This document shows, piece after piece, positions 1 to 61,524 of a DNA stretch of 61,524 nt. Positions within the stretch are counted from its first letter, which is position 1. Each line of letters starts with the position of its first letter. The DNA comes from Candidatus Parcubacteria bacterium. Lineage in GTDB: Bacteria > Patescibacteriota > Saccharimonadia > Saccharimonadales > 2-12-FULL-41-12. The stretch spans positions 1-61,524 of the forward strand of contig JAHWKM010000004.1 of assembly GCA_019347895.1 (NCBI GenBank), given 5' to 3'. The notes beneath the pieces are model-generated. The model was not told where the DNA came from. It saw nothing but the letters and a program-made list of their open reading frames with translations, and made no database searches. The position numbers and the translations under genes were made by a program.

Positions 1-768
1 AACGGGTACGTCTGACAGCAAAGGCTTTACAACATCTTGAAAAACCGTATCGGATAAACTGGCCCCAATATCAATAATTGGGCAGATAATCCAACTCATC
101 GGGTTTAATAATTTAATATCGCAGTTCGCCAGCTCGCTTTCTCCCGGGTCATCGGCTTCGTCTGCTTTAGCGGCTTCCCTCTGCGCCGCCGCTCTCTCCG
201 AACTTCTCGCTGCCGCTCCTGCATCCCAGCCCGCTCTGCAGGCTCGTATATCGTACACGGCGTTATTACAGGCGTCTTCTTTGCTCATGCCTTTCAGTCC
301 AACCGCATATCCACGATAACAATCGATGGAAGCACCCTCATCTTTGGCTTCCTTGCAGGCTGCTTCGGCTCCACGCCGGGTGTCATCGGTGTCCCTTGTA
401 GCCACCCCGTCAGCATAAACTTTATTCGCGTTTCCCCTCTTCCACAAGTCCTGTTCAAACTTGTTATAATTTGGCTTTGGACGGTTTAAATACCCTGCAA
501 CAAATGTCTCTTTACATAGCTTGTCATCCATGTCGCTTTGAACACCAAGAGAAGACCTTGGACAGTCATTGCCGTCATTATCGCTAACATATGCATCACC
601 AGCCCGGTTGGCCGCTTGCTCTAGATTGCTTTGGGCAAAGGCCTTGGGTCTCACTGGATTAGCCAATCCGATGAACGAGGTAAACATAGAAAATGTGACT
701 ACGGCCGCCGCCGCTACGATCCAAGAGCGCTTATTAAGCAGTTTTTGTTTTAGGCGTTTTGGGTTCAT
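1..768 (-). CDS. Partial (runs off window) secreted/membrane protein, probable VirB6-like T4SS component
   Basis: Not in the ORF track. Manual translation from ATG at 768 is open to position 1: MNPKRLKQKLLNKRSWIVAAAAVVTFSMFTSFIGLANPVRPKAFAQS...CDIKLLNPMSWIICPIIDIGASLSD. It has a signal peptide, a Cys-rich domain and a WIICP motif, and is divergent from the pilin array. Confidence 0.65.
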   Translation of the reverse strand, partial: MNPKRLKQKLLNKRSWIVAAAAVVTFSMFTSFIGLANPVRPKAFAQSNLEQAANRAGDAYVSDNDGNDCPRSSLGVQSDMDDKLCKETFVAGYLNRPKPNYNKFEQDLWKRGNANKVYADGVATRDTDDTRRGAEAACKEAKDEGASIDCYRGYAVGLKGMSKEDACNNAVYDIRACRAGWDAGAAARSSERAAAQREAAKADEADDPGESELANCDIKLLNPMSWIICPIIDIGASLSDTVFQDVVKPLLSDVPV

Positions 769-914
769 ATCACGATACTTTCATGCTTTATCTTAGAACA
801 TTACCGTCAACAAATAAACACTAGCGGCTTCTAATGGCGACATACAGTACTAATTGTGCTTGTGAATTTTGGGCATTTGTTTGATAATGTAATCAAGTAA
901 CTGCAAAAAACAAA

Positions 915-1685
915 ATGGTACAAAACATTATAAACTACAAACTTTTTAAACAACGCTTTTTAGCCTTTGTGCTGGCACTCTTTGCAGGCGTTGCGCTGGC
1001 GGGAGTTTTACCGCCGGAAGTTCTGGCTCAAGCTAAGACAGAAAATGTCCAATTAGCCCAGGCCGGCTCGGATTATCGGTTTAAGGACGATCAAAAAAGG
1101 GCGCAAACGGCGGCCGAGGAGTTTTGCGGCAAAGGCGACGGTCCGCTCAGGCGTGCTTGCCGCCAAGGTTATCGTGCCGGTTACGCCGGCGGTAAAAACA
1201 AGCAGCAAGCCTGCGACTCCAGCCAATATAACCAAGCACAAAAGACTCGCTGTGCCCGAGGCTATGACGCGGGAAGAGCCAAAAGCGGAGCCGGCTCCGG
1301 CTCTAGCAGTGGCCCAGGCCGTAAGGGAGACTATATATGCGGTACTTACGGTGACCCGGACAGAAACGTTAGGACCAAATTTGACTTCGGCTGCCTGGGC
1401 ACGGCTTTTGCCAAGAGTCCCGGCAGTTTTCCGGCCAGCTCCAAAAACCTCAGCCCGATACTTGATTTCGCCTACGCCATCATCAGGTTTTTGTCTGTCG
1501 GCGTCGGCATTGCCATAACTATTGCCATGATACTCGCGGGCATACAATACAGCGCTTCCGAGGGCAACGCCGAAGCGTCCACCAAGGCCAAGAAACATAT
1601 CCAAAGCGCCGTAGCCGGTCTGGTCCTCTATATATTCGCCTGGTCGATTCTGCAATTCTTGATTCCGGGAGGAGTATTTAAATAA
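915..1685 (+). CDS. VirB2/TrbC-like T4SS pilin with extended Cys-rich N-terminal domain
   Basis: Signal peptide, then C-terminal TM-AGIQYSASEGN...KAKKHI-TM pilin signature. Confidence 0.8.
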   Translation: MVQNIINYKLFKQRFLAFVLALFAGVALAGVLPPEVLAQAKTENVQLAQAGSDYRFKDDQKRAQTAAEEFCGKGDGPLRRACRQGYRAGYAGGKNKQQACDSSQYNQAQKTRCARGYDAGRAKSGAGSGSSSGPGRKGDYICGTYGDPDRNVRTKFDFGCLGTAFAKSPGSFPASSKNLSPILDFAYAIIRFLSVGVGIAITIAMILAGIQYSASEGNAEASTKAKKHIQSAVAGLVLYIFAWSILQFLIPGGVFK

Positions 1686-2066
1686 ATGTTTAGTCTTTTA
1701 TACACTCAAGCCGCAGCCCTATTCGCTCAAGCTAACTCGGCCTGCACTAACAGTTTTTTGGGCATTCCTACATGGTTTAAATATTTAAAAACCGTCCCGT
1801 CTAACCAGTGCACGCCGGAACTTAGAGGCCTCAACGACATCTGGCTGATAGGCTTGGCCGTGGTGGAAATTCTAACTAGAGTCGCGGTACTTGTGGCCAT
1901 AGCATTTATAGTCTATGCCGGTATAAAATACAGTAATTCGCGGGCTAACGCCGAGAAGGTTAACTCCGCTAAGTTTACTCTCCAGGACGCGTTTGTCGGA
2001 CTGGCTATATCCATTGTGGCTACAGCGGCAGTAAGCTTTATAGCGGAAAGGTTGACGCAGGGATGA
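1686..2066 (+). CDS. VirB2/TrbC-like pilin
   Basis: C..FLGIPTWFKYL N-terminus and TM-AGIKYSNSRAN..SAKFTL-TM. Confidence 0.8.
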   Translation: MFSLLYTQAAALFAQANSACTNSFLGIPTWFKYLKTVPSNQCTPELRGLNDIWLIGLAVVEILTRVAVLVAIAFIVYAGIKYSNSRANAEKVNSAKFTLQDAFVGLAISIVATAAVSFIAERLTQG

Positions 2067-2413
2067 TAGGTTTTATTAAGATATTGGCCCAAGGCCGTCA
2101 GCTCAAACCTAAGAATTGCGGCGAGGGCCAAAGTGATGCCTTCAACCCCGGCCGAAATCCGGAATGTCTGACCAATTTACCCGGGGTTTCAGCAAACACT
2201 TCCAATCTCCAGCTAGGCTTAAGTATTGTATTTGGCGTGGCTGCGAGCATCGCCCTGGTCAGCCTTGTAATCGCCGCGCTTAATTACGCCACGGCCGCCA
2301 CGGATCATGAGAAAATTATCAGGAGCCGCAAGAACATTATATTTTCGCTGATAGGGCTGGCGATCGCTTTGTCCGCCGAAGTTATGGTATTAACTGTGCT
2401 GGATAATATATAA
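2063..2413 (+). CDS. VirB2/TrbC-like pilin
   Basis: Two hydrophobic helices flanking ALNYATA..RSRKNI; Cys pair. Confidence 0.75.
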   Translation: MIGFIKILAQGRQLKPKNCGEGQSDAFNPGRNPECLTNLPGVSANTSNLQLGLSIVFGVAASIALVSLVIAALNYATAATDHEKIIRSRKNIIFSLIGLAIALSAEVMVLTVLDNI

Positions 2414-2416
2414 ACA

Positions 2417-2824
2417 ATGAAAAAGATAATTCTTAGCGTCATAGCCTTAGTCATTTTAGTTCTGCCGTCTGCCGCTATCGCTCAGTCTGTTGATATAAAC
2501 AGAGATGTCTGCCGGAATGCGCCCGCCACCCGCGTAGACCCGACGCTTTGCCGGGACCGGGTTGGAAATTCCAAAGACCCTAAACAAAACCCGATTTACG
2601 GGCCCAACAGCATAGTGACCAAAGCTGTAAATATTCTTTCCATGGTGGTAGGCGTGGCCGCAGTTATTTTTATAATAGTAGGCGGCTTTAGATACATTAT
2701 TTCCGGCAGCAATCCCGAGGAAGTTAACAAGGCCCGCGAATATATTATTTATGCCCTGGTGGCATTGATACTGGTCGCGGTTGCCCAGCTAATAATTAGG
2801 TATGCGCTTACGCAAATAGATTAG
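2417..2824 (+). CDS. VirB2/TrbC-like pilin
   Basis: Signal peptide AIA|QS, Cys pair, GGFRYIISGSN..KAREYIIYALV. Confidence 0.85.
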   Translation: MKKIILSVIALVILVLPSAAIAQSVDINRDVCRNAPATRVDPTLCRDRVGNSKDPKQNPIYGPNSIVTKAVNILSMVVGVAAVIFIIVGGFRYIISGSNPEEVNKAREYIIYALVALILVAVAQLIIRYALTQID

Positions 2825-2833
2825 AATATAAAT

Positions 2834-3253
2834 ATGAAACTGCATTACACATATCAATTTAAAAAACTAACGGCTGCTCTAGCTTTGGCTCTGCTGCTTA
2901 TGGCTGCCTTTTTCTCGCCGTTGGCCAGCGCCCAGTTATTTCCAGGCTCAAAAGGCGATGCCTGCTCGGCCGTAGGCGCGGCCAACAGCAAGGGCAATTG
3001 CGACCAGAAAGCACTAAACGCCAGCTCTAAAAGCCTCAGCCAAACTCTGTCTAACGTTATAAACGTCCTTTCCATACTAGTGGGTATAGCCGCCGTCATC
3101 ATGCTGATTATCAGCGGCCTTAGATACGTGGTTTCCGGCGGGGATTCGGGGGGTATTACCTCGGCCAAACATACCTTTATTTACGCCTTGGTAGGCTTAA
3201 TAATTGTCGCTTTGGCGCAAGCGATAGTGAAGTACGTATTAAACCGGATTTGA
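2834..3253 (+). CDS. VirB2/TrbC-like pilin
   Basis: ASA|QL, Cys pair, GLRYVVSGGD..SAKHTFIYALVG. Confidence 0.85.
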   Translation: MKLHYTYQFKKLTAALALALLLMAAFFSPLASAQLFPGSKGDACSAVGAANSKGNCDQKALNASSKSLSQTLSNVINVLSILVGIAAVIMLIISGLRYVVSGGDSGGITSAKHTFIYALVGLIIVALAQAIVKYVLNRI

Positions 3254-3312
3254 TTGCGCTGGCGTTCCCCTTATGGTATATATAAATTAGTAAACAACAC
3301 CAAGGAAAAAAT

Positions 3313-3759
3313 ATGATAAAAAGAATTAGACAAAATTTAATAACCAGCCTGGCAGGGGTATTTGCCCTTAGCCTATTCGCGTTGCCGGTTTTTGCCGGCC
3401 AAACAACCTTCGCTCAAGATAGCTATCTTCAAAATAGCCTTTGCCAGGGCGGAGCAAACATTACCGAGAATCCTCTTAGAGGCAAAAATGCCGGGGTTGA
3501 CTGCCAGAATGCGACACGTGACGCCGATGAGCAGCTTAACAATCTAATCCGTCAAGTGATAAATGTCTTCTCTATTATCGTCGGCGTGGTAGCCGTGATC
3601 ATGATTATCTACGGCGGCTTCCGCTATATTACTTCCGGCGGGGATTCGGGCAATGTCGGTACGGCTAAGAACACCATACTTTACGCCATAATCGGACTAG
3701 TTCTAGTGGCTTTGGCGCAGTTTATCGTCAAATTCGTGCTCAACAGAACCACTATATAG
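3313..3759 (+). CDS. VirB2/TrbC-like pilin
   Basis: TFA|QD, Cys pair, GGFRYITSGGD..TAKNTILYAIIG. Confidence 0.85.
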   Translation: MIKRIRQNLITSLAGVFALSLFALPVFAGQTTFAQDSYLQNSLCQGGANITENPLRGKNAGVDCQNATRDADEQLNNLIRQVINVFSIIVGVVAVIMIIYGGFRYITSGGDSGNVGTAKNTILYAIIGLVLVALAQFIVKFVLNRTTI

Positions 3760-3775
3760 TGCTGGATCAAAAAGA

Positions 3776-4252
3776 ATGTTTCATCACTTCCTTAATTCAG
3801 GGATAAAATTTCAAAAAACGTTTGTCGGTATTGCCGTTTTAGGAATGGTATTTGCCGGGCTGATAAGTTTTATGCCGGCCTCGGCCAGCGCCCAGAAGAC
3901 CGGCGAGCTTTGCAGCGGCGCCAATCTCGATCTGGGCAATAACAAAAGAAGCTGCCAAACTAGGTCCGGTGTTTCCACAACCAAAGGGGGGAAGCTTTGT
4001 GATGGCCAGGCCTGCAGCGACAGAGCCCTTAACAATTTGATTAGGCAGGTTGTCAACGTCTTTTCTATCATAGTCGGCGTGGTAGCCGTGATCATGATTA
4101 TCTACGGCGGCTTCCGCTACGTTGCTTCCGGCGGAGAGTCCGGCAATATCAGCACGGCCAAAAATACCTTGATTTATGCTTTGGTCGGCCTGATTATCGT
4201 GGCTCTGGCGCAGGTGATAGTCAAATTCGTGCTTAACAGAGTAACCTCCTAG
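3776..4252 (+). CDS. VirB2/TrbC-like pilin
   Basis: ASA|QK, 4 Cys, GGFRYVASGGE..TAKNTLIYALVG. Confidence 0.85.
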   Translation: MFHHFLNSGIKFQKTFVGIAVLGMVFAGLISFMPASASAQKTGELCSGANLDLGNNKRSCQTRSGVSTTKGGKLCDGQACSDRALNNLIRQVVNVFSIIVGVVAVIMIIYGGFRYVASGGESGNISTAKNTLIYALVGLIIVALAQVIVKFVLNRVTS

Positions 4253-4372
4253 CTGATTTGAACCTTTATTTACCTTAACAGGATTTTCGGTGGCCTTAAT
4301 CAACAATAGACAGTAGACCAGTACTCCAGCAAACCGGATATTTGCAAAAACCTTTTGCAATATCTAGTTAAC

Positions 4373-4849
4373 TTATTGTATTTGTATCTTTTTAACGGTG
4401 TCTTGTTTGACTTTGGTAAATTTAATTGTCAGTACGCCGTCTTTTAGGCCGGCTTCTATCTCTTCTTCCTTAACAGGAACAGGCAGAGCAATACTGCGGC
4501 TGAATTCGCCCCAATAGCACTCCTGTACAAAGTAATTCTCTACTTCTTCTTCGCTGCCTGCGCTTAGCGTACCGCGAATACTCAGGGTATTATCAGAAAT
4601 ACTTACGTCCAGGTCGTCTTTGTTAACGCCGGCGGTCCGGGCTTTTACGACTAGTTTTTCTTTGGTTTCGTAGACGTCGACGGCCAATTGGCCGGGAACA
4701 GCGTCTTCTTCCTCCCACTCGTCATCGGCCGGCGCAGCCGCAGCTTGCCCGTCATTGCTAGTTGCTGGAGCCAAATCATCGTCGCCTAAAAAGGCTGCCG
4801 TTAGCTCATCTTCCATCAATAAATCTTCGTCACGGCTCTTACGCGCCAT
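4373..4849 (-). CDS. Hsp20/alpha-crystallin small heat-shock protein
   Basis: LAVDVYET, ECYWGEFSRSIALP, AGLKDGVLTI motifs; ATG at 4849 preferred. Confidence 0.92.
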   Translation of the reverse strand: MARKSRDEDLLMEDELTAAFLGDDDLAPATSNDGQAAAAPADDEWEEEDAVPGQLAVDVYETKEKLVVKARTAGVNKDDLDVSISDNTLSIRGTLSAGSEEEVENYFVQECYWGEFSRSIALPVPVKEEEIEAGLKDGVLTIKFTKVKQDTVKKIQIQ

Positions 4850-5116
4850 AGTTTTACCCTCCGGGGTTGACACCTTAAATTTTGCGGCGTCTGCTTTTTA
4901 GATTGGTTTTTTGACTAATGAGAGTTTTTATATTTATATCTAGTATAGCTCAGTTGTTGGCTAATACAACCGTAGTTAGTACATATTTACAACACTAAAA
5001 TTACCACAGTCAAAAGTGCCTACAAGCAGGTCCTGCTCCCCTTTAACAGTGAATCGTCTCAGCTGCGCAAGTATGAAGCCTTTGTTTATTTTTAAGTTAA
5101 AGTGTTTAATGGCCTA

Positions 5117-5791
5117 ATGAATTTAGTCGAGACGGTAATCAGTATAATTGCGCCGCATAAATGCATAATCTGCAGGATTAATGGCGGACTTCTATGTGAT
5201 CCGTGCCGCCTAACTGGTCTTAGTGAGCCGCCCGCACGCTGTTATCGGTGTCATGCGGCCAGTGTCCAGAGCCAAGTCTGCCAAAAGTGCCGCAAACATA
5301 CGGTTTTGCGGCATGTGTGGGTGGCGTCAGACTATCAAGATACCGCCAAGGAGTTACTCCATCGGCTAAAATTTGAAAGAACCAGCTCGGCTGCTGAGCC
5401 AATAGCAGCCGCCATAGATAATATTTTGCCAGATTTGCCGCCGGGTACACTGGTGGTCTATGTACCAACCGCTAACAGCCGCGTAAGAATCCGTGGCTAC
5501 GACCAGGCGAAATTAATCGCTCAAAAAGTCGCAAAAAGACGGAACTGGCCATACCAAACGCTTTTGATGCGCAAGGGCAGTTCGCGACAGGTCGGTTCAG
5601 GCCGCCAAGACCGCTTTAAACAGATTGAATCCGCCCTATTACCGGTCAAGCAAGGTAATATTAAAAGCGCTAATATATTGATGATCGATGACGTCACTAC
5701 TACCGGCGCGACTCTGGAAGCAGCCGCTAAAATTTTAAAATCAGCCGGTGCCCAGACCATAGACGCGGCCGTCTTTGCCCAGCCGGTTTAA
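5117..5791 (+). CDS. ComF family protein (double Zn ribbon + PRTase)
   Basis: CxxC pairs, RGYDQA, IDDVTTTGATL. Confidence 0.9.
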   Translation: MNLVETVISIIAPHKCIICRINGGLLCDPCRLTGLSEPPARCYRCHAASVQSQVCQKCRKHTVLRHVWVASDYQDTAKELLHRLKFERTSSAAEPIAAAIDNILPDLPPGTLVVYVPTANSRVRIRGYDQAKLIAQKVAKRRNWPYQTLLMRKGSSRQVGSGRQDRFKQIESALLPVKQGNIKSANILMIDDVTTTGATLEAAAKILKSAGAQTIDAAVFAQPV

Positions 5792-6744
5792 CTATTTTTA
5801 AACTTCTTTTTATAGTCTGCGAAGTTCCAGGTATTTAAAAATTTCCGGGCGGCCTCTTGGCCATTTTGCAGCAGTCTCTCTTGTTGCGTATTCGTTATAT
5901 CAAAATTTATTGACCGAATATCCTCCACGTCGACAAACATAGTTCTAGCCAAGGTATCCGGATTGTTCAAATGCCGCTGGTCATGGCCGTTTATGGCGGT
6001 GTCTAACAGGGCGCTTATTAAGCTCATCGGTCCGGTAATCTTGCGCGGGACAAGGTTGGCATTTTCTTTGGCGGCCAGCTTAATCCCAAATGTCGGCCAG
6101 TCCGGCTGGGCCTCGTCCGGCTCGTCAAAGGAATTGATGGGAAAGTTAGACAGCATGCCGCCGTCGACCAAAGTAGATCCGCCGAGGCGCGCCGGCTTGT
6201 AAAAGAAAGGTATGGACATGGAAGTGCGCACTGCCACCGCTATGGATTGCTCGTCAGGATTAAGTCCGTATTTATGGTAGTCCCAGGGCAAATAAACCAA
6301 CTCGCCCCTGGAAAGGTCAGCCGTGATAATTGTGAGCCTGTAGGCTTGGTTTTTGGGTAAAAGCCCGTATTCCGAGCTGTGCAGGCGCAGATCGCCGAAG
6401 GTTTTTATTCCGCAAGCTTCTAGCTCGTCGGCAATCCATTTTTGCAAGTAGTCCCCTTTGTAGAGGCCGTTTTCTATTAAAAACGAAGCCAGCTTGCCGG
6501 GCGCGCCAAACCGGCTTAGCCATGTCTCGTCCCGGAATTTTCGATAGTTCAGCGACTGCATTATTTTAACCATTTTCGGCGCGCTGCATCCGGCCGCTGC
6601 TAAGGAGCCTACAATAGCCCCTGCCGAAGTGCCGGCCACTCGCCGAACGCTATAGCCGTCTTTTTCCAGCTCCGAAATAGCTCCGACCAGCCCAATGCCT
6701 CTGACGCCCCCGCCTTCCAGCACCAGGTCTATATTTTTATCCAT
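5788..6744 (-). CDS. Patatin-like phospholipase
   Basis: GGGVRG oxyanion motif, GTSAG nucleophile, DGG catalytic Asp. Confidence 0.93.
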   Translation of the reverse strand: MDKNIDLVLEGGGVRGIGLVGAISELEKDGYSVRRVAGTSAGAIVGSLAAAGCSAPKMVKIMQSLNYRKFRDETWLSRFGAPGKLASFLIENGLYKGDYLQKWIADELEACGIKTFGDLRLHSSEYGLLPKNQAYRLTIITADLSRGELVYLPWDYHKYGLNPDEQSIAVAVRTSMSIPFFYKPARLGGSTLVDGGMLSNFPINSFDEPDEAQPDWPTFGIKLAAKENANLVPRKITGPMSLISALLDTAINGHDQRHLNNPDTLARTMFVDVEDIRSINFDITNTQQERLLQNGQEAARKFLNTWNFADYKKKFKNS

Positions 6745-6786
6745 ACGTAAATATTAGCAGATATATCACAAGTACTGTCCGGTACA

Positions 6787-6879
6787 TGGCGGAGGAGGGG
6801 AGATTCGAACTCCCGCGCCGAGTTGCCCCGGCCTAACGATTTAGCAAACCGTCCCCTTCAGCCACTTGGGTACTCCTCC
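6787..6879 (-). tRNA. tRNA-Ser(GCT)
   Basis: GGAGGAG...CTCCTCCGCCA; anticodon arm ACGGT-TT-GCT-AA-ATCGT; long variable arm; TTCGAAT. Confidence 0.95.
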
Positions 6880-6977
6880 ATAACAGATGTAAATTATAAC
6901 ATGCGCTAGTAAACATTAATATTTGGTAGAGCTGTTAGGGGTCTATTCTCTAGCAATTTCTCGTGTACAATAAGCTT

Positions 6978-7571
6978 ATGGCTGAAAATAAAAATCCGGA
7001 ACCCGGCTGGAGCTACAAGCCCGACGACACGCCGGCCAACCAGCAGGCTAACGCCGCCCAGTTGCCGCAACCTCCTTCCAACTCCGATCCACACCCCGAT
7101 CAGGCCAAACTATCCGAGTCGGTAAACTGGACGGCCTCGGAATTCGTGTCCAACCATAAGGACGCCAAATGGCATGCCGGCTATCTGACAGTACTTATAA
7201 TTGCGCTAATACTCATTTATGCCTTCACCAGAGATGTTATATCGGTTGTTGTTATAAGCATCATGGGCATATTGCTATTAGTTTTGGCCAACCACAAGCC
7301 GCGCCAGCTTCCCTACGAAGTCAACAATAAGGGAATCGGCATCGGCAATAAATTCCATACCTATGAACAGTTCAAATCTTTCTCGCTTTCCACCGAAGAG
7401 GCAGTAGGCTGTATTAATTTTATGCCGCTGCACCGCTTTACGCCGGAGATTTCTATCTATTTTCCTCCCGATGAAGGGGATAAGATATTAGATATCATTT
7501 CCCGGCACATACCCAACGACCAAACTCAAGAGAAAAAAGTCGACCGTATGTTCAAAAAAATCCGCTTCTAA
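6978..7571 (+). CDS. Conserved CPR two-TM membrane protein with PH-like C-terminal domain
   Basis: WTASEF motif, two TM helices, GIGIGNKFHTYEQFKSF. Confidence 0.65.
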   Translation: MAENKNPEPGWSYKPDDTPANQQANAAQLPQPPSNSDPHPDQAKLSESVNWTASEFVSNHKDAKWHAGYLTVLIIALILIYAFTRDVISVVVISIMGILLLVLANHKPRQLPYEVNNKGIGIGNKFHTYEQFKSFSLSTEEAVGCINFMPLHRFTPEISIYFPPDEGDKILDIISRHIPNDQTQEKKVDRMFKKIRF

Positions 7572-7584
7572 AGCCGCCCTATAC

Positions 7585-7875
7585 CTATTTATTTCGGTTC
7601 TCCCGGTTATGCCAGACACGGATGATAATCGCGTCGGAGCCCGATAATTTATACCTCAGTACATAAGCTCCAGCTCCAAAAGCCACAAACAATTCTCGCC
7701 GCCCCGTTTCATCGGGCATGGAGCGGCCGATGTGCGGGTTTGCTTGCAGCAAGTCGGCGGCTTTCAGGATAGCATTTGCTGCCTGAGGCGCCGCTTCAGG
7801 ACTTTTGTCATATAAAAATGTATAAAGTCGTTCAATATCGTCGAGAGCTTCTGGTAGCCACCTTACTGCTGCCAT
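7585..7875 (-). CDS. RelE/ParE family toxin
   Basis: WLPEALDDIERL, P.IGR, IIRVWH.RE motifs. Confidence 0.9.
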   Translation of the reverse strand: MAAVRWLPEALDDIERLYTFLYDKSPEAAPQAANAILKAADLLQANPHIGRSMPDETGRRELFVAFGAGAYVLRYKLSGSDAIIIRVWHNRENRNK

Positions 7876-8129
7876 GGTTTATGTTTGCCTTTGGCAAGAC
7901 TGTCCAGCCATAGTCTGGCTGTTTCGTGATCGAGGACTTTACCGGTAAGCTGATATTGCTCCCATCGTTCCATATCCTCGCTTTTTTCGCGTTCATATTG
8001 CTCCTCACGCTCGAGATAGCTCTCTATAGCGGCGCGCATAAGCCAGTGTGGCGAACGGTCGCGCTTAGCAGCCAGCGCCTTTAATCGTTTTTGGGTGTTT
8101 TCATCCAGTTTTATTCCGGTTGTAGCCAT
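7863..8129 (-). CDS. CopG/RHH antitoxin
   Basis: TTGIKLD..RLKALAAKRDRSPHWLMRAAIESYL; overlaps the toxin gene. Confidence 0.9.
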   Translation of the reverse strand: MATTGIKLDENTQKRLKALAAKRDRSPHWLMRAAIESYLEREEQYEREKSEDMERWEQYQLTGKVLDHETARLWLDSLAKGKHKPWQQ

Positions 8130-8192
8130 AGTATTCTCCTATTTTCAGGGTAACACTTAGTGCAACTTATTGCAACCATATTAAGTCAGAAA

Positions 8193-8831
8193 CTATATAG
8201 GCTTTATGATATCTTCAGATACTTCGTCAGTTTTTGCTGCGCGATGATGAGGTTTAACGGCATTCTTACCGTAATAGTAAATAAATCCTATAATAATGAG
8301 GTTTCCTATGAGCCCGTACGTCGGTCTAACATAAAGTATATTTATTGGCTGACCAATGAGGCTTAGGCAGCTAAATACGTACGCTGCAGCTGCCAGTATC
8401 CATGGATAAGGAGCTTCATAATGAGGCTCCTGCTTAATTTTAAACAGCAGCATAATAGTCGCAGCCATATCGACTAAAAAGACTAGCCCGATGGCTAAAA
8501 CATTATTTTGAGTCAAACCCCAGACTATAATTGTCACTAATGCCGAGACGAGAAGTACTCGATCCCAGCGCGAAGTGTCCCTTACGCCGTACATAAGTGA
8601 AAGTAAAAAGATAGTAAAATAGCCCACAAAAAAAGTCAGCGATACCAGTATGGAACCTCTGCCCCCAATAAAGAATTGCGAGAAAAAGGCAATACCTTGC
8701 GTAGTGGCGAAAACTAACCAGCTAAATTGATGGGGCCTAGTCTTGCCGCTTAATATTGATCTTATATAAGGGAGAATGCTGTATATTGCCAGAACTGTTG
8801 AAAGAAGAGCCGCTCCAGCAGTAAAATTCAT
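8193..8831 (-). CDS. Multi-pass membrane protein (PQ-loop-like CPR family)
   Basis: About 7 TM; PY..IL.GKTRP..FSW motif. Confidence 0.6.
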   Translation of the reverse strand: MNFTAGAALLSTVLAIYSILPYIRSILSGKTRPHQFSWLVFATTQGIAFFSQFFIGGRGSILVSLTFFVGYFTIFLLSLMYGVRDTSRWDRVLLVSALVTIIVWGLTQNNVLAIGLVFLVDMAATIMLLFKIKQEPHYEAPYPWILAAAAYVFSCLSLIGQPINILYVRPTYGLIGNLIIIGFIYYYGKNAVKPHHRAAKTDEVSEDIIKPI

Positions 8832-8954
8832 AGAATCATATTAACAACAAACCAGGTAGATGCAGAATCTTTAAATAGCAACACCTTGATTTGGGTTTTA
8901 ATACTTAACATAAGTTCTCTTGGTACAGTGTAATGTACGAAGTTGAAATCTATT

Positions 8955-9425
8955 TTACAGCTCTTGTGTGCGAGCGACGTGTCCAAGGGTTATAAAAAAT
9001 GAAGCCAATAGTTCCCTGTTGGCGTCTGGGTTAAATCCCTCCACTACCGGAGTTTCAAGAGCGGTTCTTTCCCCTATATCCCAATCGGCAGTATTAGGAG
9101 GAGCAGGCTCTGCTTTATTAACAGCCTGTACAATATTTTTAAAAGTGCTTGTGGGTACATGCAGTTCGGGTTCTGATGAATGAGTAGCTGTTAATCTTGT
9201 AAGTTGTTTACCTACATTGGCAATTAAGACTCTGCCCCCCTCTTGAGTGTGTTTTTCGTCAATAATTCTCATTTCAAGTTGAGGTAGCGTTACCGGATTA
9301 CTTACTCCTACCGCAAATCCGTCACCTATAAAGTAGTAGCTGACGGGCAGGTCGTTACTACCTCTAGCAGTGACTTCTAGTAGGCTTTCATAAGTTTGTC
9401 GAGATGCTTCGGCTGTATCAGGCAT
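8955..9425 (-). CDS. Orphan hypothetical protein
   Basis: 156-aa ORF with TTGACA-17-GATAAT promoter 6 nt before ATG. Confidence 0.65.
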   Translation of the reverse strand: MPDTAEASRQTYESLLEVTARGSNDLPVSYYFIGDGFAVGVSNPVTLPQLEMRIIDEKHTQEGGRVLIANVGKQLTRLTATHSSEPELHVPTSTFKNIVQAVNKAEPAPPNTADWDIGERTALETPVVEGFNPDANRELLASFFITLGHVARTQEL

Positions 9426-9464
9426 CTTTTTATTATCGTATGAATCTCATAATATGTCAAGTAG

Positions 9465-9541
9465 TGGTACACCCGGCGTGATTCGAACACACGACCTTTG
9501 GCTCCGCAAGCCAACGCTCTATCCAGCTGAGCTACGGGTGC
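9465..9541 (-). tRNA. tRNA-Arg(GCG)
   Basis: GCACCCGTAGCTCAG...CGGGTGTACCA; anticodon arm TTGGC-TT-GCG-GA-GCCAA. Confidence 0.95.
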
Positions 9542-9747
9542 TCGTCAAAACTTGCGCCGCTACCTCGTTTTGCCTAGTCGGCAAAAGCTTCGGCCTACGG
9601 CTTTGTTTCTCCTCTCAATTTTACATTCGGTCGCACAGCTCCTTGGATTGCAAAATTGGTTGGGCTTCATGAAAGCATAGGATATACTAACATATTTACC
9701 TCTGTTTAGCTAACTAAAATCTGATAAAAGCTATATCATAAAGGACT

Positions 9748-10377
9748 ATGACAATAACGGTTTTTGGAGCGAACGGGAAAGTTGGCAGGAAGGTTGTGGA
9801 ACGTTTGCTGGCGGAAGGACACAGCGTCAAGGCTTTTATTCATAGCCATTCTGATCTCAAACCTCATCCAAAACTTGAGCTGCTTAAAGGCGACGTTCAC
9901 AGGCCGGATGATGTAAAACGGGCCGTGAAAGGCTCTGACGTAGTAGTAAGCGCATTGGGCAGCTGGGGCACTAAGTCAAAAGACATTTTATCAAGCGGTA
10001 TGGCAGCTATTATCCCGGCCATGCAGCAGCAAAAAGTCAAACGCATCGTTTCCCTAACAGGCGCGGCCGTTCAAGCCGAATCCGACAAGCCGAAACTAAT
10101 TGATAGACTAAGCCGGTCATTGCTGAAGTTAGTAGCGTCCCAAATCCTACGTGACGGGGAGCGGCATCTTGCCCTGCTCGAGGGCAGTGGATTAGACTGG
10201 ACCGTGCTGCGCTCGCCTGTAATGCGCGAGAAGGGCAAAACAGGCTATAAAATAAGCGCTAAATCGCCCCTTCCCTGGGCAACAATTAACCGAAATGATG
10301 TTGCTGACGCTATGGCAAGCCTGGCAACCAATAATAATTATTTAAGATCAGCCCCTTTTATAAAACGCAATAATTAA
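9748..10377 (+). CDS. NAD(P)H-binding atypical SDR (biliverdin reductase B/flavin reductase-like)
   Basis: FGANGKVG Rossmann motif, SGLDWTVLR, I.R.DVA. Confidence 0.85.
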   Translation: MTITVFGANGKVGRKVVERLLAEGHSVKAFIHSHSDLKPHPKLELLKGDVHRPDDVKRAVKGSDVVVSALGSWGTKSKDILSSGMAAIIPAMQQQKVKRIVSLTGAAVQAESDKPKLIDRLSRSLLKLVASQILRDGERHLALLEGSGLDWTVLRSPVMREKGKTGYKISAKSPLPWATINRNDVADAMASLATNNNYLRSAPFIKRNN

Positions 10378-10477
10378 AAACTATCATTTTATTCACGATC
10401 GTGAATATTTTGATAGTGTTTTGATTGGAATTTTGGATAATTCGTGGATTGAGGTAAGATAAAACTCGTAAATAAAT

Positions 10478-10670
10478 AACCTGTGGGTGGCGTGAAATTC
10501 GCCAATCGGACGTTATAGCCGTCGATCCGCTGTCCAGCGGAATGATCATGTGAAAGTCATGAGCCGACCGTATAGTCGGGACCCGCTCACTTTTTCACTC
10601 TTTTGCGTAATCCGCCAGCCGGCGGACTACTCCAAAGCGGAAAAGGTGAGGGGTGCTGCTCAGGCAGCAG
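10478..10670 (+). ncRNA. FMN (RFN) riboswitch-like aptamer variant with inserted hairpin
   Basis: GGCG-TGAAATT-CGCC, TCGG/CCGA tertiary pair, GACG-TTATAGC-CGTC, CATG-TGAAAG-TCATG and GCCGACCGTATAGTCGGGA match RFN architecture; lies upstream of a DMT transporter. Confidence 0.75.
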
Positions 10671-10682
10671 AAAAGGATCAAC

Positions 10683-11612
10683 ATGAAATATATTAAATTT
10701 GGCTCCGTCGCTGTAGTAGCGGCGGCTTTGCTTTGGAGTCTGGACGGGCTGCTTAGGCGTGAGCTGTATACGCTGCCGGCCTCCGTGATTGTTTTTTGGG
10801 AACACTTATTCGGCTTTATTATTCTTTTGCCGTTCATTATTTACTCCTACAAGGCTTTTCGGAAACTGAGTAAAAAGCAGTGGCAGGCGATCATCGGCGT
10901 TTCGTTCTTGTCCGGAGCTCTTGGGACAATTTTATACACTGCCGCCCTGACAAAAATCCAATTCATCCCGTTTTCGGTAGTAGTTTTGTTGCAGCAATTG
11001 CAACCGGTTTTTGCTATTTCGGCAGCGGCCTTACTGTTAAAGGAACCGCTGAGCCGAAAATTCATGGGCTTGGCCGCCACAGCCCTGGTGGCTGCCTATT
11101 TTGTCTCTTTTCCCGACATGAAAATCAACCTAGACACCGGCAGCGGTACGCTAATAGCCGCCCTGTTCGCGGTCGGCGCCGCGGCTGCCTGGGGCGTGTC
11201 AACAGCCTTCTCCAAGTACGCTTTAAAGGACACTTCGTCGCTTCACATAACTGCCCTTCGCTTCGGATTCACGCCAATCTTCGCCCTGCTGTTTGTTTTG
11301 TTCTCCGGCGACTCGGCTGCATTAACCCAGATTACAGCTGATCAGTTCAAATACCTTATAGCCATTACCTTCTCCACCGGTATGCTAGCATTGCTGATCT
11401 ACTACTTCGGACTAAAGCGTATCCCAGCCTCCCGCTCGACTATTTTGGAGCTAACCTGGCCGCTTTCGGCCGTGGTAATCGGCTTTTTGTTCCTTGGTGA
11501 AAGTCTGTCGGCTACCCAAGCTCTAGGCTCATTGGTATTGCTCGGTACAATTTATCTAATCGCCAAGGACGCCAACAAGCTAGCGCTGGCAAAAGCTAAT
11601 TCCAAAACCTAA
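10683..11612 (+). CDS. EamA/DMT transporter (two repeats), possible riboflavin transporter
   Basis: 10 TM, LLKE motif, SD AAGGA; downstream of RFN-like RNA. Confidence 0.85.
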   Translation: MKYIKFGSVAVVAAALLWSLDGLLRRELYTLPASVIVFWEHLFGFIILLPFIIYSYKAFRKLSKKQWQAIIGVSFLSGALGTILYTAALTKIQFIPFSVVVLLQQLQPVFAISAAALLLKEPLSRKFMGLAATALVAAYFVSFPDMKINLDTGSGTLIAALFAVGAAAAWGVSTAFSKYALKDTSSLHITALRFGFTPIFALLFVLFSGDSAALTQITADQFKYLIAITFSTGMLALLIYYFGLKRIPASRSTILELTWPLSAVVIGFLFLGESLSATQALGSLVLLGTIYLIAKDANKLALAKANSKT

Positions 11613-11700
11613 AATCAAATAGGTTGTGAGAGGTCTCACCTTTCACATTTATTTCTTCTTGTAATTTGCTATAGTTGTAGTTGAAAAACTAAAAATAAAA

Positions 11701-13077
11701 ATGACAAAACTAAAAAAGCTGCCGCCGCATCCTAAGAAACATCACCTGCCCTTCCGCCCGATTCATGTGGCCTTGTTTTTAGCGGGATTGCTGATCGGAC
11801 TTCTCGGAACTTACCGCGGCGGCTATATCCAGCCGCGAGAATTTGACGTCAATGAATCAACACCGGCAGTGGTAAAAATATATCACTTGGTTTGCGGAAC
11901 GCTTAAATACCAAGGCCAAGCTTACGGTGAAAATACCTGCGACGCGGCTGTCGGAACCGGATTTTTGATATCTAAAGACGGCTATATAGCCACCAGCGGA
12001 CACGTGGTGGTGCACCACGCGGCCGATATTATGGCCAGGGAGCTGCAAGCCAACCCTTTTCTTTTGAATAAATTTGCCGCCGATGCCAAATTCGCACTTA
12101 ATCCGGCCAAAGGCGAAAGCAACGAATCGGCCTTTTTGCGCAAGCTTTACGACCTGTCAGAAGAACAGCTAAAACTGGAAAATCGCCGGGAAATTATATT
12201 GGCGGCCCTGAGCGACAGGCCGCTTATAGTTGATGAAGACAACCCCCAAAAAGTGTTTGAGCTGCCGGATTCGGACTATATTAAAAAGGCTGAAGTCGTA
12301 GCCACGGATTACGCCTCGCAAGATTTGCTGACCTTAAATTCTACAAGCAACGAGGGCTTCTCGGCCCACGACGTGGCGCTGCTAAAAATAAATGCACGGG
12401 AAGCGCCGGTTTTAGCCCTGGGAGACGCTGCTAAGGTTCACCAAAACGATCCGATAACACTTGTAGGCTTCCCGTACGACGCCGACAATCAATTGACAGC
12501 CAACAACATAATTACCCCGTCTGTCACCAATGGCAATATAAGCTCAATCCGCACCACCTCAGGCAAAATTTCCCGGCTGTTCCAAAGCGATGCCGATGCC
12601 TCCCAAGGTAATAGCGGCGGGCCAGCACTAAATCAAAAAGGCCAAGTCATTGGTATCGTCACCTATCGATTCAAGGATGATGAAGCGGCCAATGCCGCTA
12701 AAAGCTACATCCGCGAAGTCAATGACCTGAAAGAATTGCTTAAAAGCCGTTCAATAGTGCTGCGAACGGATAGCAAGGCCACGGACCATTGGCAAAAAGG
12801 GTTGGAGCTAGCCGGCCAGAACAAATATTCCCAGGCGGTTGAGCAATACCGGCTGACACTTCAGGAATACCCGGCGCACCGCTTAGCCAGAAGCTACATA
12901 ACTCAAGCCGAAGAAGCCATAAAAGAAGGCCAGGACGTCAAAGATCCGCCATATACCCTACTAATAACTATCGGCGCCATAATCGGCGGAGTATCAATGA
13001 TAATTGTCTCAGCCGTATTAATCAGCCATCACCGCCTCCAGCACCACCGCTACAAAAAATCCATTCGAAGCGTCTAA
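11701..13077 (+). CDS. Membrane-anchored trypsin-like serine protease with TPR-like segment
   Basis: GTGF, TSGHVV, DVALLKI, GNSGGP; N- and C-terminal TM. Confidence 0.9.
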   Translation: MTKLKKLPPHPKKHHLPFRPIHVALFLAGLLIGLLGTYRGGYIQPREFDVNESTPAVVKIYHLVCGTLKYQGQAYGENTCDAAVGTGFLISKDGYIATSGHVVVHHAADIMARELQANPFLLNKFAADAKFALNPAKGESNESAFLRKLYDLSEEQLKLENRREIILAALSDRPLIVDEDNPQKVFELPDSDYIKKAEVVATDYASQDLLTLNSTSNEGFSAHDVALLKINAREAPVLALGDAAKVHQNDPITLVGFPYDADNQLTANNIITPSVTNGNISSIRTTSGKISRLFQSDADASQGNSGGPALNQKGQVIGIVTYRFKDDEAANAAKSYIREVNDLKELLKSRSIVLRTDSKATDHWQKGLELAGQNKYSQAVEQYRLTLQEYPAHRLARSYITQAEEAIKEGQDVKDPPYTLLITIGAIIGGVSMIIVSAVLISHHRLQHHRYKKSIRSV

Positions 13078-13111
13078 ACCGCAGTACTAACATGATATAA
13101 TTTTTGATCCG

Positions 13112-13202
13112 GGAGAGGTCGCATAGTTGGTCTAGTGCGCCTGTCTTGAAAACAGGTAGGCCCGCAAGGGTCTCGAGGGTTCGAATCCCTCCCTCTCCGC
13201 CA
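13112..13202 (+). tRNA. tRNA-Ser(TGA)
   Basis: GGAGAGG...CCTCTCCGCCA; CCTGT-CT-TGA-AA-ACAGG. Confidence 0.95.
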
Positions 13203-13298
13203 TCCTCCCCCATTCCGCTTTTTACGGAGCTATGGAGGATTACCCCTCCCTTCTCTTGACAATAGTTCGAATTATTATCAAACTTCTAACATAATCTT

Positions 13299-14462
13299 AT
13301 GAAAAGAAACTACAAATATATTGTCATTGGTTGCGGAGGTATTGGCAGCGCTGCTTTGTATTGGCTTTCACGGCAAAATGGCGGGGAAACGCTGGGACTG
13401 GAACAATTTGAGCTTGGCCATCCCAGAGGTGAATCCGATGATCACTCTCGGATTATCCGACTTTCATACCACTCGCCTGTATATACGGCACTTACCCCAA
13501 AGGCCTATGCCGCCTGGAAAACTGTGGAAGAAGAATCCGGCACTCAACTAGTTTTTAAAACCGGCGGGCTAGATTTCGGGACCCCGAAATTCTTAGCTGA
13601 TTTCGCTGACGCCATGGATTCGGCCAGTATTCCATATGAGTGGCTTACAAATAAGGAAGTCAGTAATCGTTGGCCGCAATTTGAAAACCTCCCTGAATGG
13701 ATAAGTTGCCTCTACCAGGCTGACGCCGGTCTGGTTGCCGCCCGAAAAGCCACTAGCACCCATATAGATTTGGCGCGCCGTCGGGGCGCTACCATCATGG
13801 ACAATACGCCCGTAAAAAACATTCGATTTAACGGTGATAAAGTTCATGTCGAAACAAGCAATGGAGAATTTATCGCCGATCGGCTGATAGTTGCCTCTGG
13901 ACCCTGGACGAATCAAGTGCTTAGCTCCGTAGACATTAGTTTGCCCCTTACGGTTACACAGGAGCAAGTTACCTATTACAAGACCCCTTACCTATCTGAG
14001 TTTGAGCTGGGGCAATTTCCTATCTGGCTATGGCAGACCCGAGGAGGCGTTTTTTACTATGGTATTCCAGCCTACGGAGAAAAAGCCACCAAAGCCAGCA
14101 GGCACTTGAGCGGGAAACCGATCACTGCTGATACACGCACATTTGAACCTAATGAATACGTGATTCGCCGGCTTAGCCAGATGATTGAAAAACATATACC
14201 TCATTTTGTTGGTCCCGTACTCTACACCAAAACCTGTCTTTACACGCTGACACCTGACGGTGACTTTATTATTGATACGGTGCCAGGCCACCCCAATGCA
14301 GTGGTTATAGTTGGGTCCGGCCATGCTTTTAAGTTTGCCAGTTTGCTCGGAAAAATTTCCAGTGAATTGGCTGTGGACGGGAAAACTTCTTACCCGATTC
14401 AATCATTTAGCGTGCGGCGCAGATCTCTCAAAAAGCCGGTCTCACCAGCACAGCCGCGCTAG
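13299..14462 (+). CDS. solA: N-methyl-L-tryptophan/monomeric sarcosine oxidase family flavoprotein
   Basis: GCGGIG FAD motif, SRIIR, CLYTLTPDGDF, GHAFKFA. Confidence 0.88.
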   Translation: MKRNYKYIVIGCGGIGSAALYWLSRQNGGETLGLEQFELGHPRGESDDHSRIIRLSYHSPVYTALTPKAYAAWKTVEEESGTQLVFKTGGLDFGTPKFLADFADAMDSASIPYEWLTNKEVSNRWPQFENLPEWISCLYQADAGLVAARKATSTHIDLARRRGATIMDNTPVKNIRFNGDKVHVETSNGEFIADRLIVASGPWTNQVLSSVDISLPLTVTQEQVTYYKTPYLSEFELGQFPIWLWQTRGGVFYYGIPAYGEKATKASRHLSGKPITADTRTFEPNEYVIRRLSQMIEKHIPHFVGPVLYTKTCLYTLTPDGDFIIDTVPGHPNAVVIVGSGHAFKFASLLGKISSELAVDGKTSYPIQSFSVRRRSLKKPVSPAQPR

Positions 14463-14543
14463 CTAATCGCCAGTTTCCGAATGAACTAATACCTTTGGCG
14501 TATTTGGCAAATTAACAGAGGTAAATTATACTGAGTCGAGTAT

Positions 14544-14635
<92 letters not shown>

Positions 14636-14655
14636 TCAAAGTAGGGTGATTTTGG

Positions 14656-15174
14656 CTACTTTTTTGAATGGGCACCGGACAATATTTCATCGATAGTAGT
14701 CTCTACGGCATTTGAAGGCTGCTGTGTGCGGACGAACCAATCCGCATAATTCTTTCTATGGTTAGGTAAAGCACGTTTTAAGGAACTCAAGGGGAAACCA
14801 CTATCCAAGAGCCCTGCTATTAGCCTAGGATTTTCGTAAAATCGATATCTAGTCGTCTCGCCGCTACTAGACTGGTGCGTGATTAGGACATGGTCCAGCT
14901 CAGGAGCGCTGTCAAAAGTTTTAACAGTTGTATTAGCTGAAGTTAGCTCAAGTACCGACCCATCGGATAGTTTGACCGTATACTTCTGCTCAGGAGGGTC
15001 TGGCAGGAACGTTTCTTCCGGAACAGTCATTTCGCCGAGCCTATTTCGAACTTCGTCTTGATTCGGCCTGCTTTGCCCCATAGCCTTAAGTATAAGACCT
15101 GCGGTAAAATCGGCAACTTCGCCAACTCGGCCAACTATTTCGCCACCAGCTCTTCCAAGCAGATTCTCACTCAT
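14656..15174 (-). CDS. Orphan hypothetical protein
   Basis: 172-aa ORF between tRNA-Ser(CGA) and its degenerate copy; TTGTAT-17-TTTAAT 6 nt before ATG. Confidence 0.65.
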   Translation of the reverse strand: MSENLLGRAGGEIVGRVGEVADFTAGLILKAMGQSRPNQDEVRNRLGEMTVPEETFLPDPPEQKYTVKLSDGSVLELTSANTTVKTFDSAPELDHVLITHQSSSGETTRYRFYENPRLIAGLLDSGFPLSSLKRALPNHRKNYADWFVRTQQPSNAVETTIDEILSGAHSKK

Positions 15175-15273
15175 AACCTTATTAAACCATGAAACTGGTC
15201 TCTATACAATATTGATGTAAAAACTTATAATGATTGGCAAATTAACAGAGGTAAATTATACTAAGTCGAGCAC

Positions 15274-15378
15274 GGAGAGGTGGCTGAGCGGTTGAAGGCG
15301 CTATCACTTTTCTCACCATCGTGAGAAAAGTGATAGAGAAATTTGAAGGCGAATCCCAACCGTTCTCCCTCTCCGCCA
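15274..15378 (+). pseudogene. tRNA-Ser-derived chimera (anticodon/T arms replaced)
   Basis: Upstream region and 5' part duplicate 14504-14572 at 15234-15302; acceptor GGAGAGG/CCTCTCC-GCCA intact; perfect 16-bp hairpin in place of the anticodon arm. Confidence 0.8.
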
Positions 15379-15420
15379 AACAAAGTAATAATATTGTATG
15401 TTTTGTAGTATATTGGAAAT

Positions 15421-15696
15421 ATGGCAGAAGATATTCCAGGCAGCGGCGATACCGGCGGATGGGATCGGGATAATGGAGAAAAAATTTTACGAGGAGTAGA
15501 AGAAGATAGGAAGGATGATCGCGAAGCAGCCGAAAAAGAAGCTGGACGTTATGAGGCGGCACGAAGAGAGCTAGAAGCTCAAGCAGATGGCGAAGCTGAC
15601 AAAATTGGCGATGAGTTGACAGGAGATATACAAGAAAAAGATATTACAGATGAATATTTTCCTCCTGAGAGACAGACACCTAAAAAGCCGGATTAG
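15421..15696 (+). CDS. Small acidic orphan protein
   Basis: 91-aa ORF, TATATT 6 nt before ATG. Confidence 0.6.
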   Translation: MAEDIPGSGDTGGWDRDNGEKILRGVEEDRKDDREAAEKEAGRYEAARRELEAQADGEADKIGDELTGDIQEKDITDEYFPPERQTPKKPD

Positions 15697-16766
15697 CTCT
15701 CAACTATAAATTTTATAGCCTTTTGGACATTCTCAGGCTTGGCTTCGTGGTTGTAGATGCCTTGGCCAACACCTGTTGGTAGAGTCCATAGGGTTCGTTT
15801 GTTTCGAGTCTTTTTATCGGCAAGAATTTTTTTAGACACTTCTTCCGGATTAACGCCGGAAACTTGAGCCGGTAACATAAAACGGTTCAAGGTCGCAGTG
15901 ACAGTCTGCGTTAAACCCGGTTCGCAAACTCCTTCCAGCTCGGCCAGTTTAGTTTCAGCTACCATACCTATAGCTACGGCTTCACCGTGCAGCAAGGGGT
16001 TTTTAGCTTCCAGTGAAAGCGCTTCTACGGCGTGGCCGATGGTGTGGCCGAAGTTTAAAAGCTTACGCTGGCCAGATTCATGCATGTCTTGATTAACGAT
16101 ATCTACTTTGGCGGTTGCGGATTGGGCCGATACTTGGTCAAGCTTTTCGCCCAGTAAATTTTCCGGGTCAAGCTTATCAACTAATTTCAGAATGTTTTTA
16201 TCATAAGCAAAGCCCATTTTGATTATTTCACCCAAGCCGCTGACTAGCTCTCTTTTGTCCAAAGTTTTTAGGAATTGAGGGTCAATCAGCACGGCTAACG
16301 GCGGCCAAAAACTGCCAACCATATTTTTATAACCGTCCAAATTCACCCCCGTTTTTCCGCCGATAGCCGCGTCTGTCTGTGAGGCCAAAGTGGTCGGGAC
16401 GGCTACCCAGTCAACACCGCGCATATAACTGCTGGCCACGAAGCCGGCCAGATCGCTTATTACCCCTCCGCCCAGACTTATGACTAATGTCTTGCGGTCG
16501 CATCCAGCGCCTAGCATTTCTTTCAGTAGACCTTCATAGGTTGACAGGTTTTTATGCTGGTCGCCGCCGCGCACCAGTAAAACCCCGCTGTCTTTTGGCA
16601 AAAAGGATTTGAGCGTCCCCTCCCAATGCCTATAAACAGTTTCATCGGCGATTAAAACGGTTTTAGAACGGTTTTTTATGAAACCAGGTAAGTGCCTTAA
16701 AGCTTCATTTTCAATTATAATTTCTGAGTTCAGCGGCTTATTAGAAGCATTGAGAGTTAACTTCAC
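15693..16766 (-). CDS. aroB: 3-dehydroquinate synthase
   Basis: LGGGVISDLAGF, PTTL, GGKTG, LNFGHTIGHAVE, LHGEAV. Confidence 0.93.
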   Translation of the reverse strand: MKLTLNASNKPLNSEIIIENEALRHLPGFIKNRSKTVLIADETVYRHWEGTLKSFLPKDSGVLLVRGGDQHKNLSTYEGLLKEMLGAGCDRKTLVISLGGGVISDLAGFVASSYMRGVDWVAVPTTLASQTDAAIGGKTGVNLDGYKNMVGSFWPPLAVLIDPQFLKTLDKRELVSGLGEIIKMGFAYDKNILKLVDKLDPENLLGEKLDQVSAQSATAKVDIVNQDMHESGQRKLLNFGHTIGHAVEALSLEAKNPLLHGEAVAIGMVAETKLAELEGVCEPGLTQTVTATLNRFMLPAQVSGVNPEEVSKKILADKKTRNKRTLWTLPTGVGQGIYNHEAKPENVQKAIKFIVES

Positions 16767-17785
16767 CTTTTAACCTCTGGAAATTTTAAGATATTTTTAT
16801 AGATTGCGGCCAGCAATAAAATACCGGCCAAGACCAAAATTCCGCCTACCAGATAATAAATTCCGGCCGCCGCCGCATTAAACTCTCTGATGACGGGGCT
16901 AATTATTTCAGCCACCATTTTGTCATCGGCCGCTGCCGGCAGCAGTTTGCCCGTAGTAAAACTTATAAAAAATGGAGCCAGCAAGGTTATCGCGCCAACC
17001 CCGACCAGTATTTTGGCAATCCGGATCAGCCCCTTTCTTTTATCAATGCTGGCCAGATATACGCCGGCGGCTAACAGGACAGACAAAACAGCTAAAAAAA
17101 CCGGCACTTTCTTGGCTAGCTGGAATTTGTCCGGCAGGTTTGAGTCGTTGCTGAAGACAGGTTCGCCCTCTTCATTTTTAAGCTCTTGGGATTCGAACTT
17201 GGTATCGCCGAGAAAATCAGGGTTATTGGCTAGTTCGGCCTTAGCCTTTTCGGCTTCCGCGGCGACGCTAACGCCTGGCGGCAGGCACTCCAAATTAAAA
17301 ATATCGACGGTATTTGGGTCCAGCTGGCGCAAACGCTGGAAGGTGCATACCGGAAGCTTCACGGCTTTGTCGGCTTCAGCGTCAACAATCTTGCCAATGA
17401 ACTCGTTCCTGGCGTTAGTAGCATCTATTTGAAACTCAGGCCGGCTGGTCTCGCCCTCAAGCCAGGCGTATGTACCGTCAAGGGCCGTCTCTATACTGGT
17501 TTGGAAAAATTGCGGGTTAAAACTATCCAGCGCGGCTTGTTTAACCTGCGGATCGCCGAGGTCTATCTGCGAAGTTTCATTTTGATTTTCTTTTTTAATA
17601 TTTTCATACACAACTCCTGGAATTTTTTCGTATACCCCGCTGTCACTGAGAACGTCCTTCACTTTATTCGGCTTGGCTGCCAAGTAGCTGAATACCGCAG
17701 AAGTTGCCAAAAACAACAAGCTGATTGCCAGCAAATAGGCAAAAACGGCGACCATAAACCACCTGAGGGCTTTTCGGATATTCAT
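16763..17785 (-). CDS. Membrane protein (1+3 TM, extracellular domain with Cys pair)
   Basis: Hydrophobicity pattern; overlaps aroB start. Confidence 0.7.
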   Translation of the reverse strand: MNIRKALRWFMVAVFAYLLAISLLFLATSAVFSYLAAKPNKVKDVLSDSGVYEKIPGVVYENIKKENQNETSQIDLGDPQVKQAALDSFNPQFFQTSIETALDGTYAWLEGETSRPEFQIDATNARNEFIGKIVDAEADKAVKLPVCTFQRLRQLDPNTVDIFNLECLPPGVSVAAEAEKAKAELANNPDFLGDTKFESQELKNEEGEPVFSNDSNLPDKFQLAKKVPVFLAVLSVLLAAGVYLASIDKRKGLIRIAKILVGVGAITLLAPFFISFTTGKLLPAAADDKMVAEIISPVIREFNAAAAGIYYLVGGILVLAGILLLAAIYKNILKFPEVKR

Positions 17786-17868
17786 CCCGTTAGAATTTCC
17801 TCCGGTTGCATCTTAGCGCCATAATTCTCCACTTTATCTTGTTCCGCCAACATTCTAACGGGATTCAT
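17780..17868 (-). repeat. Family A start-codon hairpin element, copy 1
   Basis: ATGAAT-CCCGTTAGAA...TTCTAACGGG-ATGAAT on the minus strand; 28-aa ORF 17868-17782 stops on the ATGA of the downstream gene. Confidence 0.85.
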
Positions 17869-17916
17869 CCACTAATTGTACCGCAATCTTACAAAGGTTA
17901 TAATTGAAACATGACA

Positions 17917-18083
17917 GAAGCCTCCGCACTTGAGTGTCCAATGTATTTTCTCGATGAGCAACGGAGTGAGCTGTACAGGACGTACTGCTCGCGAGTAGCG
18001 CAGTCGAAAAATACATTGGGTGCCAAGAGTGCCTTGCAAAGTCTGGCTTTGCCAGGCTTGGAAAGGCACGGTGCGCAGGTTTC
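17917..18083 (+). repeat. Family B ~170-bp structured element, copy 1
   Basis: CGCACTTGAG...GTAC-loop-GTAC...CCAAGAG...CGGTGCG; 58-aa ORF 17911-18087 overlaps the next ATG. Confidence 0.85.
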
Positions 18084-18269
18084 ATGACTCCGTTTTTCAT
18101 AGCTTTTATTATGGCGGCCGGCGTGACGGCTTGGGTATATGACAAAACCCAGCAGCGCACAGGCAACAATACTTCTTCTTCCGCCACTTTAGCGGCTGCT
18201 GCCGGCGTAATAGTATTCATAATCACTTTAACCATCCTTAGCCTAATTGACGATTATCTAGGCAATTAA
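18084..18269 (+). CDS. Small two-TM membrane protein
   Basis: 61 aa, WVY.K..RTG.N motif between TM helices. Confidence 0.7.
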   Translation: MTPFFIAFIMAAGVTAWVYDKTQQRTGNNTSSSATLAAAAGVIVFIITLTILSLIDDYLGN

Positions 18270-18319
18270 CTCTAAGACAATTAAATCCATCTCTCCTTCG
18301 ATTAATCATAAAAAATAAT

Positions 18320-18347
18320 CAGACTAGCGTACTAGTACGCTAGTCTG
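18320..18347. promoter_or_regulatory. Perfect 28-bp palindrome (operator candidate)
   Basis: CAGACTAGCGTACT|AGTACGCTAGTCTG upstream of an XRE-HAD fusion gene. Confidence 0.5.
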
Positions 18348-18455
18348 TCCGGCCTTCGGTGTTTTTAACTGATTTGTCTAGCCGGTTTAGGCTAATATTT
18401 TTGCTAATTTTCGGGTGCAACTGGTATTATATGGCCAGATAAGGTGGGTAAATAA

Positions 18456-19298
18456 ATGGATGAAAGAGAACTGGCTGCAAAAATTGGTGATGCCCGGCGC
18501 AGCTCAAGTCTAACGCAGCAGCAGCTTTGCCAAAAATCCGGCTTGAGCTACTCTACGCTAGCCAAAATTGAGCGCGGCGCTATCAAGTCCCCGTCGGTCT
18601 TTACCATTCAGCAGATTGCAGAGGCACTGGGAACATCCCTAGACGCTCTTTTAGGTATTGACACCGTTTCAGCTTCAAAACGGCCTAAAAAACGCTCTAA
18701 AAGCGGTGTGGAATTCGTGTACTTTGACATTAACGGCTGTTTAGTCCGGTTTTTTCACCGCGCCTTTGCCGCCGCCGCCCAGGCCACCGGGGCTTCGCCC
18801 GATGTGGTGGAAACGACTTTTTGGCACTACAACGATGCGGTTTGCCGCGGCGAGCTGCCAATGGAAGAGTTTAACGCTATCCTTGCCCGCCAATTTAATG
18901 TAAAAGGTTTCGACTGGATGCCGTATTATATGGCGGCTGTCGACCCGATAAAAGAAACGGCCGAGCTATTGGATTGGGCGCACGAACATTACCGGATCGG
19001 GCTGCTGAGCAATATCATGCCTGGATTTATCGCCGCAATGATTGAAAGCGGAATTTTGCCTGACATAAAATATGACCAAATCATTGATTCCTCAGATGTA
19101 AAAGCTATCAAACCAGAGCCGGAAATCTACAATCTTGCCGCGGAAAAAACCGGCTTGGACCACAAATCCATCATGCTGATAGACGATTCCCGGGCCAATC
19201 TAATGGCCGCCGGTAAACTGGGCTGGCACGTCCTCTGGTTCGACGATTATGATCCTGTTGAATCAGTCAAACGTATCAAAGCCGCCCTGGAATTCTGA
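18456..19298 (+). CDS. XRE-family HTH fused to HAD-like hydrolase
   Basis: LTQQQLC..SGLSYSTLAKIERG HTH; FDINGCL, LSN, KPEPEIY, IDDS motifs. Confidence 0.88.
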   Translation: MDERELAAKIGDARRSSSLTQQQLCQKSGLSYSTLAKIERGAIKSPSVFTIQQIAEALGTSLDALLGIDTVSASKRPKKRSKSGVEFVYFDINGCLVRFFHRAFAAAAQATGASPDVVETTFWHYNDAVCRGELPMEEFNAILARQFNVKGFDWMPYYMAAVDPIKETAELLDWAHEHYRIGLLSNIMPGFIAAMIESGILPDIKYDQIIDSSDVKAIKPEPEIYNLAAEKTGLDHKSIMLIDDSRANLMAAGKLGWHVLWFDDYDPVESVKRIKAALEF

Positions 19299-19315
19299 TT
19301 TAAAAAGAACTTGAT

Positions 19316-20530
19316 TTATAGTTTTTCTACAAATTCTTGGTATGACATGCCTATTTCCTTAAGGACTTTTTTTGTCCCCTTAGGATCTTTAATAAGGCCT
19401 CTACCTAGTGCTGTAGACATGCCTGTTCCCGGGTTATAAATAATTGGATGTTTACCTCCATTTCTCACAATACAACCTAATTGCTCAAATGCGGAAATAG
19501 CTTGGCTTACGGTAAGCCCAGAGGGTATGTCAGCTCTATCTCCGGACTGTTTAGAAGCAGCCTCTTGAGCTTCTCCTAAACCTTTTGGAGGTTTATCTAT
19601 GGTTTTACTTTGCTCGGAACGTCTTGGCTTCTTTCCGTTTTTATCTACCCTGCCACTAGATTGTCCCTTTGCTTCCTCTAAAAGCCCGGCAAGTTCATCA
19701 TTTAGATCCTCTAAAGCCTCTTCTTCCCAGGGCCGATATTGGCGAGACAGCCGTTTCTTGGCTTCCTGCGGCAGTTTATCAATATGTCTTGACGTTACCA
19801 TTTGTCCGAGCTGTTCGGGGTCGCGCAGTGCCGCCAGAGCATTTACTAAATCAATAAGCGCCTCCCGCAAATCTTCTTCGCTGCCATTATCTACTACAAC
19901 ATCGGGTGGTTGCCTTTCAATACCAAATTTTTTAATAGCCCAGCTGGCCATTCTTTTTATAGGACCGTCTTCTATAGGATCGCTTGAAGTTTCTGAAGGT
20001 GGGGGTAATGGTGAATTTAATTCAGTAACAATTTGAGCAGAGGCCTTTGCTTGCTCGCGGAGACCTTTTTTGATGTCTCCCAATGTGCTTCTCAGCTTAT
20101 TTTCGCTGACTAATTGAAGATCGTCCGGTTCATGTCCGCGGATTTTTTCTAAAAAGGTACTTTTGGATTTATTAACAATTTCCCCGTGTCTCTCTTGATA
20201 TTGTGCGCGTTTTTCAGCGTCCATTGCCGGATGTGAGCTTTGATTTGGAGCTTTAGGTACTTCGCCGGGGTATCGCTGTTCAATATCCGACGCCAGTTCA
20301 TCTCTAATTACCGGAAAAATTTTTTCAGTATTTTCAGCAAGTTTTTCCCTGGCATTATCAATGCATTGGGCGTTTGCTGCTTCTTCAATCGTGCTAAGTT
20401 CGGATGCCGCACTAAGGAGGTCTACTGCGGTGAGTTCCGAAAGCGGCGCAACTCCCTCTTCCCTTTGATGTTGAGGTGTTGGGGCGGCCTCAAACCTACT
20501 TTCAGCCGGAAAATCTAATGCTGGCATCAT
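19316..20530 (-). CDS. Orphan helical protein with C-terminal HicA-like domain
   Basis: C-terminus AISAFEQLGCIVRNGGKHPIIYNP...TKKVLKEIGMSYQEF resembles HicA. Confidence 0.6.
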   Translation of the reverse strand: MMPALDFPAESRFEAAPTPQHQREEGVAPLSELTAVDLLSAASELSTIEEAANAQCIDNAREKLAENTEKIFPVIRDELASDIEQRYPGEVPKAPNQSSHPAMDAEKRAQYQERHGEIVNKSKSTFLEKIRGHEPDDLQLVSENKLRSTLGDIKKGLREQAKASAQIVTELNSPLPPPSETSSDPIEDGPIKRMASWAIKKFGIERQPPDVVVDNGSEEDLREALIDLVNALAALRDPEQLGQMVTSRHIDKLPQEAKKRLSRQYRPWEEEALEDLNDELAGLLEEAKGQSSGRVDKNGKKPRRSEQSKTIDKPPKGLGEAQEAASKQSGDRADIPSGLTVSQAISAFEQLGCIVRNGGKHPIIYNPGTGMSTALGRGLIKDPKGTKKVLKEIGMSYQEFVEKL

Positions 20531-20594
20531 ATAGTTTAATTATAGCATAAAACATATTAAAATTCAAGCCTGATAAAATTATTGAAGCGATGAT

Positions 20595-23234
20595 TTAGTC
20601 ACTTTTTTGACTAGCAATGTATGCCGTGAGAGTTTTTAGTTCGGACCTCTTATCTCTTAACTGAGCCTCGGATTCATTAACGAGATTCGAAGGCGCCTTT
20701 TTGGCGTAGCCGGGGTTGCCCAAGCGAACTTCCAGATTTTTTATTGATTCTTTTAGTTCTTTAGAGCGTTCTTGTAGAGACTTCAAGTATTTTTTAGCTT
20801 CCTCATCGTCCACCTCAAACCAAACTGGCTCGGTAGTTTGGGTTAGCTTTAGTCCCCTTCCATCCTCAGTTTTAACTAATGATTCCAACTTGGCCAGTGA
20901 TTTTATTAGAGGTTCGTTGTCGGCCACAATTTGCGAGTTTTTGAACAGCGCGTTTCCGTGCTGTTTGACCAGAGCGGTTTTGATCTGGCGTATTTCACGG
21001 ACTATTTTTTGCACTTGTTCAAATTGTTTGGCTTTTTTAGCGTCAAATTTAACTGGCTTAGGCCACTGGGCGGTGATTAACAATGTGTCATCCTCGGCAT
21101 GAAGGGTTTGCCAAATAGTCTCTGTTATAAACGGCGCGAATGGGTGAGCTAGCTTCAAAATAGTTTCGAGAACATGGTCTAAGACAGTCGAATTTAACTC
21201 GGTTTTGCTGGCTTCGATGTACCAGTCGGCCACATCGTCCCAAATTAAGTGATACATACGATAATAAGCGCCGCTGAAATTAAAATTACTGATTGCCTCG
21301 TTGATTGATTCGCCAGCCTCGTTTAATTTGGCTATTACCCAATGGTCGGCTGCTGTTTTTGGCTCCGGTTGCGAGCCAACAGCTAGTTCAGAGGTGCTGG
21401 CCTCGATGTAGCGGGCGATGTTCCAAAGCTTGTTGCAGAAGTTCCGGTTGGCTTCGGCCTTAGCGGTTCCCCAATTTTGATCGTTGCCCGGCGACACGCC
21501 CATGATAAGTGCTAGCCGCAGGGAGTCAGCGCCGTATTTTGGTATGACACTCAGCGGATCGACAATGGATTCCGGTCGGCTTTTGCTCATTTTCTTGCCG
21601 TCTTCGGCCCGGATCATACCGTGCAAATAAACCTTTTTAAACGGTACTTCCCCGGTGACGTAAGTCGTAGCCAAAATCATTCGAGCCACCCAAAAAAATA
21701 AAATATCCCAGCCGGTTTCCATAACATCTGTCGGGTGGTATTTTTGAAAGTCCCGGCTGTCCTTTAGAATTGCTTCAAGCGAAAGCGAGCCGTCAACAGC
21801 AAGCTTCGGGTCAACCAGAGTACTCCATGTCCAAAGCGCCGATGAAAACCAAGTATCCAGGGTATCGGGATCCTGCTGCCATTCATGAAAACCTTCGCTT
21901 TGATCAGTTGGGGGCGCTATTCCCACGTAAGTTTCTTCCCTATTGTCAGTGTCGATTCTGTACCAAACCGGGATTCTGTGGCCCCACCATATTTGGCGGG
22001 AAATGCACCAGTCGCGCAGGCTGTCGATCCAGTGGAAATAAGTTTTTTCAAACCGTTTTGGCACAATCTCAATGTCGCCTTCCCTTATCACAGATTGCAT
22101 AACTTCTTTCAGGCTGTGTTTTTTGCCTTTCCAGTCCACTATTTTTTTATTGACGTCAACGAACCACTGCAGTTTGATTTGCGGCTCGATAACACCTTTG
22201 CCTCGGTCATTTAGGGCGATGTTATGCACATATTCTTCATCGATACTGACCAGCAAACCCTTCTTGTTTAATTTTTCAACAATTTTTGGCCGGGCTTCGG
22301 CGATGTTTATGCCCTCAAACTCGCCGGCAATCGGCAAAAGCTTGCCGTGGAAATCAATAATTTGCTCTTTATCCAGTCCATGTCGCTGGGCAATTTCAAA
22401 ATCTACATGGCTATGAGCCGGCGTGATTGTCATAACACCGGTACCGAACTTTGGATCTACCGCCTCGTCCTTGATAACAGTGGCTGTAATAGGCCCGTTA
22501 ATCCACTCCACATCAATAGTGTCGCCGTGTTTGTATTGAGCGTAGCGTTCATCATCAGGATGCATAATCACATATTTGTCGCCGAATTTGGTTTCCGGCC
22601 GGGCGGTGCCGATCTCAAACGGGCCGTATTTTAATGTATAGAATTTGGATTTTTCTTCTTGGTAGACTAGTTCATCGTCTGAGACGGTTGTTTGCAGGTT
22701 CGGATCCCAGTTGACGATGCGGTAACCTCTGTAAATTAATCCATCCTCATACATTTTAATGAACGTTTCATTAACGCAGCGGTTCAAAGAGTCATCCAAG
22801 GTGTATCGTGTCCGTGACCAGTCGGCACTGGCGCCAATCGCCCGCATTTGTTCCAGCATGGTATTGCGGCTATTGCCGACAAATTCCTTGGTTCTTTTTA
22901 AAAATTCGTCTCGCCCAATCTGGTGCTTGTCGGTTCCTTCGTCAGACAGCTGTTTTTCAATAAGTGCGTTTACCGCTAGGGCCGCGTGGTCCGTGCCGGG
23001 CAGCCAAAGTGCGTCCTTACCTTTTAGCCTGGCGTGGCGGATCATTATGTCTTGCAGGGTTAAAAATAGCGCGTGGCCGATACTGAGCGTACCGGTCTCA
23101 TTCGGCGGCGGCATACTGATGACAAACGGCTCTTTGCCGCTTTTAGGATTAGCATAAAATGCCCCGCTGCGCTCCCACAGCTTATAAATATCTTTCTCGT
23201 ACTGCTCAGCCTCGTAAGTTTTAGGAAGTCTCAT
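20595..23234 (-). CDS. valS: Valyl-tRNA synthetase
   Basis: PPPNETG..SIGH, DWCISRQIWWGH, KMSKS, C-terminal coiled coil; ATG at 23234 after TATACT. Confidence 0.97.
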   Translation of the reverse strand: MRLPKTYEAEQYEKDIYKLWERSGAFYANPKSGKEPFVISMPPPNETGTLSIGHALFLTLQDIMIRHARLKGKDALWLPGTDHAALAVNALIEKQLSDEGTDKHQIGRDEFLKRTKEFVGNSRNTMLEQMRAIGASADWSRTRYTLDDSLNRCVNETFIKMYEDGLIYRGYRIVNWDPNLQTTVSDDELVYQEEKSKFYTLKYGPFEIGTARPETKFGDKYVIMHPDDERYAQYKHGDTIDVEWINGPITATVIKDEAVDPKFGTGVMTITPAHSHVDFEIAQRHGLDKEQIIDFHGKLLPIAGEFEGINIAEARPKIVEKLNKKGLLVSIDEEYVHNIALNDRGKGVIEPQIKLQWFVDVNKKIVDWKGKKHSLKEVMQSVIREGDIEIVPKRFEKTYFHWIDSLRDWCISRQIWWGHRIPVWYRIDTDNREETYVGIAPPTDQSEGFHEWQQDPDTLDTWFSSALWTWSTLVDPKLAVDGSLSLEAILKDSRDFQKYHPTDVMETGWDILFFWVARMILATTYVTGEVPFKKVYLHGMIRAEDGKKMSKSRPESIVDPLSVIPKYGADSLRLALIMGVSPGNDQNWGTAKAEANRNFCNKLWNIARYIEASTSELAVGSQPEPKTAADHWVIAKLNEAGESINEAISNFNFSGAYYRMYHLIWDDVADWYIEASKTELNSTVLDHVLETILKLAHPFAPFITETIWQTLHAEDDTLLITAQWPKPVKFDAKKAKQFEQVQKIVREIRQIKTALVKQHGNALFKNSQIVADNEPLIKSLAKLESLVKTEDGRGLKLTQTTEPVWFEVDDEEAKKYLKSLQERSKELKESIKNLEVRLGNPGYAKKAPSNLVNESEAQLRDKRSELKTLTAYIASQKSD

Positions 23235-23280
23235 GAATGATAAGTATACCACCTCTGTTCTTTGTGCCAAAGAAGGAAGG

Positions 23281-23862
23281 CATATTCTTCTGATCAAGGA
23301 ACCAATTTCGGCGGTACTTCGTACCTACCCCGAGTTCCTTTTTTGTCTGAAAAAAGGAACCGAAAAAGCAGACAGGCGGCTTCCAGTTCTTGAGGAGTTC
23401 ATTGTCAAGAAGCACAATGCTCGGAAAACTCAGCTTGCCCTTTATTAATTTTTAGCCTCGGCAAGCTTCAGACACTTCCTCGCGAGAAAATGTGCTTTTG
23501 ACATTCACTCATCAGGAACTTCCAGAGCCTGGATAAAAGCAGATGAGAAAAACTTGTTTTTCTCAGGTAATAGATAATGGAAATTCGACTTTTGGGTTTG
23601 GGCATAGAGAGACGTCCTGATTGGCGAATGTCAAAAGCACAATTATTCGCTGCAGAAGCGAAGCGAGGCAGTGTTTAAGCCCCGCCATCCTATGGATTTA
23701 TTAAGGCGGGGTGAGTTTACCGAGCATTGTGCTCTTTGACAATGAGACAGTCAAGATGACTCGACGCCCAATCGGTTTGGAATACCTTTGCCGAAACAAA
23801 GGTATTGATTTGCTTCTTTATCTAAAGAAGTATGGGCTTGGTTCTTCAGCAGAGAACATATG
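23281..23862. repeat. Family C large nested-palindrome element (long form)
   Basis: Nested inverted repeats; GTTCCTTTTTTGTCTGAAAAAA..AACCGAAAAAGCAGACAG shared with ~59800. Confidence 0.8.
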
Positions 23863-24020
23863 AGGTTTCACGTGAAATTAGGGTAATTTAACTCACAGCT
23901 CTTTTTAAAAAGCTTGAAGTTAAATCACTCTAACCAGTTAGTTTTGACGCGATCTTACCAGTGGAGCAAGACAGTCCTTATAAACTTTTTGTTTTCACTT
24001 ATTAGTTTAAATGCTTGCGC

Positions 24021-25130
24021 TTACATCTGCAAGCCGGGACTTATTTCTAAGGCCTTAGGATCGACTGGCTTTTTGCCAGATTTGGCTTGGTAATAGGCAT
24101 GGGCGGCTATCATGGCGGCATTGTCGGTACAAAGTTTGATGTCGGTATATTCTATTTTGGTCGGTAAACGCTCGCTCAGCTGTCTTCTTAGCTCTTTGCT
24201 GGCAGCTACCCCACCGGCTATTACGACGCTTTTTGGCGCGAATTCATCATACGCTTGGATGGTTTTATCCACTAAGGCTTCTATGGCGACATAGGAAAAA
24301 CTAGCTGCAATATCGGCTTTCTGAGCTTCGGAGAGCCTACTAGCCAGCCTATAAGAGGGAAATGAATAATCTTCTTCGCCTATCGCTGACTGCCCGGCAC
24401 GTAAAACGGCAGTTTTTAAGCCTGAATAGCTGAAGTCATACTTGCCCGGCATTTTAGCCTTAGGCAGTTTTACTTTAGTTGGATCGCCGTTTTGGCCGGC
24501 AATCTCCACACTGGGACCGCCAGGATAGGGCAGGCCGAGTATCTTGGCCACCTTGTCAAAAGCTTCGCCGACAGCATCATCCTGCGTTCGGCCTAAAACC
24601 TGGTATTTGAAATGGTCCTCAAACAAAACCAACTGGGTGTGCCCGCCGCTGACAATGAGCGCCAATATTGGAAATCTTGGCGCAGTAGTTGGCAGTTGGT
24701 AGATCGTAGATAGTGAAGATGATGATGAAGTGATGAAATTGGCGTAGACATGGGCTTCAACATGGTTTACAGCGTACAGCGGCTTATTTTTAAGAATTGC
24801 CAGCGTCCGGGCTGTCAATACCCCTATCAATAGACTTCCGCCCAGTCCCGGCCCACGGGTCACAGCAATAGCATCAATACTAGACCATAAATTCCTATTT
24901 GCGAGGCCCGGCCTTGCAAATGCTTGGGAGAGGGCTTGGTCGATAACGGGGATAATACTTTCAAGGTGGCTGCGAGCAGCGATTTCCGGCACAATACCGC
25001 CGTAGACCTTTTGCAAATCTAGGGAGCTAGCTACTGAATTGCTAAGCAGCCTAAGCCTTCGCTGTCCAGCGAACTCCACCACCGCTGCGGCTGTCTCATC
25101 CGCACTGCTCTCAATCCCCAATATTTTCAT
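24021..25130 (-). CDS. tsaD: tRNA t6A threonylcarbamoyltransferase TsaD
   Basis: ILGIESSADET, GGIVPEIAAR.H, GPGL, H..AH, SGGHT, TDNAAMI. Confidence 0.97.
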   Translation of the reverse strand: MKILGIESSADETAAAVVEFAGQRRLRLLSNSVASSLDLQKVYGGIVPEIAARSHLESIIPVIDQALSQAFARPGLANRNLWSSIDAIAVTRGPGLGGSLLIGVLTARTLAILKNKPLYAVNHVEAHVYANFITSSSSSLSTIYQLPTTAPRFPILALIVSGGHTQLVLFEDHFKYQVLGRTQDDAVGEAFDKVAKILGLPYPGGPSVEIAGQNGDPTKVKLPKAKMPGKYDFSYSGLKTAVLRAGQSAIGEEDYSFPSYRLASRLSEAQKADIAASFSYVAIEALVDKTIQAYDEFAPKSVVIAGGVAASKELRRQLSERLPTKIEYTDIKLCTDNAAMIAAHAYYQAKSGKKPVDPKALEISPGLQM

Positions 25131-25153
25131 CTGTTTTACTGTATCATTGTTGT

Positions 25154-25247
25154 ATGAATCCCGTTAGAACCCATACGGTTAAATCCTGCAAAATTTCTCA
25201 GCAATTACCCAATAAATTAATTTTATATGAGTTCTAACGGGATGAAT
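25154..25247 (+). repeat. Family A start-codon hairpin element, copy 2
   Basis: ATGAAT-CCCGTTAGAAC...GTTCTAACGGG-ATGAAT; 27-aa ORF 25154-25237 ends 4 nt before the murE ATG. Confidence 0.85.
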
Positions 25248-26522
25248 CTGAAGAAAATAGTTCGCAAGGTTGTGCCGAAAACGGCTGTTAAAATACTCGA
25301 GGAATCTTACCGCAAAGGCAGGGGGCTGGCGCTGCAAGCCCGCTATGGATTTCCGGCGCGCGGGATGAGAGTGATAGCCGTAACGGGCACGAATGGCAAA
25401 AGTACAACCTGTGCATTCATCAACGAGGTATTAAAGGCCGCCGGTTATAAAACTGCCGTATTGACCACTGTATTTTACGAAGTTGACGGCCAAGTTACGC
25501 CCAACAAAACGCATTTTACTATCGACAGGCAGTCAATCGTCCAGTCCTTCTTTGCCAAGGCTAAAAACGCCGACGTGGATTTCGTAATATTCGAGGTCAC
25601 GTCGCATGCGCTGGACCAGCACCGAATCATGGGAGTTAAAGTGGAAATCGCCGCGATCACTAATTTAACCCAGGAGCATTTGGATTACCATGGAACCATG
25701 CAGGAATACGCCCGGGCTAAATCATTGCTGCTTCGAGAATACGGAGCCAAGCAGGCGATTTTAAATATAGACGACGAATGGTACGAATATTTTCGCGGCC
25801 GGTCCAAAGCCCAGGTTTTTACCATCGGCACAAAAACTCAAGCCGACCTCAGAATAAAGGCTGTTAAATTAGATCAAGACGGTTCAAGCGCCGAGCTAGC
25901 CGGTAAAGATTTTAAGGCGGCTGTCAGCACGAACATAATCGGCGAATTTAATTTGTACAATGCCGCCGTAGCAGCCGCGGTTGGCAATATTCTTAATCTT
26001 GACCCTGAAATTATCACTAAGGGAATCGCAAACTTAAAAAAGGTTGACGGCCGGATGCAGCGGGTTGAAGCCGGGCAGAATTTTGAGGTATTCGTTGATT
26101 TCGCTATCACCCCCGACGCTATCGAGCAGGCGCTTTTGTCGCTGCGCCAAATTACAAAAGGCAAACTCAGAATCGTCTTCGGCGCTACCGGTGACCGCGA
26201 CAAGCAAAAACGGCCGAAAATGGGTGAAGTCGCCGCCAAATGCGCTGATTATATCTACTTAACAGATGACGAAACCTATACCGAGGAGCCGGCCCTTATA
26301 CGCGAGGCGGTATACAAAGGAATTAAGGCCGCTAAAGGTACTAAAAAAACCATAGTAATTCCCGACAGGAGAGAGGCCATAGCCGCTGCCTTTAAAGATT
26401 CTCAAAAAGGCGACGCGGTACTTCTGACGGGAATAGGCCACGAAGATACCCGTAACATAGGCGGCCGGCAAATCCCCTGGAATGAAGCAAAAATAGCCGA
26501 GCAGCTGTTAAAAGGAAGATAA
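25242..26522 (+). CDS. murE: UDP-MurNAc-tripeptide ligase MurE
   Basis: VTGTNGKSTT, EVTSHAL, TNLTQEHLDYHG, GDRD.QKRP. Confidence 0.92.
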   Translation: MNLKKIVRKVVPKTAVKILEESYRKGRGLALQARYGFPARGMRVIAVTGTNGKSTTCAFINEVLKAAGYKTAVLTTVFYEVDGQVTPNKTHFTIDRQSIVQSFFAKAKNADVDFVIFEVTSHALDQHRIMGVKVEIAAITNLTQEHLDYHGTMQEYARAKSLLLREYGAKQAILNIDDEWYEYFRGRSKAQVFTIGTKTQADLRIKAVKLDQDGSSAELAGKDFKAAVSTNIIGEFNLYNAAVAAAVGNILNLDPEIITKGIANLKKVDGRMQRVEAGQNFEVFVDFAITPDAIEQALLSLRQITKGKLRIVFGATGDRDKQKRPKMGEVAAKCADYIYLTDDETYTEEPALIREAVYKGIKAAKGTKKTIVIPDRREAIAAAFKDSQKGDAVLLTGIGHEDTRNIGGRQIPWNEAKIAEQLLKGR

Positions 26523-26537
26523 ATATTGACAAGGATT

Positions 26538-26595
26538 TTGGCACTCTGATATTGTGAGTGCTAGAACGTTAGCACCCGTTGCGAGGGAGTGCTAA
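26538..26595 (+). promoter_or_regulatory. Tandem CIRCE (HrcA operators) over the groE promoter
   Basis: TTGGCACTC-N9-GAGTGCTAG (26538-26564) and TTAGCACCC-N9-GAGTGCTAA (26569-26595); TTGACA at 26526. Confidence 0.92.
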
Positions 26596-26620
26596 CGCTT
26601 ATTAAGCTAAAGGAGGAAAA

Positions 26621-26914
26621 ATGGCAGTACCTATAAAGCCGCTGGGCGATTATGTTGTTGCTAAAGCGGAGGCAGCCCAAACCAAAACCGCTAGCGGGCT
26701 GTATCTACCGGACAGCGCCGCCGAGAAACCAAAAATAGCCAAAATCGTAGCCGTCGGACCTGGCAAAGTAGGGGATGACAACGAGCGTATACCAATGCAG
26801 TTAAAAGTTGGCGATCGGGTGCTTTACAAGGGCTATAGCACTACAGATGTCAAAGTTGACGGCCAAGAATATATTTTGGTAAAAGAAGAAGACGTTTTAG
26901 CGACAGTTAAATAA
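26621..26914 (+). CDS. groES: Co-chaperonin GroES
   Basis: IKPLGD, TASGLYLP, AVGPG. Confidence 0.97.
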   Translation: MAVPIKPLGDYVVAKAEAAQTKTASGLYLPDSAAEKPKIAKIVAVGPGKVGDDNERIPMQLKVGDRVLYKGYSTTDVKVDGQEYILVKEEDVLATVK

Positions 26915-26997
26915 ATGGTTTATAGTTTTTAGTTTATGGTTGATAGCTTGAGTGGAACTACCAAAAACCACAAACAATAAACCAACAACTACAAACG
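26915..26997. repeat. Imperfect inverted heptamer-repeat tract
   Basis: TGGTTTA TAGTTTT TAGTTTA TGGTTGA ... AAACCAC AAACAAT AAACCAA CAACTAC. Confidence 0.7.
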
Positions 26998-27016
26998 ACT
27001 GAAAGGAGTTTGGATT

Positions 27017-28666
27017 ATGGCAAATAAGGTTTTTTACGACGACGACGCCCGCCGGCGAGTACTCGGCGGAGCGCAAATTTTATACGACGCGGTGAAGACC
27101 ACCATGGGCCCTAAGGGCCGCAACGCCGTGATTAGCAAAAGCTACGGCAACCCAACCGTAACACACGACGGCGTAACAGTGGCCAAAGGGGTGGAAATCG
27201 AAGATAAGAACGATGAAACGCTAGGTTACAAAACAGGCGCGGAACTTATCAAACAGGCCGCCAATAAGATGAACGACGTAGCCGGTGACGGTACTACGAC
27301 CGTAACGGTCCTGACTTACCATATCTTGAGCGAAGCTAACAAACTTATCGCCGCCGGCCACGATCCGATGCAGCTTCGAAAAGGATTGGAGTCCGCTGCG
27401 AAGAATGTGTTAACCCAACTTGGCAAGATGAGCGAAGATATTAAAAGCGATAAAAAACGCGTGGCCGAAGTTGCCACCATCTCCGCCGGGGACAGTGAAA
27501 TCGGTAATCTAATCGCCGATGTGATCGACAAAGTCGGCAAGGACGGCGTGGTGACAGTGGAGGAAGGCCAGAGCCTGCAGCTGGAAAGCGAAGTAGTCGA
27601 GGGCTTTACCTTTGACCGCGGCTTCGTCAGTCCCTACATGGTGACGGACGCAGCCCGCATGGAAGCGGTGGTGGACAAGCCGGCCGTGCTGATAACAGAC
27701 AAGAAGATTTCTTCTACCCAGGAATTTTTGCCCATTTTGGAAAAACTGGCTCAAACCGGCAAGAAAGACATTATCATCATCGCCGAAGACGTCGAAGGCG
27801 AGATACTCGGCACGCTAGTACTTAACAAACTAAAAGGCGTATTAAACGCCGTCTGCGTAAAAGCTCCGGCTTTTGGCGATCGGCGCAAGGACATACTGCA
27901 AGATATCGCGATTCTAACCGGCGGCGATGTCATTACCGAAGACCGAGGCATGACGTTTGAAAACGTGGAGCTCGACGTAATCGGCTCGGCCCGCAAAGTA
28001 ATCGTCGACAAAGACAATACCACGATTATAGAAGGCGGGGGCTCAGTCGCTGAAGTCACGGCCAGAATTGACCAAATCAATAACCAAGTGGCTGCAGCCA
28101 CCAGCGAATATGACAAGGAAAATCTGGAGAAAAGACGAGCTGCCTTATCCGGCAAAGTGGCAGTCATAAAAGTCGGCGGAGCCACCGAAACCGAGATAGA
28201 AGAGAAGAAATACCGCGTCGACGATGCCGTCAACGCTGTCAAAGCCGCCCTGGACGAAGGCATTGTGCCCGGCGGCGGGGTAACACTGGTTAACCTTTCC
28301 GCTACAATAGCGGCCACCGGCACAGATGCCGCCAGCGCAGGCGCGAGCTTGCTGAAACAAGCGCTGGAACAGCCGTTTAGAATCCTTCTTTCAAACTCGG
28401 GACTTAACCCTGACGAATGGTTGCCAAAAATAGCATCCGCCAAAACCGGTCAAGGTGTGGATGTGTCAAAGCCCGGCAAATTGGTCGACTTGAAAACAGC
28501 TGGTGTAGTTGACCCGACCCGCGTGACCAAAGAAGCTGTGCAAAATGCAGTTTCCATCGCTGGAACGGCCATAACCATGGGCACGCTAGTGGCTGAAGTG
28601 CCAGAGCCAAAGTCTTCGTCCGCTCCCGACATGAGCGGCATGGGCGGCGGCATGGGCATGATGTAG
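27017..28666 (+). CDS. groEL: Chaperonin GroEL
   Basis: GPKGRN, AGDGTTT, GGM tail. Confidence 0.98.
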   Translation: MANKVFYDDDARRRVLGGAQILYDAVKTTMGPKGRNAVISKSYGNPTVTHDGVTVAKGVEIEDKNDETLGYKTGAELIKQAANKMNDVAGDGTTTVTVLTYHILSEANKLIAAGHDPMQLRKGLESAAKNVLTQLGKMSEDIKSDKKRVAEVATISAGDSEIGNLIADVIDKVGKDGVVTVEEGQSLQLESEVVEGFTFDRGFVSPYMVTDAARMEAVVDKPAVLITDKKISSTQEFLPILEKLAQTGKKDIIIIAEDVEGEILGTLVLNKLKGVLNAVCVKAPAFGDRRKDILQDIAILTGGDVITEDRGMTFENVELDVIGSARKVIVDKDNTTIIEGGGSVAEVTARIDQINNQVAAATSEYDKENLEKRRAALSGKVAVIKVGGATETEIEEKKYRVDDAVNAVKAALDEGIVPGGGVTLVNLSATIAATGTDAASAGASLLKQALEQPFRILLSNSGLNPDEWLPKIASAKTGQGVDVSKPGKLVDLKTAGVVDPTRVTKEAVQNAVSIAGTAITMGTLVAEVPEPKSSSAPDMSGMGGGMGMM

Positions 28667-28687
28667 ATAGCAAGTCTGCCAAGCTAA

Positions 28688-28718
28688 AGACCCGGTTCGG
28701 ACCCGGGTCTTTTATTTT
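28688..28718 (+). terminator. Intrinsic terminator of groESL
   Basis: AGACCCGG-TTCGGA-CCCGGGTCT followed by T-rich run. Confidence 0.8.
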
Positions 28719-28806
28719 GCTAGAAGTTGCTAGTTCTTGTCTATAGGAAATAATAGTGCTATTATCTACAGTAGACCAGAGAAAATACAAAGCTGTAAGG
28801 AATAAA

Positions 28807-29946
28807 ATGATAGAAAGAACAATAGAAAATCATATTTGTAACAAATTAGGCAAAGGACGGGTTATTGTACTCTACGGTCCGCGCCGGGTGGGCAAGACTA
28901 CGCTGACCAGAAAGCTTTTAGAGCAAGTTTCAAAAAGCGAGCAGCTTTATCTGAACTGCGACGAGCTGGCTACCCAGGAAGCTCTGAAGCCGACCAGTCT
29001 GGCGTCATTGGAACGGGTAATCGGCCATGCCAAGCGCATAGTGATCGACGAAGCCCAAAGGGTTGTTAATATTGGGCTGACACTGAAAATTCTGGTCGAC
29101 GCTCGCCCCGAATTAGATATTATTGCCACCGGCTCATCTTCCTTTGAGCTGGCTGATAAGGTCAAAGAACCGTTGACCGGCCGCAGCTATGAATTCCACC
29201 TGTCGCCGCTCAGCGTGGATGAAATCAAAAATCATTTTGACTACAGCAACCTACAGATGGAAACATTGTATGAAAGGCTGCTGCGCTATGGCAGCTATCC
29301 CGGTATTGTGCTGGAAAATGACGAAACGGCCGAGGAAGAACTAAAGATTATTGCCGAGCGCTATGTCTACAAAGACACGCTTGAGTTGGTAGAACTGCGC
29401 CAACGCCAGCTTTTGCCTAGTTTGCTGCAGCAGCTGGCTTTGCAAATCGGGCAGGAAACCAGCTACCACGAGCTGGGAAATTTACTGGGGGTAAAGTTAG
29501 AGACGATTGAACGCTATATTACCTTACTTGAATCAGCCTTTATAATTCACCGCCTGCCGGCTTTAACCGGCATTAAGCAGGGCAGTTTAAGCAACCGCAA
29601 ACGCAAAGTATACTTTTATGACCTGGGAATCCGTAATGCGCTGATCCAGAGCCTTCAGCCGCTGTCCATGAGGGCTGACCGCGAAGCTTTGTGGGAAAAC
29701 TTCTGTGTTAACGAACGCTTAAAGCAACAGCAAGCTGCCGGAAATATTCCAGAAAGATATTATTGGCGGGGAATTAACGGCGGCAAAGTCGATTTGGTCG
29801 AGAAAAACAACAACAATTGGCAGGCTTACGGCTTTAGCTGGGAGGAGGATAAAAAGTCATCGGTCCCAAAATATTTCTCCCAGACCTACCCGGACGCCAA
29901 ATTAGAACAAATCCACCACCAAAACCTGCTTACCTGGCTTGAATAA
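28807..29946 (+). CDS. AAA_14 ATPase with DUF4143-type C-terminus
   Basis: GPRRVGKTT, IDEAQR, TGSSS, LTGR, K.YFYDLG, LWEN. Confidence 0.88.
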   Translation: MIERTIENHICNKLGKGRVIVLYGPRRVGKTTLTRKLLEQVSKSEQLYLNCDELATQEALKPTSLASLERVIGHAKRIVIDEAQRVVNIGLTLKILVDARPELDIIATGSSSFELADKVKEPLTGRSYEFHLSPLSVDEIKNHFDYSNLQMETLYERLLRYGSYPGIVLENDETAEEELKIIAERYVYKDTLELVELRQRQLLPSLLQQLALQIGQETSYHELGNLLGVKLETIERYITLLESAFIIHRLPALTGIKQGSLSNRKRKVYFYDLGIRNALIQSLQPLSMRADREALWENFCVNERLKQQQAAGNIPERYYWRGINGGKVDLVEKNNNNWQAYGFSWEEDKKSSVPKYFSQTYPDAKLEQIHHQNLLTWLE

Positions 29947-30026
29947 TTCTATACGCTCCAAAACCCTATATGGTCTGGCTCAATTAAATACAACCTCTGG
30001 TTTAAAAACCCCCTGTTGATATTTAC

Positions 30027-30044
30027 GTACTAGTATACTAGTAT
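30027..30044. promoter_or_regulatory. TrpR operator overlapping the -10
   Basis: GTACTAGTATACTAGTAT vs consensus GTACTAGTTAACTAGTAC; TTGATA-17-TAGTAT, ATG 6 nt downstream. Confidence 0.85.
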
Positions 30045-30050
30045 GATGAT

Positions 30051-30338
30051 ATGTCTGAATCATTCAAGAATAAGAAAGATAGCAGCGGGTTTAATGAATT
30101 TGTTGATTTGGTATTAGCTATCAAGGACAGGGAACTGTTGGAAGATTTTTTGCTGGGTATTACCACTGAAGCAGAACGGGTAGCAATAGCCCACCGGCTG
30201 CAAATTATAAAAAAACTCCTGGACGATAAAACCCAATACGAAATTGCCGAGGAGATGGGTGTCGGCGTGGCTACCGTTACCCGCGGAGCGAAAGAGTTAG
30301 CTCAAGGCCGATTCAAGGTTTTACGAAGGCAAAAATGA
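30051..30338 (+). CDS. trpR: Trp repressor family regulator
   Basis: T.AER.AI..R, TQYEIAEEMGVGVATVTRG. Confidence 0.85.
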   Translation: MSESFKNKKDSSGFNEFVDLVLAIKDRELLEDFLLGITTEAERVAIAHRLQIIKKLLDDKTQYEIAEEMGVGVATVTRGAKELAQGRFKVLRRQK

Positions 30339-31552
30339 GCGAATCGGGTTTTTTTGGAGCCAATAAGTACGGCGGAAGATACGTTCCTGAGATGCTTCAG
30401 GGCGAGCTGGCTAGCTTGGCAAAAGCATATGACCAACTCAAAAATGATCTGGCATTTCAAGCCGAGCTTGAACAACTGCATACTAATTATAATAGCCGGC
30501 CAACTCCATTAGTACTGGCCAAAAACTTGAGCGAATCTATCGGCGGGGCCCAAATTTATCTAAAAAATGAAGGCTTAAACCACACGGGAGCGCATAAAAT
30601 AAACCATTGCCTGGGACAGGCGCTGGTAGCCAAAAAAATGGGCAAAAAGCGCTTGATTGCCGAAACCGGAGCCGGCCAGCACGGCTTGGCGACGGCTACG
30701 GTGGCCGCCAAGTTCGGCCTGGAATGCACAGTTTACATGGGCGAGATTGACGTGGCCCGCCAGCAACCCAACGTTATTTTAATGGAACTTTTAGGTGCTA
30801 AAGTTGTGCCGATTACACACGGTTCAAAAACCCTCAAAGACGCTGTCAGCGGTGCGATTCGTGATTGGTTGCAAAACAGCGATGACACGCATTATGTCAT
30901 CGGTTCTTGTCTGGGGCCAGACCCTTATCCGCGTATGAACCGGGATTTTCAGGCAATTATTGGACGGGAAATAAGGCAGCAGTTGGGTAAAAATCCGGAT
31001 TGCATTATTGCCTGCGTGGGCGGTGGCAGCAACGCCCTCGGCGCATTCACGGCCTTTTTGAACCAACACGCAGTAAAACTTATCGGCGTGGAAGCCGGCG
31101 GCAAATCACCGGCTAATGGCCAGCATGCCGCCAGATTTCCGGACGCTAAAATCGGGATAATGGAGGGGTATAAATCCTATTTTCTGCAAGACGAAGATGG
31201 TAATAGCGCCCTAACTCACAGTGTGGCGGCCGGGCTGGACTACATAGGCATAGGCCCCGAGCTGGCTGAGCTTCATGATAGCGGCCGGGTGGAATTCGTC
31301 CGGGCCAGCGATAAAGAATCCTTAAAAGCGGTAGAACTTTTGGCCAAAACCGAGGGAATTATTCCGGCGCTGGAGTCAGCCCATGCGGTAGCTGAAGCCG
31401 TGAAAAGGGCAAAAATTATGAAATCCGAAGATGCAATAGTCGTGAACGTATCCGGCCGCGGCGATAAGGATATATTTACCTTAGCCAGGCACTTTTCACC
31501 AAAAGATTTTAAAGCATTTTTGCAACGGGAATTGGCAAGTTATGATATTTGA
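30335..31552 (+). CDS. trpB: Tryptophan synthase beta chain
   Basis: LNHTGAHKIN, AETGAGQHG, GGGSNA, IPALESAHA, SGRGDKD. Confidence 0.97.
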   Translation: MSESGFFGANKYGGRYVPEMLQGELASLAKAYDQLKNDLAFQAELEQLHTNYNSRPTPLVLAKNLSESIGGAQIYLKNEGLNHTGAHKINHCLGQALVAKKMGKKRLIAETGAGQHGLATATVAAKFGLECTVYMGEIDVARQQPNVILMELLGAKVVPITHGSKTLKDAVSGAIRDWLQNSDDTHYVIGSCLGPDPYPRMNRDFQAIIGREIRQQLGKNPDCIIACVGGGSNALGAFTAFLNQHAVKLIGVEAGGKSPANGQHAARFPDAKIGIMEGYKSYFLQDEDGNSALTHSVAAGLDYIGIGPELAELHDSGRVEFVRASDKESLKAVELLAKTEGIIPALESAHAVAEAVKRAKIMKSEDAIVVNVSGRGDKDIFTLARHFSPKDFKAFLQRELASYDI

Positions 31553-31556
31553 ATCT

Positions 31557-31653
31557 AGCTACAATCTAAGCGATTTTCGGCGACTCTTTACAGGTGAGCT
31601 GAAAGCTCAGCCTGTGGCGTTTGCAATCACCAAAAATCGCTTAGATTGTAGCT
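31557..31653. mobile_element. MITE-like element between trpB and trpA
   Basis: 21-bp perfect TIR AGCTACAATCTAAGCGATTTT; 40-aa ORF 31542-31664 spans it. Confidence 0.75.
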
Positions 31654-31667
31654 TAAAGGTGTAATCT

Positions 31668-32399
31668 ATGAATAAAATTATGACCCATGTGGTGGCTGGT
31701 TACCCTGATAAGGATCAGTGTGTTGAGTTGATGCGGGGTATGGAGAGGGCTGGCGCCAGCATGATTGAAGTGCAGATTCCGTTTTCGGACCCGATTGCCG
31801 ACGGTGAGACGATAATGCGGGCCAACGACATAGCGCTCAGGCAGGGGATGACGGCCGAGGCAAGTTTTGCTCTGATCACCCAAGCCGCCTTGGCGATAGA
31901 TGTTTATGTAATGAGCTATTTTCAAAAGGTCCAGCATTTTGGTATAGATAAATTTTGTGCAGCCGCCGCCCGCTCTGGAGCCGCAGGTCTGATTATTCCC
32001 GATTTGCCTTTCGATGCTCCAGAATTTGAAGAGTTTTTAGAATGTGCCCGGCATTATAAATTATCCGTAATTCCCGTAATTTCACCGGGCACGAATCTTC
32101 AACGGGTAAGGAAGGCTTTGGCAAATGCCGACGAGATGGTTTATCTAACAAGCATTAAGGGTATCACAGGCAAAGGTTTGCGGGCCGACAAGAATCTGGG
32201 AGATACGGCTAAAAAGATTAAAGAAATTAACCCAAATATACGACTGGCAGTCGGTTTCGGTATAACCGGCAGCAAAGATTTAGATAACGTTTTAAAATTG
32301 GCTGATATCGCCGTGGTCGGCAGCGCCGTGATCAAAAAGATTAATCAATCTGGCATAAAAGCAGCCCTAGAATTTGTTGAACGGCTAGCTTCAAATTAA
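31668..32399 (+). CDS. trpA: Tryptophan synthase alpha chain
   Basis: AGYPD, IPFSDPIADG, IPDLP, GITG, VGFGI, VGSA. Confidence 0.95.
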   Translation: MNKIMTHVVAGYPDKDQCVELMRGMERAGASMIEVQIPFSDPIADGETIMRANDIALRQGMTAEASFALITQAALAIDVYVMSYFQKVQHFGIDKFCAAAARSGAAGLIIPDLPFDAPEFEEFLECARHYKLSVIPVISPGTNLQRVRKALANADEMVYLTSIKGITGKGLRADKNLGDTAKKIKEINPNIRLAVGFGITGSKDLDNVLKLADIAVVGSAVIKKINQSGIKAALEFVERLASN

Positions 32400-33227
32400 T
32401 TAAGTTTCCGACAATATTATTTGAAGCGTGCTAGGCTCGGGCGATCCCGGTAATTGAGCTATAGCCTGTTCGATAGTTTCAGGTAAAACTTCAATTGGTA
32501 CGGCGTAGGGGCTATGATTGTCTGGAGGATAATCGGCTGTACTTTTACCGTCGGGTGTTAAGCCAACGCGCTGTTCTAAATCATAAGTATAGCCTGCAGC
32601 GTTTAAAAGCGGCTTATCATTCAATGCTTCAACAACCGCTCTGTCTACGGCTTCTAATCCAGCGGTTACCGCAGCTTCTTCGTGCTGTGCTACTGCACCG
32701 CGATTTTCAGCCAAATTTTTTTCGTATTCGGCATATATACGCTTCATGCCTCCGCTGTTTAGTTTAGTATCTCTGGTCGCCTCAATGGTATATTCGAGAG
32801 CCGCGACTGTAGCTTTGCGAGAACCAGGAGAAGAAAAATGAACGGTAGAACTGCTGCCTCCACCTTTAGATCGGGTTGTTTCAACTATAGGAGGAACCGC
32901 CTTGTCTAAACTATCTTCTCTCCCTAGTAAGAGTCGCAACTTACGTACTTCCTCGGTGCTGATAGGAGCAGCTTTGGCTACACCTAGAGGAGAATATTGA
33001 GCGTCTTCAACAATACCTTGTAAATCTCTTTGATGTTGCTTTACTCCGTTTACTTTATCTTTAAGGGCCGGCTTGTCTCTTAGCTCGTAAAAACCAGCTT
33101 CACGGACAAGCTCAGCCCCTGGAACAACAACAGCTGCCGCTAAAAGCGCCACGCCAACTCTTCGCGCATTTCCAAGATCGCCTAATCGGTTACCATTTGA
33201 CGGCCTTAGTTTGTTAGGATTTGTCAT
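32400..33227 (-). CDS. Orphan protein with N-terminal TM/signal
   Basis: 275-aa ORF; hydrophobic VGVALLAAAVVV. Confidence 0.65.
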   Translation of the reverse strand: MTNPNKLRPSNGNRLGDLGNARRVGVALLAAAVVVPGAELVREAGFYELRDKPALKDKVNGVKQHQRDLQGIVEDAQYSPLGVAKAAPISTEEVRKLRLLLGREDSLDKAVPPIVETTRSKGGGSSSTVHFSSPGSRKATVAALEYTIEATRDTKLNSGGMKRIYAEYEKNLAENRGAVAQHEEAAVTAGLEAVDRAVVEALNDKPLLNAAGYTYDLEQRVGLTPDGKSTADYPPDNHSPYAVPIEVLPETIEQAIAQLPGSPEPSTLQIILSET

Positions 33228-33249
33228 AATATTTTTATATATTACTATA

Positions 33250-34056
33250 CTATTGCAAGTTCGTCAAGGCTCGGACGGTATTTCGAATATCGTGGACGCG
33301 GACGATAGCGGCGCCGGACTTGGCGGCTAAAACTGCTATTTCAATTGAACCGCTAACCCTTTTTTTAGGGTCGGGTTCGTTCATCATCTCGCCGATGAAA
33401 CGCTTGCGGCTACCGCCGATTAGAACCGGCAAGCCATGGCTGTAGTCCTTGATTTTTCTTATTAATTTTAAATTGGCTTCCACGTTTCCGCCGGGCAGGG
33501 CTTTGAAATCTTGAGTGGGCAGATCACCGAAGCCCAAGCCGGGATCCAAAATAATCTGATGGTTTTTTATCCCAGCTTGATTAGCTTGGGCCACTAGTTG
33601 GAGAAATTGGCCCCTACAGCTTTCTACAATGTTCGGTTGAAGTGCTCGATGCCGCATAATCACAACGGGGCAACTAAATTTCACTGCAATTTTTGCCATC
33701 TTCGGGTCGCTGAGGCCGCTAACGTCATTTATGATATTTGCTCCGGCCTTCAGGGCAGCTTCCGCAACCTGGGATTTTTGAGTGTCAATGCTAATGGGTA
33801 TGGTGGGATTTTGCAGGCGAACCGCTTCGATAACCGGTTTGACGCGGGCTATCTCTTCTTCGGCACTGACAGAGTGGAATCCGGGCCGGGTTGATTCGCC
33901 GCCAATATCGATGATATCTGCGCCGTCTTGGATAATTTGCCCGATCCGCCTATCCAAGGCCCTTTGATCAGATAATTCGCCTCCGTCGCTAAAAGAATCC
34001 GGTGTAGCGTTTAAAATTGCCATGACCATAGTTTTTTTACTCAACCTAAGCCTCAT
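33250..34056 (-). CDS. folP: Dihydropteroate synthase
   Basis: ILNATPDSFSDGG, DIGGESTRPG, DPGLGF, SRKRF, RVHD. Confidence 0.96.
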   Translation of the reverse strand: MRLRLSKKTMVMAILNATPDSFSDGGELSDQRALDRRIGQIIQDGADIIDIGGESTRPGFHSVSAEEEIARVKPVIEAVRLQNPTIPISIDTQKSQVAEAALKAGANIINDVSGLSDPKMAKIAVKFSCPVVIMRHRALQPNIVESCRGQFLQLVAQANQAGIKNHQIILDPGLGFGDLPTQDFKALPGGNVEANLKLIRKIKDYSHGLPVLIGGSRKRFIGEMMNEPDPKKRVSGSIEIAVLAAKSGAAIVRVHDIRNTVRALTNLQ

Positions 34057-34525
34057 ACAAAGCAATTCCTGATTTGTCGACGCTGTCCGCTAATTCGCTA
34101 ATGGATTTTTTCAAAACCGGATGAATAAAATCATTGGCAATTTCCTCCAGCGGTACTAGCACGAACGCCCGCTCGTGCATATGCGGGTGGGGTATTTTTA
34201 GACCTTTAAGTTCTATATGCGCGCGTCCGTAAAATAGTATGTCAATGTCAATTTCCCGAGGGCCCCATTTCTTGCCGGGAGACCGGCCGCAGGCCGCTTC
34301 AACATTTTTAATAAAAACTAAAAGCTCCGGGGCCGATAATTCGGTCTCGCCTTTCAGGCAAAGGTTCAAAAACTTGGGCTGGTCTGTATTGCCCCAAGGC
34401 GCGGTTTCATACAAATTTGACCGGCCCGTAATTTTTATCCGGCCACCAAGCAACCGGGCAGCCCGCTCTATAAACTCCGTCCGGTTGCCGATGTTTGATC
34501 CCAAACTCAAAAATACTTCTGTCAT
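34046..34525 (-). CDS. folK: HPPK (dihydropterin pyrophosphokinase)
   Basis: LSLGSNIG, FLN, WGPREIDIDIL, PHP..HERAFVL. Confidence 0.96.
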   Translation of the reverse strand: MTEVFLSLGSNIGNRTEFIERAARLLGGRIKITGRSNLYETAPWGNTDQPKFLNLCLKGETELSAPELLVFIKNVEAACGRSPGKKWGPREIDIDILFYGRAHIELKGLKIPHPHMHERAFVLVPLEEIANDFIHPVLKKSISELADSVDKSGIALYEA

Positions 34526-34634
34526 AACTATCACTATAAACTATTTTCGATAATGTTAACCCTTGTGCTTTATACAAAGCTTGCAAATTTAGCCAGGATA
34601 CTGTACAGTTGGATTATTATTTAGGAGTTTCATC

Positions 34635-35078
34635 ATGGGTTTGTTCGACCGGTTTAGAAAAAAAGACGACAGCGTACTTCCCAGCGAAGTGGACGAGTAT
34701 TATAAAACGGAATTAAAAAACCGCCGCAGTTCCTCGGTTTTCATGGCTTTATTGGCTCTGATCATTACCTTAATAATTGCGGCCGGGCTGTTTTACGGCA
34801 TCAGGACAATTTATAGGACCTTGAATAAGGAAGATTCGAACACTACCACCCAGCAAACCGGCAAAGAAGGAGCCGATCAGGCAGAAGACGGTAAGCCTGA
34901 GCCGACGCCGGGATCACAAGGTACGGATTCCAACGGCGCGCAAGATGAGTCAGCCGACTCGCCGGCTGCTAACGGCGAAGATCAAACCCGCGATGAAAAT
35001 GGCACGCCGCCAGCCGGCGATGTTCCTGCTACCGGCGACTCCTCAGAATCTCTGCCGTCTACCGGTGACGGCCGGTAA
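34635..35078 (+). CDS. Single-TM protein with low-complexity tail ending in repeated PxTG
   Basis: SD AGGAG; VPATGD and LPSTGD at the C-terminus. Confidence 0.7.
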   Translation: MGLFDRFRKKDDSVLPSEVDEYYKTELKNRRSSSVFMALLALIITLIIAAGLFYGIRTIYRTLNKEDSNTTTQQTGKEGADQAEDGKPEPTPGSQGTDSNGAQDESADSPAANGEDQTRDENGTPPAGDVPATGDSSESLPSTGDGR

Positions 35079-35082
35079 TCTT

Positions 35083-35583
35083 TTAAGTTTCGCTGGTTTT
35101 ACTGGAGAAATAATTTATTTCGTTGACGATATTTAACAGGGCTTCGGCCTTGGCTTTCTTATCTTCTATGCCATTAGCCGCTTCAAAGGCCTGTTTTATC
35201 AAGCTTTTGTCATCCGAGGCCTGAATCAGCATCATCAGCGTTCGATATTTTTCTTCCGGCGGCTGGTCCAGGTCGCCGATTATAGGAGTTAGCTGGCTTA
35301 GAGCTTGCTCTTTGATCTGACTTAACTCGTCACTGCTTATTGGCTGGTCGGCTTTAGCTGCGTCATCATCCACGGGCATCGTCAGGGGCGGGGAAGCCGG
35401 GTCGCTGGTGGCGGCATTTTGATCTTGAATATTGTCCGCCGGCGGGCTGCTCAAGGGGTCAGAGCCCAGCGAATAAGCAGAAGTTGGCTGCTGGCCTGAT
35501 GGAGCCGATGGAGCGGACTCCTCATCCGGCGTTTGCGATATTAAATTATCTACGGATTGGCTTATTTGTTGGTCGTCTGGCAT
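35083..35583 (-). CDS. Conserved hypothetical protein (disordered N-terminus, helical C-terminus)
   Basis: ALSQL.P, PEEKYRTLMMLIQASD, EINYF. Confidence 0.7.
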   Translation of the reverse strand: MPDDQQISQSVDNLISQTPDEESAPSAPSGQQPTSAYSLGSDPLSSPPADNIQDQNAATSDPASPPLTMPVDDDAAKADQPISSDELSQIKEQALSQLTPIIGDLDQPPEEKYRTLMMLIQASDDKSLIKQAFEAANGIEDKKAKAEALLNIVNEINYFSSKTSET

Positions 35584-35689
35584 TCCACCCCCTATTCCCG
35601 CCCGAGCCGGAAATTTTTTATTTCATTACTTTAATTTACAATTAAAAGGTTAGCAAAATTTTACCATAAACAAAAGCGGTATACCAATA

Positions 35690-36742
35690 ATGAAGGAGGG
35701 GATCTTGTCAGTATTAGATAATTTAAAAATGGTCCACGAGCGGGACGCCCAGGATGCCTTAGGCATTGCCCAAAAACAAGCCGGCTATTTAAAGCACAGC
35801 TTCAACGTCGAATTAGCCATGGACGGGCCAATTAAAAATGTGGTGCTGGCGGGCATGGGCGGTTCGGCTCTGCCGGGAGCGTTCATCTCCAGCTGGCCGG
35901 GGTTAAACGTGCCGTTTGAAATTGTCCGCAATTACAATCTGCCCCCGTACGTAGGGCCGGAAACACTGGTAATATCCTCCAGCTACTCCGGCAATACGGA
36001 AGAATCTTTGAGCACTTTAAAAGAGGCGAAGGCTCGAAACGCCCAGATGATAATCATAGCCGCCGGCGGCCAGCTGGCCGCCCAGGCCAAAGAGGGCGGC
36101 TACCCGTTTTACGAAGTTCCCGGCGGTATCCAGCCGCGGATGTCGACGTTTTATTTCCTAAAAGCTTTCATTGATATTTTTGAAACCATGGGCCTAGCTC
36201 AAAAGGGCAGCTTGGAAGAACTCGATAAGTCGGGCGTGTGGCTCGAGAGCCAAGTAAGCGCCTGGCTGGCGGACGTTCCTACCGATAAAAATCAAGCTAA
36301 ACAGCTCGCGTTGGAACTGGTCGGCAAAAGTATCGTTATGTATTCCGGCCCCAAACTGTATCCGGCCGCCAATAAATGGAAAATTTGTTTTAATGAAAAC
36401 GCTAAGAATGTGGCCTGGAGCAACCAGTATCCGGAATTTAACCATAATGAATTTTTGGGCTGGACCTCTCACCCGGTAGACAAACCTTACGCGGTGGTGG
36501 AGCTGCGCAGCCAGCTGGAACATCCTCGGACGCAAAAACGCTTTGAAGTATCCGAGCGATTGCTCTCAGGCAAGCGGCCCAGCCCGGAAGTTGTGCGGGT
36601 GCAGGGCGAAACGCTGCTCCAGCAACTGCTGTGGGCGGCTAACTTGGGCGATTTCGTCAGTCTTTATTTGGCGCTGCTTAACGGGCTTAACCCGACGCCG
36701 GTTGATCTGATAGAAAAACTAAAGGCAGAATTGAATAAATGA
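35690..36742 (+). CDS. Bifunctional phosphoglucose/phosphomannose isomerase
   Basis: GMGGS, SYSGNTEE, QPR, NENAK, PEFNHNE. Confidence 0.93.
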   Translation: MKEGILSVLDNLKMVHERDAQDALGIAQKQAGYLKHSFNVELAMDGPIKNVVLAGMGGSALPGAFISSWPGLNVPFEIVRNYNLPPYVGPETLVISSSYSGNTEESLSTLKEAKARNAQMIIIAAGGQLAAQAKEGGYPFYEVPGGIQPRMSTFYFLKAFIDIFETMGLAQKGSLEELDKSGVWLESQVSAWLADVPTDKNQAKQLALELVGKSIVMYSGPKLYPAANKWKICFNENAKNVAWSNQYPEFNHNEFLGWTSHPVDKPYAVVELRSQLEHPRTQKRFEVSERLLSGKRPSPEVVRVQGETLLQQLLWAANLGDFVSLYLALLNGLNPTPVDLIEKLKAELNK

Positions 36743-37422
36743 AAAAACGGGGACCAACTGTACAGAAGGCTAGTCCCCTGCGATTTTTAGTAAGCCTGGG
36801 CGGTCTAAGCGCGGTCTGTCTGGTCCTACTGTTTGGCCGGATTATCGTGACTGATAGTTCGCGCTACATTTTTCTGCTTTGGAACTTGGCCCTGGCTATT
36901 ATTCCGGCAATTTTGGCTTGGACGTTAGTGTTGCGGGTGCGCAGGCACGGCTGGCTTGGCTGGCAGCAAATAGGCTTGGCGTTGTTATGGCTTAGTTTCC
37001 TGCCCAATAGTTTTTATATGATTACTGATTTTGTTCACCTGCGGCCCAACTATGAAGCCGAACTGATGTTCGACATCGTGCTGCTGAGCAGTTTTTTACT
37101 CGCCGGGCTGGTTTATGGATTTTTGAGCGTCTACCTGGTGCACAATCAGCTTCTCGATAGATTTAAGGCCAACAAAGCCCTGCTGCTGCTGGCCTTCATC
37201 TTTCTGCTAAGCAGCTTTGCGGTCTATCTAGGGAGGTTCAGCCGCTATAACAGCTGGGATGTACTGCTGCGCCCAGCCGGCTTGCTGTTTGACGTCAGTG
37301 AAAGATTTGTTAACCCCGGAGCCCATTCACAAACATACCTAACAACTCTGATTTTCTTTTTGCTGCTGTTTAGTCTCTATTTAGTAGTATGGGAAGCTAC
37401 CCGTCTGATAAAATCCCGATAA
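36739..37422 (+). CDS. DUF1361 family membrane protein
   Basis: WNL.LA.IP, FLPNSFY.ITDF.HL, YLGRF.RYNSWD. Confidence 0.88.
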   Translation: MKKRGPTVQKASPLRFLVSLGGLSAVCLVLLFGRIIVTDSSRYIFLLWNLALAIIPAILAWTLVLRVRRHGWLGWQQIGLALLWLSFLPNSFYMITDFVHLRPNYEAELMFDIVLLSSFLLAGLVYGFLSVYLVHNQLLDRFKANKALLLLAFIFLLSSFAVYLGRFSRYNSWDVLLRPAGLLFDVSERFVNPGAHSQTYLTTLIFFLLLFSLYLVVWEATRLIKSR

Positions 37423-37460
37423 TTTGCAAAAATGAATAAGCATGTTATAGTTGTTAAACA

Positions 37461-37594
37461 ATGAATAAACTGCAATTACAAACAGCACAAAGCCGCCGCA
37501 GCTCACGTACACCCGGGAGTTGTCCTTGTAATTGTTAAAAAATAAATAATTAAGTTCCCAGACAGCTCCCTCAACAACAGGGAGCTTTTTATTT
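37461..37594 (+). promoter_or_regulatory. Leader peptide (25 aa) and transcription attenuator
   Basis: MNKLQLQTAQSRRSSRTPGSCPCNC* (37461-37538); antiterminator 37515-37524/37561-37570; terminator AGCTCCCT..AGGGAGCT-TTTT. Confidence 0.7.
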
Positions 37595-37830
37595 AACTTT
37601 TTACTTTTATGAACTATACATTTATCAAATTTGATTCCACCAATCCAGAGCACCGCGAAGCCGCAAGTTCAATCGCAGCTTGGTCCGCCGAATCAAGTAC
37701 AAAGCGTTTCGAAGGCCAAGGTTACTCAGGGGCGGGGGAAAGGCAACCGCCATCCCCAACTGGCTGCGACACTATAGTAAGTTTCCAAATCCAATAAATA
37801 TTTAAGCTTATGACTGATATACTAAAACCA

Positions 37831-39534
37831 ATGAATAAGGGGTTAGCTAGTCAGATTAATTTGATTTGCAGGCAGTTATTTGAGGTGGAGGCAGAGGTAG
37901 TTTTGAGCCGGCCGGATGAGCAGTTTGGGGATTTTTCCTGTAATGTAGCTATGCAGCTGGCTGGGAAATTGAGTAAAAATCCGAGGGAAATCGCTGAGTC
38001 TATTGCCGCTGAGCTGAACAAAAAAGATGTTTCGGCTGAAATTGCTGGTCCCGGTTTCATCAACATTCGTTTGAGTGATCAAGCGGTTTTTGAAGCTGCG
38101 CAGGAGGCTACGAAACTTGATCAGCCGCTAAAAAAACAAGCGGTGGTGGCAGAATATTCCGATCCGAATCCGTTCAAGGTTTTACACGCCGGCCATTTGT
38201 ATACAAGCTTTATCGGTGATGCCATTTCGAATATTTTGGAAACCGCCGGCGCCAAAGTGCATAGGGTAAATTACGGCGGAGATGTGGGTCTTCATGTAGC
38301 CAAAACTATGTGGGGCATATTGAATCATGCCGGATCAGGCCAATTAAACGAACAGCAGGCAGTTAGGAATATAAATAGCATATCGGGAAACACACTGGCT
38401 GAGAGAGCCGCAATAATGGCTATTCGGTATATCGAGGGCAACAGGGCCTACGAAGAAAATCCAGAAGCCAAAGCCGATATTGCTAAAATTAATGCCAGGG
38501 TTTACGAGCTTCATGATAAAAATGATAGAGATAGTGACTTCGCACAAGTTTATTGGACTTGCAGAGATTGGAGCTATGATTATTTTAAAGAGTTCTATAA
38601 AGAAATTGGCGTAAAAGAATTTGAGAAATTTTACCCTGAAAGCCAAACCGTCTCTTTGGGAGTTTCCACGGTCAAAGCGCAAACCAAAAAAGGTGTTTAC
38701 GAGGAAAGTAATGGAGCTATTGTTTTTAAAGGTGAAAAATATGGGCTTCATACCCGGGTTTTTATAAATTCACAAGGACTTCCGACCTACGAAACAAAGG
38801 AAGTAGGCTTGATAATGACAAAATGGAACGAATATTCCTTCGACAAGTCAGTGATTATAACCGGGAACGACATTGTGGAATATATGAAGGTGGTTCAAAA
38901 AAGTATTGAACAGTTTGCTCCCGAACTGGTTAAAAAATCTGTCCATCTTACGCATGGGCAGGTAAAACTGGAAGGCGGCAAGAAGATGAGCAGCCGGAAG
39001 GGTAACGTTTTGTATGCTAATGATGTCATTGAAGCCGCCCAAAAAGCCAGTGAAGCTAACGGTCGCGGCGATAAGGATATAGTCATTGGGTCAGTGCGCT
39101 ATTCCTTTCTAAAAAACAGGGTCGGCGGAGATATCATATATGATCCGAAAGAGTCAGTTGCTCAGGAAGGTAACAGCGGACCGTATTTACAATATGCCTT
39201 GGTTCGAGCCAAAAGCATATTGCACAAATTGAAGGCTACAAATTCTAAATCTCAAATTCCTGACTCCAAATCCCTAGATAAATTTGAGCGGAGCTTGGCG
39301 CGGCAATTAAGTCTTTATCCGGAGGCATTTGATGCGGCACTAAAAGATTATTCACCGCACCATATTTGTTCGTATCTTTACGAATTGGCCCAAATTTTTA
39401 ACCGGTTTTATGAAAATAGCCGGGTAGCCGGCGATCCGCGAGAGAGCTTGCGCACAAATTTAGTTCAATCTTACGAGCGGGTCTTATCCCGTGGCCTTGA
39501 TTTACTCGGGATGCCGACCCCGGAGAAAATGTAA
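37831..39534 (+). CDS. argS: Arginyl-tRNA synthetase
   Basis: FGDFS.N, GPGFINI, PNPFK.LHAGH, KMSSRKG, GPYLQYA. Confidence 0.97.
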   Translation: MNKGLASQINLICRQLFEVEAEVVLSRPDEQFGDFSCNVAMQLAGKLSKNPREIAESIAAELNKKDVSAEIAGPGFINIRLSDQAVFEAAQEATKLDQPLKKQAVVAEYSDPNPFKVLHAGHLYTSFIGDAISNILETAGAKVHRVNYGGDVGLHVAKTMWGILNHAGSGQLNEQQAVRNINSISGNTLAERAAIMAIRYIEGNRAYEENPEAKADIAKINARVYELHDKNDRDSDFAQVYWTCRDWSYDYFKEFYKEIGVKEFEKFYPESQTVSLGVSTVKAQTKKGVYEESNGAIVFKGEKYGLHTRVFINSQGLPTYETKEVGLIMTKWNEYSFDKSVIITGNDIVEYMKVVQKSIEQFAPELVKKSVHLTHGQVKLEGGKKMSSRKGNVLYANDVIEAAQKASEANGRGDKDIVIGSVRYSFLKNRVGGDIIYDPKESVAQEGNSGPYLQYALVRAKSILHKLKATNSKSQIPDSKSLDKFERSLARQLSLYPEAFDAALKDYSPHHICSYLYELAQIFNRFYENSRVAGDPRESLRTNLVQSYERVLSRGLDLLGMPTPEKM

Positions 39535-39539
39535 ATAAG

Positions 39540-40349
39540 ATGGCTATTTTACTTAGACATCCGCATTTGAGGTTCCGGCTAGGCGCCAGCGAAGCACGGA
39601 GTGAGCCGTACAAGTTGTATGGTGAGCGAGCACTGGAACTAGCAACGCCGCCGGAGTCCAAAAGTATTGGCAGGGTTAAGGGCTCTGCCCGTGAGCAGGA
39701 CGATACGGTGCGGATGTCTAAAGCGGTGGTTTTTGACTTCGATGGGACGCTGGCTGATACGGAAGGGTTTTTAAGACAAATCTACGGTGATATTGCCCGT
39801 GAAAAAGGTTGGGAACCGTTAAGCAAACGGACCTACCGCCGGCTCTTTACCGCCAGTATTTGGGAGGCGGCCCGCTGGGCGAGGTTTCGTCCGTGGCGGC
39901 TGCATCATTTAGTCAGTGAAAGCCGCACCCGCCTGCAGGCCCGCGCTAATGAAATTAAAATCTTCGACGGACTTAAGAATGTGGTCAATGAGCTTCACAA
40001 ATCCGGGTACGATATTTATATGCTCAGTCGCAACTGGCAGAGCACAGTCCAAATAGTAGTAGATAAGAACGGCCTGGGTGATAAAGTAGTGGTTCTTGAG
40101 AAGCCGGGTTTTTTTACGAAACATAAAAGCGTGAAAAAACTTTTAGTCCAGAAAAAATATGAAAAAAAGCAAACCTGGATGGTCGGGGACGAAGTGCGCG
40201 ATCTCTACGCGGCTAAACGGGCGGGCGTACCTTTTATCGCCGTTGTTTGGGGGTTTCAGGACAAAAAAACCCTTAAGGCTTTTAAGCCGGCGGCATTGGC
40301 CCAAAAGCCTCAAGAAATTCTTGATATAATCTTAAAGAGCAAGGATTAA
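39540..40349 (+). CDS. HAD family phosphatase with in-frame element insertion
   Basis: FDFDGTL, VGDEVRD, WGF; 55-codon insert after residue 5. Confidence 0.88.
   Translation: MAILLRHPHLRFRLGASEARSEPYKLYGERALELATPPESKSIGRVKGSAREQDDTVRMSKAVVFDFDGTLADTEGFLRQIYGDIAREKGWEPLSKRTYRRLFTASIWEAARWARFRPWRLHHLVSESRTRLQARANEIKIFDGLKNVVNELHKSGYDIYMLSRNWQSTVQIVVDKNGLGDKVVVLEKPGFFTKHKSVKKLLVQKKYEKKQTWMVGDEVRDLYAAKRAGVPFIAVVWGFQDKKTLKAFKPAALAQKPQEILDIILKSKD
39554..39720 (+). mobile_element. Family B element, copy 2 (TA-flanked, in frame)
   Basis: TA-GACATCCGCA...TGCGGATGTC-TA; excision restores MAILLKAVVFDFDGT. Confidence 0.85.
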
Positions 40350-41860
40350 CCGAGGCTTTTACGCAGCAGGGCTGCTTCGTTTATGAGCTGGCTTAAAATT
40401 TCCACCTGGCCGCTATGGCTTAAAATTTTTGCGCTTAATTCCTGGTGAGTTTTTTCGTCTGGAGTCTGCGGCCCCACGCTAATACCCAAAACCCTTTCGC
40501 ATATTTCGACATCTTGAGCCACAGATTTCCAAGCATTATTTTGGGAGCTCAGAATTTTCAAATTCTCTTTGTTAAGAAACTGTCCGGCTCGCCCTAGATC
40601 GCTTGCCAGTGATTTGTAATTGTCATTTAGGATTTCTAGCTGCCGGTCACTTAAGTTTTGGAGCGTCTTACCGAGGCCGATGAACTCCGGCGGCACCCCG
40701 ATAGAATAAAAACCGCCGGTGAAGGTTATGGCCCTTGGCAGTTTTTGGCCGGCAATCTTTCTGCCGTAAGCCAACAAGCCGATGTGCTGGCGCCGGTCGC
40801 GGCGCTTTGGCACGGCTTTAAAAATTGGCTGCATATCGCCTACTAATCCCTGCAGAGTTTTTTGATAGTTGCCGGACGAGCTGATGGCTATATCTATCAG
40901 ATGGCGCTGATCGCCAGGGGAAATTAGCCGCGGCTCTACTTCGGGAAGTTTACTTTCCAGCTCGGCAATGGCGGCTTTTACTTTTTCAATCGGATGGTCG
41001 TACCGAAAAGATGATTGAACGGTAGCAGTCCTTACTCCCGGCAGTTCAGCGAGGAATCTATCGATTGTGTCGGGCGATAATCCGCCGCGGAAACCTAAGC
41101 TGCCGGGACCGGCTATCGGATAAATTTTTATGCCGGTTTGTCCGGAAAATTCATAGAGGCGGGATAAGGCAATCTTGTTGCTGATAATTCCAGCCAGCAA
41201 ACCAGATTCTAGAGCTGTATCCGAACAAGCTAAAAACGGTCTAATATACGTTGGCTTGCGGCCAAAATGCTTTTCGTGCAAGCCTACATATTTTGTCAAA
41301 AGAGCAGCTGCATCGAGCTGGCTTCGCATGCTTTCTATCAGAGGTATAACCTCTAGGAAATCCGTATTATCGGTTTCTTTTTTGGTAAAATCGCTGGATT
41401 TAAAATGCGCTAATTTCTCAAACAGATTATGAATCCGCATCAGCTGTTCGGCCCGTGTGGTCATCGGCAGGATTACTTCAAATAGCGGCCGTTTGCTGAA
41501 TTTTAAATCACGTGCAAAATCTTCGCCGCTTAATATAACCGTCATAGCTTGCAAAAGATTGTAGCCTTTTTCTTCCCAAATGTTAGGTATGCGAAAAGTT
41601 AAAAATTTATCCCGGCCAAGCTGGTTTTTAGAGAAATATTCATGATATTCGCTGAACATTCTGTCAATTACCGCCGCGTCGGCATGCTTGCCTTCCCAGT
41701 CCCACATATATTCACTAACACCTAAATCATTGAAGCAATGATAGGCTTCGGCAATCTCCTGGTAAGCTCCAATAAAGGGCGTCTCAGCCTTATCCCAATA
41801 AGGAGCTAGAGCATTGTCCGGGTGCTGAGTAGCCATGGTAGCCGGAATACGTCTCGTCAT
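40346..41860 (-). CDS. ppcA: Archaeal-type phosphoenolpyruvate carboxylase
   Basis: IPATMATQHPDNA, MWDWEGK, GSL.FRG, TVQS.FRYD, LPRAI.F, R.SLG. Confidence 0.93.
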   Translation of the reverse strand: MTRRIPATMATQHPDNALAPYWDKAETPFIGAYQEIAEAYHCFNDLGVSEYMWDWEGKHADAAVIDRMFSEYHEYFSKNQLGRDKFLTFRIPNIWEEKGYNLLQAMTVILSGEDFARDLKFSKRPLFEVILPMTTRAEQLMRIHNLFEKLAHFKSSDFTKKETDNTDFLEVIPLIESMRSQLDAAALLTKYVGLHEKHFGRKPTYIRPFLACSDTALESGLLAGIISNKIALSRLYEFSGQTGIKIYPIAGPGSLGFRGGLSPDTIDRFLAELPGVRTATVQSSFRYDHPIEKVKAAIAELESKLPEVEPRLISPGDQRHLIDIAISSSGNYQKTLQGLVGDMQPIFKAVPKRRDRRQHIGLLAYGRKIAGQKLPRAITFTGGFYSIGVPPEFIGLGKTLQNLSDRQLEILNDNYKSLASDLGRAGQFLNKENLKILSSQNNAWKSVAQDVEICERVLGISVGPQTPDEKTHQELSAKILSHSGQVEILSQLINEAALLRKSLG

Positions 41861-43011
41861 TTTTTAGACTCCTCGTAATTGAAATCTTTTAGGAGATTTA
41901 GCGCGGTTTGAAGTATCGATTTGTTAGCCGCGAAATTTAATCTGGCAAATCCCGGCGTATAAAATGCTTCGCCAGGGACCAGGGCCACACCAGTTTCGTT
42001 TAATAATTTTTCGCACCAATCCAAGCTATTTTTAGTGATTTTCCTTATGTCCAAATATATGTAAAATGCTCCGTGCGGTTCTTTGAAGTCGATTTTTTCA
42101 ATCTGGTTCAGCTGGTTTATTATGAATTTACGGTTTTCTAAAAGCTCCGCCATCATCACGGGTTGGTCATTATTCTCAAGAGCGGCTATGGCGGCATACT
42201 GAGCAGGCAAGGATGCGTTGCCCATTATCTGGCTTAGGACTTTATTGGCAGCGCTGGCAATTCCATTGGGAGCAATTATGTAGCCGATCCGCCAGCCGGT
42301 TAGGGCTTGGCTTTTAGAAAAACCGCCAAGAATAACTAAATTTAAAAATCCGCATTTTGCCGGTGGCGCATAGTCTTCACTAAAAACTAACTTGCTGTAA
42401 ATATCGTCGGATAAAACAACGATTTTCGCGGCGTTTAATACACCGGCCAATTCTTCCAGGCGCTGCTTGGAATAGATTGTACCGGTCGGGTTATTGGGCG
42501 AGCATAAAATGACGGCCTTAGTTTTGGAAGTTATTTTTTGCTTGATGGCACCTATGTCCAGATCAAAGTTTTCATCCAGTTCGACCTCTATCGGCGTACC
42601 GCCAGCCAGCTTTATTTGATAGCTGTAGCTTGTCCAGCCGGGAATAGGTACTAATACTTCATCGCCCGGGTTTATGACCGAGAGAAGACTGGCATAAATA
42701 GCCGGTTTAAGCCCGGCTGTTACTACTACATTGTCAAGCTCCAGTTCCAAGAAGCCATAAAAATTTTTGGCTGCTTCGGCGATAGCTAGTTTTAGAACAG
42801 GCAAGCCTGAGGCGGGCGTGTACTTATTCTCGTCCAATTTGGTAGCCACATAATCGCTTATATATTCAGGAGTTTTACATGGTAATTCGCCGGCCGTTAA
42901 GTTATAGACGGGTTTACCTTGCTCAGCCATTTGCTTTACTCTGGCATTTAGCGCCAGCGTGGCGCTTTCCTCGAGCATATCTATTCGAGCCGCAGTTGGG
43001 ATGTTTTTCAT
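41857..43011 (-). CDS. PLP-dependent class I/II (aspartate-type) aminotransferase
   Basis: SPNNPTG, DDIY, FSKSQALTGWRIG, GAFY. Confidence 0.92.
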   Translation of the reverse strand: MKNIPTAARIDMLEESATLALNARVKQMAEQGKPVYNLTAGELPCKTPEYISDYVATKLDENKYTPASGLPVLKLAIAEAAKNFYGFLELELDNVVVTAGLKPAIYASLLSVINPGDEVLVPIPGWTSYSYQIKLAGGTPIEVELDENFDLDIGAIKQKITSKTKAVILCSPNNPTGTIYSKQRLEELAGVLNAAKIVVLSDDIYSKLVFSEDYAPPAKCGFLNLVILGGFSKSQALTGWRIGYIIAPNGIASAANKVLSQIMGNASLPAQYAAIAALENNDQPVMMAELLENRKFIINQLNQIEKIDFKEPHGAFYIYLDIRKITKNSLDWCEKLLNETGVALVPGEAFYTPGFARLNFAANKSILQTALNLLKDFNYEESKK

Positions 43012-43085
43012 TAGGCCTTATTATACAGGTAAGGGACTTCTTAAAAATAGAATTTTATTATATAATTTAAATAAATAAGAGGCAA

Positions 43086-43535
43086 ATGAGGAGGCAAATA
43101 ATGACGGATCGCAAGCTTACAAACGCTGAAGCCACAAAAATACGCAGGGAAGTAGCCAAGCAAGTAAAAGCCCAGCAAAGATCAAAGGCTAGAAAGGTAG
43201 TCAGCCAAGGGGCGAAGTCGCAATGGCTTGGGTTCGCTGATTTTATGCGCACCCAAGGGGTGGTTGCGCTGGCTATCGGCTTGGTGCTGGGCGTCCAAGT
43301 GAAAGCGCTGGTAGACCAGATAGTCGCTAGTTTTATTAATCCGGTTCTGGGAATAGTATTGCCCGGTTCGGGCAGTTTATCGGAGAAAGTCTTCTCGTTA
43401 AGCGTCGGCGATAAGGAAGCGGTTTTTACTTATGGCGCCTTTATCTCGGTTTTCATCAGTTTTATCACGGTCGCACTTCTAGTCTATTTTGGCGTAAAAG
43501 CTCTTCGGCTGGATAAAATAAATAAACCAGCTTAA
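43086..43535 (+). CDS. mscL: MscL-family mechanosensitive channel
   Basis: F..F...VVALAIG, FINP, YGAFI..FISF. Confidence 0.8.
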   Translation: MRRQIMTDRKLTNAEATKIRREVAKQVKAQQRSKARKVVSQGAKSQWLGFADFMRTQGVVALAIGLVLGVQVKALVDQIVASFINPVLGIVLPGSGSLSEKVFSLSVGDKEAVFTYGAFISVFISFITVALLVYFGVKALRLDKINKPA

Positions 43536-43537
43536 AA

Positions 43538-43951
43538 ATGCAGCTTAGCGAGGAAGAGTGGAAAGCCAAATTAACGCCTGAGCAATATCGAGTATTAAGG
43601 CAAAAAGGTACGGAAGCCCCGTTTAGCGGCGAGTTAATAAATGAAAACCGCGACGGTATGTTCAAATGCGCGGCTTGTGGAGCTGAATTATTTTCCAGCG
43701 AACACAAATTTGAATCAACGGCATCAGGGCTTCAGGGCTGGCCCAGCTTTTCCGATATTGCTAAATCAGACGCCGTAAAATTAATAGATGATAATTCTCT
43801 CGGGGTGAAACGCACAGAAGTCCAATGCGCTACGTGCGGCAGCCACCTTGGGCACGTTTTTGATGAAGCCGAAGACCAGCCGGGAGGGAAACATTACTGC
43901 ATTAATTCAGTTTGTCTTGATTTCGAGTCCAAAGACAATCATCATAAGTAA
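43538..43951 (+). CDS. msrB: Methionine-R-sulfoxide reductase
   Basis: GTEAPF, GWPSF, RTEV.C..C.SHLGHVF, YCINS. Confidence 0.96.
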   Translation: MQLSEEEWKAKLTPEQYRVLRQKGTEAPFSGELINENRDGMFKCAACGAELFSSEHKFESTASGLQGWPSFSDIAKSDAVKLIDDNSLGVKRTEVQCATCGSHLGHVFDEAEDQPGGKHYCINSVCLDFESKDNHHK

Positions 43952-43973
43952 ATTTAAGATAAAATAGTTATTA

Positions 43974-45353
43974 ATGGATAATTTAAAAAACAACGGTAAA
44001 AAAAATGCCAGATTTCGTTTCAAACCACCAGGACAGAATCTACCCAGCGTAAGCCCTAACCTGCCAAAACAACCTATCCAAAATCCAAATCGCTTTGAGC
44101 CATCAGCTCCTGAGTTTATCAGGGAACCATATAGCTCCGTAAAAAAACCTATCCGACCAAAAAACTTTAAAAAAAAGCTTTCTGTAGCCTTGGCAGTTTT
44201 TTTAATTTTGGTTTTGGCTGGCGTCGGCTGGTATTTTTTTATTGACGGTAATTCATCAAATAAACCGCCGGAAGATAAAAATACACAAAGTAAATCGGGC
44301 GCAAAGCCGGCAGTGGCTGATAAAATTCGCCTCATTGCCGCTGGCGATATGCTGCCGCACGAAACAGTCAATCTAAGGGCTAAAACTAACGGTTCTTATG
44401 ATTATGTCCAGTTTTTTGATCAAATAAACCAGCCGTTTAGCTCAGCTGATATTGCCTTTTGCAACCAAGAGTCTCCCAGTGCGCCCGACCTGCCGATTAC
44501 AGCCTATCCGGGCTTTAATGCCCCCGAAGAATTTGCCCGCGACCTTTCAAAAGTCGGCTGTAATGTGATAGGTCTGGCCAACAATCATCTTTATGATAAG
44601 GGCCAACCTGGCATCGAGGGCACGCGGGCGGTTTGGGATAAGATTAAACCATTAGCAATAGCCGGCGCCAACCGTAGTCCGGCAGAACAAAATAAAATTT
44701 CTTATTTTGAAGTTAAAGGTGTGAAATTTGCCTTCATGGCTTACAGCGAAACTTCCAACCGTGATCCGGCGCAAGCTTTTAGCCTGAATATGCTCAATGA
44801 GCAACTGGTTAAATCACAGCTTGGTGAGGCGGATAAAAATGCCGACATCGTGCTGGTAAGCGTTCATTGGGGGAGCGAGTACAAGCCAAGTGCTAACAGC
44901 GGCCAGGAACACTGGGCTAAAATATTTGCCGATAACGGCGCCGATGTAGTTTTGGGCAGCGGTCCGCATGTATTACAGCCGGTTAAAAAATTTCCTAAGC
45001 TCGGCGGCGGAGACACCATAGTATTTTTCAGTCTGGGCAATCTTTTGAGCAGCCAGTTGGACATAGAAAGTTTGATAGGCGGCCTGGCCGTTTTGGATAT
45101 TGATGCCACATCAAAGAAAATTAAAAATCTCGGGTTCTTCCCGACCTATATGCACTATGAATGGTCGCCGGCCGAGAAAGCCCGCGAAGACTTACTAGCC
45201 CGCAAAAACCTCAAGATTTATCCGCTTGAGCAATCCGCCGAGCCTCTCGGCAGATCGCAAAACAACACAACTGTTCAAGAACAAACCAAGCGCATTACGG
45301 ATTTGCTCAATCAATTCACCACGGTCAAAATCCTTAACATGTCAAGCTTTTAA
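43974..45353 (+). CDS. CapA family metallophosphoesterase, membrane-anchored
   Basis: AGD, NQE, LANNH..D.G, HWG.EY, GPHVLQ, SLGN. Confidence 0.92.
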   Translation: MDNLKNNGKKNARFRFKPPGQNLPSVSPNLPKQPIQNPNRFEPSAPEFIREPYSSVKKPIRPKNFKKKLSVALAVFLILVLAGVGWYFFIDGNSSNKPPEDKNTQSKSGAKPAVADKIRLIAAGDMLPHETVNLRAKTNGSYDYVQFFDQINQPFSSADIAFCNQESPSAPDLPITAYPGFNAPEEFARDLSKVGCNVIGLANNHLYDKGQPGIEGTRAVWDKIKPLAIAGANRSPAEQNKISYFEVKGVKFAFMAYSETSNRDPAQAFSLNMLNEQLVKSQLGEADKNADIVLVSVHWGSEYKPSANSGQEHWAKIFADNGADVVLGSGPHVLQPVKKFPKLGGGDTIVFFSLGNLLSSQLDIESLIGGLAVLDIDATSKKIKNLGFFPTYMHYEWSPAEKAREDLLARKNLKIYPLEQSAEPLGRSQNNTTVQEQTKRITDLLNQFTTVKILNMSSF

Positions 45354-45389
45354 TCAAAGCCATCCAAAACCTTGTTTTTGATGATTTTA

Positions 45390-45959
45390 TTACTGTAAAT
45401 TGACTTTTATGCCATCTGAGAACGCGCTGTCATGCAGTTCTGCCGAAACGGGTTTTTGCCCTTTTGGTATATCAAATACTAAAACACCTTCAACGCTGTT
45501 ACCGGGGTTGATTTGAGCTAAGAAAACATCGCTGTTATTGCTATTGTAAAGCGTCGCTGTGCTATCTGGCGAAAATTGTTGACCTTCGGCGTTTAGTAGC
45601 TTTTGGTCTCCTTCAGAAAAGTACTGTTGTTCATTTCCGATATTTTTGACGTTTATTGTCATCAGGCAGTATTGACCTTGTGCCTTTTTGCGTAAAGCGT
45701 CACTATCCGGACTTACTACTTCAGTTTTACCGCACTCGACTTTTTTAACTGTAAATTCAAACTTACCGTCGCGGGCAGCTTCGCCAATTTTTGCTACCGT
45801 TGCTTGCTCGGAATTCCCCTCTTCATTATTAGGCGGTTGTTGATTGTCGCCAGATGAATTAGGAGAATCGCTTCCCCCTCCAGCGGCACCAGCTATGCCG
45901 GCAACGATTAGTAACGCCAAAATTACGGTTATTATTTTATGTTTCTTGAACCACTCCAT
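45390..45959 (-). CDS. DUF4352 domain membrane-anchored protein
   Basis: RDGKFEFTV, INPGNS..G.LVFDIP, ELHDS. Confidence 0.85.
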   Translation of the reverse strand: MEWFKKHKIITVILALLIVAGIAGAAGGGSDSPNSSGDNQQPPNNEEGNSEQATVAKIGEAARDGKFEFTVKKVECGKTEVVSPDSDALRKKAQGQYCLMTINVKNIGNEQQYFSEGDQKLLNAEGQQFSPDSTATLYNSNNSDVFLAQINPGNSVEGVLVFDIPKGQKPVSAELHDSAFSDGIKVNLQ

Positions 45960-45961
45960 TT

Positions 45962-46031
45962 ATAAACTCCTAGTTTATTTTATATCTGTAAATAAATTAC
46001 AGCATTAATCAATAATAAACAACTAGTTTAT
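45962..46031. promoter_or_regulatory. Paired ATAAAC-N5-GTTTAT operator candidates
   Basis: Perfect sites at 45962-45978 and 46015-46031 between divergent DUF4352 and XRE genes. Confidence 0.6.
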
Positions 46032-46066
46032 GTAACTAACTGTTTATAAACCATAGTCTATTCCAT

Positions 46067-46294
46067 ATGTATGGGTCGGAAGAAAGACTACTAAAAAACT
46101 TCGGCAAACGACTTGCCATCGCAAGAAAAAATAAGGGATTGACTCAACAACAGCTTGCGGAAGAGGCTGGTTTGAGTGTAGTAGCTATCGCTTATCTAGA
46201 AACTGGTAAAAGATGGGCTCGCATAGGAACGCTAAATAAACTTTCGAAGTGTCTTAACGTCGATATTTCCGATTTCTTCAAAGGCGTTAAATAA
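46067..46294 (+). CDS. Small XRE/C-protein-like HTH regulator
   Basis: FGKRL..ARK.KGLTQQQLAE.AGLS...I..LE.G. Confidence 0.88.
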   Translation: MYGSEERLLKNFGKRLAIARKNKGLTQQQLAEEAGLSVVAIAYLETGKRWARIGTLNKLSKCLNVDISDFFKGVK

Positions 46295-46304
46295 TCTGAG
46301 AAAT

Positions 46305-46598
46305 CGAAGTAATTTCCTTATCTGCTTTTCTTTCAGCATTGAGAAAACCGATTGGCTTGAATCAGGTTTGTCCGAGTCACTGAAGCAAAAGCTAGTCCAG
46401 CTCGCTCCTTAAATAAAATAGAGATGGACCGGCCCCGGAGGGACGTTTTTTGCTTCACGGACAATCCTGGTATCTCAAGGCAGTAGTGTTTTATCACCTG
46501 CTGCGGCACTTTTTGCCTACTTTTTGTTGCTGCAGAGAAAAAGTAGGAATTCGGTTCCTTATTGAAGGAACGATGGCTTGGTTCTTCGCCAGAAGAAC
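46305..46598 (+). repeat. Family C structured element
   Basis: Aligns along its length to the reverse complement of 59776-60034, with compensatory changes. Confidence 0.85.
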
Positions 46599-46602
46599 TT
46601 AT

Positions 46603-47343
46603 TTATAAACCGAAAAACTCTTCCATGGTTTGGTCGGTTTCATGGAGCTTTGCGGCCAGTTTTTCGCCTACATATCTAAAATGCCACGGTTCATACTGGT
46701 ATCCGGTGATGTTTTTCTTACCTTGCTTGTAGCGCAGAGTGAAGCCGTATTTGTGGGCGTTTTGGGCCAGCCATTTTCCCTCAGGGGTTTCGCCAAAACA
46801 GATCTCCAGATAACATTTTCTATCGGCTCTTGATATATCAAAGGCCAGTCCGGTTTGGTGTTCGCTGGTTCCCGGGCGGGCGCTGTACTTGTCGGCCGCA
46901 GCTTGTCCGTCGCGGGCAACGTAGCCGTTATAATAAACTGCCTGCAAATCAGCCGATCTGTAACCGCTGGCAAATAGCAGACGGTAGCCGGCTGTTTGGG
47001 CGTCTGAAAACATAGTTTCTATCCTTTCATCCACGCCGCTTTTTATTTTTTGTTCCTCGGCGCTGTCGGTAGGATCGCGTCTGACTTCCGGTGTTGCTAA
47101 TTCCGTAGGCACATAATCGGTCGGGATTGGACGCTGCTTGTTGACTATTACCCATAAGCTAGCCGGATCAGTCAGCGAATACTGGATTTTGTCGAATTCA
47201 TCTGGATTGTTATTTTCTTCAGCTTGTTCATTCTGTTTTTGGCGGTCGGAATCCGGAGTATTAGTCCTCTTTCCACCTATAAAAAAATAGGCCGAGCCGC
47301 TGGCTATAAGCAAGATTAAAAGAATTACTAAAAGCTTTTTCAC
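46603..47343 (-). CDS. D-alanyl-D-alanine carboxypeptidase (M15B/VanY-like)
   Basis: SGYRS, PGTSEHQTGLAFD, EPWHFRYVG. Confidence 0.93.
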   Translation of the reverse strand: MKKLLVILLILLIASGSAYFFIGGKRTNTPDSDRQKQNEQAEENNNPDEFDKIQYSLTDPASLWVIVNKQRPIPTDYVPTELATPEVRRDPTDSAEEQKIKSGVDERIETMFSDAQTAGYRLLFASGYRSADLQAVYYNGYVARDGQAAADKYSARPGTSEHQTGLAFDISRADRKCYLEICFGETPEGKWLAQNAHKYGFTLRYKQGKKNITGYQYEPWHFRYVGEKLAAKLHETDQTMEEFFGL

Positions 47344-47378
47344 CCTTAAAATAATAACACTGTATAATATTGAAAATG

Positions 47379-47551
47379 ATCAGAAATTTCACACTTGAGT
47401 GCAAAACGGAATTTATTGGAGAGCAGCGGAGTAAAACGTACAAGTGGTACGTTGCACGAGCAGCGCAGCCAAAATTTGCGTTATGTGCCAAGAGCGGCTT
47501 GCAAGAGCAAACTGGTTTTGGGCTGGAAAGGCGCGGTGCGTAAGTTCTGAT
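47379..47551 (+). repeat. Family B element, copy 3
   Basis: CACACTTGAG...CCAAGAG...CGGTGCG; 55-aa ORF 47376-47543 ends 6 nt before the orn ATG. Confidence 0.85.
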
Positions 47552-48092
47552 GAAGATTGATAAGCATTTAGTGCCAACCAAACTTCTTTGGATTGATTTG
47601 GAGATGACAGGACTTGATTCGGAAAAAGACGTTATTTTGGAAGTGGCCGCCGAAGTAACTGACTTTGATTTTAAAACCTTGGCGTCTTACGAAGCGATAA
47701 TAAAGCACAAAAACCGGTCATTGAAAAAAATGAATGACTGGTCCAAGCTGCAGCACAAAGCCAGCGGTTTAACGGAGCGCATAAAAAAAGAGGGCAGAGA
47801 CGAGCAAGAGGTAGTTCATGAACTGGTCGGTTTTATCAGGGCGGAGTTTGGTAACGAGCCGGCAATTCTAGCCGGCAACTCTATCCATAACGACCGCAAG
47901 TTTATCACCCGCTGGTGGCCAGAAGTAGAAGACCGGCTGCATTACCGCATGCTGGACGTAACCAGCTTTAAAATTTTAATGCAGGCTAAATACGGAGTGA
48001 GTTTTGCCAAAAAAGACGTCCACCGTGCCTTCGACGACATCCAAGCCTCCATCGCCGAACTACAGTTTTACCTTGAAAAATTGAAGCGCTAG
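47550..48092 (+). CDS. orn: Oligoribonuclease
   Basis: WIDLEMTGL, AGNS, HYR.LDV.S, HRA.DDI..SI.EL. Confidence 0.95.
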   Translation: MKIDKHLVPTKLLWIDLEMTGLDSEKDVILEVAAEVTDFDFKTLASYEAIIKHKNRSLKKMNDWSKLQHKASGLTERIKKEGRDEQEVVHELVGFIRAEFGNEPAILAGNSIHNDRKFITRWWPEVEDRLHYRMLDVTSFKILMQAKYGVSFAKKDVHRAFDDIQASIAELQFYLEKLKR

Positions 48093-48166
48093 AATTAATT
48101 TTTTTCGCACTTCGGTCCTGAAGCTGTATTGACAAATACTAGGGAGCATGATAATATATATAAATA

Positions 48167-49417
48167 ATGTCTATAGAGGACGGGCCATCTAGAGAAAACC
48201 CTGCATTTATCGCTCAACCAGACGGAAGCTTTGTTGGAATAAACGAGCAGCGCCGTAAAAACCATGAAGCCGAAATGGATGTTTCTGTACTGCAGGCAGG
48301 AGATGTTCTTGCCGCACGCTTTGATAATGAAGATTCACCCTCGGGTTTTGTATACGAAGTTGAGGAAGCTGTATGGCATGATCTTGGTATTTCGAACTAC
48401 AGTAAGCCAGGACGCAGTCTTAGTGGAAGAATTAACTCCGCGTCTTTGCCCTCAGAGATTAACGGTACGGAGAAAGTAATATTTACAGGCAGCACGTACG
48501 GAGGTTCAATAATCAGTCCAGGACTAATTGCTACTGGAATGTACCCAGAATTTTTCTTAAAAGGGAAAGGTAGATTAACATTTCCGCCAATTAACTACTT
48601 TGTAGTTTTTCGTGCAGATGAACGAGGCTCTCTGCAAGAGATAGAGCCGCAGCAACTAGTTGCCGAAACTTCCGCAAAAAATGAAAAACACACTAAGCGT
48701 GTTGCCGAAATGGATCAAGTGATTGAAGCTTTTAGATTCGACCGCAACCTACGTAACCTAGGCGGCCAAACATATTCAGATGAACGCTACGAAGCTGTTT
48801 TCGATAGTCGAGGCGCGGTTGGTTTAGCAATTCTAGACAAGAAAACAAAGGTATGGATGAAATACCAATACGATGAAGGGCGGGCTTTGCAGATCGGCTT
48901 CGCAAAACTATCAGACATCAAAGAAGCTTATGGGCTTGATGGTAGATTTTCTAGCACAGTTGAACCTATTTATAGAGCAGGTGTGGCTATATCTACACAT
49001 ACTACGTCGCCACGTTATGGGATTGACGTGGTTAATTATAAGATGAGTAAAAAAGAAGCTGCAGACATCGATTTTGCCGGCAAAGATGCATTTCCTCCAA
49101 GTCCTAACATACGTGTTTGGCCTGACGGTTCCCATGATATTGACGATGACAGCTACAAAACTTCAGACGAAAAAAGAATCGAAGATAATAAGAAAATTGA
49201 GGAAGTCTTAGAGTTGCATACGGCTATGGATAGTACAGGTAGAGTTCTGATTATAGACGGCGAGCCTATCGAACTATTTGATCCCTCAACGGAAGCTGAG
49301 AAAATAATAAAACAACTTTCAATAGATACTGAACAGCAATCCCAATGGTCTGAACGGAAGATATATACTTCTGGATTTGTTACAAGAGCTATTAATAAAA
49401 TTACTAAGAAAACCTAA
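48167..49417 (+). CDS. Orphan hypothetical protein (416 aa)
   Basis: Own TTGACA-17-TAATAT promoter; flanked by duplicated orn 3' ends. Confidence 0.7.
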   Translation: MSIEDGPSRENPAFIAQPDGSFVGINEQRRKNHEAEMDVSVLQAGDVLAARFDNEDSPSGFVYEVEEAVWHDLGISNYSKPGRSLSGRINSASLPSEINGTEKVIFTGSTYGGSIISPGLIATGMYPEFFLKGKGRLTFPPINYFVVFRADERGSLQEIEPQQLVAETSAKNEKHTKRVAEMDQVIEAFRFDRNLRNLGGQTYSDERYEAVFDSRGAVGLAILDKKTKVWMKYQYDEGRALQIGFAKLSDIKEAYGLDGRFSSTVEPIYRAGVAISTHTTSPRYGIDVVNYKMSKKEAADIDFAGKDAFPPSPNIRVWPDGSHDIDDDSYKTSDEKRIEDNKKIEEVLELHTAMDSTGRVLIIDGEPIELFDPSTEAEKIIKQLSIDTEQQSQWSERKIYTSGFVTRAINKITKKT

Positions 49418-49450
49418 ATAAAAGCAGCATAGTCTCATCCAGTTCTTTAC

Positions 49451-49580
49451 AAAATCCTTATGCAGGGCTAAATACGGTGTTAATTTTGCCAAAAAGGACG
49501 TTCACCGCGCCTTCGACGACATCCAAGCTTCCATCGCCGAACTCCAGTTTTATATCGAAAAATTAAAAGATACTATTTAG
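49451..49580 (+). pseudogene. Duplicated 3' end of orn
   Basis: Encodes AKYGVNFAKKDVHRAFDDIQASIAELQFYIEKLK; matches ~47970-48092 with mostly synonymous changes and a 1-nt insertion. Confidence 0.9.
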
Positions 49581-49611
49581 CCCAAGCCTTAAAATTTTTT
49601 AATACAACCTT

Positions 49612-49938
49612 TTATAACTTTCTGGCCTTTATTACACTTGCTATGGCTCGGCCTGACAGTACACCTGGAGGTACTTTTTCAGTAGGTTTAGCAGGAACGC
49701 CACTAAACATTACATTTACCAGACTGTCGGCTGCCTCTCCGATAATATTCTGATCCTTGAGTTTACTATAGTAAGCCTCTGGACTCTCGGGTCTACCCAT
49801 TAATTCTTTATCAGGAACAAAATAATGTTGATTTCCTACTATATCTTCATCAGCAAGATGACTATCTGGCGGCAACACAACGCTTTCTCTTCTAGGATTT
49901 TGAGGCTCAATTTTGCCTAGTTCTGCTGAAAATTCCAT
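49612..49938 (-). CDS. Orphan hypothetical protein
   Basis: TTGACA-17-TAATAT promoter and AAGGA upstream. Confidence 0.6.
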   Translation of the reverse strand: MEFSAELGKIEPQNPRRESVVLPPDSHLADEDIVGNQHYFVPDKELMGRPESPEAYYSKLKDQNIIGEAADSLVNVMFSGVPAKPTEKVPPGVLSGRAIASVIKARKL

Positions 49939-50050
49939 TTTTTATTTTTTCCTTAACTTTTACATATTAGCACAAGGTTGCGCTTATGTCAAATATGAAT
50001 TTATGTTTCCTCTGTTTTAGATTTACGTTAGTAAATATATAATAACACGA

Positions 50051-50473
50051 ATGCTGTACCTGTTTTTAGCGATTTTACTTTTTACTACGTTGAGCTTATT
50101 AAGCGCAGCTGCTTCAAGACGAACAAATAGCAATTTAGTGACTCTGATTGTAAATACATTCTCAGTTTTAATGCCGCTCATTATTCTGGCTCCAGCGTTC
50201 ATAAAAAAATCTTTAACCATTGATAAGCCAGCGCTGATAATGACTATAATAGCTGGACTCTGTGTCGGGCTTTTCGCCATGACGGTCAACAAAAGCTTTA
50301 CGCTTAATAAAGTTGGCATAGTGATTCCGGTGGTTTTCGGGGGAACAATAATGCTCACGGCTGTTTTGAGTTACTTTATCTTTAAGGAAACGCTCAAAGG
50401 CTTTGAGCTGGCCGGGCTGCTGCTTATTCTGGCCGGCCTTGGCTTTATAATTTACGCCCGTTCTGTCGCATGA
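50051..50473 (+). CDS. Single-repeat EamA/DMT membrane protein
   Basis: 5 TM, FIFKE.L motif. Confidence 0.8.
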   Translation: MLYLFLAILLFTTLSLLSAAASRRTNSNLVTLIVNTFSVLMPLIILAPAFIKKSLTIDKPALIMTIIAGLCVGLFAMTVNKSFTLNKVGIVIPVVFGGTIMLTAVLSYFIFKETLKGFELAGLLLILAGLGFIIYARSVA

Positions 50474-50820
50474 ATGAAATGAACCACAAAACAGTGGAAC
50501 AATACGTTTTAAGTATGCCGAACGCTAAGCTGGACTATCCTTTTGGCGAGGGAGTGGCGGTGTATAAGGTTAAAGAAAAAATGTTCGCTTTAATCTCTGA
50601 AAATAAAGAACCTCTAAATATCAGCCTGAAATGCGACCCGAAGCTAGCTGAAGTATTACGAGAAAAATATGAGACTGTAATGCCCGGATACCACTTAAAT
50701 AAAAAGCACTGGAACACCATAGTTTTAACCGGCCAGCTGGACTGGGAAGAAATAAAAGGACTGATTCGCCACAGCCATAACCTTGTAACAAAAACCGATG
50801 CCGAAACCCCGCAACTATAA
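50470..50820 (+). CDS. MmcQ/YjbR family protein
   Basis: YPFG, KMFA, LKCDP, PGYHLNKKHWNT. Confidence 0.93.
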   Translation: MNEMNHKTVEQYVLSMPNAKLDYPFGEGVAVYKVKEKMFALISENKEPLNISLKCDPKLAEVLREKYETVMPGYHLNKKHWNTIVLTGQLDWEEIKGLIRHSHNLVTKTDAETPQL

Positions 50821-50855
50821 AGCCTTTGCAAAATATTTTTAAGTGTTGGACTTGT

Positions 50856-51854
50856 TTACTGGGTAGATTCGGGTTTGTCTAGCAATAAATCTATCTGGCC
50901 GAAGGCAGTTTCTATAATTTGTTTTTCGCTGGCATTGGAGCTTTCATAAGCCGCCTGCAGCTGCAGGCGGTAGTTATTTAGTTGCTGATCAAGCAGCGCC
51001 TGGTAGGTTTCGTCAAATTTCCCGCTTTGTTCACCCTGGACTAATAAGGCATCACTTTCGGCGTTTTGGCTGGCTTCAAGTTTTTTCTCCACCTTTTTAA
51101 GTCCCCGGCCGGCCAAAGCGCCAATCAGTTCCAACTGAGACGAACGCATAGTTAACTGGATGTTATTAACCTTAAAAAGTAGGTCGCGGTCGCCAATTTT
51201 CTCCTCGGCAGATTCAGCCACCCGGATAATTTCATGTTGGGTTTGGGCAATTTCCAGCAGCCTGTCCCGGTGGTCGCTGCCAGCGCTGTTTAAAAATGAA
51301 AACACGGTAGAAACCAATATGATTAAAACAATTAATGCCCCTCCCGCGAACATGGCGCGCTTTAAAGTACTGGCGTTGCCAAGGTCAAGCAAAGGCTTTT
51401 TAGGCGGCTTTTGAGGATTCATTATAAATTCATAATCGCTGTCCGGGGGCGAACCGCTCGATCCTTGAGTGTTGTAATCTGGCGGGGCTTGCGCTGATAC
51501 GGTACTGCGTAAAGACCGTCGGGAGCTATTATTATTCGGCAGTACCACCTGGGTTTGCACCGGCCTGTAAGCCTGAGCGGAAGGAGCGCTGGTTCTAAGC
51601 GGTGCAGCCGGAGCTGAACTGGCAGCTCCATAAATAACGTTTTGATGCATGTAAGGCTTAACATATTGCTGCATATGGGCCGGCAAGTTTTTTTGCATTT
51701 GAGCAGTCATCTCATTTTCGATGCGGGCCGGCATACGGGCGCCGCTGTTTTGATATTTTTTAAGGTGAGCCGGCATAGTCCGGTCCATATGGGCCGCCAT
51801 GGATTTTTGTACGGCCGGCGGGATGTAGGCGTTTCTGTTTTCACTGGACGACAT
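50856..51854 (-). CDS. Single-TM hypothetical protein with N-terminal (M/L)PAH repeats
   Basis: YEFIMNP motif, TM, helical extracellular domain. Confidence 0.7.
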   Translation of the reverse strand: MSSSENRNAYIPPAVQKSMAAHMDRTMPAHLKKYQNSGARMPARIENEMTAQMQKNLPAHMQQYVKPYMHQNVIYGAASSAPAAPLRTSAPSAQAYRPVQTQVVLPNNNSSRRSLRSTVSAQAPPDYNTQGSSGSPPDSDYEFIMNPQKPPKKPLLDLGNASTLKRAMFAGGALIVLIILVSTVFSFLNSAGSDHRDRLLEIAQTQHEIIRVAESAEEKIGDRDLLFKVNNIQLTMRSSQLELIGALAGRGLKKVEKKLEASQNAESDALLVQGEQSGKFDETYQALLDQQLNNYRLQLQAAYESSNASEKQIIETAFGQIDLLLDKPESTQ

Positions 51855-51937
51855 AGCTTAATTAAACCATAAGCAACTCTTCCACGGGAAGCCCTCTATA
51901 CTTGATACTTACTGCTTACTGCTAGATACTAATTTCT

Positions 51938-53701
51938 ATGGATGCGGTCAGCGAGGTCAAAGCCCGGCTTAGTATAGAAGACGTTATTAGCGAATACGTC
52001 CGCTTGAAGCGAGCCGGCAAAAATTTTAAAGGTTTGAGCCCGTTTTCAAATGAAAAAACGCCAAGTTTTGTGGTTAGTCCCGAAAAACAGATTTGGCACG
52101 ATTTTAGTTCGGGGCGCGGCGGCGATATTTTTACGTTCATACAAGAAGTAGAAGGAGTGGATTTTAAAGGCGCCCTGGAACTTTTATCCCGCAAGGCCGG
52201 AGTTGATCTGGAAGATTATCGCAAGGGTAGCGATAATAGATCCAGGTTCGACAAAGAGCGTCTGTACAAGGCGCTGGATATGTCGGCCAAATTCTATCAA
52301 AGGCAGCTAAAGGATAGTAATCAGGCCTTGGAGTACATTATAAAAAAACGCGGCTTTGCCAAGCAGACGGTTTTGGATTTCCAGCTGGGATATAGCTCCG
52401 AGAACCAGCGGGGGCTGACTGACTATTTATTGCAAAAAGGTTTTTCCGAGCAAGAGCTGAAACTTTGCGGGCTGGTTAGTACGGCCAGGGGGTTGAATGA
52501 TATGTTCCGCGGCCGGCTGATGATACCGCTGCACGACCAGTTTGGCAAAGTCATCGGTTTTACGGCTCGGATTTTAAACGAGCAATTATCCGGCCCAAAA
52601 TATATTAATACACCCTCCACGCCGCTGTACGATAAGAGCCGGCATATATATGGACTGCACCTGGCTAAGCAAGGTATTCGCACCAAGGACTATTCGGTAA
52701 TTGTAGAAGGCAATCTAGATGTAATCGCTTCGCATCAGGCCGGACAAAATCAGATTGTAGCCACGGCCGGCACTGCCTTAACCGAATATCAAATGAAAGC
52801 TCTGTCCCGTTTGTCGCCCAATGTGCGCCTGAGTTTTGACCAGGATAAAGCCGGCCTTGAGGCCGCCGAGAGAGCCATACCGATCGCTAGCAAAGCGGGC
52901 GTAAACCTGAGCATCATTACTCTTTCATCGGGCAAAGATCCGGATGAGCTTATCAAAAAGGACCCCAAACTTTGGACCGAAGCCATCGACAACGCCGATT
53001 ACGCCGTCGACTGGTTAATAAACCGCTACAAAGAGAAGCTTAATATCTCCACTGCTCAAGGCAAGCGTGAATTCAGCGACGTGATGATAAATTTGATAAA
53101 AACACTTGAAGACCCTGTCGAGCAGGATCATTATGTGAATGTGGTCTCGCAGGAAGCGGCCGTTGACCCTTCGGCCATCCGTCAGAAATTATTTACGGAC
53201 GGCAAATCCATCGACGAAAAACTAAAGCAAATAAGCAGGCCCGCCAATACATTGGACCAAAACAGCCAGCACCAAATAAACAGGATCGACAAATTCCTAA
53301 GTTTGAGCTTAATGCAGCCCGATATAAGACATTATTTGGATTTACTAAGTCCAGATATGCTAATAACCGACGAGCAAGTTAAATTGCTTAAATTTCTAAA
53401 GGAAAATCCGGAATTTGACCCCAGCGCGGCCGATAAAAAGCCTGAGGATGCGACCCAGGCGGAAGACTATGTTAAAATACTAGTGTTACTATTTGAGCAA
53501 TTATACGCCTCAGTTGATGCGCAAGAACTTCACTACGAAGCTCAGCGCCTGAGAGCCGAGACAATCAAATATTTTGTAGAACAACAAAAGGCCAATTTAT
53601 TTGCGCTGCAACATCAAAGTGATGAAGCCGAGCAAACCAAGATTCTCTCTAGTGTCAGGGAACTTGATAAACTACTAAGCCAAACGAAAAGAATTGATTA
53701 A
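51938..53701 (+). CDS. dnaG: DNA primase
   Basis: EKTPSF, FRGRLMIP, PKYINT, VEG..D, FDQD.AG, KDPDE. Confidence 0.97.
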   Translation: MDAVSEVKARLSIEDVISEYVRLKRAGKNFKGLSPFSNEKTPSFVVSPEKQIWHDFSSGRGGDIFTFIQEVEGVDFKGALELLSRKAGVDLEDYRKGSDNRSRFDKERLYKALDMSAKFYQRQLKDSNQALEYIIKKRGFAKQTVLDFQLGYSSENQRGLTDYLLQKGFSEQELKLCGLVSTARGLNDMFRGRLMIPLHDQFGKVIGFTARILNEQLSGPKYINTPSTPLYDKSRHIYGLHLAKQGIRTKDYSVIVEGNLDVIASHQAGQNQIVATAGTALTEYQMKALSRLSPNVRLSFDQDKAGLEAAERAIPIASKAGVNLSIITLSSGKDPDELIKKDPKLWTEAIDNADYAVDWLINRYKEKLNISTAQGKREFSDVMINLIKTLEDPVEQDHYVNVVSQEAAVDPSAIRQKLFTDGKSIDEKLKQISRPANTLDQNSQHQINRIDKFLSLSLMQPDIRHYLDLLSPDMLITDEQVKLLKFLKENPEFDPSAADKKPEDATQAEDYVKILVLLFEQLYASVDAQELHYEAQRLRAETIKYFVEQQKANLFALQHQSDEAEQTKILSSVRELDKLLSQTKRID

Positions 53702-53716
53702 TGAGATGGAGTTATT

Positions 53717-53805
53717 ATGAGTCCCGTTAGAACTTTCAAAAAACCTAAATTTAAGATAGAATATACCACCAAACCTAATTTTACAGGAGTTCTAACGGGA
53801 TGAGC
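53717..53805 (+). repeat. Family A start-codon hairpin element, copy 3
   Basis: ATGAGT-CCCGTTAGAAC...GTTCTAACGGG-ATGAGC; 28-aa ORF 53717-53803 stops on the rpoD ATGA. Confidence 0.85.
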
Positions 53806-54900
53806 GAAGATCAGCAAAAGGTAACGCCAGAGGAAGCCAAAAAAGATCTTTTGGCGCTGGCTAAAAAAGACGGCAAAATCGAACAGGAAGCCATATTTGC
53901 CCTTATTCCTGAAACACCGGAGAATGCCGAGGTTTTGGACAGCCTGTATACCGAATTAGCTGATTCCAGGATCGAAGTTACCGGCAATTCGGTTAATGGG
54001 GTGGCCGACGATTGGGTGGCCGAAGACGAAGAAGAGTTGGTATTGGACGACAAAATCTATATGGACGATATTGCCGATGATTCAGTCCGGCTTTATTTGC
54101 GTGAAATCGGCAAAATCCCGCTTTTGAAACCTGACGAGGAACTGGCGCTAGCCCAAAGAGTCGTAGCCGGCGAGAAAAAAGCTAAAGACCAAATGGCCGA
54201 AGCTAACATGCGGTTGGTTGTTTCTATCGCCAAGCGCTACGTTGGCCGTGGATTAGACCTGCTGGATTTAATCCAAGAGGGAAACACCGGTTTGCTGCGG
54301 GCCGTTGAGAAATTTGATCCGGACAAAGGTTTCAAATTCTCCACATACGCCACCTGGTGGATTCGCCAGGCGATTACCCGGGCCATTGCCGACCAAGCCA
54401 GAGTTATCCGCATTCCCGTGCATATGTTTGAGACCATTAACAAGCTGCTTCGAACCCAGCGCCGATTGACTCAAGAACTTAACCGTGAGCCTACCAACGA
54501 AGAAATCGCCGAAGCCATGGAAATGGAAGTCGAGAAGGTGGAGCATATCATGAAGATCAAACAGGATATTCATTCCTTGGACGCTTCCGTGCGTGACGAT
54601 GAAGAAGACAGTGTACTGGGCGATTTCATCGAGGACGAGGATACTATTACACCTGAGGAATCAGCTACCGGCAGCTTGCTGAAAAGCCACGTCAAAGACA
54701 TGCTTTCCGGCCTAACCGAGCGAGAACAAAAAATTTTGAAACTGCGTTTTGGCTTGGAAGACGGCAAAAGCCACACGCTGGAAGAAGTCGGCCAGGAATT
54801 TATGGTAACCCGCGAACGAATAAGGCAGATAGAGGCTAAGGCTTTAGCTAAACTGCGCAAGCATAAAGATGCCCGCAAGCTCCACGATTACATCAAGTAA
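53800..54900 (+). CDS. rpoD: Primary sigma factor
   Basis: [41 protein letters not shown]. Confidence 0.98.
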
Positions 54901-55068
54901 GACCTGTGCCGCGCCAGCCTGCTGATGAGCGAAGCTCATCACTCCGCTGGCGCTCTTGGACTCATATACGATTTTATTCTGCGATGCTCAGTAGCAGTAC
55001 TTTTTGTACAGCTACTTCCACTTCTCAAATAGAAATCACACCTGAGCCTCAAGCACAGGCCTTACTTG
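54894..55068 (-). repeat. Family B element, copy 5 (antisense, at the rpoD stop)
   Basis: Minus strand TGTGCTTGAG...AGCTGTAC-AAAAA-GTACTGCT...CCAAGAG...CGGCACA. Confidence 0.8.
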
Positions 55069-55143
55069 CAGCTTGTGCCCGTTCGTTTTTTTTACTAACT
55101 TTGAAATGTATACTGTAAAGAATGAAAACAGTTAGGCTGGTTA

Positions 55144-55308
55144 TGACCTTCACACTTGCGTGCACAGTGCATTTTCTCAACGAGCAACGGACTAAGCTGT
55201 ACAGGCGGTACTGCTTAGGAGTAGCACAGCTGAAAAATGTGCTGGGTGCCAAGAACGACTTGCAAAGTTGGACTTTGTTCAGCTTGGAAAGTCGTGGTGT
55301 GGAGGTCA
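55144..55308 (+). repeat. Family B element, copy 4
   Basis: Homologous to 17917-18083; 63-aa ORF 55122-55313 stops on the ATGA at 55310. Confidence 0.85.
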
Positions 55309-55309
55309 G

Positions 55310-55876
55310 ATGAAGATTATTGGATTGAGCGGGACCAATGGTAGCGGCAAGGATACGGTTGCTGAATTTCTAAAGGACGAGCATGGGTTTTATATAGCGT
55401 CTGCTACTGACATGCTGGAAGCAGAACTAAAAAAACTTGACCGCCCCACCGATAGAACTCATAAACGCGAGCTAGGCAACCAATGGCGCCGGGATCAAGG
55501 GTTGGGCGTAATAGTCCAGCGGGCAGTCGAAGAAGCAAAAAAAGCCGGCTTTGATAAAGTGGTCGTTGGTAGCCTGCGCAACTCTGGTGAAGCGGACCTA
55601 GTACATGCTCTAGGCGGCAAGGTAATTTGGGTAGACGCCGATCCGCTAGTGCGCTACCAAAGAGTTATCAGCGGCAAGCGCGGCCGCATAGAAGATAGTA
55701 AATCATATGAAGAATTTCTAAGCGACGAAGAAGCCGAAATGAACGAACAAGGCGACGCGGCCACTCTAAGCATGGCCGAAGTAAAAGCCAAAAGCGATAT
55801 TTTTATAGAAAACAATTATGAGGATATTGCCAAATTAAAAACTGAACTTAAAAAAGCATTAGCAATTGTTAAATAA
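55310..55876 (+). CDS. P-loop nucleotide kinase (dephospho-CoA/dNMP kinase-like)
   Basis: IIGLSGTNGSGKDT; SLRN.GE; VDAD..VRY.R. Confidence 0.8.
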   Translation: MKIIGLSGTNGSGKDTVAEFLKDEHGFYIASATDMLEAELKKLDRPTDRTHKRELGNQWRRDQGLGVIVQRAVEEAKKAGFDKVVVGSLRNSGEADLVHALGGKVIWVDADPLVRYQRVISGKRGRIEDSKSYEEFLSDEEAEMNEQGDAATLSMAEVKAKSDIFIENNYEDIAKLKTELKKALAIVK

Positions 55877-55903
55877 GAACATTTAATTATAATAACAATC
55901 ACT

Positions 55904-56290
55904 ATGCATACTCTCGAAATCACAAAAACTGTCGAGGGTGAAGGAGCGCCAACTTTCCCCAGTCCTGCCATTGGTGTTGTTGGCAGAGACAGAGATACAG
56001 AAGAAGCTAGGCTTCATGCAGTTTTTCCGGTTGAAGATTCAGCATTTGCCAGTTACGTTGCAGATCTATTGGCAAAAGGCGTGGACATACTAGCTACAGA
56101 GGAAATTACGCCTGAAAAGACAGTCGAACTTTGCAATAAAGACTGGTCAGCGAGAGTACTGTTTTTAAGTGGAGTCGAAATTGTTCCCGTAGATGAAGAA
56201 AACAACATGCATACGGCTATATATAGTGAAACAGTTCCAGATGAACAAAGAGGCTTGCCGTCTCTGTCCTTACCCTTGAATCAACGCTAA
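55904..56290 (+). CDS. Orphan hypothetical protein
   Basis: 128-aa ORF with TATAAT upstream. Confidence 0.6.
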   Translation: MHTLEITKTVEGEGAPTFPSPAIGVVGRDRDTEEARLHAVFPVEDSAFASYVADLLAKGVDILATEEITPEKTVELCNKDWSARVLFLSGVEIVPVDEENNMHTAIYSETVPDEQRGLPSLSLPLNQR

Positions 56291-56299
56291 AATGTTAAA

Positions 56300-56890
56300 G
56301 TGATTGTTGATTCCGACATTACTTTTGGCCAGGCATTGGCGCAGTATCCGGAGAAGCCGAAAGTGCCTAGAAAGATTTTGGATCAGCTGAAGTTGGTTGA
56401 TGTTGAGTATATTAGTTTTGATCACAAGCTGCACCGCGGGCAGATTGTTATCCATAAATATTTAGTTGATGAGGTTAAGATGATGTTTGAGTTGGCGGTT
56501 GAAGTTAAGTTTCCTATTGCTAAAGTTGTGCCGAATTCCCATCCGGATTACAAATGGGATACCAAAAAATTGGTGATTGAGAATAATGTTACAGGCGGTT
56601 TTGGCTATAGAAAAATTAAAGGTACCGACAAACTATCTCTTCACTCTTACGGCAGGGCGATAGATATAAACCCGTTGCAAAACCCATATATTCGCTATAA
56701 AAATAGCGAAGAGATAGTTTTCCCGCCAAATACGAAGTGGAATCCTAAAAGACCGGGAACACTGCATAAAAATAATCCGCTGGTTAAGTTTATGGAATCA
56801 AAAGGTTGGGAATAGGGCGGACGCTGGACAAAAACAGACGGAGTGATCGACTACATGCACCTCCAAAAATCGCCTGATGCAAAAACGTGA
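56300..56890 (+). pseudogene. M15 family peptidase with internal amber stop
   Basis: SLHSYGRAIDINP motif; TAG at 56813-56815 replaces W of W.WGG.W, and the frame continues GGRW...DYMHLQ to TGA at 56890. Confidence 0.85.
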
Positions 56891-56958
56891 AAGGATAAAC
56901 CCTTCACGGTTAAGTGAGTAAAAAGTTTATCTGCTCACTATCTAGCGTATACTAAAAG

Positions 56959-57125
56959 TAGGACCTGTCCCAAGATAATTTTCGAGGATAAAAAATGATG
57001 ATTTTTATTCAAAACTTACAAACCGCGACAAAGCGTAATCATAGTTACGGTGCGAAGTGGTTTGATTGGTTTTGGGAAAAAAGGGCGATTTCTAGCCCGA
57101 AAACCTTATTTTGGGACAGGTTCTA
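56959..57125 (+). mobile_element. TA-flanked MITE-like element in the polA 5' region
   Basis: TA-GGACCTGTCCCAAGATAA...TTATTTTGGGACAGGTTC-TA; internal SD and 43-aa ORF 56995-57126 abutting the polA ATG. Confidence 0.8.
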
Positions 57126-57126
57126 A

Positions 57127-59769
57127 ATGGCGGAGGATGTGAGTCGGAAAAGATTAGCTATTATTGACGGGAAGAGCGTTTTTTATCGCGGTTATTACGC
57201 CATGCCCAATCTTTCTACCAAAGACGGTACCCCGACCGGCGGGGTTTACGGCTTCGCAGTTATGGCACTGGAGGTTATCAAACGGCTTGATCCGGATTAC
57301 GTTTGCGTAGCCTGGGACAAGCCCAAGACCAATATCCGCAAGCGCCTGGAGATTTACCCCGAGTACAAAGCCGGTCGCAAACCGGCGCCAGCGGATTTTT
57401 ATGAACAAATTCCGTTGCTCCAGGAACTTTTAGAGGCTTTTGGATGGCCGCTCTATGAACTGGATGATTACGAAGCGGATGACATTATGGGCACGCTGGC
57501 CGTACAAGCTAGAGACCAAGGACTGGACACGGCACTCATTACCAGCGACCTGGACATGCTGCAAGTAATTAACGGTAACGTGCATGTTTACGCGCTAAAA
57601 AAGGGTCTAAGTAATATAGAATTATTTCACCCGGAAAGTTTTGAAGCCAAATACGGGATTAAGGTTGATCAATTTTTGGACCTTAAATCGCTAAAAGGCG
57701 ACAGCTCCGACAACATTCCGGGCGCACCGGGAATCGGTGAAAAAGGCGCGGTGGAATTGCTGCAAAAATACAAAACTATCGAGGGGGTGTATGACAATTT
57801 ACCGCTTATAAAAGATTCTATGCGCAAAAAGTTGGAAGCCGGCAAAGAGTCGGTTTATTTAAGTAAAAAAATTGCCGCTATCTGGACCGACGCGCCAATA
57901 AAGCTTGATTTAGCGGAGGTTGATGGAAGCAAATGCAGTCCGGCTGATGTTCAAAACGTACTGCAAAAGTTGGAGTTTAGAACTCTCGCCCGCCAGCTTC
58001 CGGAGTATATGCACCTGCCTGAACAAAAAGAGGCGGATGAAATGATAAAGCTTAAAATGCCGGAGTCCACTAATATAAAAACTAATGAGGATTTGAAAAA
58101 GCTTAGTTTGCCTAAAACCGACGAGCTGGTAATATCAGCTATCTCCAATAAACCGCATGGCCGTGAACCGGCGTTTTTGACAATTTCTCCAGACGATAAA
58201 ATTGCTATTTCATTTGATTTGCTCCTGCTGGATCCTAAATTAATCCAAGAAAAATTAAAGTCCTACATAGAGCAAACTGCTCTGGTCGGCTACAACCTCA
58301 AGGCTATAATGCAAATACTTTTCAGTCTCGGGATATATCCAAAAAAAGTCGGACATGACGTGGAGATAGGTGCGTTTTTGCTAAACCCGCTAAAACGGTC
58401 AAATAGCCTAAGCGAAATGACGGAAACCGAGCTGGGATTTCAGCTCTCCAGCCTGGATATTTTAGACGGCCATAATGCGGCGGCGGAAAATTCCGCAGCC
58501 ATCCGCAAACTGGCTGAATTACAAAAAACTGAACTGAATAAATTTCCAAAAATGCAAAAATTAACTAAAGAAGTAGAGTGGCCGATTTTGTCCGTTCTGG
58601 CAGAAATGGAGCATTTAGGCATAAAACTGGATGTTGAATATTTGCGGGAGTTTTCCGAACAATTAAAAGATTCAATTTCGGATATTGAGCAGGAAATTTA
58701 CGGGCATGCCGACCAGGAGTTTAATATAGCCAGTCCGGCTCAGTTAGCTGACATTTTATTTAACAAATTAAATCTACCGGCAGCGAATATAAAGAAGGGT
58801 AAAACAGGCTATTCAACGGCAGCTAACGAACTCGACAAGCTGCGCGCCGTCCACCCTATTATAGACTTGATTACTCAATACCGGGAAATAACAAAACTTA
58901 TGAATACATATGTTGAGCCGCTGCCAGCCATAGTAGATGAAAATAACCGCCTGCATACCACCTATAGCCTGACTGTTGCTCAAACCGGCCGCCTATCCAG
59001 CCATGATCCAAACCTGCAGAATATACCGGTCAGGTCGGATTTGGGCCGCAAAATACGCTCGGCATTTTTAGCTGACACCGGGAAGGTTTTAATCGGCGCG
59101 GATTATAGCCAGTTTGAACTGCGCTTGGCCGCCCTGCTAGCTGACGATAAAGATTTAATCGACATGTTTAACCGCGACGTCGACGTGCATTTGGCAACTG
59201 CCGCGCAAATTTACGGACGGCAACCGGAGGATGTTACCAAAAACATGCGCCGCCAGGCTAAGGTCGTTAACTTCGGCATAATGTACGGTTTAAGTCCGCA
59301 CGGATTAGCCGTGGCTGCCAATATGACTCGCGAGGCGGCAAAAAATTTCATTGAAAAATATTTCGAAGTCCGGCCGAAATTGGTTGCCTATATTGCTAAA
59401 GTAAAAAAAGACGCCGCCGATGACGGTTATGTCGAAACGCTTTTCGGCCGCCGCCGCCCGACGCCTGACGTGCATTCGTCTAATTTTATGGTTCGGGAAG
59501 CCGCTTATCGGGCTGCCGTGAACATGCCATTCCAAGGCACGGCTGCCGACATTATGAAGCTGTCAATGGTCAAAGTCAGGGAATATTTAGAAGATTATCC
59601 AGAGGCTAAATTATTGCTGCAAATTCATGACTCCATATTGATAGAAGCGCCAGAGGACCAAGCCAATCAATTAGCCAAAGAAATAAAACGGGTAATGGAA
59701 GATGCCCACAAACTAGAAGTTAAACTTACGGTGGATACCTCAATCGGCAGCAATTGGGGCGAACTCTAA
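57127..59769 (+). CDS. polA: DNA polymerase I
   Basis: 5'-3' exonuclease motifs (EADD, GDSSDNIPG); TGRLSS.DPNLQNIP, DYSQFELR, QIHD. Confidence 0.98.
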   Translation: MAEDVSRKRLAIIDGKSVFYRGYYAMPNLSTKDGTPTGGVYGFAVMALEVIKRLDPDYVCVAWDKPKTNIRKRLEIYPEYKAGRKPAPADFYEQIPLLQELLEAFGWPLYELDDYEADDIMGTLAVQARDQGLDTALITSDLDMLQVINGNVHVYALKKGLSNIELFHPESFEAKYGIKVDQFLDLKSLKGDSSDNIPGAPGIGEKGAVELLQKYKTIEGVYDNLPLIKDSMRKKLEAGKESVYLSKKIAAIWTDAPIKLDLAEVDGSKCSPADVQNVLQKLEFRTLARQLPEYMHLPEQKEADEMIKLKMPESTNIKTNEDLKKLSLPKTDELVISAISNKPHGREPAFLTISPDDKIAISFDLLLLDPKLIQEKLKSYIEQTALVGYNLKAIMQILFSLGIYPKKVGHDVEIGAFLLNPLKRSNSLSEMTETELGFQLSSLDILDGHNAAAENSAAIRKLAELQKTELNKFPKMQKLTKEVEWPILSVLAEMEHLGIKLDVEYLREFSEQLKDSISDIEQEIYGHADQEFNIASPAQLADILFNKLNLPAANIKKGKTGYSTAANELDKLRAVHPIIDLITQYREITKLMNTYVEPLPAIVDENNRLHTTYSLTVAQTGRLSSHDPNLQNIPVRSDLGRKIRSAFLADTGKVLIGADYSQFELRLAALLADDKDLIDMFNRDVDVHLATAAQIYGRQPEDVTKNMRRQAKVVNFGIMYGLSPHGLAVAANMTREAAKNFIEKYFEVRPKLVAYIAKVKKDAADDGYVETLFGRRRPTPDVHSSNFMVREAAYRAAVNMPFQGTAADIMKLSMVKVREYLEDYPEAKLLLQIHDSILIEAPEDQANQLAKEIKRVMEDAHKLEVKLTVDTSIGSNWGEL

Positions 59770-59775
59770 GTCATT

Positions 59776-60034
59776 GTTCTTGCGACCAAGAACCAAGTCG
59801 TTCCTTTTTTGTCTGAAAAAAAGAACCGAAAAAGCAGACAGCAGGTTGCCAAACGCTACTGTTTGAGATACCAGGCTGGTTGGTTAGGCAAAAAACGTCC
59901 CTTCGGGGCCGGTCCTGTTCTATTTTATTTAATGAGCGAACAGGACTAGCTTTTGCCTAAGCCATTCCAAGCAGCCTGATTCAAGCCAATCGGTTTTATC
60001 AATGCTGGCTAAAAGCATGATTGTCTAAACTTCG
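59776..60034 (-). repeat. Family C structured element
   Basis: Inverted homolog of 46305-46598; between convergent genes. Confidence 0.85.
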
Positions 60035-60055
60035 GTGCAGGCTCCCTAAAATTAA

Positions 60056-60673
60056 TTAATCAATCGCATCGGTCTCAATTAATAAACTTATGTATACGCC
60101 GTAGTATACGGTTAATTTAATTCTGTTTTTTAGCTTAGCAGTCTTAGAGAATCCTAATCCATACTCTTTTAATTTTTGCCTATTATTATCAAAGAATTTT
60201 TCGAATGCATTATTTAATAACTCGTGACGAATTCCAGATATGTTTGAGATTATATTGTCTGCCATCAAATAGTTAAACATTACTTCTCTCGCGGGTTCTT
60301 TATCTTTATCAAAATTACTAACTTTTTCTTCATCGGTGCTTAATACCCATATAAGCGACCCCAGTAAAATTGCTCTTTGATACATATTTTCAAGTAAAGT
60401 TACCAAATCGGTAGTTTCTGCTGATTGCCTTGAATCTTCCGAGTTGTCAGAAACTATTTTCGCATACCAAGAACAGGATTTGTATATACTAGATTCATAT
60501 TCGTTGAATTGATTTAACTCTTTAGTATCTACAGTGCCTAAAATACGCTTAATCCTTTTAACCTGGATGTTCTGTAAAGGACTTATCTTCTTAATTCTTT
60601 TTACGTCATTTACTTCTACAAACTGGGTAAGACCGTATTCGTCTAGCAATGTAGTTAGTGGTTCTGTTGACAT
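60056..60673 (-). CDS. AT-rich orphan protein
   Basis: 205-aa ORF, TATAAT 6 nt before ATG. Confidence 0.65.
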   Translation of the reverse strand: MSTEPLTTLLDEYGLTQFVEVNDVKRIKKISPLQNIQVKRIKRILGTVDTKELNQFNEYESSIYKSCSWYAKIVSDNSEDSRQSAETTDLVTLLENMYQRAILLGSLIWVLSTDEEKVSNFDKDKEPAREVMFNYLMADNIISNISGIRHELLNNAFEKFFDNNRQKLKEYGLGFSKTAKLKNRIKLTVYYGVYISLLIETDAID

Positions 60674-60794
60674 TTTATGATTATAGCAATAAATGGATCT
60701 TAAAATTTACGAATCTGTCCATTAAGAGGTAGCCAGTTGTATCAGAAAGAAGTTGTAGGTTGGAGACAGTAATGACAGCACGGCTACTAACTAC

Positions 60795-61334
60795 CTATTC
60801 TAAGTTTTCTCGCTTAATTTTAAACGTTTTTAAGATCTGTTCTTGATCTTGCGCCACTTCTTCACCGGCGAATTTGTACCCTAATTGATTACCGATAGCT
60901 TTTAGTATCCTAATCTTCTCTGTTATGGTTTCGTCTTTGTTGTTTTTCTTTTCATAATTCTGCACAACTTTTACCGCCATGCGTTTATTTAAAATAGAGC
61001 TCAAATATCGCCACACAGCAAGGTATAAGATTAAGATCAACAGGCATACAATAAATGTTCTTAATGGATATGATTGCGAATTGTCAACAGAAGATGTAAT
61101 GATTAAAAAATAGCCAATTATTTGGAGTAGAAAACCAACTCCAATCCCAAATAAACCAAAAATTGCTTCAGTGCGAACCTTGATAAAGTTTGCAATTTTT
61201 GGAGCATCCCAACCCAAACGTGCTGAACTAATCGTAAGAATAGCTGATTCATTTAAAATCAAACCCTTTGACAAGAAGAAAACACCTATGATATCCATAA
61301 AGATACCGATAATAAACAGTGACTCGACTCCCAT
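60795..61334 (-). CDS. AT-rich membrane protein (3 TM)
   Basis: TATAAT 7 nt before ATG at 61334; G..LQIIG motif. Confidence 0.6.
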   Translation of the reverse strand: MGVESLFIIGIFMDIIGVFFLSKGLILNESAILTISSARLGWDAPKIANFIKVRTEAIFGLFGIGVGFLLQIIGYFLIITSSVDNSQSYPLRTFIVCLLILILYLAVWRYLSSILNKRMAVKVVQNYEKKNNKDETITEKIRILKAIGNQLGYKFAGEEVAQDQEQILKTFKIKRENLE

Positions 61335-61524
61335 GGCTATTATTATAAGCCTCAATACCGGGTTTATCTTTGGATCATATATTAATCATCGGAAAATAAG
61401 GTTTTTCGATTCTGCTTTTGTACAGGCCTCTGTAGGTTCCTGATGAGCTTCGTTGTCAACAAGCACAATTATTAATGAGGAAGTGTTTGAAGCTTTTTCT
61501 TTCCTTGGGAATTATTAAGAAAAA

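Follow-up and report, generated by a model that had tools for sequence, protein, structure and literature searches.

Palindromic inserts on gene start codons in a Saccharimonadales genome: likely selfish elements, probably tolerated through translational coupling

In a contig of Candidatus Parcubacteria bacterium (order Saccharimonadales), hairpin-forming inserts sit at the starts of genes including rpoD, polA, murE, orn and trpA, raising the question of what these inserts are and how the genes tolerate them. Across the window, by which we mean the whole analysed stretch of 61,524 nucleotides, the nine inserts from four sequence families reported by the initial annotation are real, each with its own open reading frame (ORF), and all nine fold better than shuffled sequences (z -2.6 to -8.6). 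We consider them likely to be copies of four small palindromic families of selfish mobile elements, and judge from the sequences that they are probably tolerated via translational coupling.

Nine inserts, their reading frames and their empty sites

The inserts and their ORFs are arranged as follows.

17786..17862, minus strand: family A insert of 77 nt, with ends CCCGTTAGA...TCTAACGGG and ATGAAT on either side
17782..17868, minus strand: 28-codon bridging ORF starting 6 nt past TACAAT (17880-17875); its TGA overlaps the ATG of a 340-aa gene (17785-16763)
17915..18083, plus strand: family B insert, ~170 nt, with a three-way junction fold
17911..18087, plus strand: 58-codon bridging ORF, 6 nt past TATAAT (17899-17904) and joined by an ATGA overlap to a 61-codon gene at 18084
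25160..25241, plus strand: family A insert on the murE start
25154..25237, plus strand: 27-codon bridging ORF, 6 nt past TATCAT; the right terminal repeat supplies its TAA stop, 4 nt ahead of the murE ATG (25242)
31557..31653, plus strand: family C hairpin between trpB and trpA, with one related copy on contig C5
31542..31664, plus strand: 40-codon ORF that shares 11 nt with the end of trpB and stops 3 nt ahead of trpA
39553..39721, plus strand: family B insert, lying in frame within the opening codons of a HAD phosphatase gene (ATG 39540) after argS
47379..47551, plus strand: family B insert on the orn start
47376..47543, plus strand: 55-codon bridging ORF, 7 nt past TATAAT (47363-47368); its TAA lies 6 nt ahead of the orn ATG (47550)
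53723..53799, plus strand: family A insert on the rpoD start, with GGAG just within its right end
53717..53803, plus strand: 28-codon bridging ORF after dnaG, with a Shine-Dalgarno GGAG 5 nt upstream and an ATGA overlap onto rpoD (53800)
54894..55069, minus strand: family B insert lying antisense across the rpoD stop codon
55144..55308, plus strand: family B insert ahead of a kinase-like gene (55310)
55122..55313, plus strand: 63-codon bridging ORF, 7 nt past TATACT (55109-55114); ATGA overlap with the kinase-like gene
56958..57125, plus strand: family D hairpin on the old leaderless polA start, with a -10 box at 56948-56953; second copy on contig C26
56995..57126, plus strand: 43-codon ORF starting 37 nt within the family D insert, preceded by an internal GAGG, and stopping 0 nt ahead of the polA ATG; the C26 copy has the same layout

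The eight short ORFs are open and end as first described, in ATGA overlaps or 4, 6, 3 and 0 nt ahead of the next ATG, and the downstream genes rpoD, polA, murE, orn and trpA had been named correctly, to which the HAD phosphatase is now added. The insert in the latter gene is indeed fully in frame, being read from the ATG at 39540, and a second in-frame ATG in its 3' arm (39714) yields an N-terminus resembling that of the orthologs. The description of most ORFs as starting 6-7 nt after a -10 box is correct for five of the nine (TANNNT; those starting at 17868, 17911, 25154, 47376 and 55122) and does not apply to those at 53717, 31542, 39540 and 56995. A tenth copy, the antisense family B insert at 54894-55069, was absent from the earlier list; its outer stem spans the last codon and the stop of rpoD.

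Comparison of empty and filled sites in relatives, which had been proposed as a check, marks the first ATG as the old leaderless start. At murE, one relative (G007) has an empty ATGAAT site with identical upstream sequence, and the polA site is empty in 4/5 relatives. The insert is absent from the orn orthologs of 5/5 relatives, which start 7-8 nt past a -10 box, and from the orthologs of the kinase-like gene at 55310, which are leaderless in 5/5 relatives. In a soil run that may be the source sample, a related contig is continuous across the sites of the polA and orn inserts, and family A ends are absent at rpoD among the 29 relatives listed. At the sequence level, the old start persists at its leaderless or operon position.

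Insertion sites and a nuclease-bearing long form

Family A carries 10-nt terminal repeats and duplicates a 4-nt target within an R-YNNR-Y site; insertion at ATGNRY therefore rebuilds the ATG. Among 143 copies, four flanking positions are directly repeated in 112, 93, 92 and 105, against 93, 42, 38 and 90 expected, flank counts that superseded a 2-nt or 6-nt duplication, and the terminal base follows the inverted repeat by 16 to 2. Start codons are preferred over intergenic sites by 6/7 copies in this genome, compared with 3.6-27% expected. Across other phyla, most family-A copies lie away from starts (48/143).

A ~272-nt form of family A has a GIY-YIG nuclease as its only gene, running from the host ATG to a stop that overlaps the rebuilt ATG. 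A GIY-YIG ORF is found in 65/119 distinct family-A elements of 248-308 nt. Within the order Saccharimonadales, both family A ends are present at 15/28 nuclease loci, 14 of which lie directly ahead of a gene, with ATG/GTG on both sides in 13 and an ATGA overlap in 13. The nearest solved structures to the nuclease are the UPF0213 proteins 1zg2 and 1ywl, and no NCBIfam model scores above its cut-off. We rejected the idea that short copies are plain deletions of the nuclease gene: likeness to it was found in 0/140 short interiors (control 20/20), and the short and long forms therefore share their ends only.

Long family-A copies are absent from this genome, whose six small GIY-YIG genes have no family A ends and are neighbours of tRNA or other RNA genes. 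Its two Y1-transposase loci were discarded as candidate movers, as their flanking repeats differ. No carrier gene was found for families B, C and D; among 187 family-B loci, the lone GIY-YIG match was the tRNA-linked gene of this genome, and 0/120 pattern matches in viral contigs fit the family B profile.

Family B copies have copy-specific complementary arms and no constant target duplication among the copies examined. Their 3' end points at genes, in sense at starts and antisense at stops. This orientation rule, the stop and restart inside the element ends and the nuclease-bearing long form had escaped the initial annotation.

Translation through the inserts and alternative explanations

The inserts sit on gene start codons, and their 3' ends carry a stop together with a new ATG or GTG; a ribosome setting out from the old start would likely read through the insert, unfold its hairpin and restart on the host gene. 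The long family A element would borrow the host promoter and start codon for its nuclease and may repay the host through coupling, while short family-A copies may move in trans. Family B follows the same logic with its orientation rule, lying in sense at starts and antisense at stops. In practice, automated gene prediction in these genomes will assign wrong starts and yield spurious small proteins at such sites.

The observed pattern is partly mechanical, with the 3' end of the insert providing the stop and the new ATG/GTG, and partly selected, with the frame set by the host ATG kept open. We rejected the stop-to-ATG distance as evidence in family A, because the terminal repeat, TCTAACGGG followed by ATGA (TAA and TGA), fixes this distance, and only an open interior counts. 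In this genome, the host-ATG frame is open at 19/19 family-B gene-start loci (nearest ATG 16/17), compared with 9/36 sense frames in 12 control loci. A scan of element copies, as had been suggested, found open frames above chance, with p values that are overstated because the copies are related: in other genomes the family-B frame is open in 25/34 copies versus 7/35 elsewhere (Fisher p 1e-5), and family-A interiors are open in 18/31 versus 8.2 expected (p 1e-4), or 14/26 versus 7.4 without this genome (p 0.004). Frame 0 is open in 19 of 20 family-B copies with a phase 0 ATG, and is the sole open frame in 15. Four copies in this genome use phase 1, and there frame 1 is the only open frame; among family-B copies whose nearest ATG is in phase 1, only 6/13 have that frame open. 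Internally deleted and nested family-B copies retain the frame.

The short ORFs could instead be by-products, the start codon being duplicated or mimicked, stops falling by chance in the insert end, and the host gene starting afresh, without coupling, at a promoter or Shine-Dalgarno site that lies within the insert or follows it. That the family A end dictates the stop position fits such an origin, as do the 13/31 family-A uORFs that stop within the insert and the 15/43 copies with a Shine-Dalgarno-like word near the right end, permitting independent initiation; 13 further start-class copies lack a first ATG. In family B, a -10 box separates insert and gene in four copies, and 8/35 gene-start copies in other genomes have neither a spanning ORF nor a -10 box in this position. 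For these copies the by-product explanation likely holds. As an account of the whole pattern we find it unlikely, since it leaves unexplained why only the host-ATG frame stays open and why open family-A interiors are in surplus, and since the 12 nt ahead of the new start are predicted to be mostly paired at 7/7 folded loci (unpaired 0.0-0.3). Translation through the insert followed by restart, our preferred reading, agrees with a frame that is held open specifically in copies preceded by a host start; the earlier wording that inserts survive only in this way is not supported, since the 8/35 family-B and 13/31 family-A copies lack a full bridge. The supposed dependence on a leaderless-rich genome is not supported either: bridges also occur within operons, and a -10 box lies 6-8 nt ahead of only ~110/823 ATG starts.

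A second alternative, also raised at the outset, would make the inserts regulatory leaders, either attenuators or sensors, that were co-opted by the host. The very strong covariation of the family B fold (47/50 pairs with two-sided changes, a level reached by 0/500 shuffles) is consistent with this, as are independent bridges at the same genes in relatives, at polA in G018 and at trpA in G006, where the hairpin insert at the trpB-trpA junction is a different one and has a bridging ORF of its own. Yet in the alignment the fold is equally kept in antisense, intergenic and in-frame copies; the same families precede unrelated genes and tRNAs, are read in two frames giving unrelated peptides and lie antisense at stops; the orthologs of close relatives lack the inserts; and a search of Rfam gave no match over any insert at E<=1. 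We therefore regard co-option as very improbable.

Splicing of the insert from the message, or ribosomal bypassing, to restore the original protein would fit an outer stem that juxtaposes the two parts of the gene and the matching ATGNN words often borne by both flanks, but is hardly credible, as a removed or skipped segment needs neither an open frame nor a new start and the Rfam search found no intron family. Bypassing of the T4 gene 60 type has a stop codon directly after the take-off codon; the bridging frames show no stop right after the first codons and remain open to the 3' end of the insert.

Beyond the preferred coupling reading, we offer a broader proposal only tentatively, as it is rather less probable than not: the 272-nt element may represent a new minimal mobile class, moved by a lone GIY-YIG nuclease of ~85 residues and aimed at translation starts. 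This element would take the host promoter and start codon and return the ribosome by the ATGA overlap. Its gene-less satellites and at least three unrelated hairpin families would have converged on the same self-neutralising trick, one of these families repairing either starts or stops depending on its orientation.

Comparison with known systems

A literature search, mainly of open-access papers, found no paper on these elements in Patescibacteria. Bacterial MITEs such as Correia, ERIC and RUP are described as short, non-coding and transcribed as hairpins, with terminal inverted repeats (PMC2229807, PMC10969869), and family A resembles them in its terminal inverted repeats and 4-nt target duplication. 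Its long partner encodes a GIY-YIG nuclease rather than a known transposase of the DDE or Y1 type, and family B has copy-specific complementary arms without a constant duplication. The passages of those papers drawn on here do not mention rebuilding of start codons (PMC2229807, PMC10969869).

Rickettsia palindromic elements (RPEs) are palindromic repeats of 100-170 nt in a small genome, and the cited accounts place some of them in frame in genes (PMC10969869, PMC3767692, PMC2229807). Palindromic in-frame inserts occur here too, as a minority (4/33 family-B loci in this genome and 33/143 family-A copies); unlike RPEs, most coding-strand copies stop and restart rather than fuse. The RPE1 model TIGR01045 has no match in the genome at E<=10, and the nine peptides match no NCBIfam model. 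If our reading is correct, coupling would be a general way for selfish DNA to inhabit essential genes, joining splicing in introns, protein splicing in inteins and in-frame fusion in RPEs.

The Ssn nucleases are encoded by a single-domain GIY-YIG gene between inverted repeats, an arrangement likened to an insertion sequence and accompanied by many gene-less repeats (Chenal et al. 2025, PMC11893778). The long form of family A is likewise a single-domain GIY-YIG gene flanked by inverted repeats. The printed NTS consensus is unlike the ends of family A, genes rarely contain NTS repeats, and the portions of that paper considered here describe neither start-codon targeting nor coupling (PMC11893778). 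Whether transposition can be driven by a lone GIY-YIG nuclease could be tested directly with the 272-nt element.

MIRUs (Supply et al. 1997) are mobile-looking short repeats at start codons, with an ORF coupled at -4 nt and little effect on expression, and a 2025 review, in the part consulted, gives the same idea for mycobacterial MIRUs (PMC12548453), at odds with the earlier statement that no such system had been described. The inserts studied here share with them the insertion at start codons and an internal ORF seemingly coupled to the next gene. Unlike MIRUs, they are strong hairpins of four families that are also found ahead of leaderless first genes, with spacings ranging from -11 to +7, and they include antisense copies at stop codons and, in one family, a nuclease-bearing long form. 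MIRUs reportedly lack dyad symmetry, whereas all nine inserts here fold as hairpins. Should the coupling reading hold, the MIRU idea would gain a statistical test, of selection on frame and not on peptide, and the inserts would be natural reporters of re-initiation following leaderless translation, a question that the coupling review treats as open. The principle is already in print for MIRUs, and the inserts described here are a variant of it, not a new kind.

Inserts at old gene starts

De novo gene calling on the whole genome (907 kb in 27 contigs, the window being contig C22; present in one soil metagenome run) gave 971 genes. Of the 823 ATG starts, 109 have a -10-like box 6-8 nt upstream (other positions give about 8 each), and Shine-Dalgarno sequences also peak at 5-8 nt, so that the genome, initially described as leaderless-rich, has leaderless genes as a genuine minority and not as the rule. 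The nine inserts, which sit at the starts of the genes at 17785 (minus strand) and 18084, murE, trpA, a HAD phosphatase gene, orn, rpoD, the gene at 55310 and polA, match their first description together with their ORFs; the claim that most of these ORFs begin 6-7 nt after a -10 box holds for five of the nine first ATGs and fails for the other four. The rpoD, trpA and HAD sites are operon-internal. The polA ORF starts within its own insert, behind the insert's own GAGG, a layout repeated in the family's second copy. A tenth insert, in antisense, was found on the rpoD stop codon.

The inserts are insertions at old gene starts. Comparing filled with empty sites in relatives, as the initial annotation had proposed, yielded empty sites for murE, orn, the 55310 gene and polA. 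At murE, the relative G007 has ATGAAT only once, with identical upstream sequence; five of five relatives lack an insert at orn and at the 55310 gene, and four of five lack one at polA, with starts 7-8 nt behind a -10 box in each case. Related soil metagenome contigs are continuous across the polA site, with the ATG at the leaderless position, and, on another contig, across the orn site. In the fifth polA relative (G018), a distinct small hairpin carries a bridging ORF of its own, that is, a short ORF running from the old start across the insert to the downstream gene's start; this insert (locus L204) repeats the first ten codons and is independent of the one in the window. No empty site was seen for trpA, because the sole trpB-trpA ortholog found (G006, locus L202) also has a bridged hairpin insert, independent and of other sequence. 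The relatives' stretches compared did not contain orthologs of the genes at 17785 and 18084. Upstream of rpoD, family A ends were absent from 170 nt in the 29 relatives listed (one locus incomplete). The dnaG-rpoD gap of two relatives (L013, L017) holds AT-rich palindromic stretches unlike families A-D.

Other features of the window
10490-10581: FMN riboswitch-like match (54 bits, E 1e-9, below the gathering score)
23334-23770, 46323-46549 and 59800-60017: long mosaic hairpin repeats, a separate family, between or after genes
30030-30340: short ORF before trpB
37446-37800: long structured leader upstream of argS, combining recurrent AT-rich boxes and one terminator-like hairpin

The mosaic family has many copies genome-wide, none at start codons. 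The argS leader is possibly a T-box or attenuator, and the short ORF before trpB presumably resembles TrpR, judging by motif. An operator-like palindrome at 30026-30050 recurs inverted at 18315-18339. Elsewhere in this genome, a Y1 transposase gene (C20:46728-47360, L232) stands between two inverted repeats of the GCAAGGCC type, in a REP/RAYT-like arrangement.

Family A in short and nuclease-bearing forms

Six of the seven family A copies in this genome lie immediately upstream of a gene; four are fully bridged, one has an ORF ending 16 nt early and in one the first ATG is missing. Across species genomes, a scan put the number of stretches with family A ends at an estimated ~6,100, spread over Patescibacteria, Planctomycetes, Omnitrophota, Cloacimonadota and other taxa. 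Across 143 distinct copies, the outermost base is part of the inverted repeat (16 informative cases for, 2 against), while the four bases beyond it form a direct repeat, with R-YNNR-Y as target site; insertion at ATGNRY therefore preserves the original ATG and recreates another behind the insert. Since the right end, TCTAACGGG-ATGA, gives TAA, TGA or read-through depending on which of three frames enters it, the stop-to-ATG distance, initially taken as the telling feature, is mechanical in this family.

Only the variable interior of 40-80 nt is free. The old start's frame is open across it in 18 of 31 copies versus 8.2 expected from dinucleotide shuffles (p = 1e-4), and in 14 of 26 versus 7.4 (p = 0.004) when this genome is excluded; the remaining sense frames are open in 16/62, and 13/31 copies carry an early stop inside the insert. 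Of 43 start-class copies, 15 have a Shine-Dalgarno-like word close to the right end; on the opposite strand, 3 of 43 do. The 143 copies divide into 48 at starts, 33 in frame within genes (29 with a length that preserves the reading frame) and 62 elsewhere. Because starts make up only 3.6-27% of tolerated matching sites in the genome, a range set by the narrowness of the site definition, six of seven copies at starts is an excess (p 2e-8 to 2e-3), which targeting and selection both fit, indistinguishably from each other.

Scanning metagenomes for family A ends spaced 248-308 nt gave an estimated ~2,600 stretches. Among 119 distinct long elements, the 72 with an ORF of at least 60 codons were compared with Pfam, and 65 of them carry a GIY-YIG ORF, which stops at the right end's TGA in 44 and its TAA in 14; a start codon with a long ORF directly follows the element in 34/65. 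Within the order, 28 loci were gathered using one such protein. Both ends are present at 15 (the other 13 comprise eight without one or both ends and five not parsed), and 13 of these 15 elements are 272 nt long, a length that puts the nuclease in frame with the host ATG. Fourteen lie immediately upstream of a gene of at least 162 codons, 13 have an ATG/GTG on each side and 13 an ATGA overlap. Given the host-ATG frame, paired starts and overlap, gene-bearing elements normally include the bridge, and their architecture suggests that the nuclease would move them. Many nuclease-bearing copies have a -10-like box just 5'. None of 140 short interiors resembled the nuclease gene (held-out control, 20/20), so the short and long forms share their ends only. 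No long copy was found in this genome.

At two loci (L639, G007:C1 ~80000-80400; L641, G173), a nuclease-bearing copy and then a short copy stand in tandem at one start codon. Small stand-alone GIY-YIG genes in this genome adjoin tRNA or RNA-gene-like sequence (C26:26432, C5:16067, C25:43478, C21:2407, C1:10720).

Frame and orientation in family B

A family B profile search of this genome gave 41 matches, merged manually into 38 loci, of which 33 were analysed and five, contig-end or fragmentary, left out. Nineteen lie just upstream of a gene (17 sense, two antisense), and at each of them an ORF beginning at a start no more than 45 nt away runs across the insert; the nearest ATG reads open through the insert in 16/17; four further loci are in frame within genes. 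At 12 control loci, 9/36 sense frames were open, with any open start in three. The stop (TAG/TAA) and new ATG/GTG lie inside or just past the 3' arm. Two frames are in use among copies, the used frame being the open one, and the third is shut by a conserved TGA. From N-terminal motifs, we take the host genes to include der, guaA, purD, mnmA and glmS. The fold is a three-way junction in which 47/50 pairs show two-sided changes and 90% of cells pair; none of 500 shuffles and none of the slid controls reached this, a result inflated by the relatedness of the copies and by deriving the structure from the same sequences.

Other small hairpins are nested in two copies (C21:6134-6381, C26:31398-31600), the former keeping one frame open all the way between the host ATG and the following gene. 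A copy in a tRNA gene leader (C26:26077-26235) has an open frame and no start codon.

Of 151 genomes from the order, 107 contain family B by covariance model (a tally counting the unpublished genome G062), as do four genomes outside the order in a phylum-wide sample of 150. Among 116 full-length copies from other genomes, which are best-scoring matches and not a random set, 39 are sense and upstream of a gene. From the nearest ATG, the frame runs open through 25/34 gene-start versus 7/35 unclassed copies (Fisher p = 1e-5), and of 28 bridges 26 have their stop between -11 and +7 nt relative to the following start codon. A bridge is missing from twelve of the 39: at four a -10 box separates the insert from its gene, and the other eight are genuine exceptions. 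When the ATG is in phase 0, 19/20 copies have frame 0 open; when it is in phase 1, only 6/13 have frame 1 open. The family appears to obey an orientation rule, with gene starts at its 3' end in 39 copies and its 5' end in one; for gene stops, 47 copies have one at the 3' end (antisense) and 11 at the 5' end. The outer stem has 14-15 pairs and a sharp end. The outer half of this stem differs from copy to copy (pairing 0.7-0.95 inside one copy, ~0.3 between copies), and at rpoD it takes in the conserved last codon and stop, suggesting that the target served as template for one arm, either during insertion or afterwards through template switching.

Probable translational coupling and known systems

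The old start is kept, the insert end provides the stop and new start, and openness is frame-specific. The 12 nt before the new start are predicted to be paired at 7/7 loci. Ribosomes would initiate at the old ATG, open the folded insert as they translate it and terminate, then re-initiate or expose the new start; copies breaking this coupling at essential genes would be lost. The fold could serve host regulation, but antisense and intergenic copies keep it, making the element's own spread the likelier function. The pattern is real and beyond chance, and probably reflects selfish hairpin elements that translational coupling renders harmless. Its main points of interest are selection at the level of the frame, the orientation rule and a parent element whose only gene is the nuclease.

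The literature searched held no description of these insert families. Rickettsia palindromic elements (RPEs) are described, in the available parts of the sources, as palindromic and fusing in frame (PMC10969869, PMC3767692, PMC2229807); an RPE1 model had no match in this genome. The coupling was initially thought undescribed as a system, yet the accessible text of PMC12548453 already states the same principle for mycobacterial interspersed repetitive units (MIRUs), which appear mobile, insert at start codons and hold an internal ORF coupled at -4 nt, hardly affecting the gene; its two coupling models are RNA unfolding and scanning. The inserts here would work alike, as MIRU-like elements. With the Ssn GIY-YIG nucleases, as far as the portion of PMC11893778 at hand describes them, the published repeat differs from the family A ends, whereas the repeat-gene-repeat layout is common to both.

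Follow-up and report, generated by a model that had tools for sequence, protein, structure and literature searches.

Hairpin inserts at start codons of a Patescibacteriota genome belong to a mobile family whose longer form carries a GIY-YIG nuclease gene

The closest described systems to the hairpins reported here are the Ssn nucleases with their NTS/SRM hairpin repeats (Chenal et al., 2025; PMC11893778) and the mycobacterial MIRUs (PMC12548453, PMC3184786). SsnA cuts single-stranded DNA beside its own hairpin, and the NTS-ssnA-NTS layout has been likened to an insertion sequence by its authors, who, in the sections available to us, only raised the idea of GIY-YIG-driven transposition (PMC11893778). 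MIRUs measure about 40-100 bp and have direct repeats of four nucleotides; both empty and filled sites are on record, and the units insert at start codons, where their internal ORF is coupled at a spacing of -4. They are G+C-rich with imperfect ends, and the available parts of the two accounts name no mobilising enzyme (PMC12548453, PMC3184786). The literature that we searched holds no description of the present family, although the supplementary GIY-YIG lists of PMC11893778 could include members.

The window analysed here, a stretch of 61,524 nucleotides from a Candidatus Parcubacteria bacterium, belongs to a genome (G000) that is 92.6% complete. A first-pass annotation had placed in it three hairpin copies with unrelated interiors, each duplicating the first two codons of its target gene, and had attributed them to insertion by an unknown, translation-start-specific mechanism. 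The copies lie where that annotation had put them: CCCGTTAGAA has six exact matches in the window, which form three inward-facing pairs (17786-17862, 25160-25241 and 53723-53799), and a comparable pair occurred in none of 200 third-order Markov copies of the window. The ATG-to-ATG spacings (83, 88 and 83) and the three leader peptides were recomputed with the same outcome. The short elements measure 79-84 bp and have 13-bp inverted ends (TCCCGTTAGA...TCTAACGGGA), perfect over 11-12 bp inside the terminal T/A (Table 1). The duplication does not span two codons as had been proposed, but 4 bp outside the terminal bases T...A (TGAA, TGAA and TGAG in the three copies), since some copies read GTGAAT...ATGAAG or ATGAAT...ATGAAG and since rare 4-mers (TGCG, TGCA, CTTG) are duplicated as well. 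The rebuilt ATG thus consists of the element's last A and the duplicated TG. Read from the old ATG, the leader has 28 codons in copies 1 and 3, with a TGA that overlaps the new ATG, and 27 codons in copy 2, where a TAA terminator lies within the right arm. The target protein of copy 1 has no Pfam match and a counterpart in 34 of 40 relatives; no arm was present upstream of its gene in the nine orthologues inspected.

Table 1. Positions of the three hairpin copies, their duplicated target sites and their target genes in the window
Feature	Positions	Strand	Remark
Copy 1 target gene, 340-aa protein	16763..17785	-	
Copy 1 downstream target copy TGAA	17781..17784	-	
Copy 1, 79-bp element (T-CCCGTTAGAA...TTCTAACGGG-A)	17785..17863	-	final base (17785) serves as A of the rebuilt ATG
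Copy 1 upstream target copy, old ATG + AA	17864..17868	-	duplicated TGAA at 17864-17867
Copy 2 upstream target copy, old ATG + AA	25154..25158	+	TGAA at 25155-25158
Copy 2, 84-bp element	25159..25242	+	exact empty site in G007
Copy 2 target gene, Mur ligase, 426 aa	25242..26522	+	
Copy 2 downstream target copy TGAA	25243..25246	+	
Copy 3 upstream target copy, old ATG + AG	53717..53721	+	TGAG at 53718-53721; GGAG precedes
Copy 3, 79-bp element	53722..53800	+	AGGAG just inside right arm
Copy 3 target gene, primary sigma-70 factor (rpoD), behind dnaG	53800..54900	+	
Copy 3 downstream target copy TGAG	53801..53804	+	

That the hairpins were inserted, as the first-pass annotation had proposed, is supported by empty orthologous sites, by duplications specific to each locus and by identical copies at different genes. 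Neither of the two outcomes that this annotation had named as refuting was observed. The Mur-ligase locus of a relative (G007) has the same upstream sequence with a single ATGAAT; four empty folD-like sites have a single TGAT, and an empty site downstream of murA has a single TGAG. The arm is missing at rpoD in 5/5 relatives, and from 13/13 G000 homologues of the genes hit in G007 and a further genome, G036. In another genome, G343, one 97-bp short copy stands unchanged in front of two different genes; all 13 copies of this genome show exact 4-bp duplications, and 11 of the 13 sit at ATGs. No joint that skips any of the window copies was found in sequencing-run contigs, probably of the source sample, which says little. 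The rpoD insertion looks old, because its junction is also crossed by a related contig (dnaG about 87% identical) that lacks a net 12 bases only.

The same ends enclose a second, roughly 280-bp form whose sole gene encodes an 86-residue Slx1-like GIY-YIG nuclease (112 copies scored, a sample picked by a Tyr-Glu codon motif that cannot show the absence of other cargo). The insertion mechanism is therefore less unknown than had been proposed. Gene-bearing and short forms have a common end anatomy, with arm positions 11-13 variable yet paired (105-109 of 111 gene-bearing and 111-113 of 123 short copies) and pairing that falls at position 14 to 43/111 and 33/123, respectively. Of 42 gene-bearing copies, 14 carry exact duplications of rare 4-mers, versus a permutation mean of 0.9; exact duplication is absent from 21 of 67 gene-bearing copies with T...A ends, from 34 of 41 with C...G ends and from 38 of 123 short copies. 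The arm-pair scan took in spacings of 45-80 and about 245-290 bases only, and element length showed no ten-base periodicity with a peak near 89-90. In the nuclease, the catalytic residues Tyr, Arg, His and Glu are invariant across 66 sequences, and the median dN/dS is 0.20 over 398 pairs; no NCBIfam family scores above its cut-off, and the solved structures nearest to the predicted model are UPF0213 BH0048, HIGLE and Slx1. Gene-bearing copies occur in 7 of 300 genomes, three of them from one family, and short copies are found in 6 of these 7 versus 28/300 overall. In the 92.6% of G000 that is covered we found no gene-bearing copy with these ends, only one of a sister family with other ends.

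Like Ssn/NTS, the present family has a single-domain GIY-YIG protein of about 90 aa and, next to its gene, hairpin repeats that can also stand gene-free, but here each element lies in full between two 13-bp arms that pair with one another, whereas Ssn hairpins are separate and of 20-50 nt; the available text of that work makes no mention of target duplications or start-codon siting (PMC11893778). The published SRM pattern matches 0/111 elements and 0/3 window copies, and matches twice at L082, an SRM-flanked GIY-YIG locus; a tree of 53 rows and 86 columns splits the element nucleases (99/95) from the group holding L082, which we take by inference to be Ssn-like. Start-codon insertion, the tetranucleotide repeat and a coupled internal ORF (-4 overlap in copies 1 and 3) recall MIRUs, from which the family differs by its perfect ends, unrelated interiors, all three frame classes and nuclease-bearing full-length form; the likeness is a descriptive one, and host and base composition differ. 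An attC or integron-cassette reading was rejected: attC sites have RYYYAAC first and GTTRRRY last, an order reversed in the element, and the single tyrosine recombinase locus of G000 lacks a full arm. The short copies have the features of MITEs, namely terminal inverted repeats, a target duplication, a length below 200 bp, no transposase and ends common with a gene-bearing parent (PMC3184786), except that their interiors are unrelated within one genome and that the parent is only about 280 bp long and carries a GIY-YIG nuclease in place of a DDE or other known transposase. REP/REPIN-RAYT and TIRtron-TIRYT are likewise palindrome families with conserved ends tied to a single small enzyme gene, but these enzymes are Y1 tyrosine transposases (PMC3733652), and the Y1 loci of G000 are without the arm. 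In sequence and fold the closest solved proteins are stand-alone UPF0213/Slx1-like GIY-YIG proteins (1zg2, 1ywl), minimal domains that the available part of their description does not present as parts of end-bounded mobile elements (PMC1564403).

The short copies belong to a mobile family that is widespread in ultra-small bacteria. They are insertions of a small mobile element without its gene, and we consider it rather probable that the Slx1-like nuclease of the full-length form moves them in trans. The nuclease would recognise the stem of paired arms in single-stranded or cruciform DNA, cut at the stem base and make staggered nicks in a TGAA-like target; host ligase and polymerase would then complete the insertion and leave the duplication. 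GIY-YIG domains are, to our knowledge, hydrolases with no known strand-transfer step, a point against this model, which assigns no catalyst to the joining step. Copies would accumulate at start codons because ATGAA is preferred, gene-body insertions are purged and a start-sited copy is nearly harmless: the ribosome would initiate at the old ATG, open the stem and reach the new ATG in any frame, through a fusion, an overlapping TGA or a TAA just upstream. A full-length form at a start would moreover gain host expression signals and a stop codon, and the target does supply the stop codon in 71 of 111 gene-bearing copies. We know of no prokaryotic element that transposes via a stand-alone GIY-YIG nuclease; if the nuclease moves this one, the element is autonomous at a very small size, and insertion with target duplication can be reached by a new route. 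We are evenly divided over the wider claim of a new prokaryotic transposon class: a 280-bp element with the 86-residue nuclease as the sole element-encoded enzyme needed, a hairpin intermediate, and ends that have evolved to restore start codons (T...A) or prepilin cleavage sites (C...G) and so to make insertion harmless, the window hairpins being its miniature passengers. Rebuilding of the landing signal, even before rpoD, also illustrates how selfish DNA survives in gene-dense genomes of 0.6-1.3 Mb, and the family is a possible model for the movement of MIRU-like elements, for which no enzyme is named.

The nuclease could instead be carried and maintained as a passenger, like TnpB in the IS605 group, with an unrecognised DDE, Y1 or host enzyme moving long and short forms in trans. 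Inverted ends with a short target duplication do resemble the classic DDE signature (terminal inverted repeats and 3-5-bp duplications), and G000 encodes two Y1 transposases and a single tyrosine recombinase. Yet the Y1 genes are flanked by other palindromes, the 280-bp form contains no DDE transposase, and among the 120 longer nuclease relatives listed none has a DDE domain and one has a phage-integrase domain. A search for a co-occurring transposase or nuclease, suggested by the first-pass annotation, is answered by the nuclease of the full-length form on the one side; on the other, the three DDE families DDE_Tnp_1, rve and IS1595 occur in 0, 0 and 2 of 10 carrier genomes, respectively, and reverse transcriptase in 6 of the 10, and all are absent from G000 and G007, although these were the only four further enzyme families checked, which leaves the passenger account some room. 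Arm positions 11-13 also covary among copies in one genome, a pattern more easily explained by a stem than by a pair of fixed binding sites. Altogether we find this account unlikely.

Siting at start codons is a majority pattern, not the strict rule first proposed: 10 of 12 copies in G000 and 82 of 123 metagenome short copies lie at starts, and 41 of the 123 were not scored there. TGAA stands at 60 of the 82 hit starts, versus 20% of ATG starts in G000. An excess at starts nevertheless persists over a generous motif-plus-survival null that rests on crude gene calls (share 0.35-0.47, P 0.0009-0.011 for 10/12); of 59 start-sited copies, 54 have an A immediately before the upstream 4-bp duplicate, though the element brings its own A; and 62 of 67 gene-bearing copies with T...A ends precede an ATG/GTG ORF, with none reversed. 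These observations would suit genuine targeting of translation or transcription starts, for instance by way of DNA that is exposed, or an RNA intermediate that forms, at the 5' ends of genes, a possibility that we judge distinctly improbable: only 2 of 41 C...G-ended gene-bearing copies lie directly before a start, this form uses the same tetranucleotide, reversed, at prepilin cleavage codons (33 of the 120 longer relatives listed are fused to prepilin GFTLIE-like motifs), and reverse transcriptase was not found in G000 or G007. Targeting thus looks like a TGAA-like tetranucleotide preference combined with survival, and not like the recognition of translation starts that had been suggested, with part of the start excess unaccounted for. 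That the host now keeps the short copies as regulatory leaders, whose stem masks the start when the leader is not translated and for which mobility was only the origin, is very improbable: perfect arms beside diverged interiors, a predicted RNA stem over part of the new AUG (z -1.8 to -3.6), open leader frames and the old-looking rpoD insertion would fit, but the targets (rpoD, Mur ligase, others) have no common function, the insert is missing from most orthologues, leader peptides are not conserved, and gaps in the related dnaG-rpoD contig fall on the arms, as judged from the alignment and not from the letters.

The interiors are indeed unrelated, with a mean identity of 0.485 versus 0.464 when shuffled (sd 0.05, 10 genome copies). 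This is probably because mobility needs the ends alone and many copies are old. Nuclease-gene remnants were not detected, as no DNA or six-frame protein match was significant (best E 0.25) and neither was the likeness of 'KLILYE' in copy 2 to the nuclease, which leaves internal deletion unsupported as the origin of the short form. Captured host DNA was rejected too, with only 15-19-bp AT-rich matches, as were structured interiors, with z below -2 in only 1 of 24. Rfam covariance models matched only tRNAs in the window and nothing at E up to 0.1 in 9 element loci. The reading frame that begins at the old ATG is often open (33 of 59 metagenome copies, 13.8 expected; 7 of 8 in G000, 1.4 expected), which suggests that the leaders may be translationally coupled as in mycobacterial MIRUs; all 11 start-sited copies of G343 have an internal stop in this frame. 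A Shine-Dalgarno-like motif precedes the right arm in 16 of 24 near relatives and is weak in the wider set (13/82 versus 4). Inserted leaders of this kind can mislead start-codon annotation in Patescibacteria.

The three short inserts in the window are gene-less copies of a real and mobile element family. We found their arms, as we call the inverted ends, by sequence at the coordinates claimed in the first-pass annotation; the ATG-to-ATG spacings and leader peptides were reproduced, and the interiors, described there as unrelated, show a likeness no greater than shuffles. An inward-facing exact CCCGTTAGAA pair occurred in none of 200 Markov copies of the window. The copies precede, in order, genes for a conserved 340-aa protein that matches no Pfam family, a Mur ligase and RpoD. 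Allowing up to two mismatches, we detected 13 arm pairs in the whole genome (G000, 907 kb); one lies within another, which leaves 12 elements; at least three of the four flanking bases are repeated in 11 of the 13 pairs, versus 0-3 for 12 permuted motifs.

Location of copies of the element and of its sister family in G000
Feature	Position	Description
Copy 1 arm pair, 340-aa protein gene (minus)	17786-17862	exact inward-facing CCCGTTAGAA arms
Copy 2 arm pair, Mur ligase gene	25160-25241	exact inward-facing CCCGTTAGAA arms
Copy 3 arm pair, rpoD	53723-53799	exact inward-facing CCCGTTAGAA arms
Sister family, gene-bearing copy	G000:C3:31073-31384 (L067)	
Sister family, short copy	G000:C21:41606-41689	

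The claimed duplication of the first two codons had to be revised, as the target repeat measures 4 bp and is situated outside the terminal bases T...A: the observed flank pairs GTGAAT/ATGAAG and ATGAAT/ATGAAG imply that the duplication does not reach the sixth base and that the element itself supplies the right A, and exact repeats of rare 4-mers (TGCG, TGCA, CTTG) were seen too. The inverted repeat is 13 bp long in 123 metagenome short copies; ten arm bases were fixed by the search, and the length was judged from the positions past them, of which three are variable among copies, yet paired in 111-113 of the 123, and the next is paired in only 33. The same covarying 13-bp anatomy marks the ends of a gene-bearing form of about 280 bp, whose sole gene encodes an Slx1-like GIY-YIG nuclease. 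Short-form interiors are mostly unstructured, and comparing them with the nuclease gene and the host genome revealed no homology. In other families (genomes G129, G076, G281, G310), the same ends surround G+C-rich double-hairpin interiors or nested element copies.

A search for empty orthologous sites found one at the Mur ligase gene, where genome G007 has identical upstream sequence and then a single ATGAAT. The arm is absent in 5/5 relatives at this gene, in 5/5 at rpoD and in 9/9 orthologues inspected of the 340-aa protein gene; conversely, for 13 of the 15 genes hit in G004, G007 or G036 a homologue exists in G000, in every case without an arm. For two gene-bearing copies, the junction in same-genus relatives holds TGAT or TGAG only once, and in two relatives a short copy lies there or close by. 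In genome G343, each of the 13 short copies is flanked by an exact 4-bp duplication, and a pair of 97-bp copies with the same sequence sits before different genes. Copy 3 may be old, since a contig with about 87% identity in dnaG crosses the rpoD junction with a net 12 bases missing, at the level of the alignment. The short form is present in 4 of 41 relatives and, across the phylum, in 29 of 301 genomes including G000, as well as on some viral contigs; at the viral loci L041, L046 (two paired copies) and L054, short copies lie at gene starts and have AAGGAG immediately inward of the right arm.

We inspected 27 GIY-YIG loci in five genomes: one (L070) lies between both arms, and another (L063) has the left arm but only a decayed right one. 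A scan for arms around the Tyr-Glu codon pair gave at least 121 loci (about 470 stretches estimated), those listed belonging to Patescibacteria, but also to Omnitrophota, Planctomycetota, Bacteroidota and others; a GIY-YIG frame is present in 112 of 124 matches and absent from 12, and 111 had scorable flanks. In an arms-only search of 301 genomes nine matched, seven with the nuclease gene by their bases, and short copies co-occur in six of these seven versus 28/300 overall, kin not being independent. The nuclease (86 aa) has Tyr, Gly, Arg, His and Glu invariant in 66 aligned sequences, a mean identity of 62% over 108 sequences and a median dN/dS of 0.20 over 398 pairs; its predicted structure (pLDDT 91.5) is closest to UPF0213 BH0048, HIGLE and Slx1, with E below 0.001 for UPF0213 BH0048 only. 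None of the seven GIY-YIG hits in G000 is a gene-bearing copy with these ends; the genome does carry one of a sister family, whose ends read CCCCGTAG...CTACGGGG, whose gene is likewise of the GIY-YIG type and which duplicates TATG at start codons (further loci L078, L081, L087). Other stand-alone GIY-YIG genes of G000 (L059, L071, L075, L080) adjoin tRNA genes or partial tRNA copies. Locus L096 holds two gene-bearing copies, separated by about 750 bp, that have swapped flanks (TTCA..TTTA, TTTA..TTCA), as would be expected if a segment had integrated by inter-copy recombination.

We consider it fairly probable that the nuclease drives mobility: it would act on a stem intermediate, and host ligation and fill-in would complete the insertion. 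Two points weigh against this model: GIY-YIG domains are hydrolases that are not known to perform strand transfer, and exact duplication is absent from many copies. The nuclease could instead be a passenger of an element moved by another enzyme, which we hold to be unlikely: three DDE families occur in 0, 0 and 2 of 10 carrier genomes, a reverse transcriptase is found in 6/10, but in neither G000 nor G007, and the Y1 genes of G000 are flanked by other palindromes. A REP-like palindrome of a separate repeat family (window 24900-24920) is identical to one flank of a Y1 (RAYT-type) transposase gene at another locus (G000:C20, L017). Should the nuclease prove to be the mobiliser, the family would represent a new transposon class. 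Among known systems, MIRUs are similar in siting (PMC12548453, PMC3184786), MITEs in anatomy (PMC3184786) and Ssn/NTS in enzyme class (PMC11893778), yet the SRM pattern taken from the latter source is matched by 0/111 elements, and in a weakly resolved tree the element nuclease separates from one SRM-flanked GIY-YIG protein. The family is apparently unpublished, no description having been found in the main texts of the largely open-access literature searched.

The strict siting at start codons proposed earlier is borne out only as a preference: an ATG-led ORF lies directly behind 10/12 elements in G000, 11/13 in G343 and 82 of the 123 unique metagenome copies, collected with flanks unconstrained (background 2.4%), and the remaining 41 lie elsewhere. 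An in-frame stop is found within 30 codons upstream in 70 of the 82. Gene-bearing copies with T...A ends precede a start in the nuclease direction in 62/67 cases, with none reversed; the stop is the target's TGA or TAA in 71/111 gene-bearing copies, and 96/111 have their own Met. Because ATGAA is enriched at the hit starts (60/82, versus 20% of G000 ATG starts) and copies also lie elsewhere, targeting appears to be largely by sequence. True recognition of starts seems to us quite improbable. Still, a null that admits every ATGAA not lying in a gene body predicts a start share of only 0.35-0.47, which leaves an excess in G000 (P 0.0009-0.011, with crude gene calls). The C...G-ended form has a start directly behind in 2/41 copies. 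One C...G-ended subgroup (L112, L113, L139, L140, L155, L164, L179, L207) ends in TAA with the host ATG directly next, often with GAGG-like sequence on the left and without visible duplication. Of 120 longer nuclease relatives listed, 33 are nuclease-prepilin fusions that rebuild GFTLIE, the same tetranucleotide being read backwards. These fusions to prepilin-like proteins (within P0002-P0057) are in frame, and a GFTLIE-like cleavage motif directly follows the element; cleavage by prepilin peptidase would likely release the nuclease, making this a second harmless landing site.

Judging from its sequence, the right arm would hand the ribosome from the original ATG to the new one, rebuilt from the element's last A and the duplicated TG, whatever the frame. 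Three outcomes occur there, namely in-frame fusion, TGA overlapping ATG, and TAA just upstream. The old-ATG frame is open in 33/59 metagenome copies, where base shuffles predict 13.8, and in 7/8 G000 copies (1.4 expected), with no length class preferred. The new AUG is partly covered by a predicted RNA stem. In 16/24 near-relative copies the right arm has a Shine-Dalgarno-like motif ahead of it, against 0 on the other strand. Since this motif is found in only 13/82 copies of the wider set, and stops interrupt the leader frame in each of the 11 start-sited G343 copies, the translational coupling that we infer is not universal. That hosts keep the copies for regulation is very improbable. At G000:C6:3252, a lone left arm opens an ORF (MNPVS...) and may represent a leader that became part of a host gene.

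Follow-up and report, generated by a model that had tools for sequence, protein, structure and literature searches.

Copies of the repeat in the window and in related genomes

The DNA analysed here (the window) is a 61,524-nucleotide stretch of contig JAHWKM010000004.1 from a Saccharimonadales bacterium. Five copies of a repeat of about 177 nt lie in it, next to or within protein genes. They had been proposed from the letters alone, and a covariance model built from them was used to refine their coordinates. By this measure all five are real, since the model scores them at 134–178 bits and finds no other match in the window at E ≤ 10. Their mean column identity is 66–68%.

Copy 1 (17914..18090, forward strand, 178 bits) shows all parts of the fold in dot-bracket form: the closing helix P1 (17917–17930 paired with 18070–18083), a long arm (17931–18025), a junction AGA (18026–18028) and a short arm (18029–18069). 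A frame of 58 codons runs through it on the same strand (17911..18087), from ATG 17911 to a TGA at 18085–18087 that overlaps ATG 18084 of a 61-aa membrane-protein ORF (18084–18269) in an ATGA overlap. The sequence and a −10 scan place a TATAAT box on the same strand at 17899..17904, 6 nt 5′ of ATG 17911, which is predicted to be a leaderless start; a two-hexamer promoter scan did not list this box. The motif CATGAC occurs at both ends of the copy (17910–17915 and 18083–18088). Copy 2 (39551..39727, forward strand, 134 bits) begins 16 nt past the argS stop codon (39532–39534) and forms an in-frame N-terminal extension of a HAD hydrolase ORF (39540–40349). Pfam HAD_2 begins at residue 63 of this ORF and a homologue aligns from 39714; ATG 39540 and ATG 39714 share one frame.

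Copy 3 (47379..47555, forward strand, 158.9 bits) separates a divergently oriented VanY gene from the gene for an RNase T-type exonuclease. The frame through it (47376..47543, forward strand) starts at ATG 47376 and ends after 55 codons at TAA 47541–47543, 6 nt upstream of the exonuclease ATG 47550. The promoter scan found a promoter-like site before it on the same strand (47339..47368, TTCACC-18-TATAAT, 10/12 matches), whose TATAAT (47363–47368) is 7 nt upstream of ATG 47376. In the same-genus genome G001 the exonuclease gene starts as TATAAT-N10-ATG without the element. Copies 5 and 4 stand head to head with a spacer of 71 nt. Copy 5 (54890..55068, reverse strand, 164.9 bits) is antisense to rpoD, and its P1 (54894–54910 with 55053–55068) takes in the last two rpoD codons and the stop codon TAA 54898–54900; the same placement is found at two metagenome rpoD loci (L117 and L116). 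On the rpoD strand, a forward frame of 70 codons (54906..55118) crosses copy 5 in antisense, from a GTG start 5 nt past the rpoD stop to an end 3 nt before ATG 55122. That ATG opens the frame of 63 codons through copy 4 (55122..55313, forward strand), which closes at TGA 55311–55313, overlapping the kinase ATG 55310, with GGAGG at 55301–55305. Copy 4 itself (55140..55316, forward strand, 166.4 bits) is directly 5′ of this P-loop kinase gene (Pfam AAA_17/AAA_18). A TATACT at 55109–55114 lies 7 nt upstream of ATG 55122, and the two-hexamer scan found no promoter before copy 4. That scan was passed by one of the three window copies tested, and these sites weakly suggest promoters at the copies.

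The repeat extends far beyond the window. The 0.9-Mb source genome holds 36 covariance-model matches, about 0.7% of its DNA. The search of CPR genomes that the original prediction had proposed found the repeat in 33 of the 41 related genomes searched (source genome counted), with 1–35 matches each, and outside the order in 7 of 150 other Patescibacteria genomes. In a sequence-pattern scan of genome contigs, 12 of the 80 loci among the matches listed passed the covariance model, all 12 titled Saccharibacteria or Saccharimonadales; the matches to the pattern were mostly the 3′ end of 23S rRNA (3 of 4 loci tested). Phage carriage was considered and set aside, as 0 of 19 viral pattern matches passed the model, with a pattern that recovers only 16 of the 61 known copies. 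Recent copies are absent from the genome, where the two most similar share about 75% identity, and across the family the copies are only about 50% identical. A match to a known Rfam family had been named as a result that would refute the prediction. At the gathering score Rfam returned four tRNAs and nothing else in the whole window, and at E ≤ 10 only weak chance matches of 11–17 bits around copy 1 and around copies 4 and 5. A literature search found no description of the repeat.

Fold and covariation

The repeat has the architecture of a three-way junction, made up of the closing helix P1 (15 pairs), a long arm capped by a GUAC-N5-GUAC stem, and a short arm. The GTAC stem and the junction had been predicted, and RNAalifold recovered both from the five window copies, with 43 of 62 pairs showing compensatory change. 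The single-sequence fold of copy 1 gave the same structure (−87.1 kcal/mol, z = −7.7), and the antisense strand of that copy folded 18 kcal/mol worse. Both folds are independent of the larger, model-fitted alignment, in which 61 copies were compared (31 from the source genome and 30 from 29 other genomes). The stem covariation, whose absence would have counted against the original prediction, was borne out there: 61 of the 62 base pairs are changed on both sides, and 89.5% of the pairing cells are paired, against 62.0% after shuffling (0 of 500 shuffles equal) and 35.5–44.2% with partners slid, figures that lean towards structure because the alignment was fitted to the covariance model.

The fold is strand-specific. 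G-U pairs fill 357 cells of the alignment and A-C combinations 78, and the specificity holds also in copies that fold on the strand opposite the coding strand of the adjoining gene (G-U 12.5%, A-C 1.4%). The motifs TTGAG, CCAAGA (predicted as CCAAGAG) and GTAC are near-invariant across copies, as had been noticed in the window, and bases of the internal loops are conserved as GA/GNA, which occurs twice with near two-fold symmetry. The outer 8–10 bp of P1 vary from copy to copy, and the two ends of each copy are mutually complementary. One candidate explanation, that P1 is a pre-existing host hairpin with the core inserted in its loop, was rejected because two empty sites show no such hairpin.

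Position relative to genes and the frame through the repeat

The 3′ end of P1 directly meets either a start or stop codon or the 5′ end of a tRNA. It adjoins the start of a same-strand protein gene in 30 of 61 copies, 29 of them scored by script and copy 1 added, its downstream ORF being below the script's 80-aa limit. In these cases the start codon either forms the final 3 nt of P1 or lies immediately next to it. Another 18 of the 61 copies adjoin a convergent stop codon, nine of them lying antisense between co-directional genes, and three adjoin the 5′ end of a tRNA. Copies thus occur in both orientations relative to their neighbours, and there is no orientation bias against GC skew (11 versus 21, p = 0.11). 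The claim that downstream genes are functionally unrelated was borne out genome-wide: they encode DapB, Der, MnmA, GuaA, PurD, a 6PGD-like protein, an M16 peptidase, a kinase, an exonuclease and a HAD protein, with tRNAs in addition. An ATG lies exactly at −3..−1 in 10 of 61 copies, eight of which have a −10-like box 6–9 nt upstream. A promoter of its own before every copy was considered and not upheld, since the −10-like peak at −18..−11 is found mainly in gene-heading copies and is nowhere convincing at convergent stops.

The original prediction also held that the repeat carries a conserved reading frame, and this claim stood only in part. Among gene-preceding copies, 25 of 29 have a sense frame that is open across 88% or more of their length, versus 6 of 16 at convergent stops, a count that leaves out six copies shorter than 165 nt (Fisher p = 0.0017, although the p-values for frame and placement overstate because related copies are not independent). 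Overall, 35 of 55 copies are open in sense, against 27.7% under a null built by resampling the columns and pairs of the alignment; antisense openness (33 of 55) is equal to its null of 53.8%. In traversable copies the frame stops between −15 and +2 nt from the end of P1 and 0–15 nt from the real gene start. Bridging ORFs in antisense were considered as a general feature and rejected, as a full bridge is present in only two of the nine antisense tandem copies of the source genome. Peptides from several sense copies do align, but the entropy by codon position is 1.22, 1.20 and 1.18 bits, without periodicity. A Pfam search of the element peptides found no family, only four database proteins match them, each in a cluster of one or two members, and the sense frame is fully stop-free in only 15 of 61 copies. 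What is maintained is an open frame, and probably not a conserved protein.

For these reasons, a family of genes encoding small proteins, some 57 residues long, was rejected, in spite of the alignable peptides. A metabolite riboswitch for nucleotide-related genes had been prompted by the HAD hydrolases, the exonuclease and the nucleotide-type kinase downstream in the window, and it was dropped upon the genome-wide contexts, in which the following genes are unrelated, tRNAs among them, and the copies face both ways. Either of the two is hardly credible. The evidence rather supports the view that the repeat is a mobile element selected for structure and not a riboswitch, as first proposed, with its 36 matches in both orientations, before tRNAs and inside enzymes, and with gains and losses between relatives (see below).

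Three sense-oriented copies lie in frame inside genes, those for GlmS, a methylpurine glycosylase (AAG/MPG) and UDP-glucose dehydrogenase, adding 56–74 residues where solved homologues have 5–7. These three copies and copy 2 are in frame and stop-free. They bear on a further possibility, that the repeat is a new RNA which leaves its transcripts by self-cleavage or self-splicing. Catalytic RNAs typically combine covarying stems with junctions and loops of near-invariant sequence, as this family does, and many copies in varied contexts with no Rfam match would fit such an RNA. However, neither the stop-free intragenic frames nor the preference for an open frame where a gene follows would matter if the RNA were removed, and we consider self-removal very improbable.

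We lean, with modest confidence, towards an insertion element, about 177 nt long and dispersed in the genome, that resembles RPEs and MIRUs and is likely to be tolerated through ribosome read-through and re-initiation at the neighbouring gene, a reading drawn from sequence comparison. The start codon at the 5′ edge would serve as the entry for ribosomes, and a −10 box 6–9 nt upstream would yield the 5′-terminal AUG of a leaderless mRNA. Ribosomes entering there may melt P1, which otherwise would bury the start codon of the gene, then terminate at a conserved TAG or TAA in the 3′ strand of P1, or at the ATGA overlap, and restart at the neighbouring gene. Insertion would be cheap because ribosomes restart at the gene. 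The fold itself is probably needed by the element, as single-stranded DNA or as RNA, for spread or persistence. The read-through explanation leaves the strand specificity of the antisense copies unexplained.

Turnover of sites and likeness to known systems

Related genomes differ in which sites are occupied. No copy is present at the site of copies 4 and 5 downstream of rpoD in 5 of 5 relatives, nor at the orthologous site of copy 3 in the two relatives whose loci cover it (G001 and G003). Conversely, at least four copies of G001 face tight empty sites in the source genome, and at two of the three shared junctions the copies are unrelated and oppositely oriented. These comparisons show that sites have been gained and lost between relatives. 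Copies that stay in place keep their fold. Syntenic copies retain it through 3–19 double changes; the GlmS-internal copies of two genera, which are reciprocal best relatives, differ by 10 double compensatory changes; and one syntenic pair is 86.7% identical, versus about 71.6% in the flanking coding DNA. The fold is kept in place after insertion by compensatory changes. This counts against a purely selfish passenger, which would need no upkeep.

Such upkeep also favours a cis-acting RNA module that serves the host, a reading that is possible but doubtful. In this module, P1 would hide the start codon, and the gene would be translated only upon translation of the short, often leaderless, upstream frame; the 5′ fold may stabilise the mRNA, and a protein or ligand would recognise the conserved bases of the junction and loops, placing dozens of genes under common control. 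The retention of the fold and the GA/GNA loop bases across copies of such low identity is consistent with it, as are the start codon in or at P1 of gene-preceding copies and the eight copies with a −10 box before a 5′-edge ATG. However, orthologous genes of close relatives lack the element, the copies at convergent stops include those antisense between co-directional genes, translation is irrelevant to the three copies before tRNA genes, and copies lie within coding regions or precede genes of unrelated function.

For the insertion element that we prefer, evidence of a target-site duplication was sought. Flanking repeats (CATGAC, ATGAA or ATGA) are found at copies 1, 4 and 3 and at locus L032. 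Repeats of at least 4 nt number 16, against 14.0 expected on permuting flanks among copies (p = 0.25, range 0.25–0.30), and a copy-specific duplication is doubtful, ATG(A) at both ends being a family-wide feature.

The source genome, 92.6% complete, has no match to rve, DDE_Tnp_1, IS110, resolvase, RT or TnpB. Y1_Tnp is the only transposase-like family found; of its two matches, one falls in a 203-aa ORF flanked by housekeeping genes. The repeat might therefore be a REP/REPIN-like single-stranded DNA element, moved by a Y1 (HUH) RAYT-like transposase that recognises the strand-specific fold, and head-to-head pairs (copies 5 and 4, and L077 in G001) would agree with such a mover. Neither co-occurrence nor adjacency bears this out, and we regard it as improbable. 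Only 12 of 41 genomes have Y1, and its presence is unrelated to the number of copies: genomes without it hold many matches (25 in G039, 17 in G022, 13 in G006 and 12 in G034), and G010 and G017 carry Y1 but yield no match. Within 1.5 kb of the 12 Y1 genes the covariance model finds no copy at E ≤ 10, and the replication-strand bias expected of Y1-type single-strand transposition is missing from the GC-skew comparison above. REPs are hairpins of about 20–40 nt next to their RAYT gene. The repeat resembles them in being structured, strand-specific, intergenic and sometimes in inverted pairs, but is five times their size, has a three-way junction and is not near the Y1 genes.

Other known repeats offer closer or more distant parallels. 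A review describes MIRUs as inserting at start codons with an ORF coupled at −4 nt (PMC12548453). Our repeat likewise sits at start codons, with copies 1 and 4 ending in the ATGA overlap and the frames of other copies stopping at most 15 nt before the end of P1. Unlike MIRUs, which are mycobacterial and 40–100 bp long, the repeat is longer and is also found antisense at stop codons, ahead of tRNAs and within genes; the convergent-stop copies, half of them antisense, set it apart from co-oriented repeats of the MIRU type. We know of no deeply covarying three-way-junction fold in MIRUs. The likeness to Rickettsia palindromic elements (RPEs), first offered as an analogy only, proved closer than supposed, because in-frame intragenic copies exist. 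RPEs are described as palindromes, about 150 bp long, that are repeated in a reduced genome, inserted in frame in unrelated housekeeping genes and translated (PMC10969869), as our repeat is in frame in three enzyme genes and at the N-terminus of the HAD hydrolase. RPEs, to which it is likened by description and not by sequence, are described as encoding a conserved peptide, whereas the repeat shows no codon-level constraint, is mostly intergenic and flush with gene ends, and is found in a different phylum. The same source describes bacterial MITEs as non-autonomous elements of 100–200 bp that fold as RNA and occupy transcribed intergenic regions in either orientation, some of them with ORFs or within genes (PMC10969869). 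Classical MITEs (such as ERIC, Correia and BOX) share with the repeat the size of 100–200 bp, an apparently non-autonomous nature, both orientations and occasional intragenic copies. In contrast to them, it has no conserved terminal inverted repeat, and the outer P1 differs in every copy, which is unlike the terminal repeats bound by transposases; no parent IS or DDE transposase was found in the genome, and the copies are old and diverged with the fold retained.

It is also conceivable, but rather unlikely, that the repeat is a portable functional RNA, with the three-way-junction fold under selection at each site, clamping a start or stop codon in P1 and exerting one common control over dozens of unrelated genes. 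Such control might come from leaderless translation of the upstream frame, from a protein on the symmetric GA-rich loops or from a new catalytic activity. If so, the ultra-small Saccharibacteria would have a mobile regulatory leader found only in them; genetic manipulation of Saccharibacteria has been reported (PMC10633639).

On the preferred reading, the repeat would illustrate one way in which packed genomes absorb insertions, with a start codon that opens a frame running to a stop right at the start of the next gene. Saccharibacteria genomes are among the smallest and most tightly packed in bacteria, yet in this one the matches sit precisely at the boundaries of essential genes and within three enzymes. 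In metagenome-assembled genomes, the covariance model points out small ORFs that were called wrongly and genes whose start was placed too far upstream, and the element could be used as a marker of strain history. It provides an unusually clear case of a nucleic-acid fold kept by compensatory change while being translated within GlmS, and the selection on this fold needs explaining. If the fold acts as RNA, it would represent a new large RNA class in a phylum with almost unknown regulation.

The fold of the window copies and its spread

The five window copies (c1 to c5) were used to build a covariance model, which finds exactly these five stretches in the window, at 134-178 bits, in agreement with the original observation. 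In their alignment the mean column identity is 66-68%, and TTG, GA, GGA, GTACA, GTA, GAG and CCAA are invariant blocks. The stem covariation claimed from the sequence was borne out by RNAalifold, which gave 62 pairs for c1-c5, 43 of them with compensatory change. The expected three-way junction was recovered as a long closing helix (P1), an interrupted long arm with GUAC-5 nt-GUAC at its tip and a short second arm. Single-sequence folding of c1 alone gave the same fold (-87.1 kcal/mol, z = -7.7), and the complement of c1 folds only to -69.1 kcal/mol. An Rfam match had been named as refuting evidence; at gathering score, the window yielded four tRNAs only (6790-6879, 9468-9541, 13112-13199 and 14544-14630), and at E<=10 the surroundings of c1 and c4/c5 gave nothing beyond chance matches of 11-17 bits. 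The copies c5 and c4 face each other head to head across 71 nt (window 54890-55316), as does a second pair in G001, a genome of the same genus (L077:1501-1959, 102-nt spacer). Such pairs recall inverted REP pairs.

The window's genome (G000; 907 kb, 27 contigs, 92.6% complete) has 36 covariance-model matches; of the 41 genomes searched from this order, G000 counted, 33 have 1-35 each. In a phylum-wide draw, which used stricter filters than the same-order search, 7 of 150 other genomes matched, three of them from the same order. Scanning species genomes for a motif produced a list of 80 loci; the 12 that pass the model all carry record titles of Candidatus Saccharibacteria or Saccharimonadales. 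In many phyla the final 500 nt of bacterial 23S rRNA also contain a match to the motif ACTTGAG..GAGNANYGGA..GTAC. This 3' end of 23S rRNA accounts for three of the four other motif loci tested (L179, L181 and L203); since they fail the covariance model, the match was treated as chance.

An alignment of 61 copies was made, 31 of them taken from G000 and 30 from 29 other genomes. In this alignment, whose fitting to the model favours structure while the c1-c5 RNAalifold result and the c1 single fold are free of that fit, 89.5% of cells were paired, against 62.0% after shuffling (0 of 500 shuffles reached 89.5%) and 35.5-44.2% in a slid-partner control. Changes on both sides occur in 61 of the 62 pairs, and the covariation score was 0.703 versus 0.215 in the control. 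The stems vary, and the junction and internal-loop bases are kept, including two GA/GNA loops placed near two-fold symmetry. G-U cells outnumber A-C cells (357 versus 78), so the fold is carried by one strand; the G-U excess is equally strong where a copy is antisense to the gene that it abuts (G-U 12.5%, A-C 1.4%). No bias of orientation against GC skew was found. A shorter version (about 133 nt), which appears to have neither second arm nor three-way junction, occurs in G000 (C2:8171-8300, C4:31011-31144, C14:1713-1845, C24:43511-43643 and C10:3880-4011) and in a metagenome locus (L116:3569-3701).

Placement at gene edges and the reading frame

The 3' end of P1 coincides with a same-strand protein-gene start in 30 of the 61 copies (29 found by script and, in addition, c1 with its ORF of 61 aa), with the stop codon of a convergent gene in 18 and with the 5' end of a tRNA gene in three. 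The start codon either makes up the final three bases of P1 or adjoins the helix, and stop codons lie inside P1 or within a few bases of it; the 5' side of the element is looser (0-79 nt). Within the window, c1, c3 and c4 stand at the head of genes, c2 lies 16 nt after argS, and c5 is antisense, its P1 including the last two rpoD codons and the rpoD stop. The tRNA-associated copies end 0-6 nt before tRNA-Gln, tRNA-Asp and tRNA-Gly (C26:26071-26247, locus L007; loci L041 and L056), with a TATAAT box just upstream in L007. In this arrangement RNase P processing would free the element as a discrete RNA.

A riboswitch was considered and rejected because the downstream genes share no function. This had been argued from the window and held genome-wide for protein and tRNA genes: copies precede genes for HAD hydrolases, an exonuclease, a kinase, DapB, Der, MnmA, GuaA, PurD, a 6PGD-like dehydrogenase, an M16 peptidase and UDP-glucose dehydrogenase, as well as tRNA-Gln, tRNA-Asp and tRNA-Gly.

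The claim of a conserved reading frame stood in part: the frame is often open before genes, but variation is equal at all three codon positions (1.22/1.20/1.18 bits), and a small-protein family was rejected. A sense frame without any stop exists in only 15 of 61 copies, a Pfam search with the element peptides gave no family, and only four database proteins match the peptides, in clusters of one or two members. With six copies shorter than 165 nt left out, 25 of 29 copies before a gene had a sense frame open across 88% or more of the element, versus 6 of 16 at convergent stops (Fisher p = 0.0017). Open sense frames numbered 35 of 55, against 27.7% in a null with alignment columns and pairs resampled, and open antisense frames 33 of 55, against 53.8%; only the sense excess is real.

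Either a conserved TAG/TAA at model position 163, within the 3' strand of P1, or an ATGA overlap closes the frame, with the stop at -15 to +2 nt relative to the P1 end. The c1 frame (17911-18087) and the c4 frame (55122-55313) end in a TGA overlapping the ATG at 18084 and 55310, respectively, and 6 nt separate the end of the c3 frame (47376-47543) from the ATG at 47550. The c2 frame opens with the ATG at 39540 and joins the HAD gene in the same frame; homologues of that gene start at 39714. A 70-codon frame on the rpoD strand (54906-55118) traverses c5 in antisense and, together with the c4 frame, tiles the entire spacer between rpoD and the kinase gene. Only 2 of 9 copies have a full antisense bridge of this kind, and bridging was therefore rejected as a general feature. 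In 10 of 61 copies an ATG occupies exactly -3..-1, and eight of these copies have a -10-like box 6-9 nt upstream, spaced as in a leaderless mRNA. Only the putative c3 promoter passes a two-hexamer promoter scan.

Gain and loss of sites and the search for a mobility gene

None of the five relatives compared has a copy downstream of rpoD, and c3 was not found in G001 and G003; the exonuclease gene in G001 begins TATAAT-N10-ATG. Among the 17 copies of G001 that were examined, three have a junction in common with a G000 copy; at two of these junctions the copies lie in opposite orientation and their sequences are unrelated. No fewer than four G001 copies face empty G000 junctions of 24-128 nt. Comparison of one empty site with its filled counterpart showed the native spacer and ATGAA ahead of the element and ATGAAG behind it. 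Of 80 rpoD loci from metagenomes, part of which do not extend beyond the rpoD stop, two more have an antisense copy flush with that stop; one of these copies belongs to another subfamily, so there were at least two hits at the rpoD site. The copies c1 (CATGAC), c4 (ATGAA) and c3 (ATGA) are each bordered by direct repeats that include the start codon. Permuting flanks among copies yields equally many repeats (p = 0.25-0.30), and they are therefore no proof of target duplication.

No rve, DDE_Tnp_1, IS110, resolvase, RT or TnpB gene was found in G000. The only two transposase-like genes found there are both Y1_Tnp (RAYT/IS200-like): one at C20:46923-47147, in a 203-aa ORF (L087:1306-1917, minus strand), and one with an internal TGA at C23:57349-57591. 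The 203-aa ORF is flanked by a HAD gene and by a gene that, on visual inspection of its translation, is exonuclease III-like (EEP-type). The presence of Y1 does not follow element copy number, and no copies lie near 12 Y1 genes. A search of viral contigs, of limited sensitivity, did not find the element.

Copies inside enzymes and maintenance of the fold

Three G000 copies lie in frame and in sense orientation inside enzymes. In GlmS (C11:15034-15213; L011:1501-1680), about 65 residues are inserted in the glutaminase domain (extra residues 60-124; the solved E. coli enzyme has 7), and a second copy lies directly before the glmS start (C11:15418-15597). The copy in methylpurine-DNA glycosylase (C5:581-758; L014) splits the Pfam domain (extra residues 120-175; the solved human AAG has 6), and that in UDP-glucose dehydrogenase (C11:6924-7100; L009:734-910) stands between the N-terminal and central domains (extra residues 190-263; the solved homologue has 5). 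These copies keep 55/62, 54/61 and 45/59 pairs, respectively. The GlmS copy is common to two genera (G012, L047:1501-1680); the two are reciprocal best relatives, 71.5% identical, and differ by 10 double compensatory changes.

Pairs at the same site and in the same orientation have mutual ranks of 1-8 among 60 and 3-19 double changes, and the G014/G008 pair is 86.7% identical versus about 71.6% for flanking coding DNA. In c5 and its metagenome counterpart, the last rpoD Lys codon (AAG/AAA) pairs with CTT/TTT in the distal arm.

No description of the element was found in the literature on Saccharibacteria, searched by listings. At gene starts the element acts like MIRUs, the interspersed repetitive units of mycobacteria, as described in PMC12548453, and inside genes like the Rickettsia palindromic elements (RPEs), as described in PMC10969869. 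It belongs to neither, nor to any Rfam family. What sets the element apart is a large conserved fold that is kept in place by compensatory change, and for this reason its reading as a functional RNA, which we regard as rather unlikely, stays alive.
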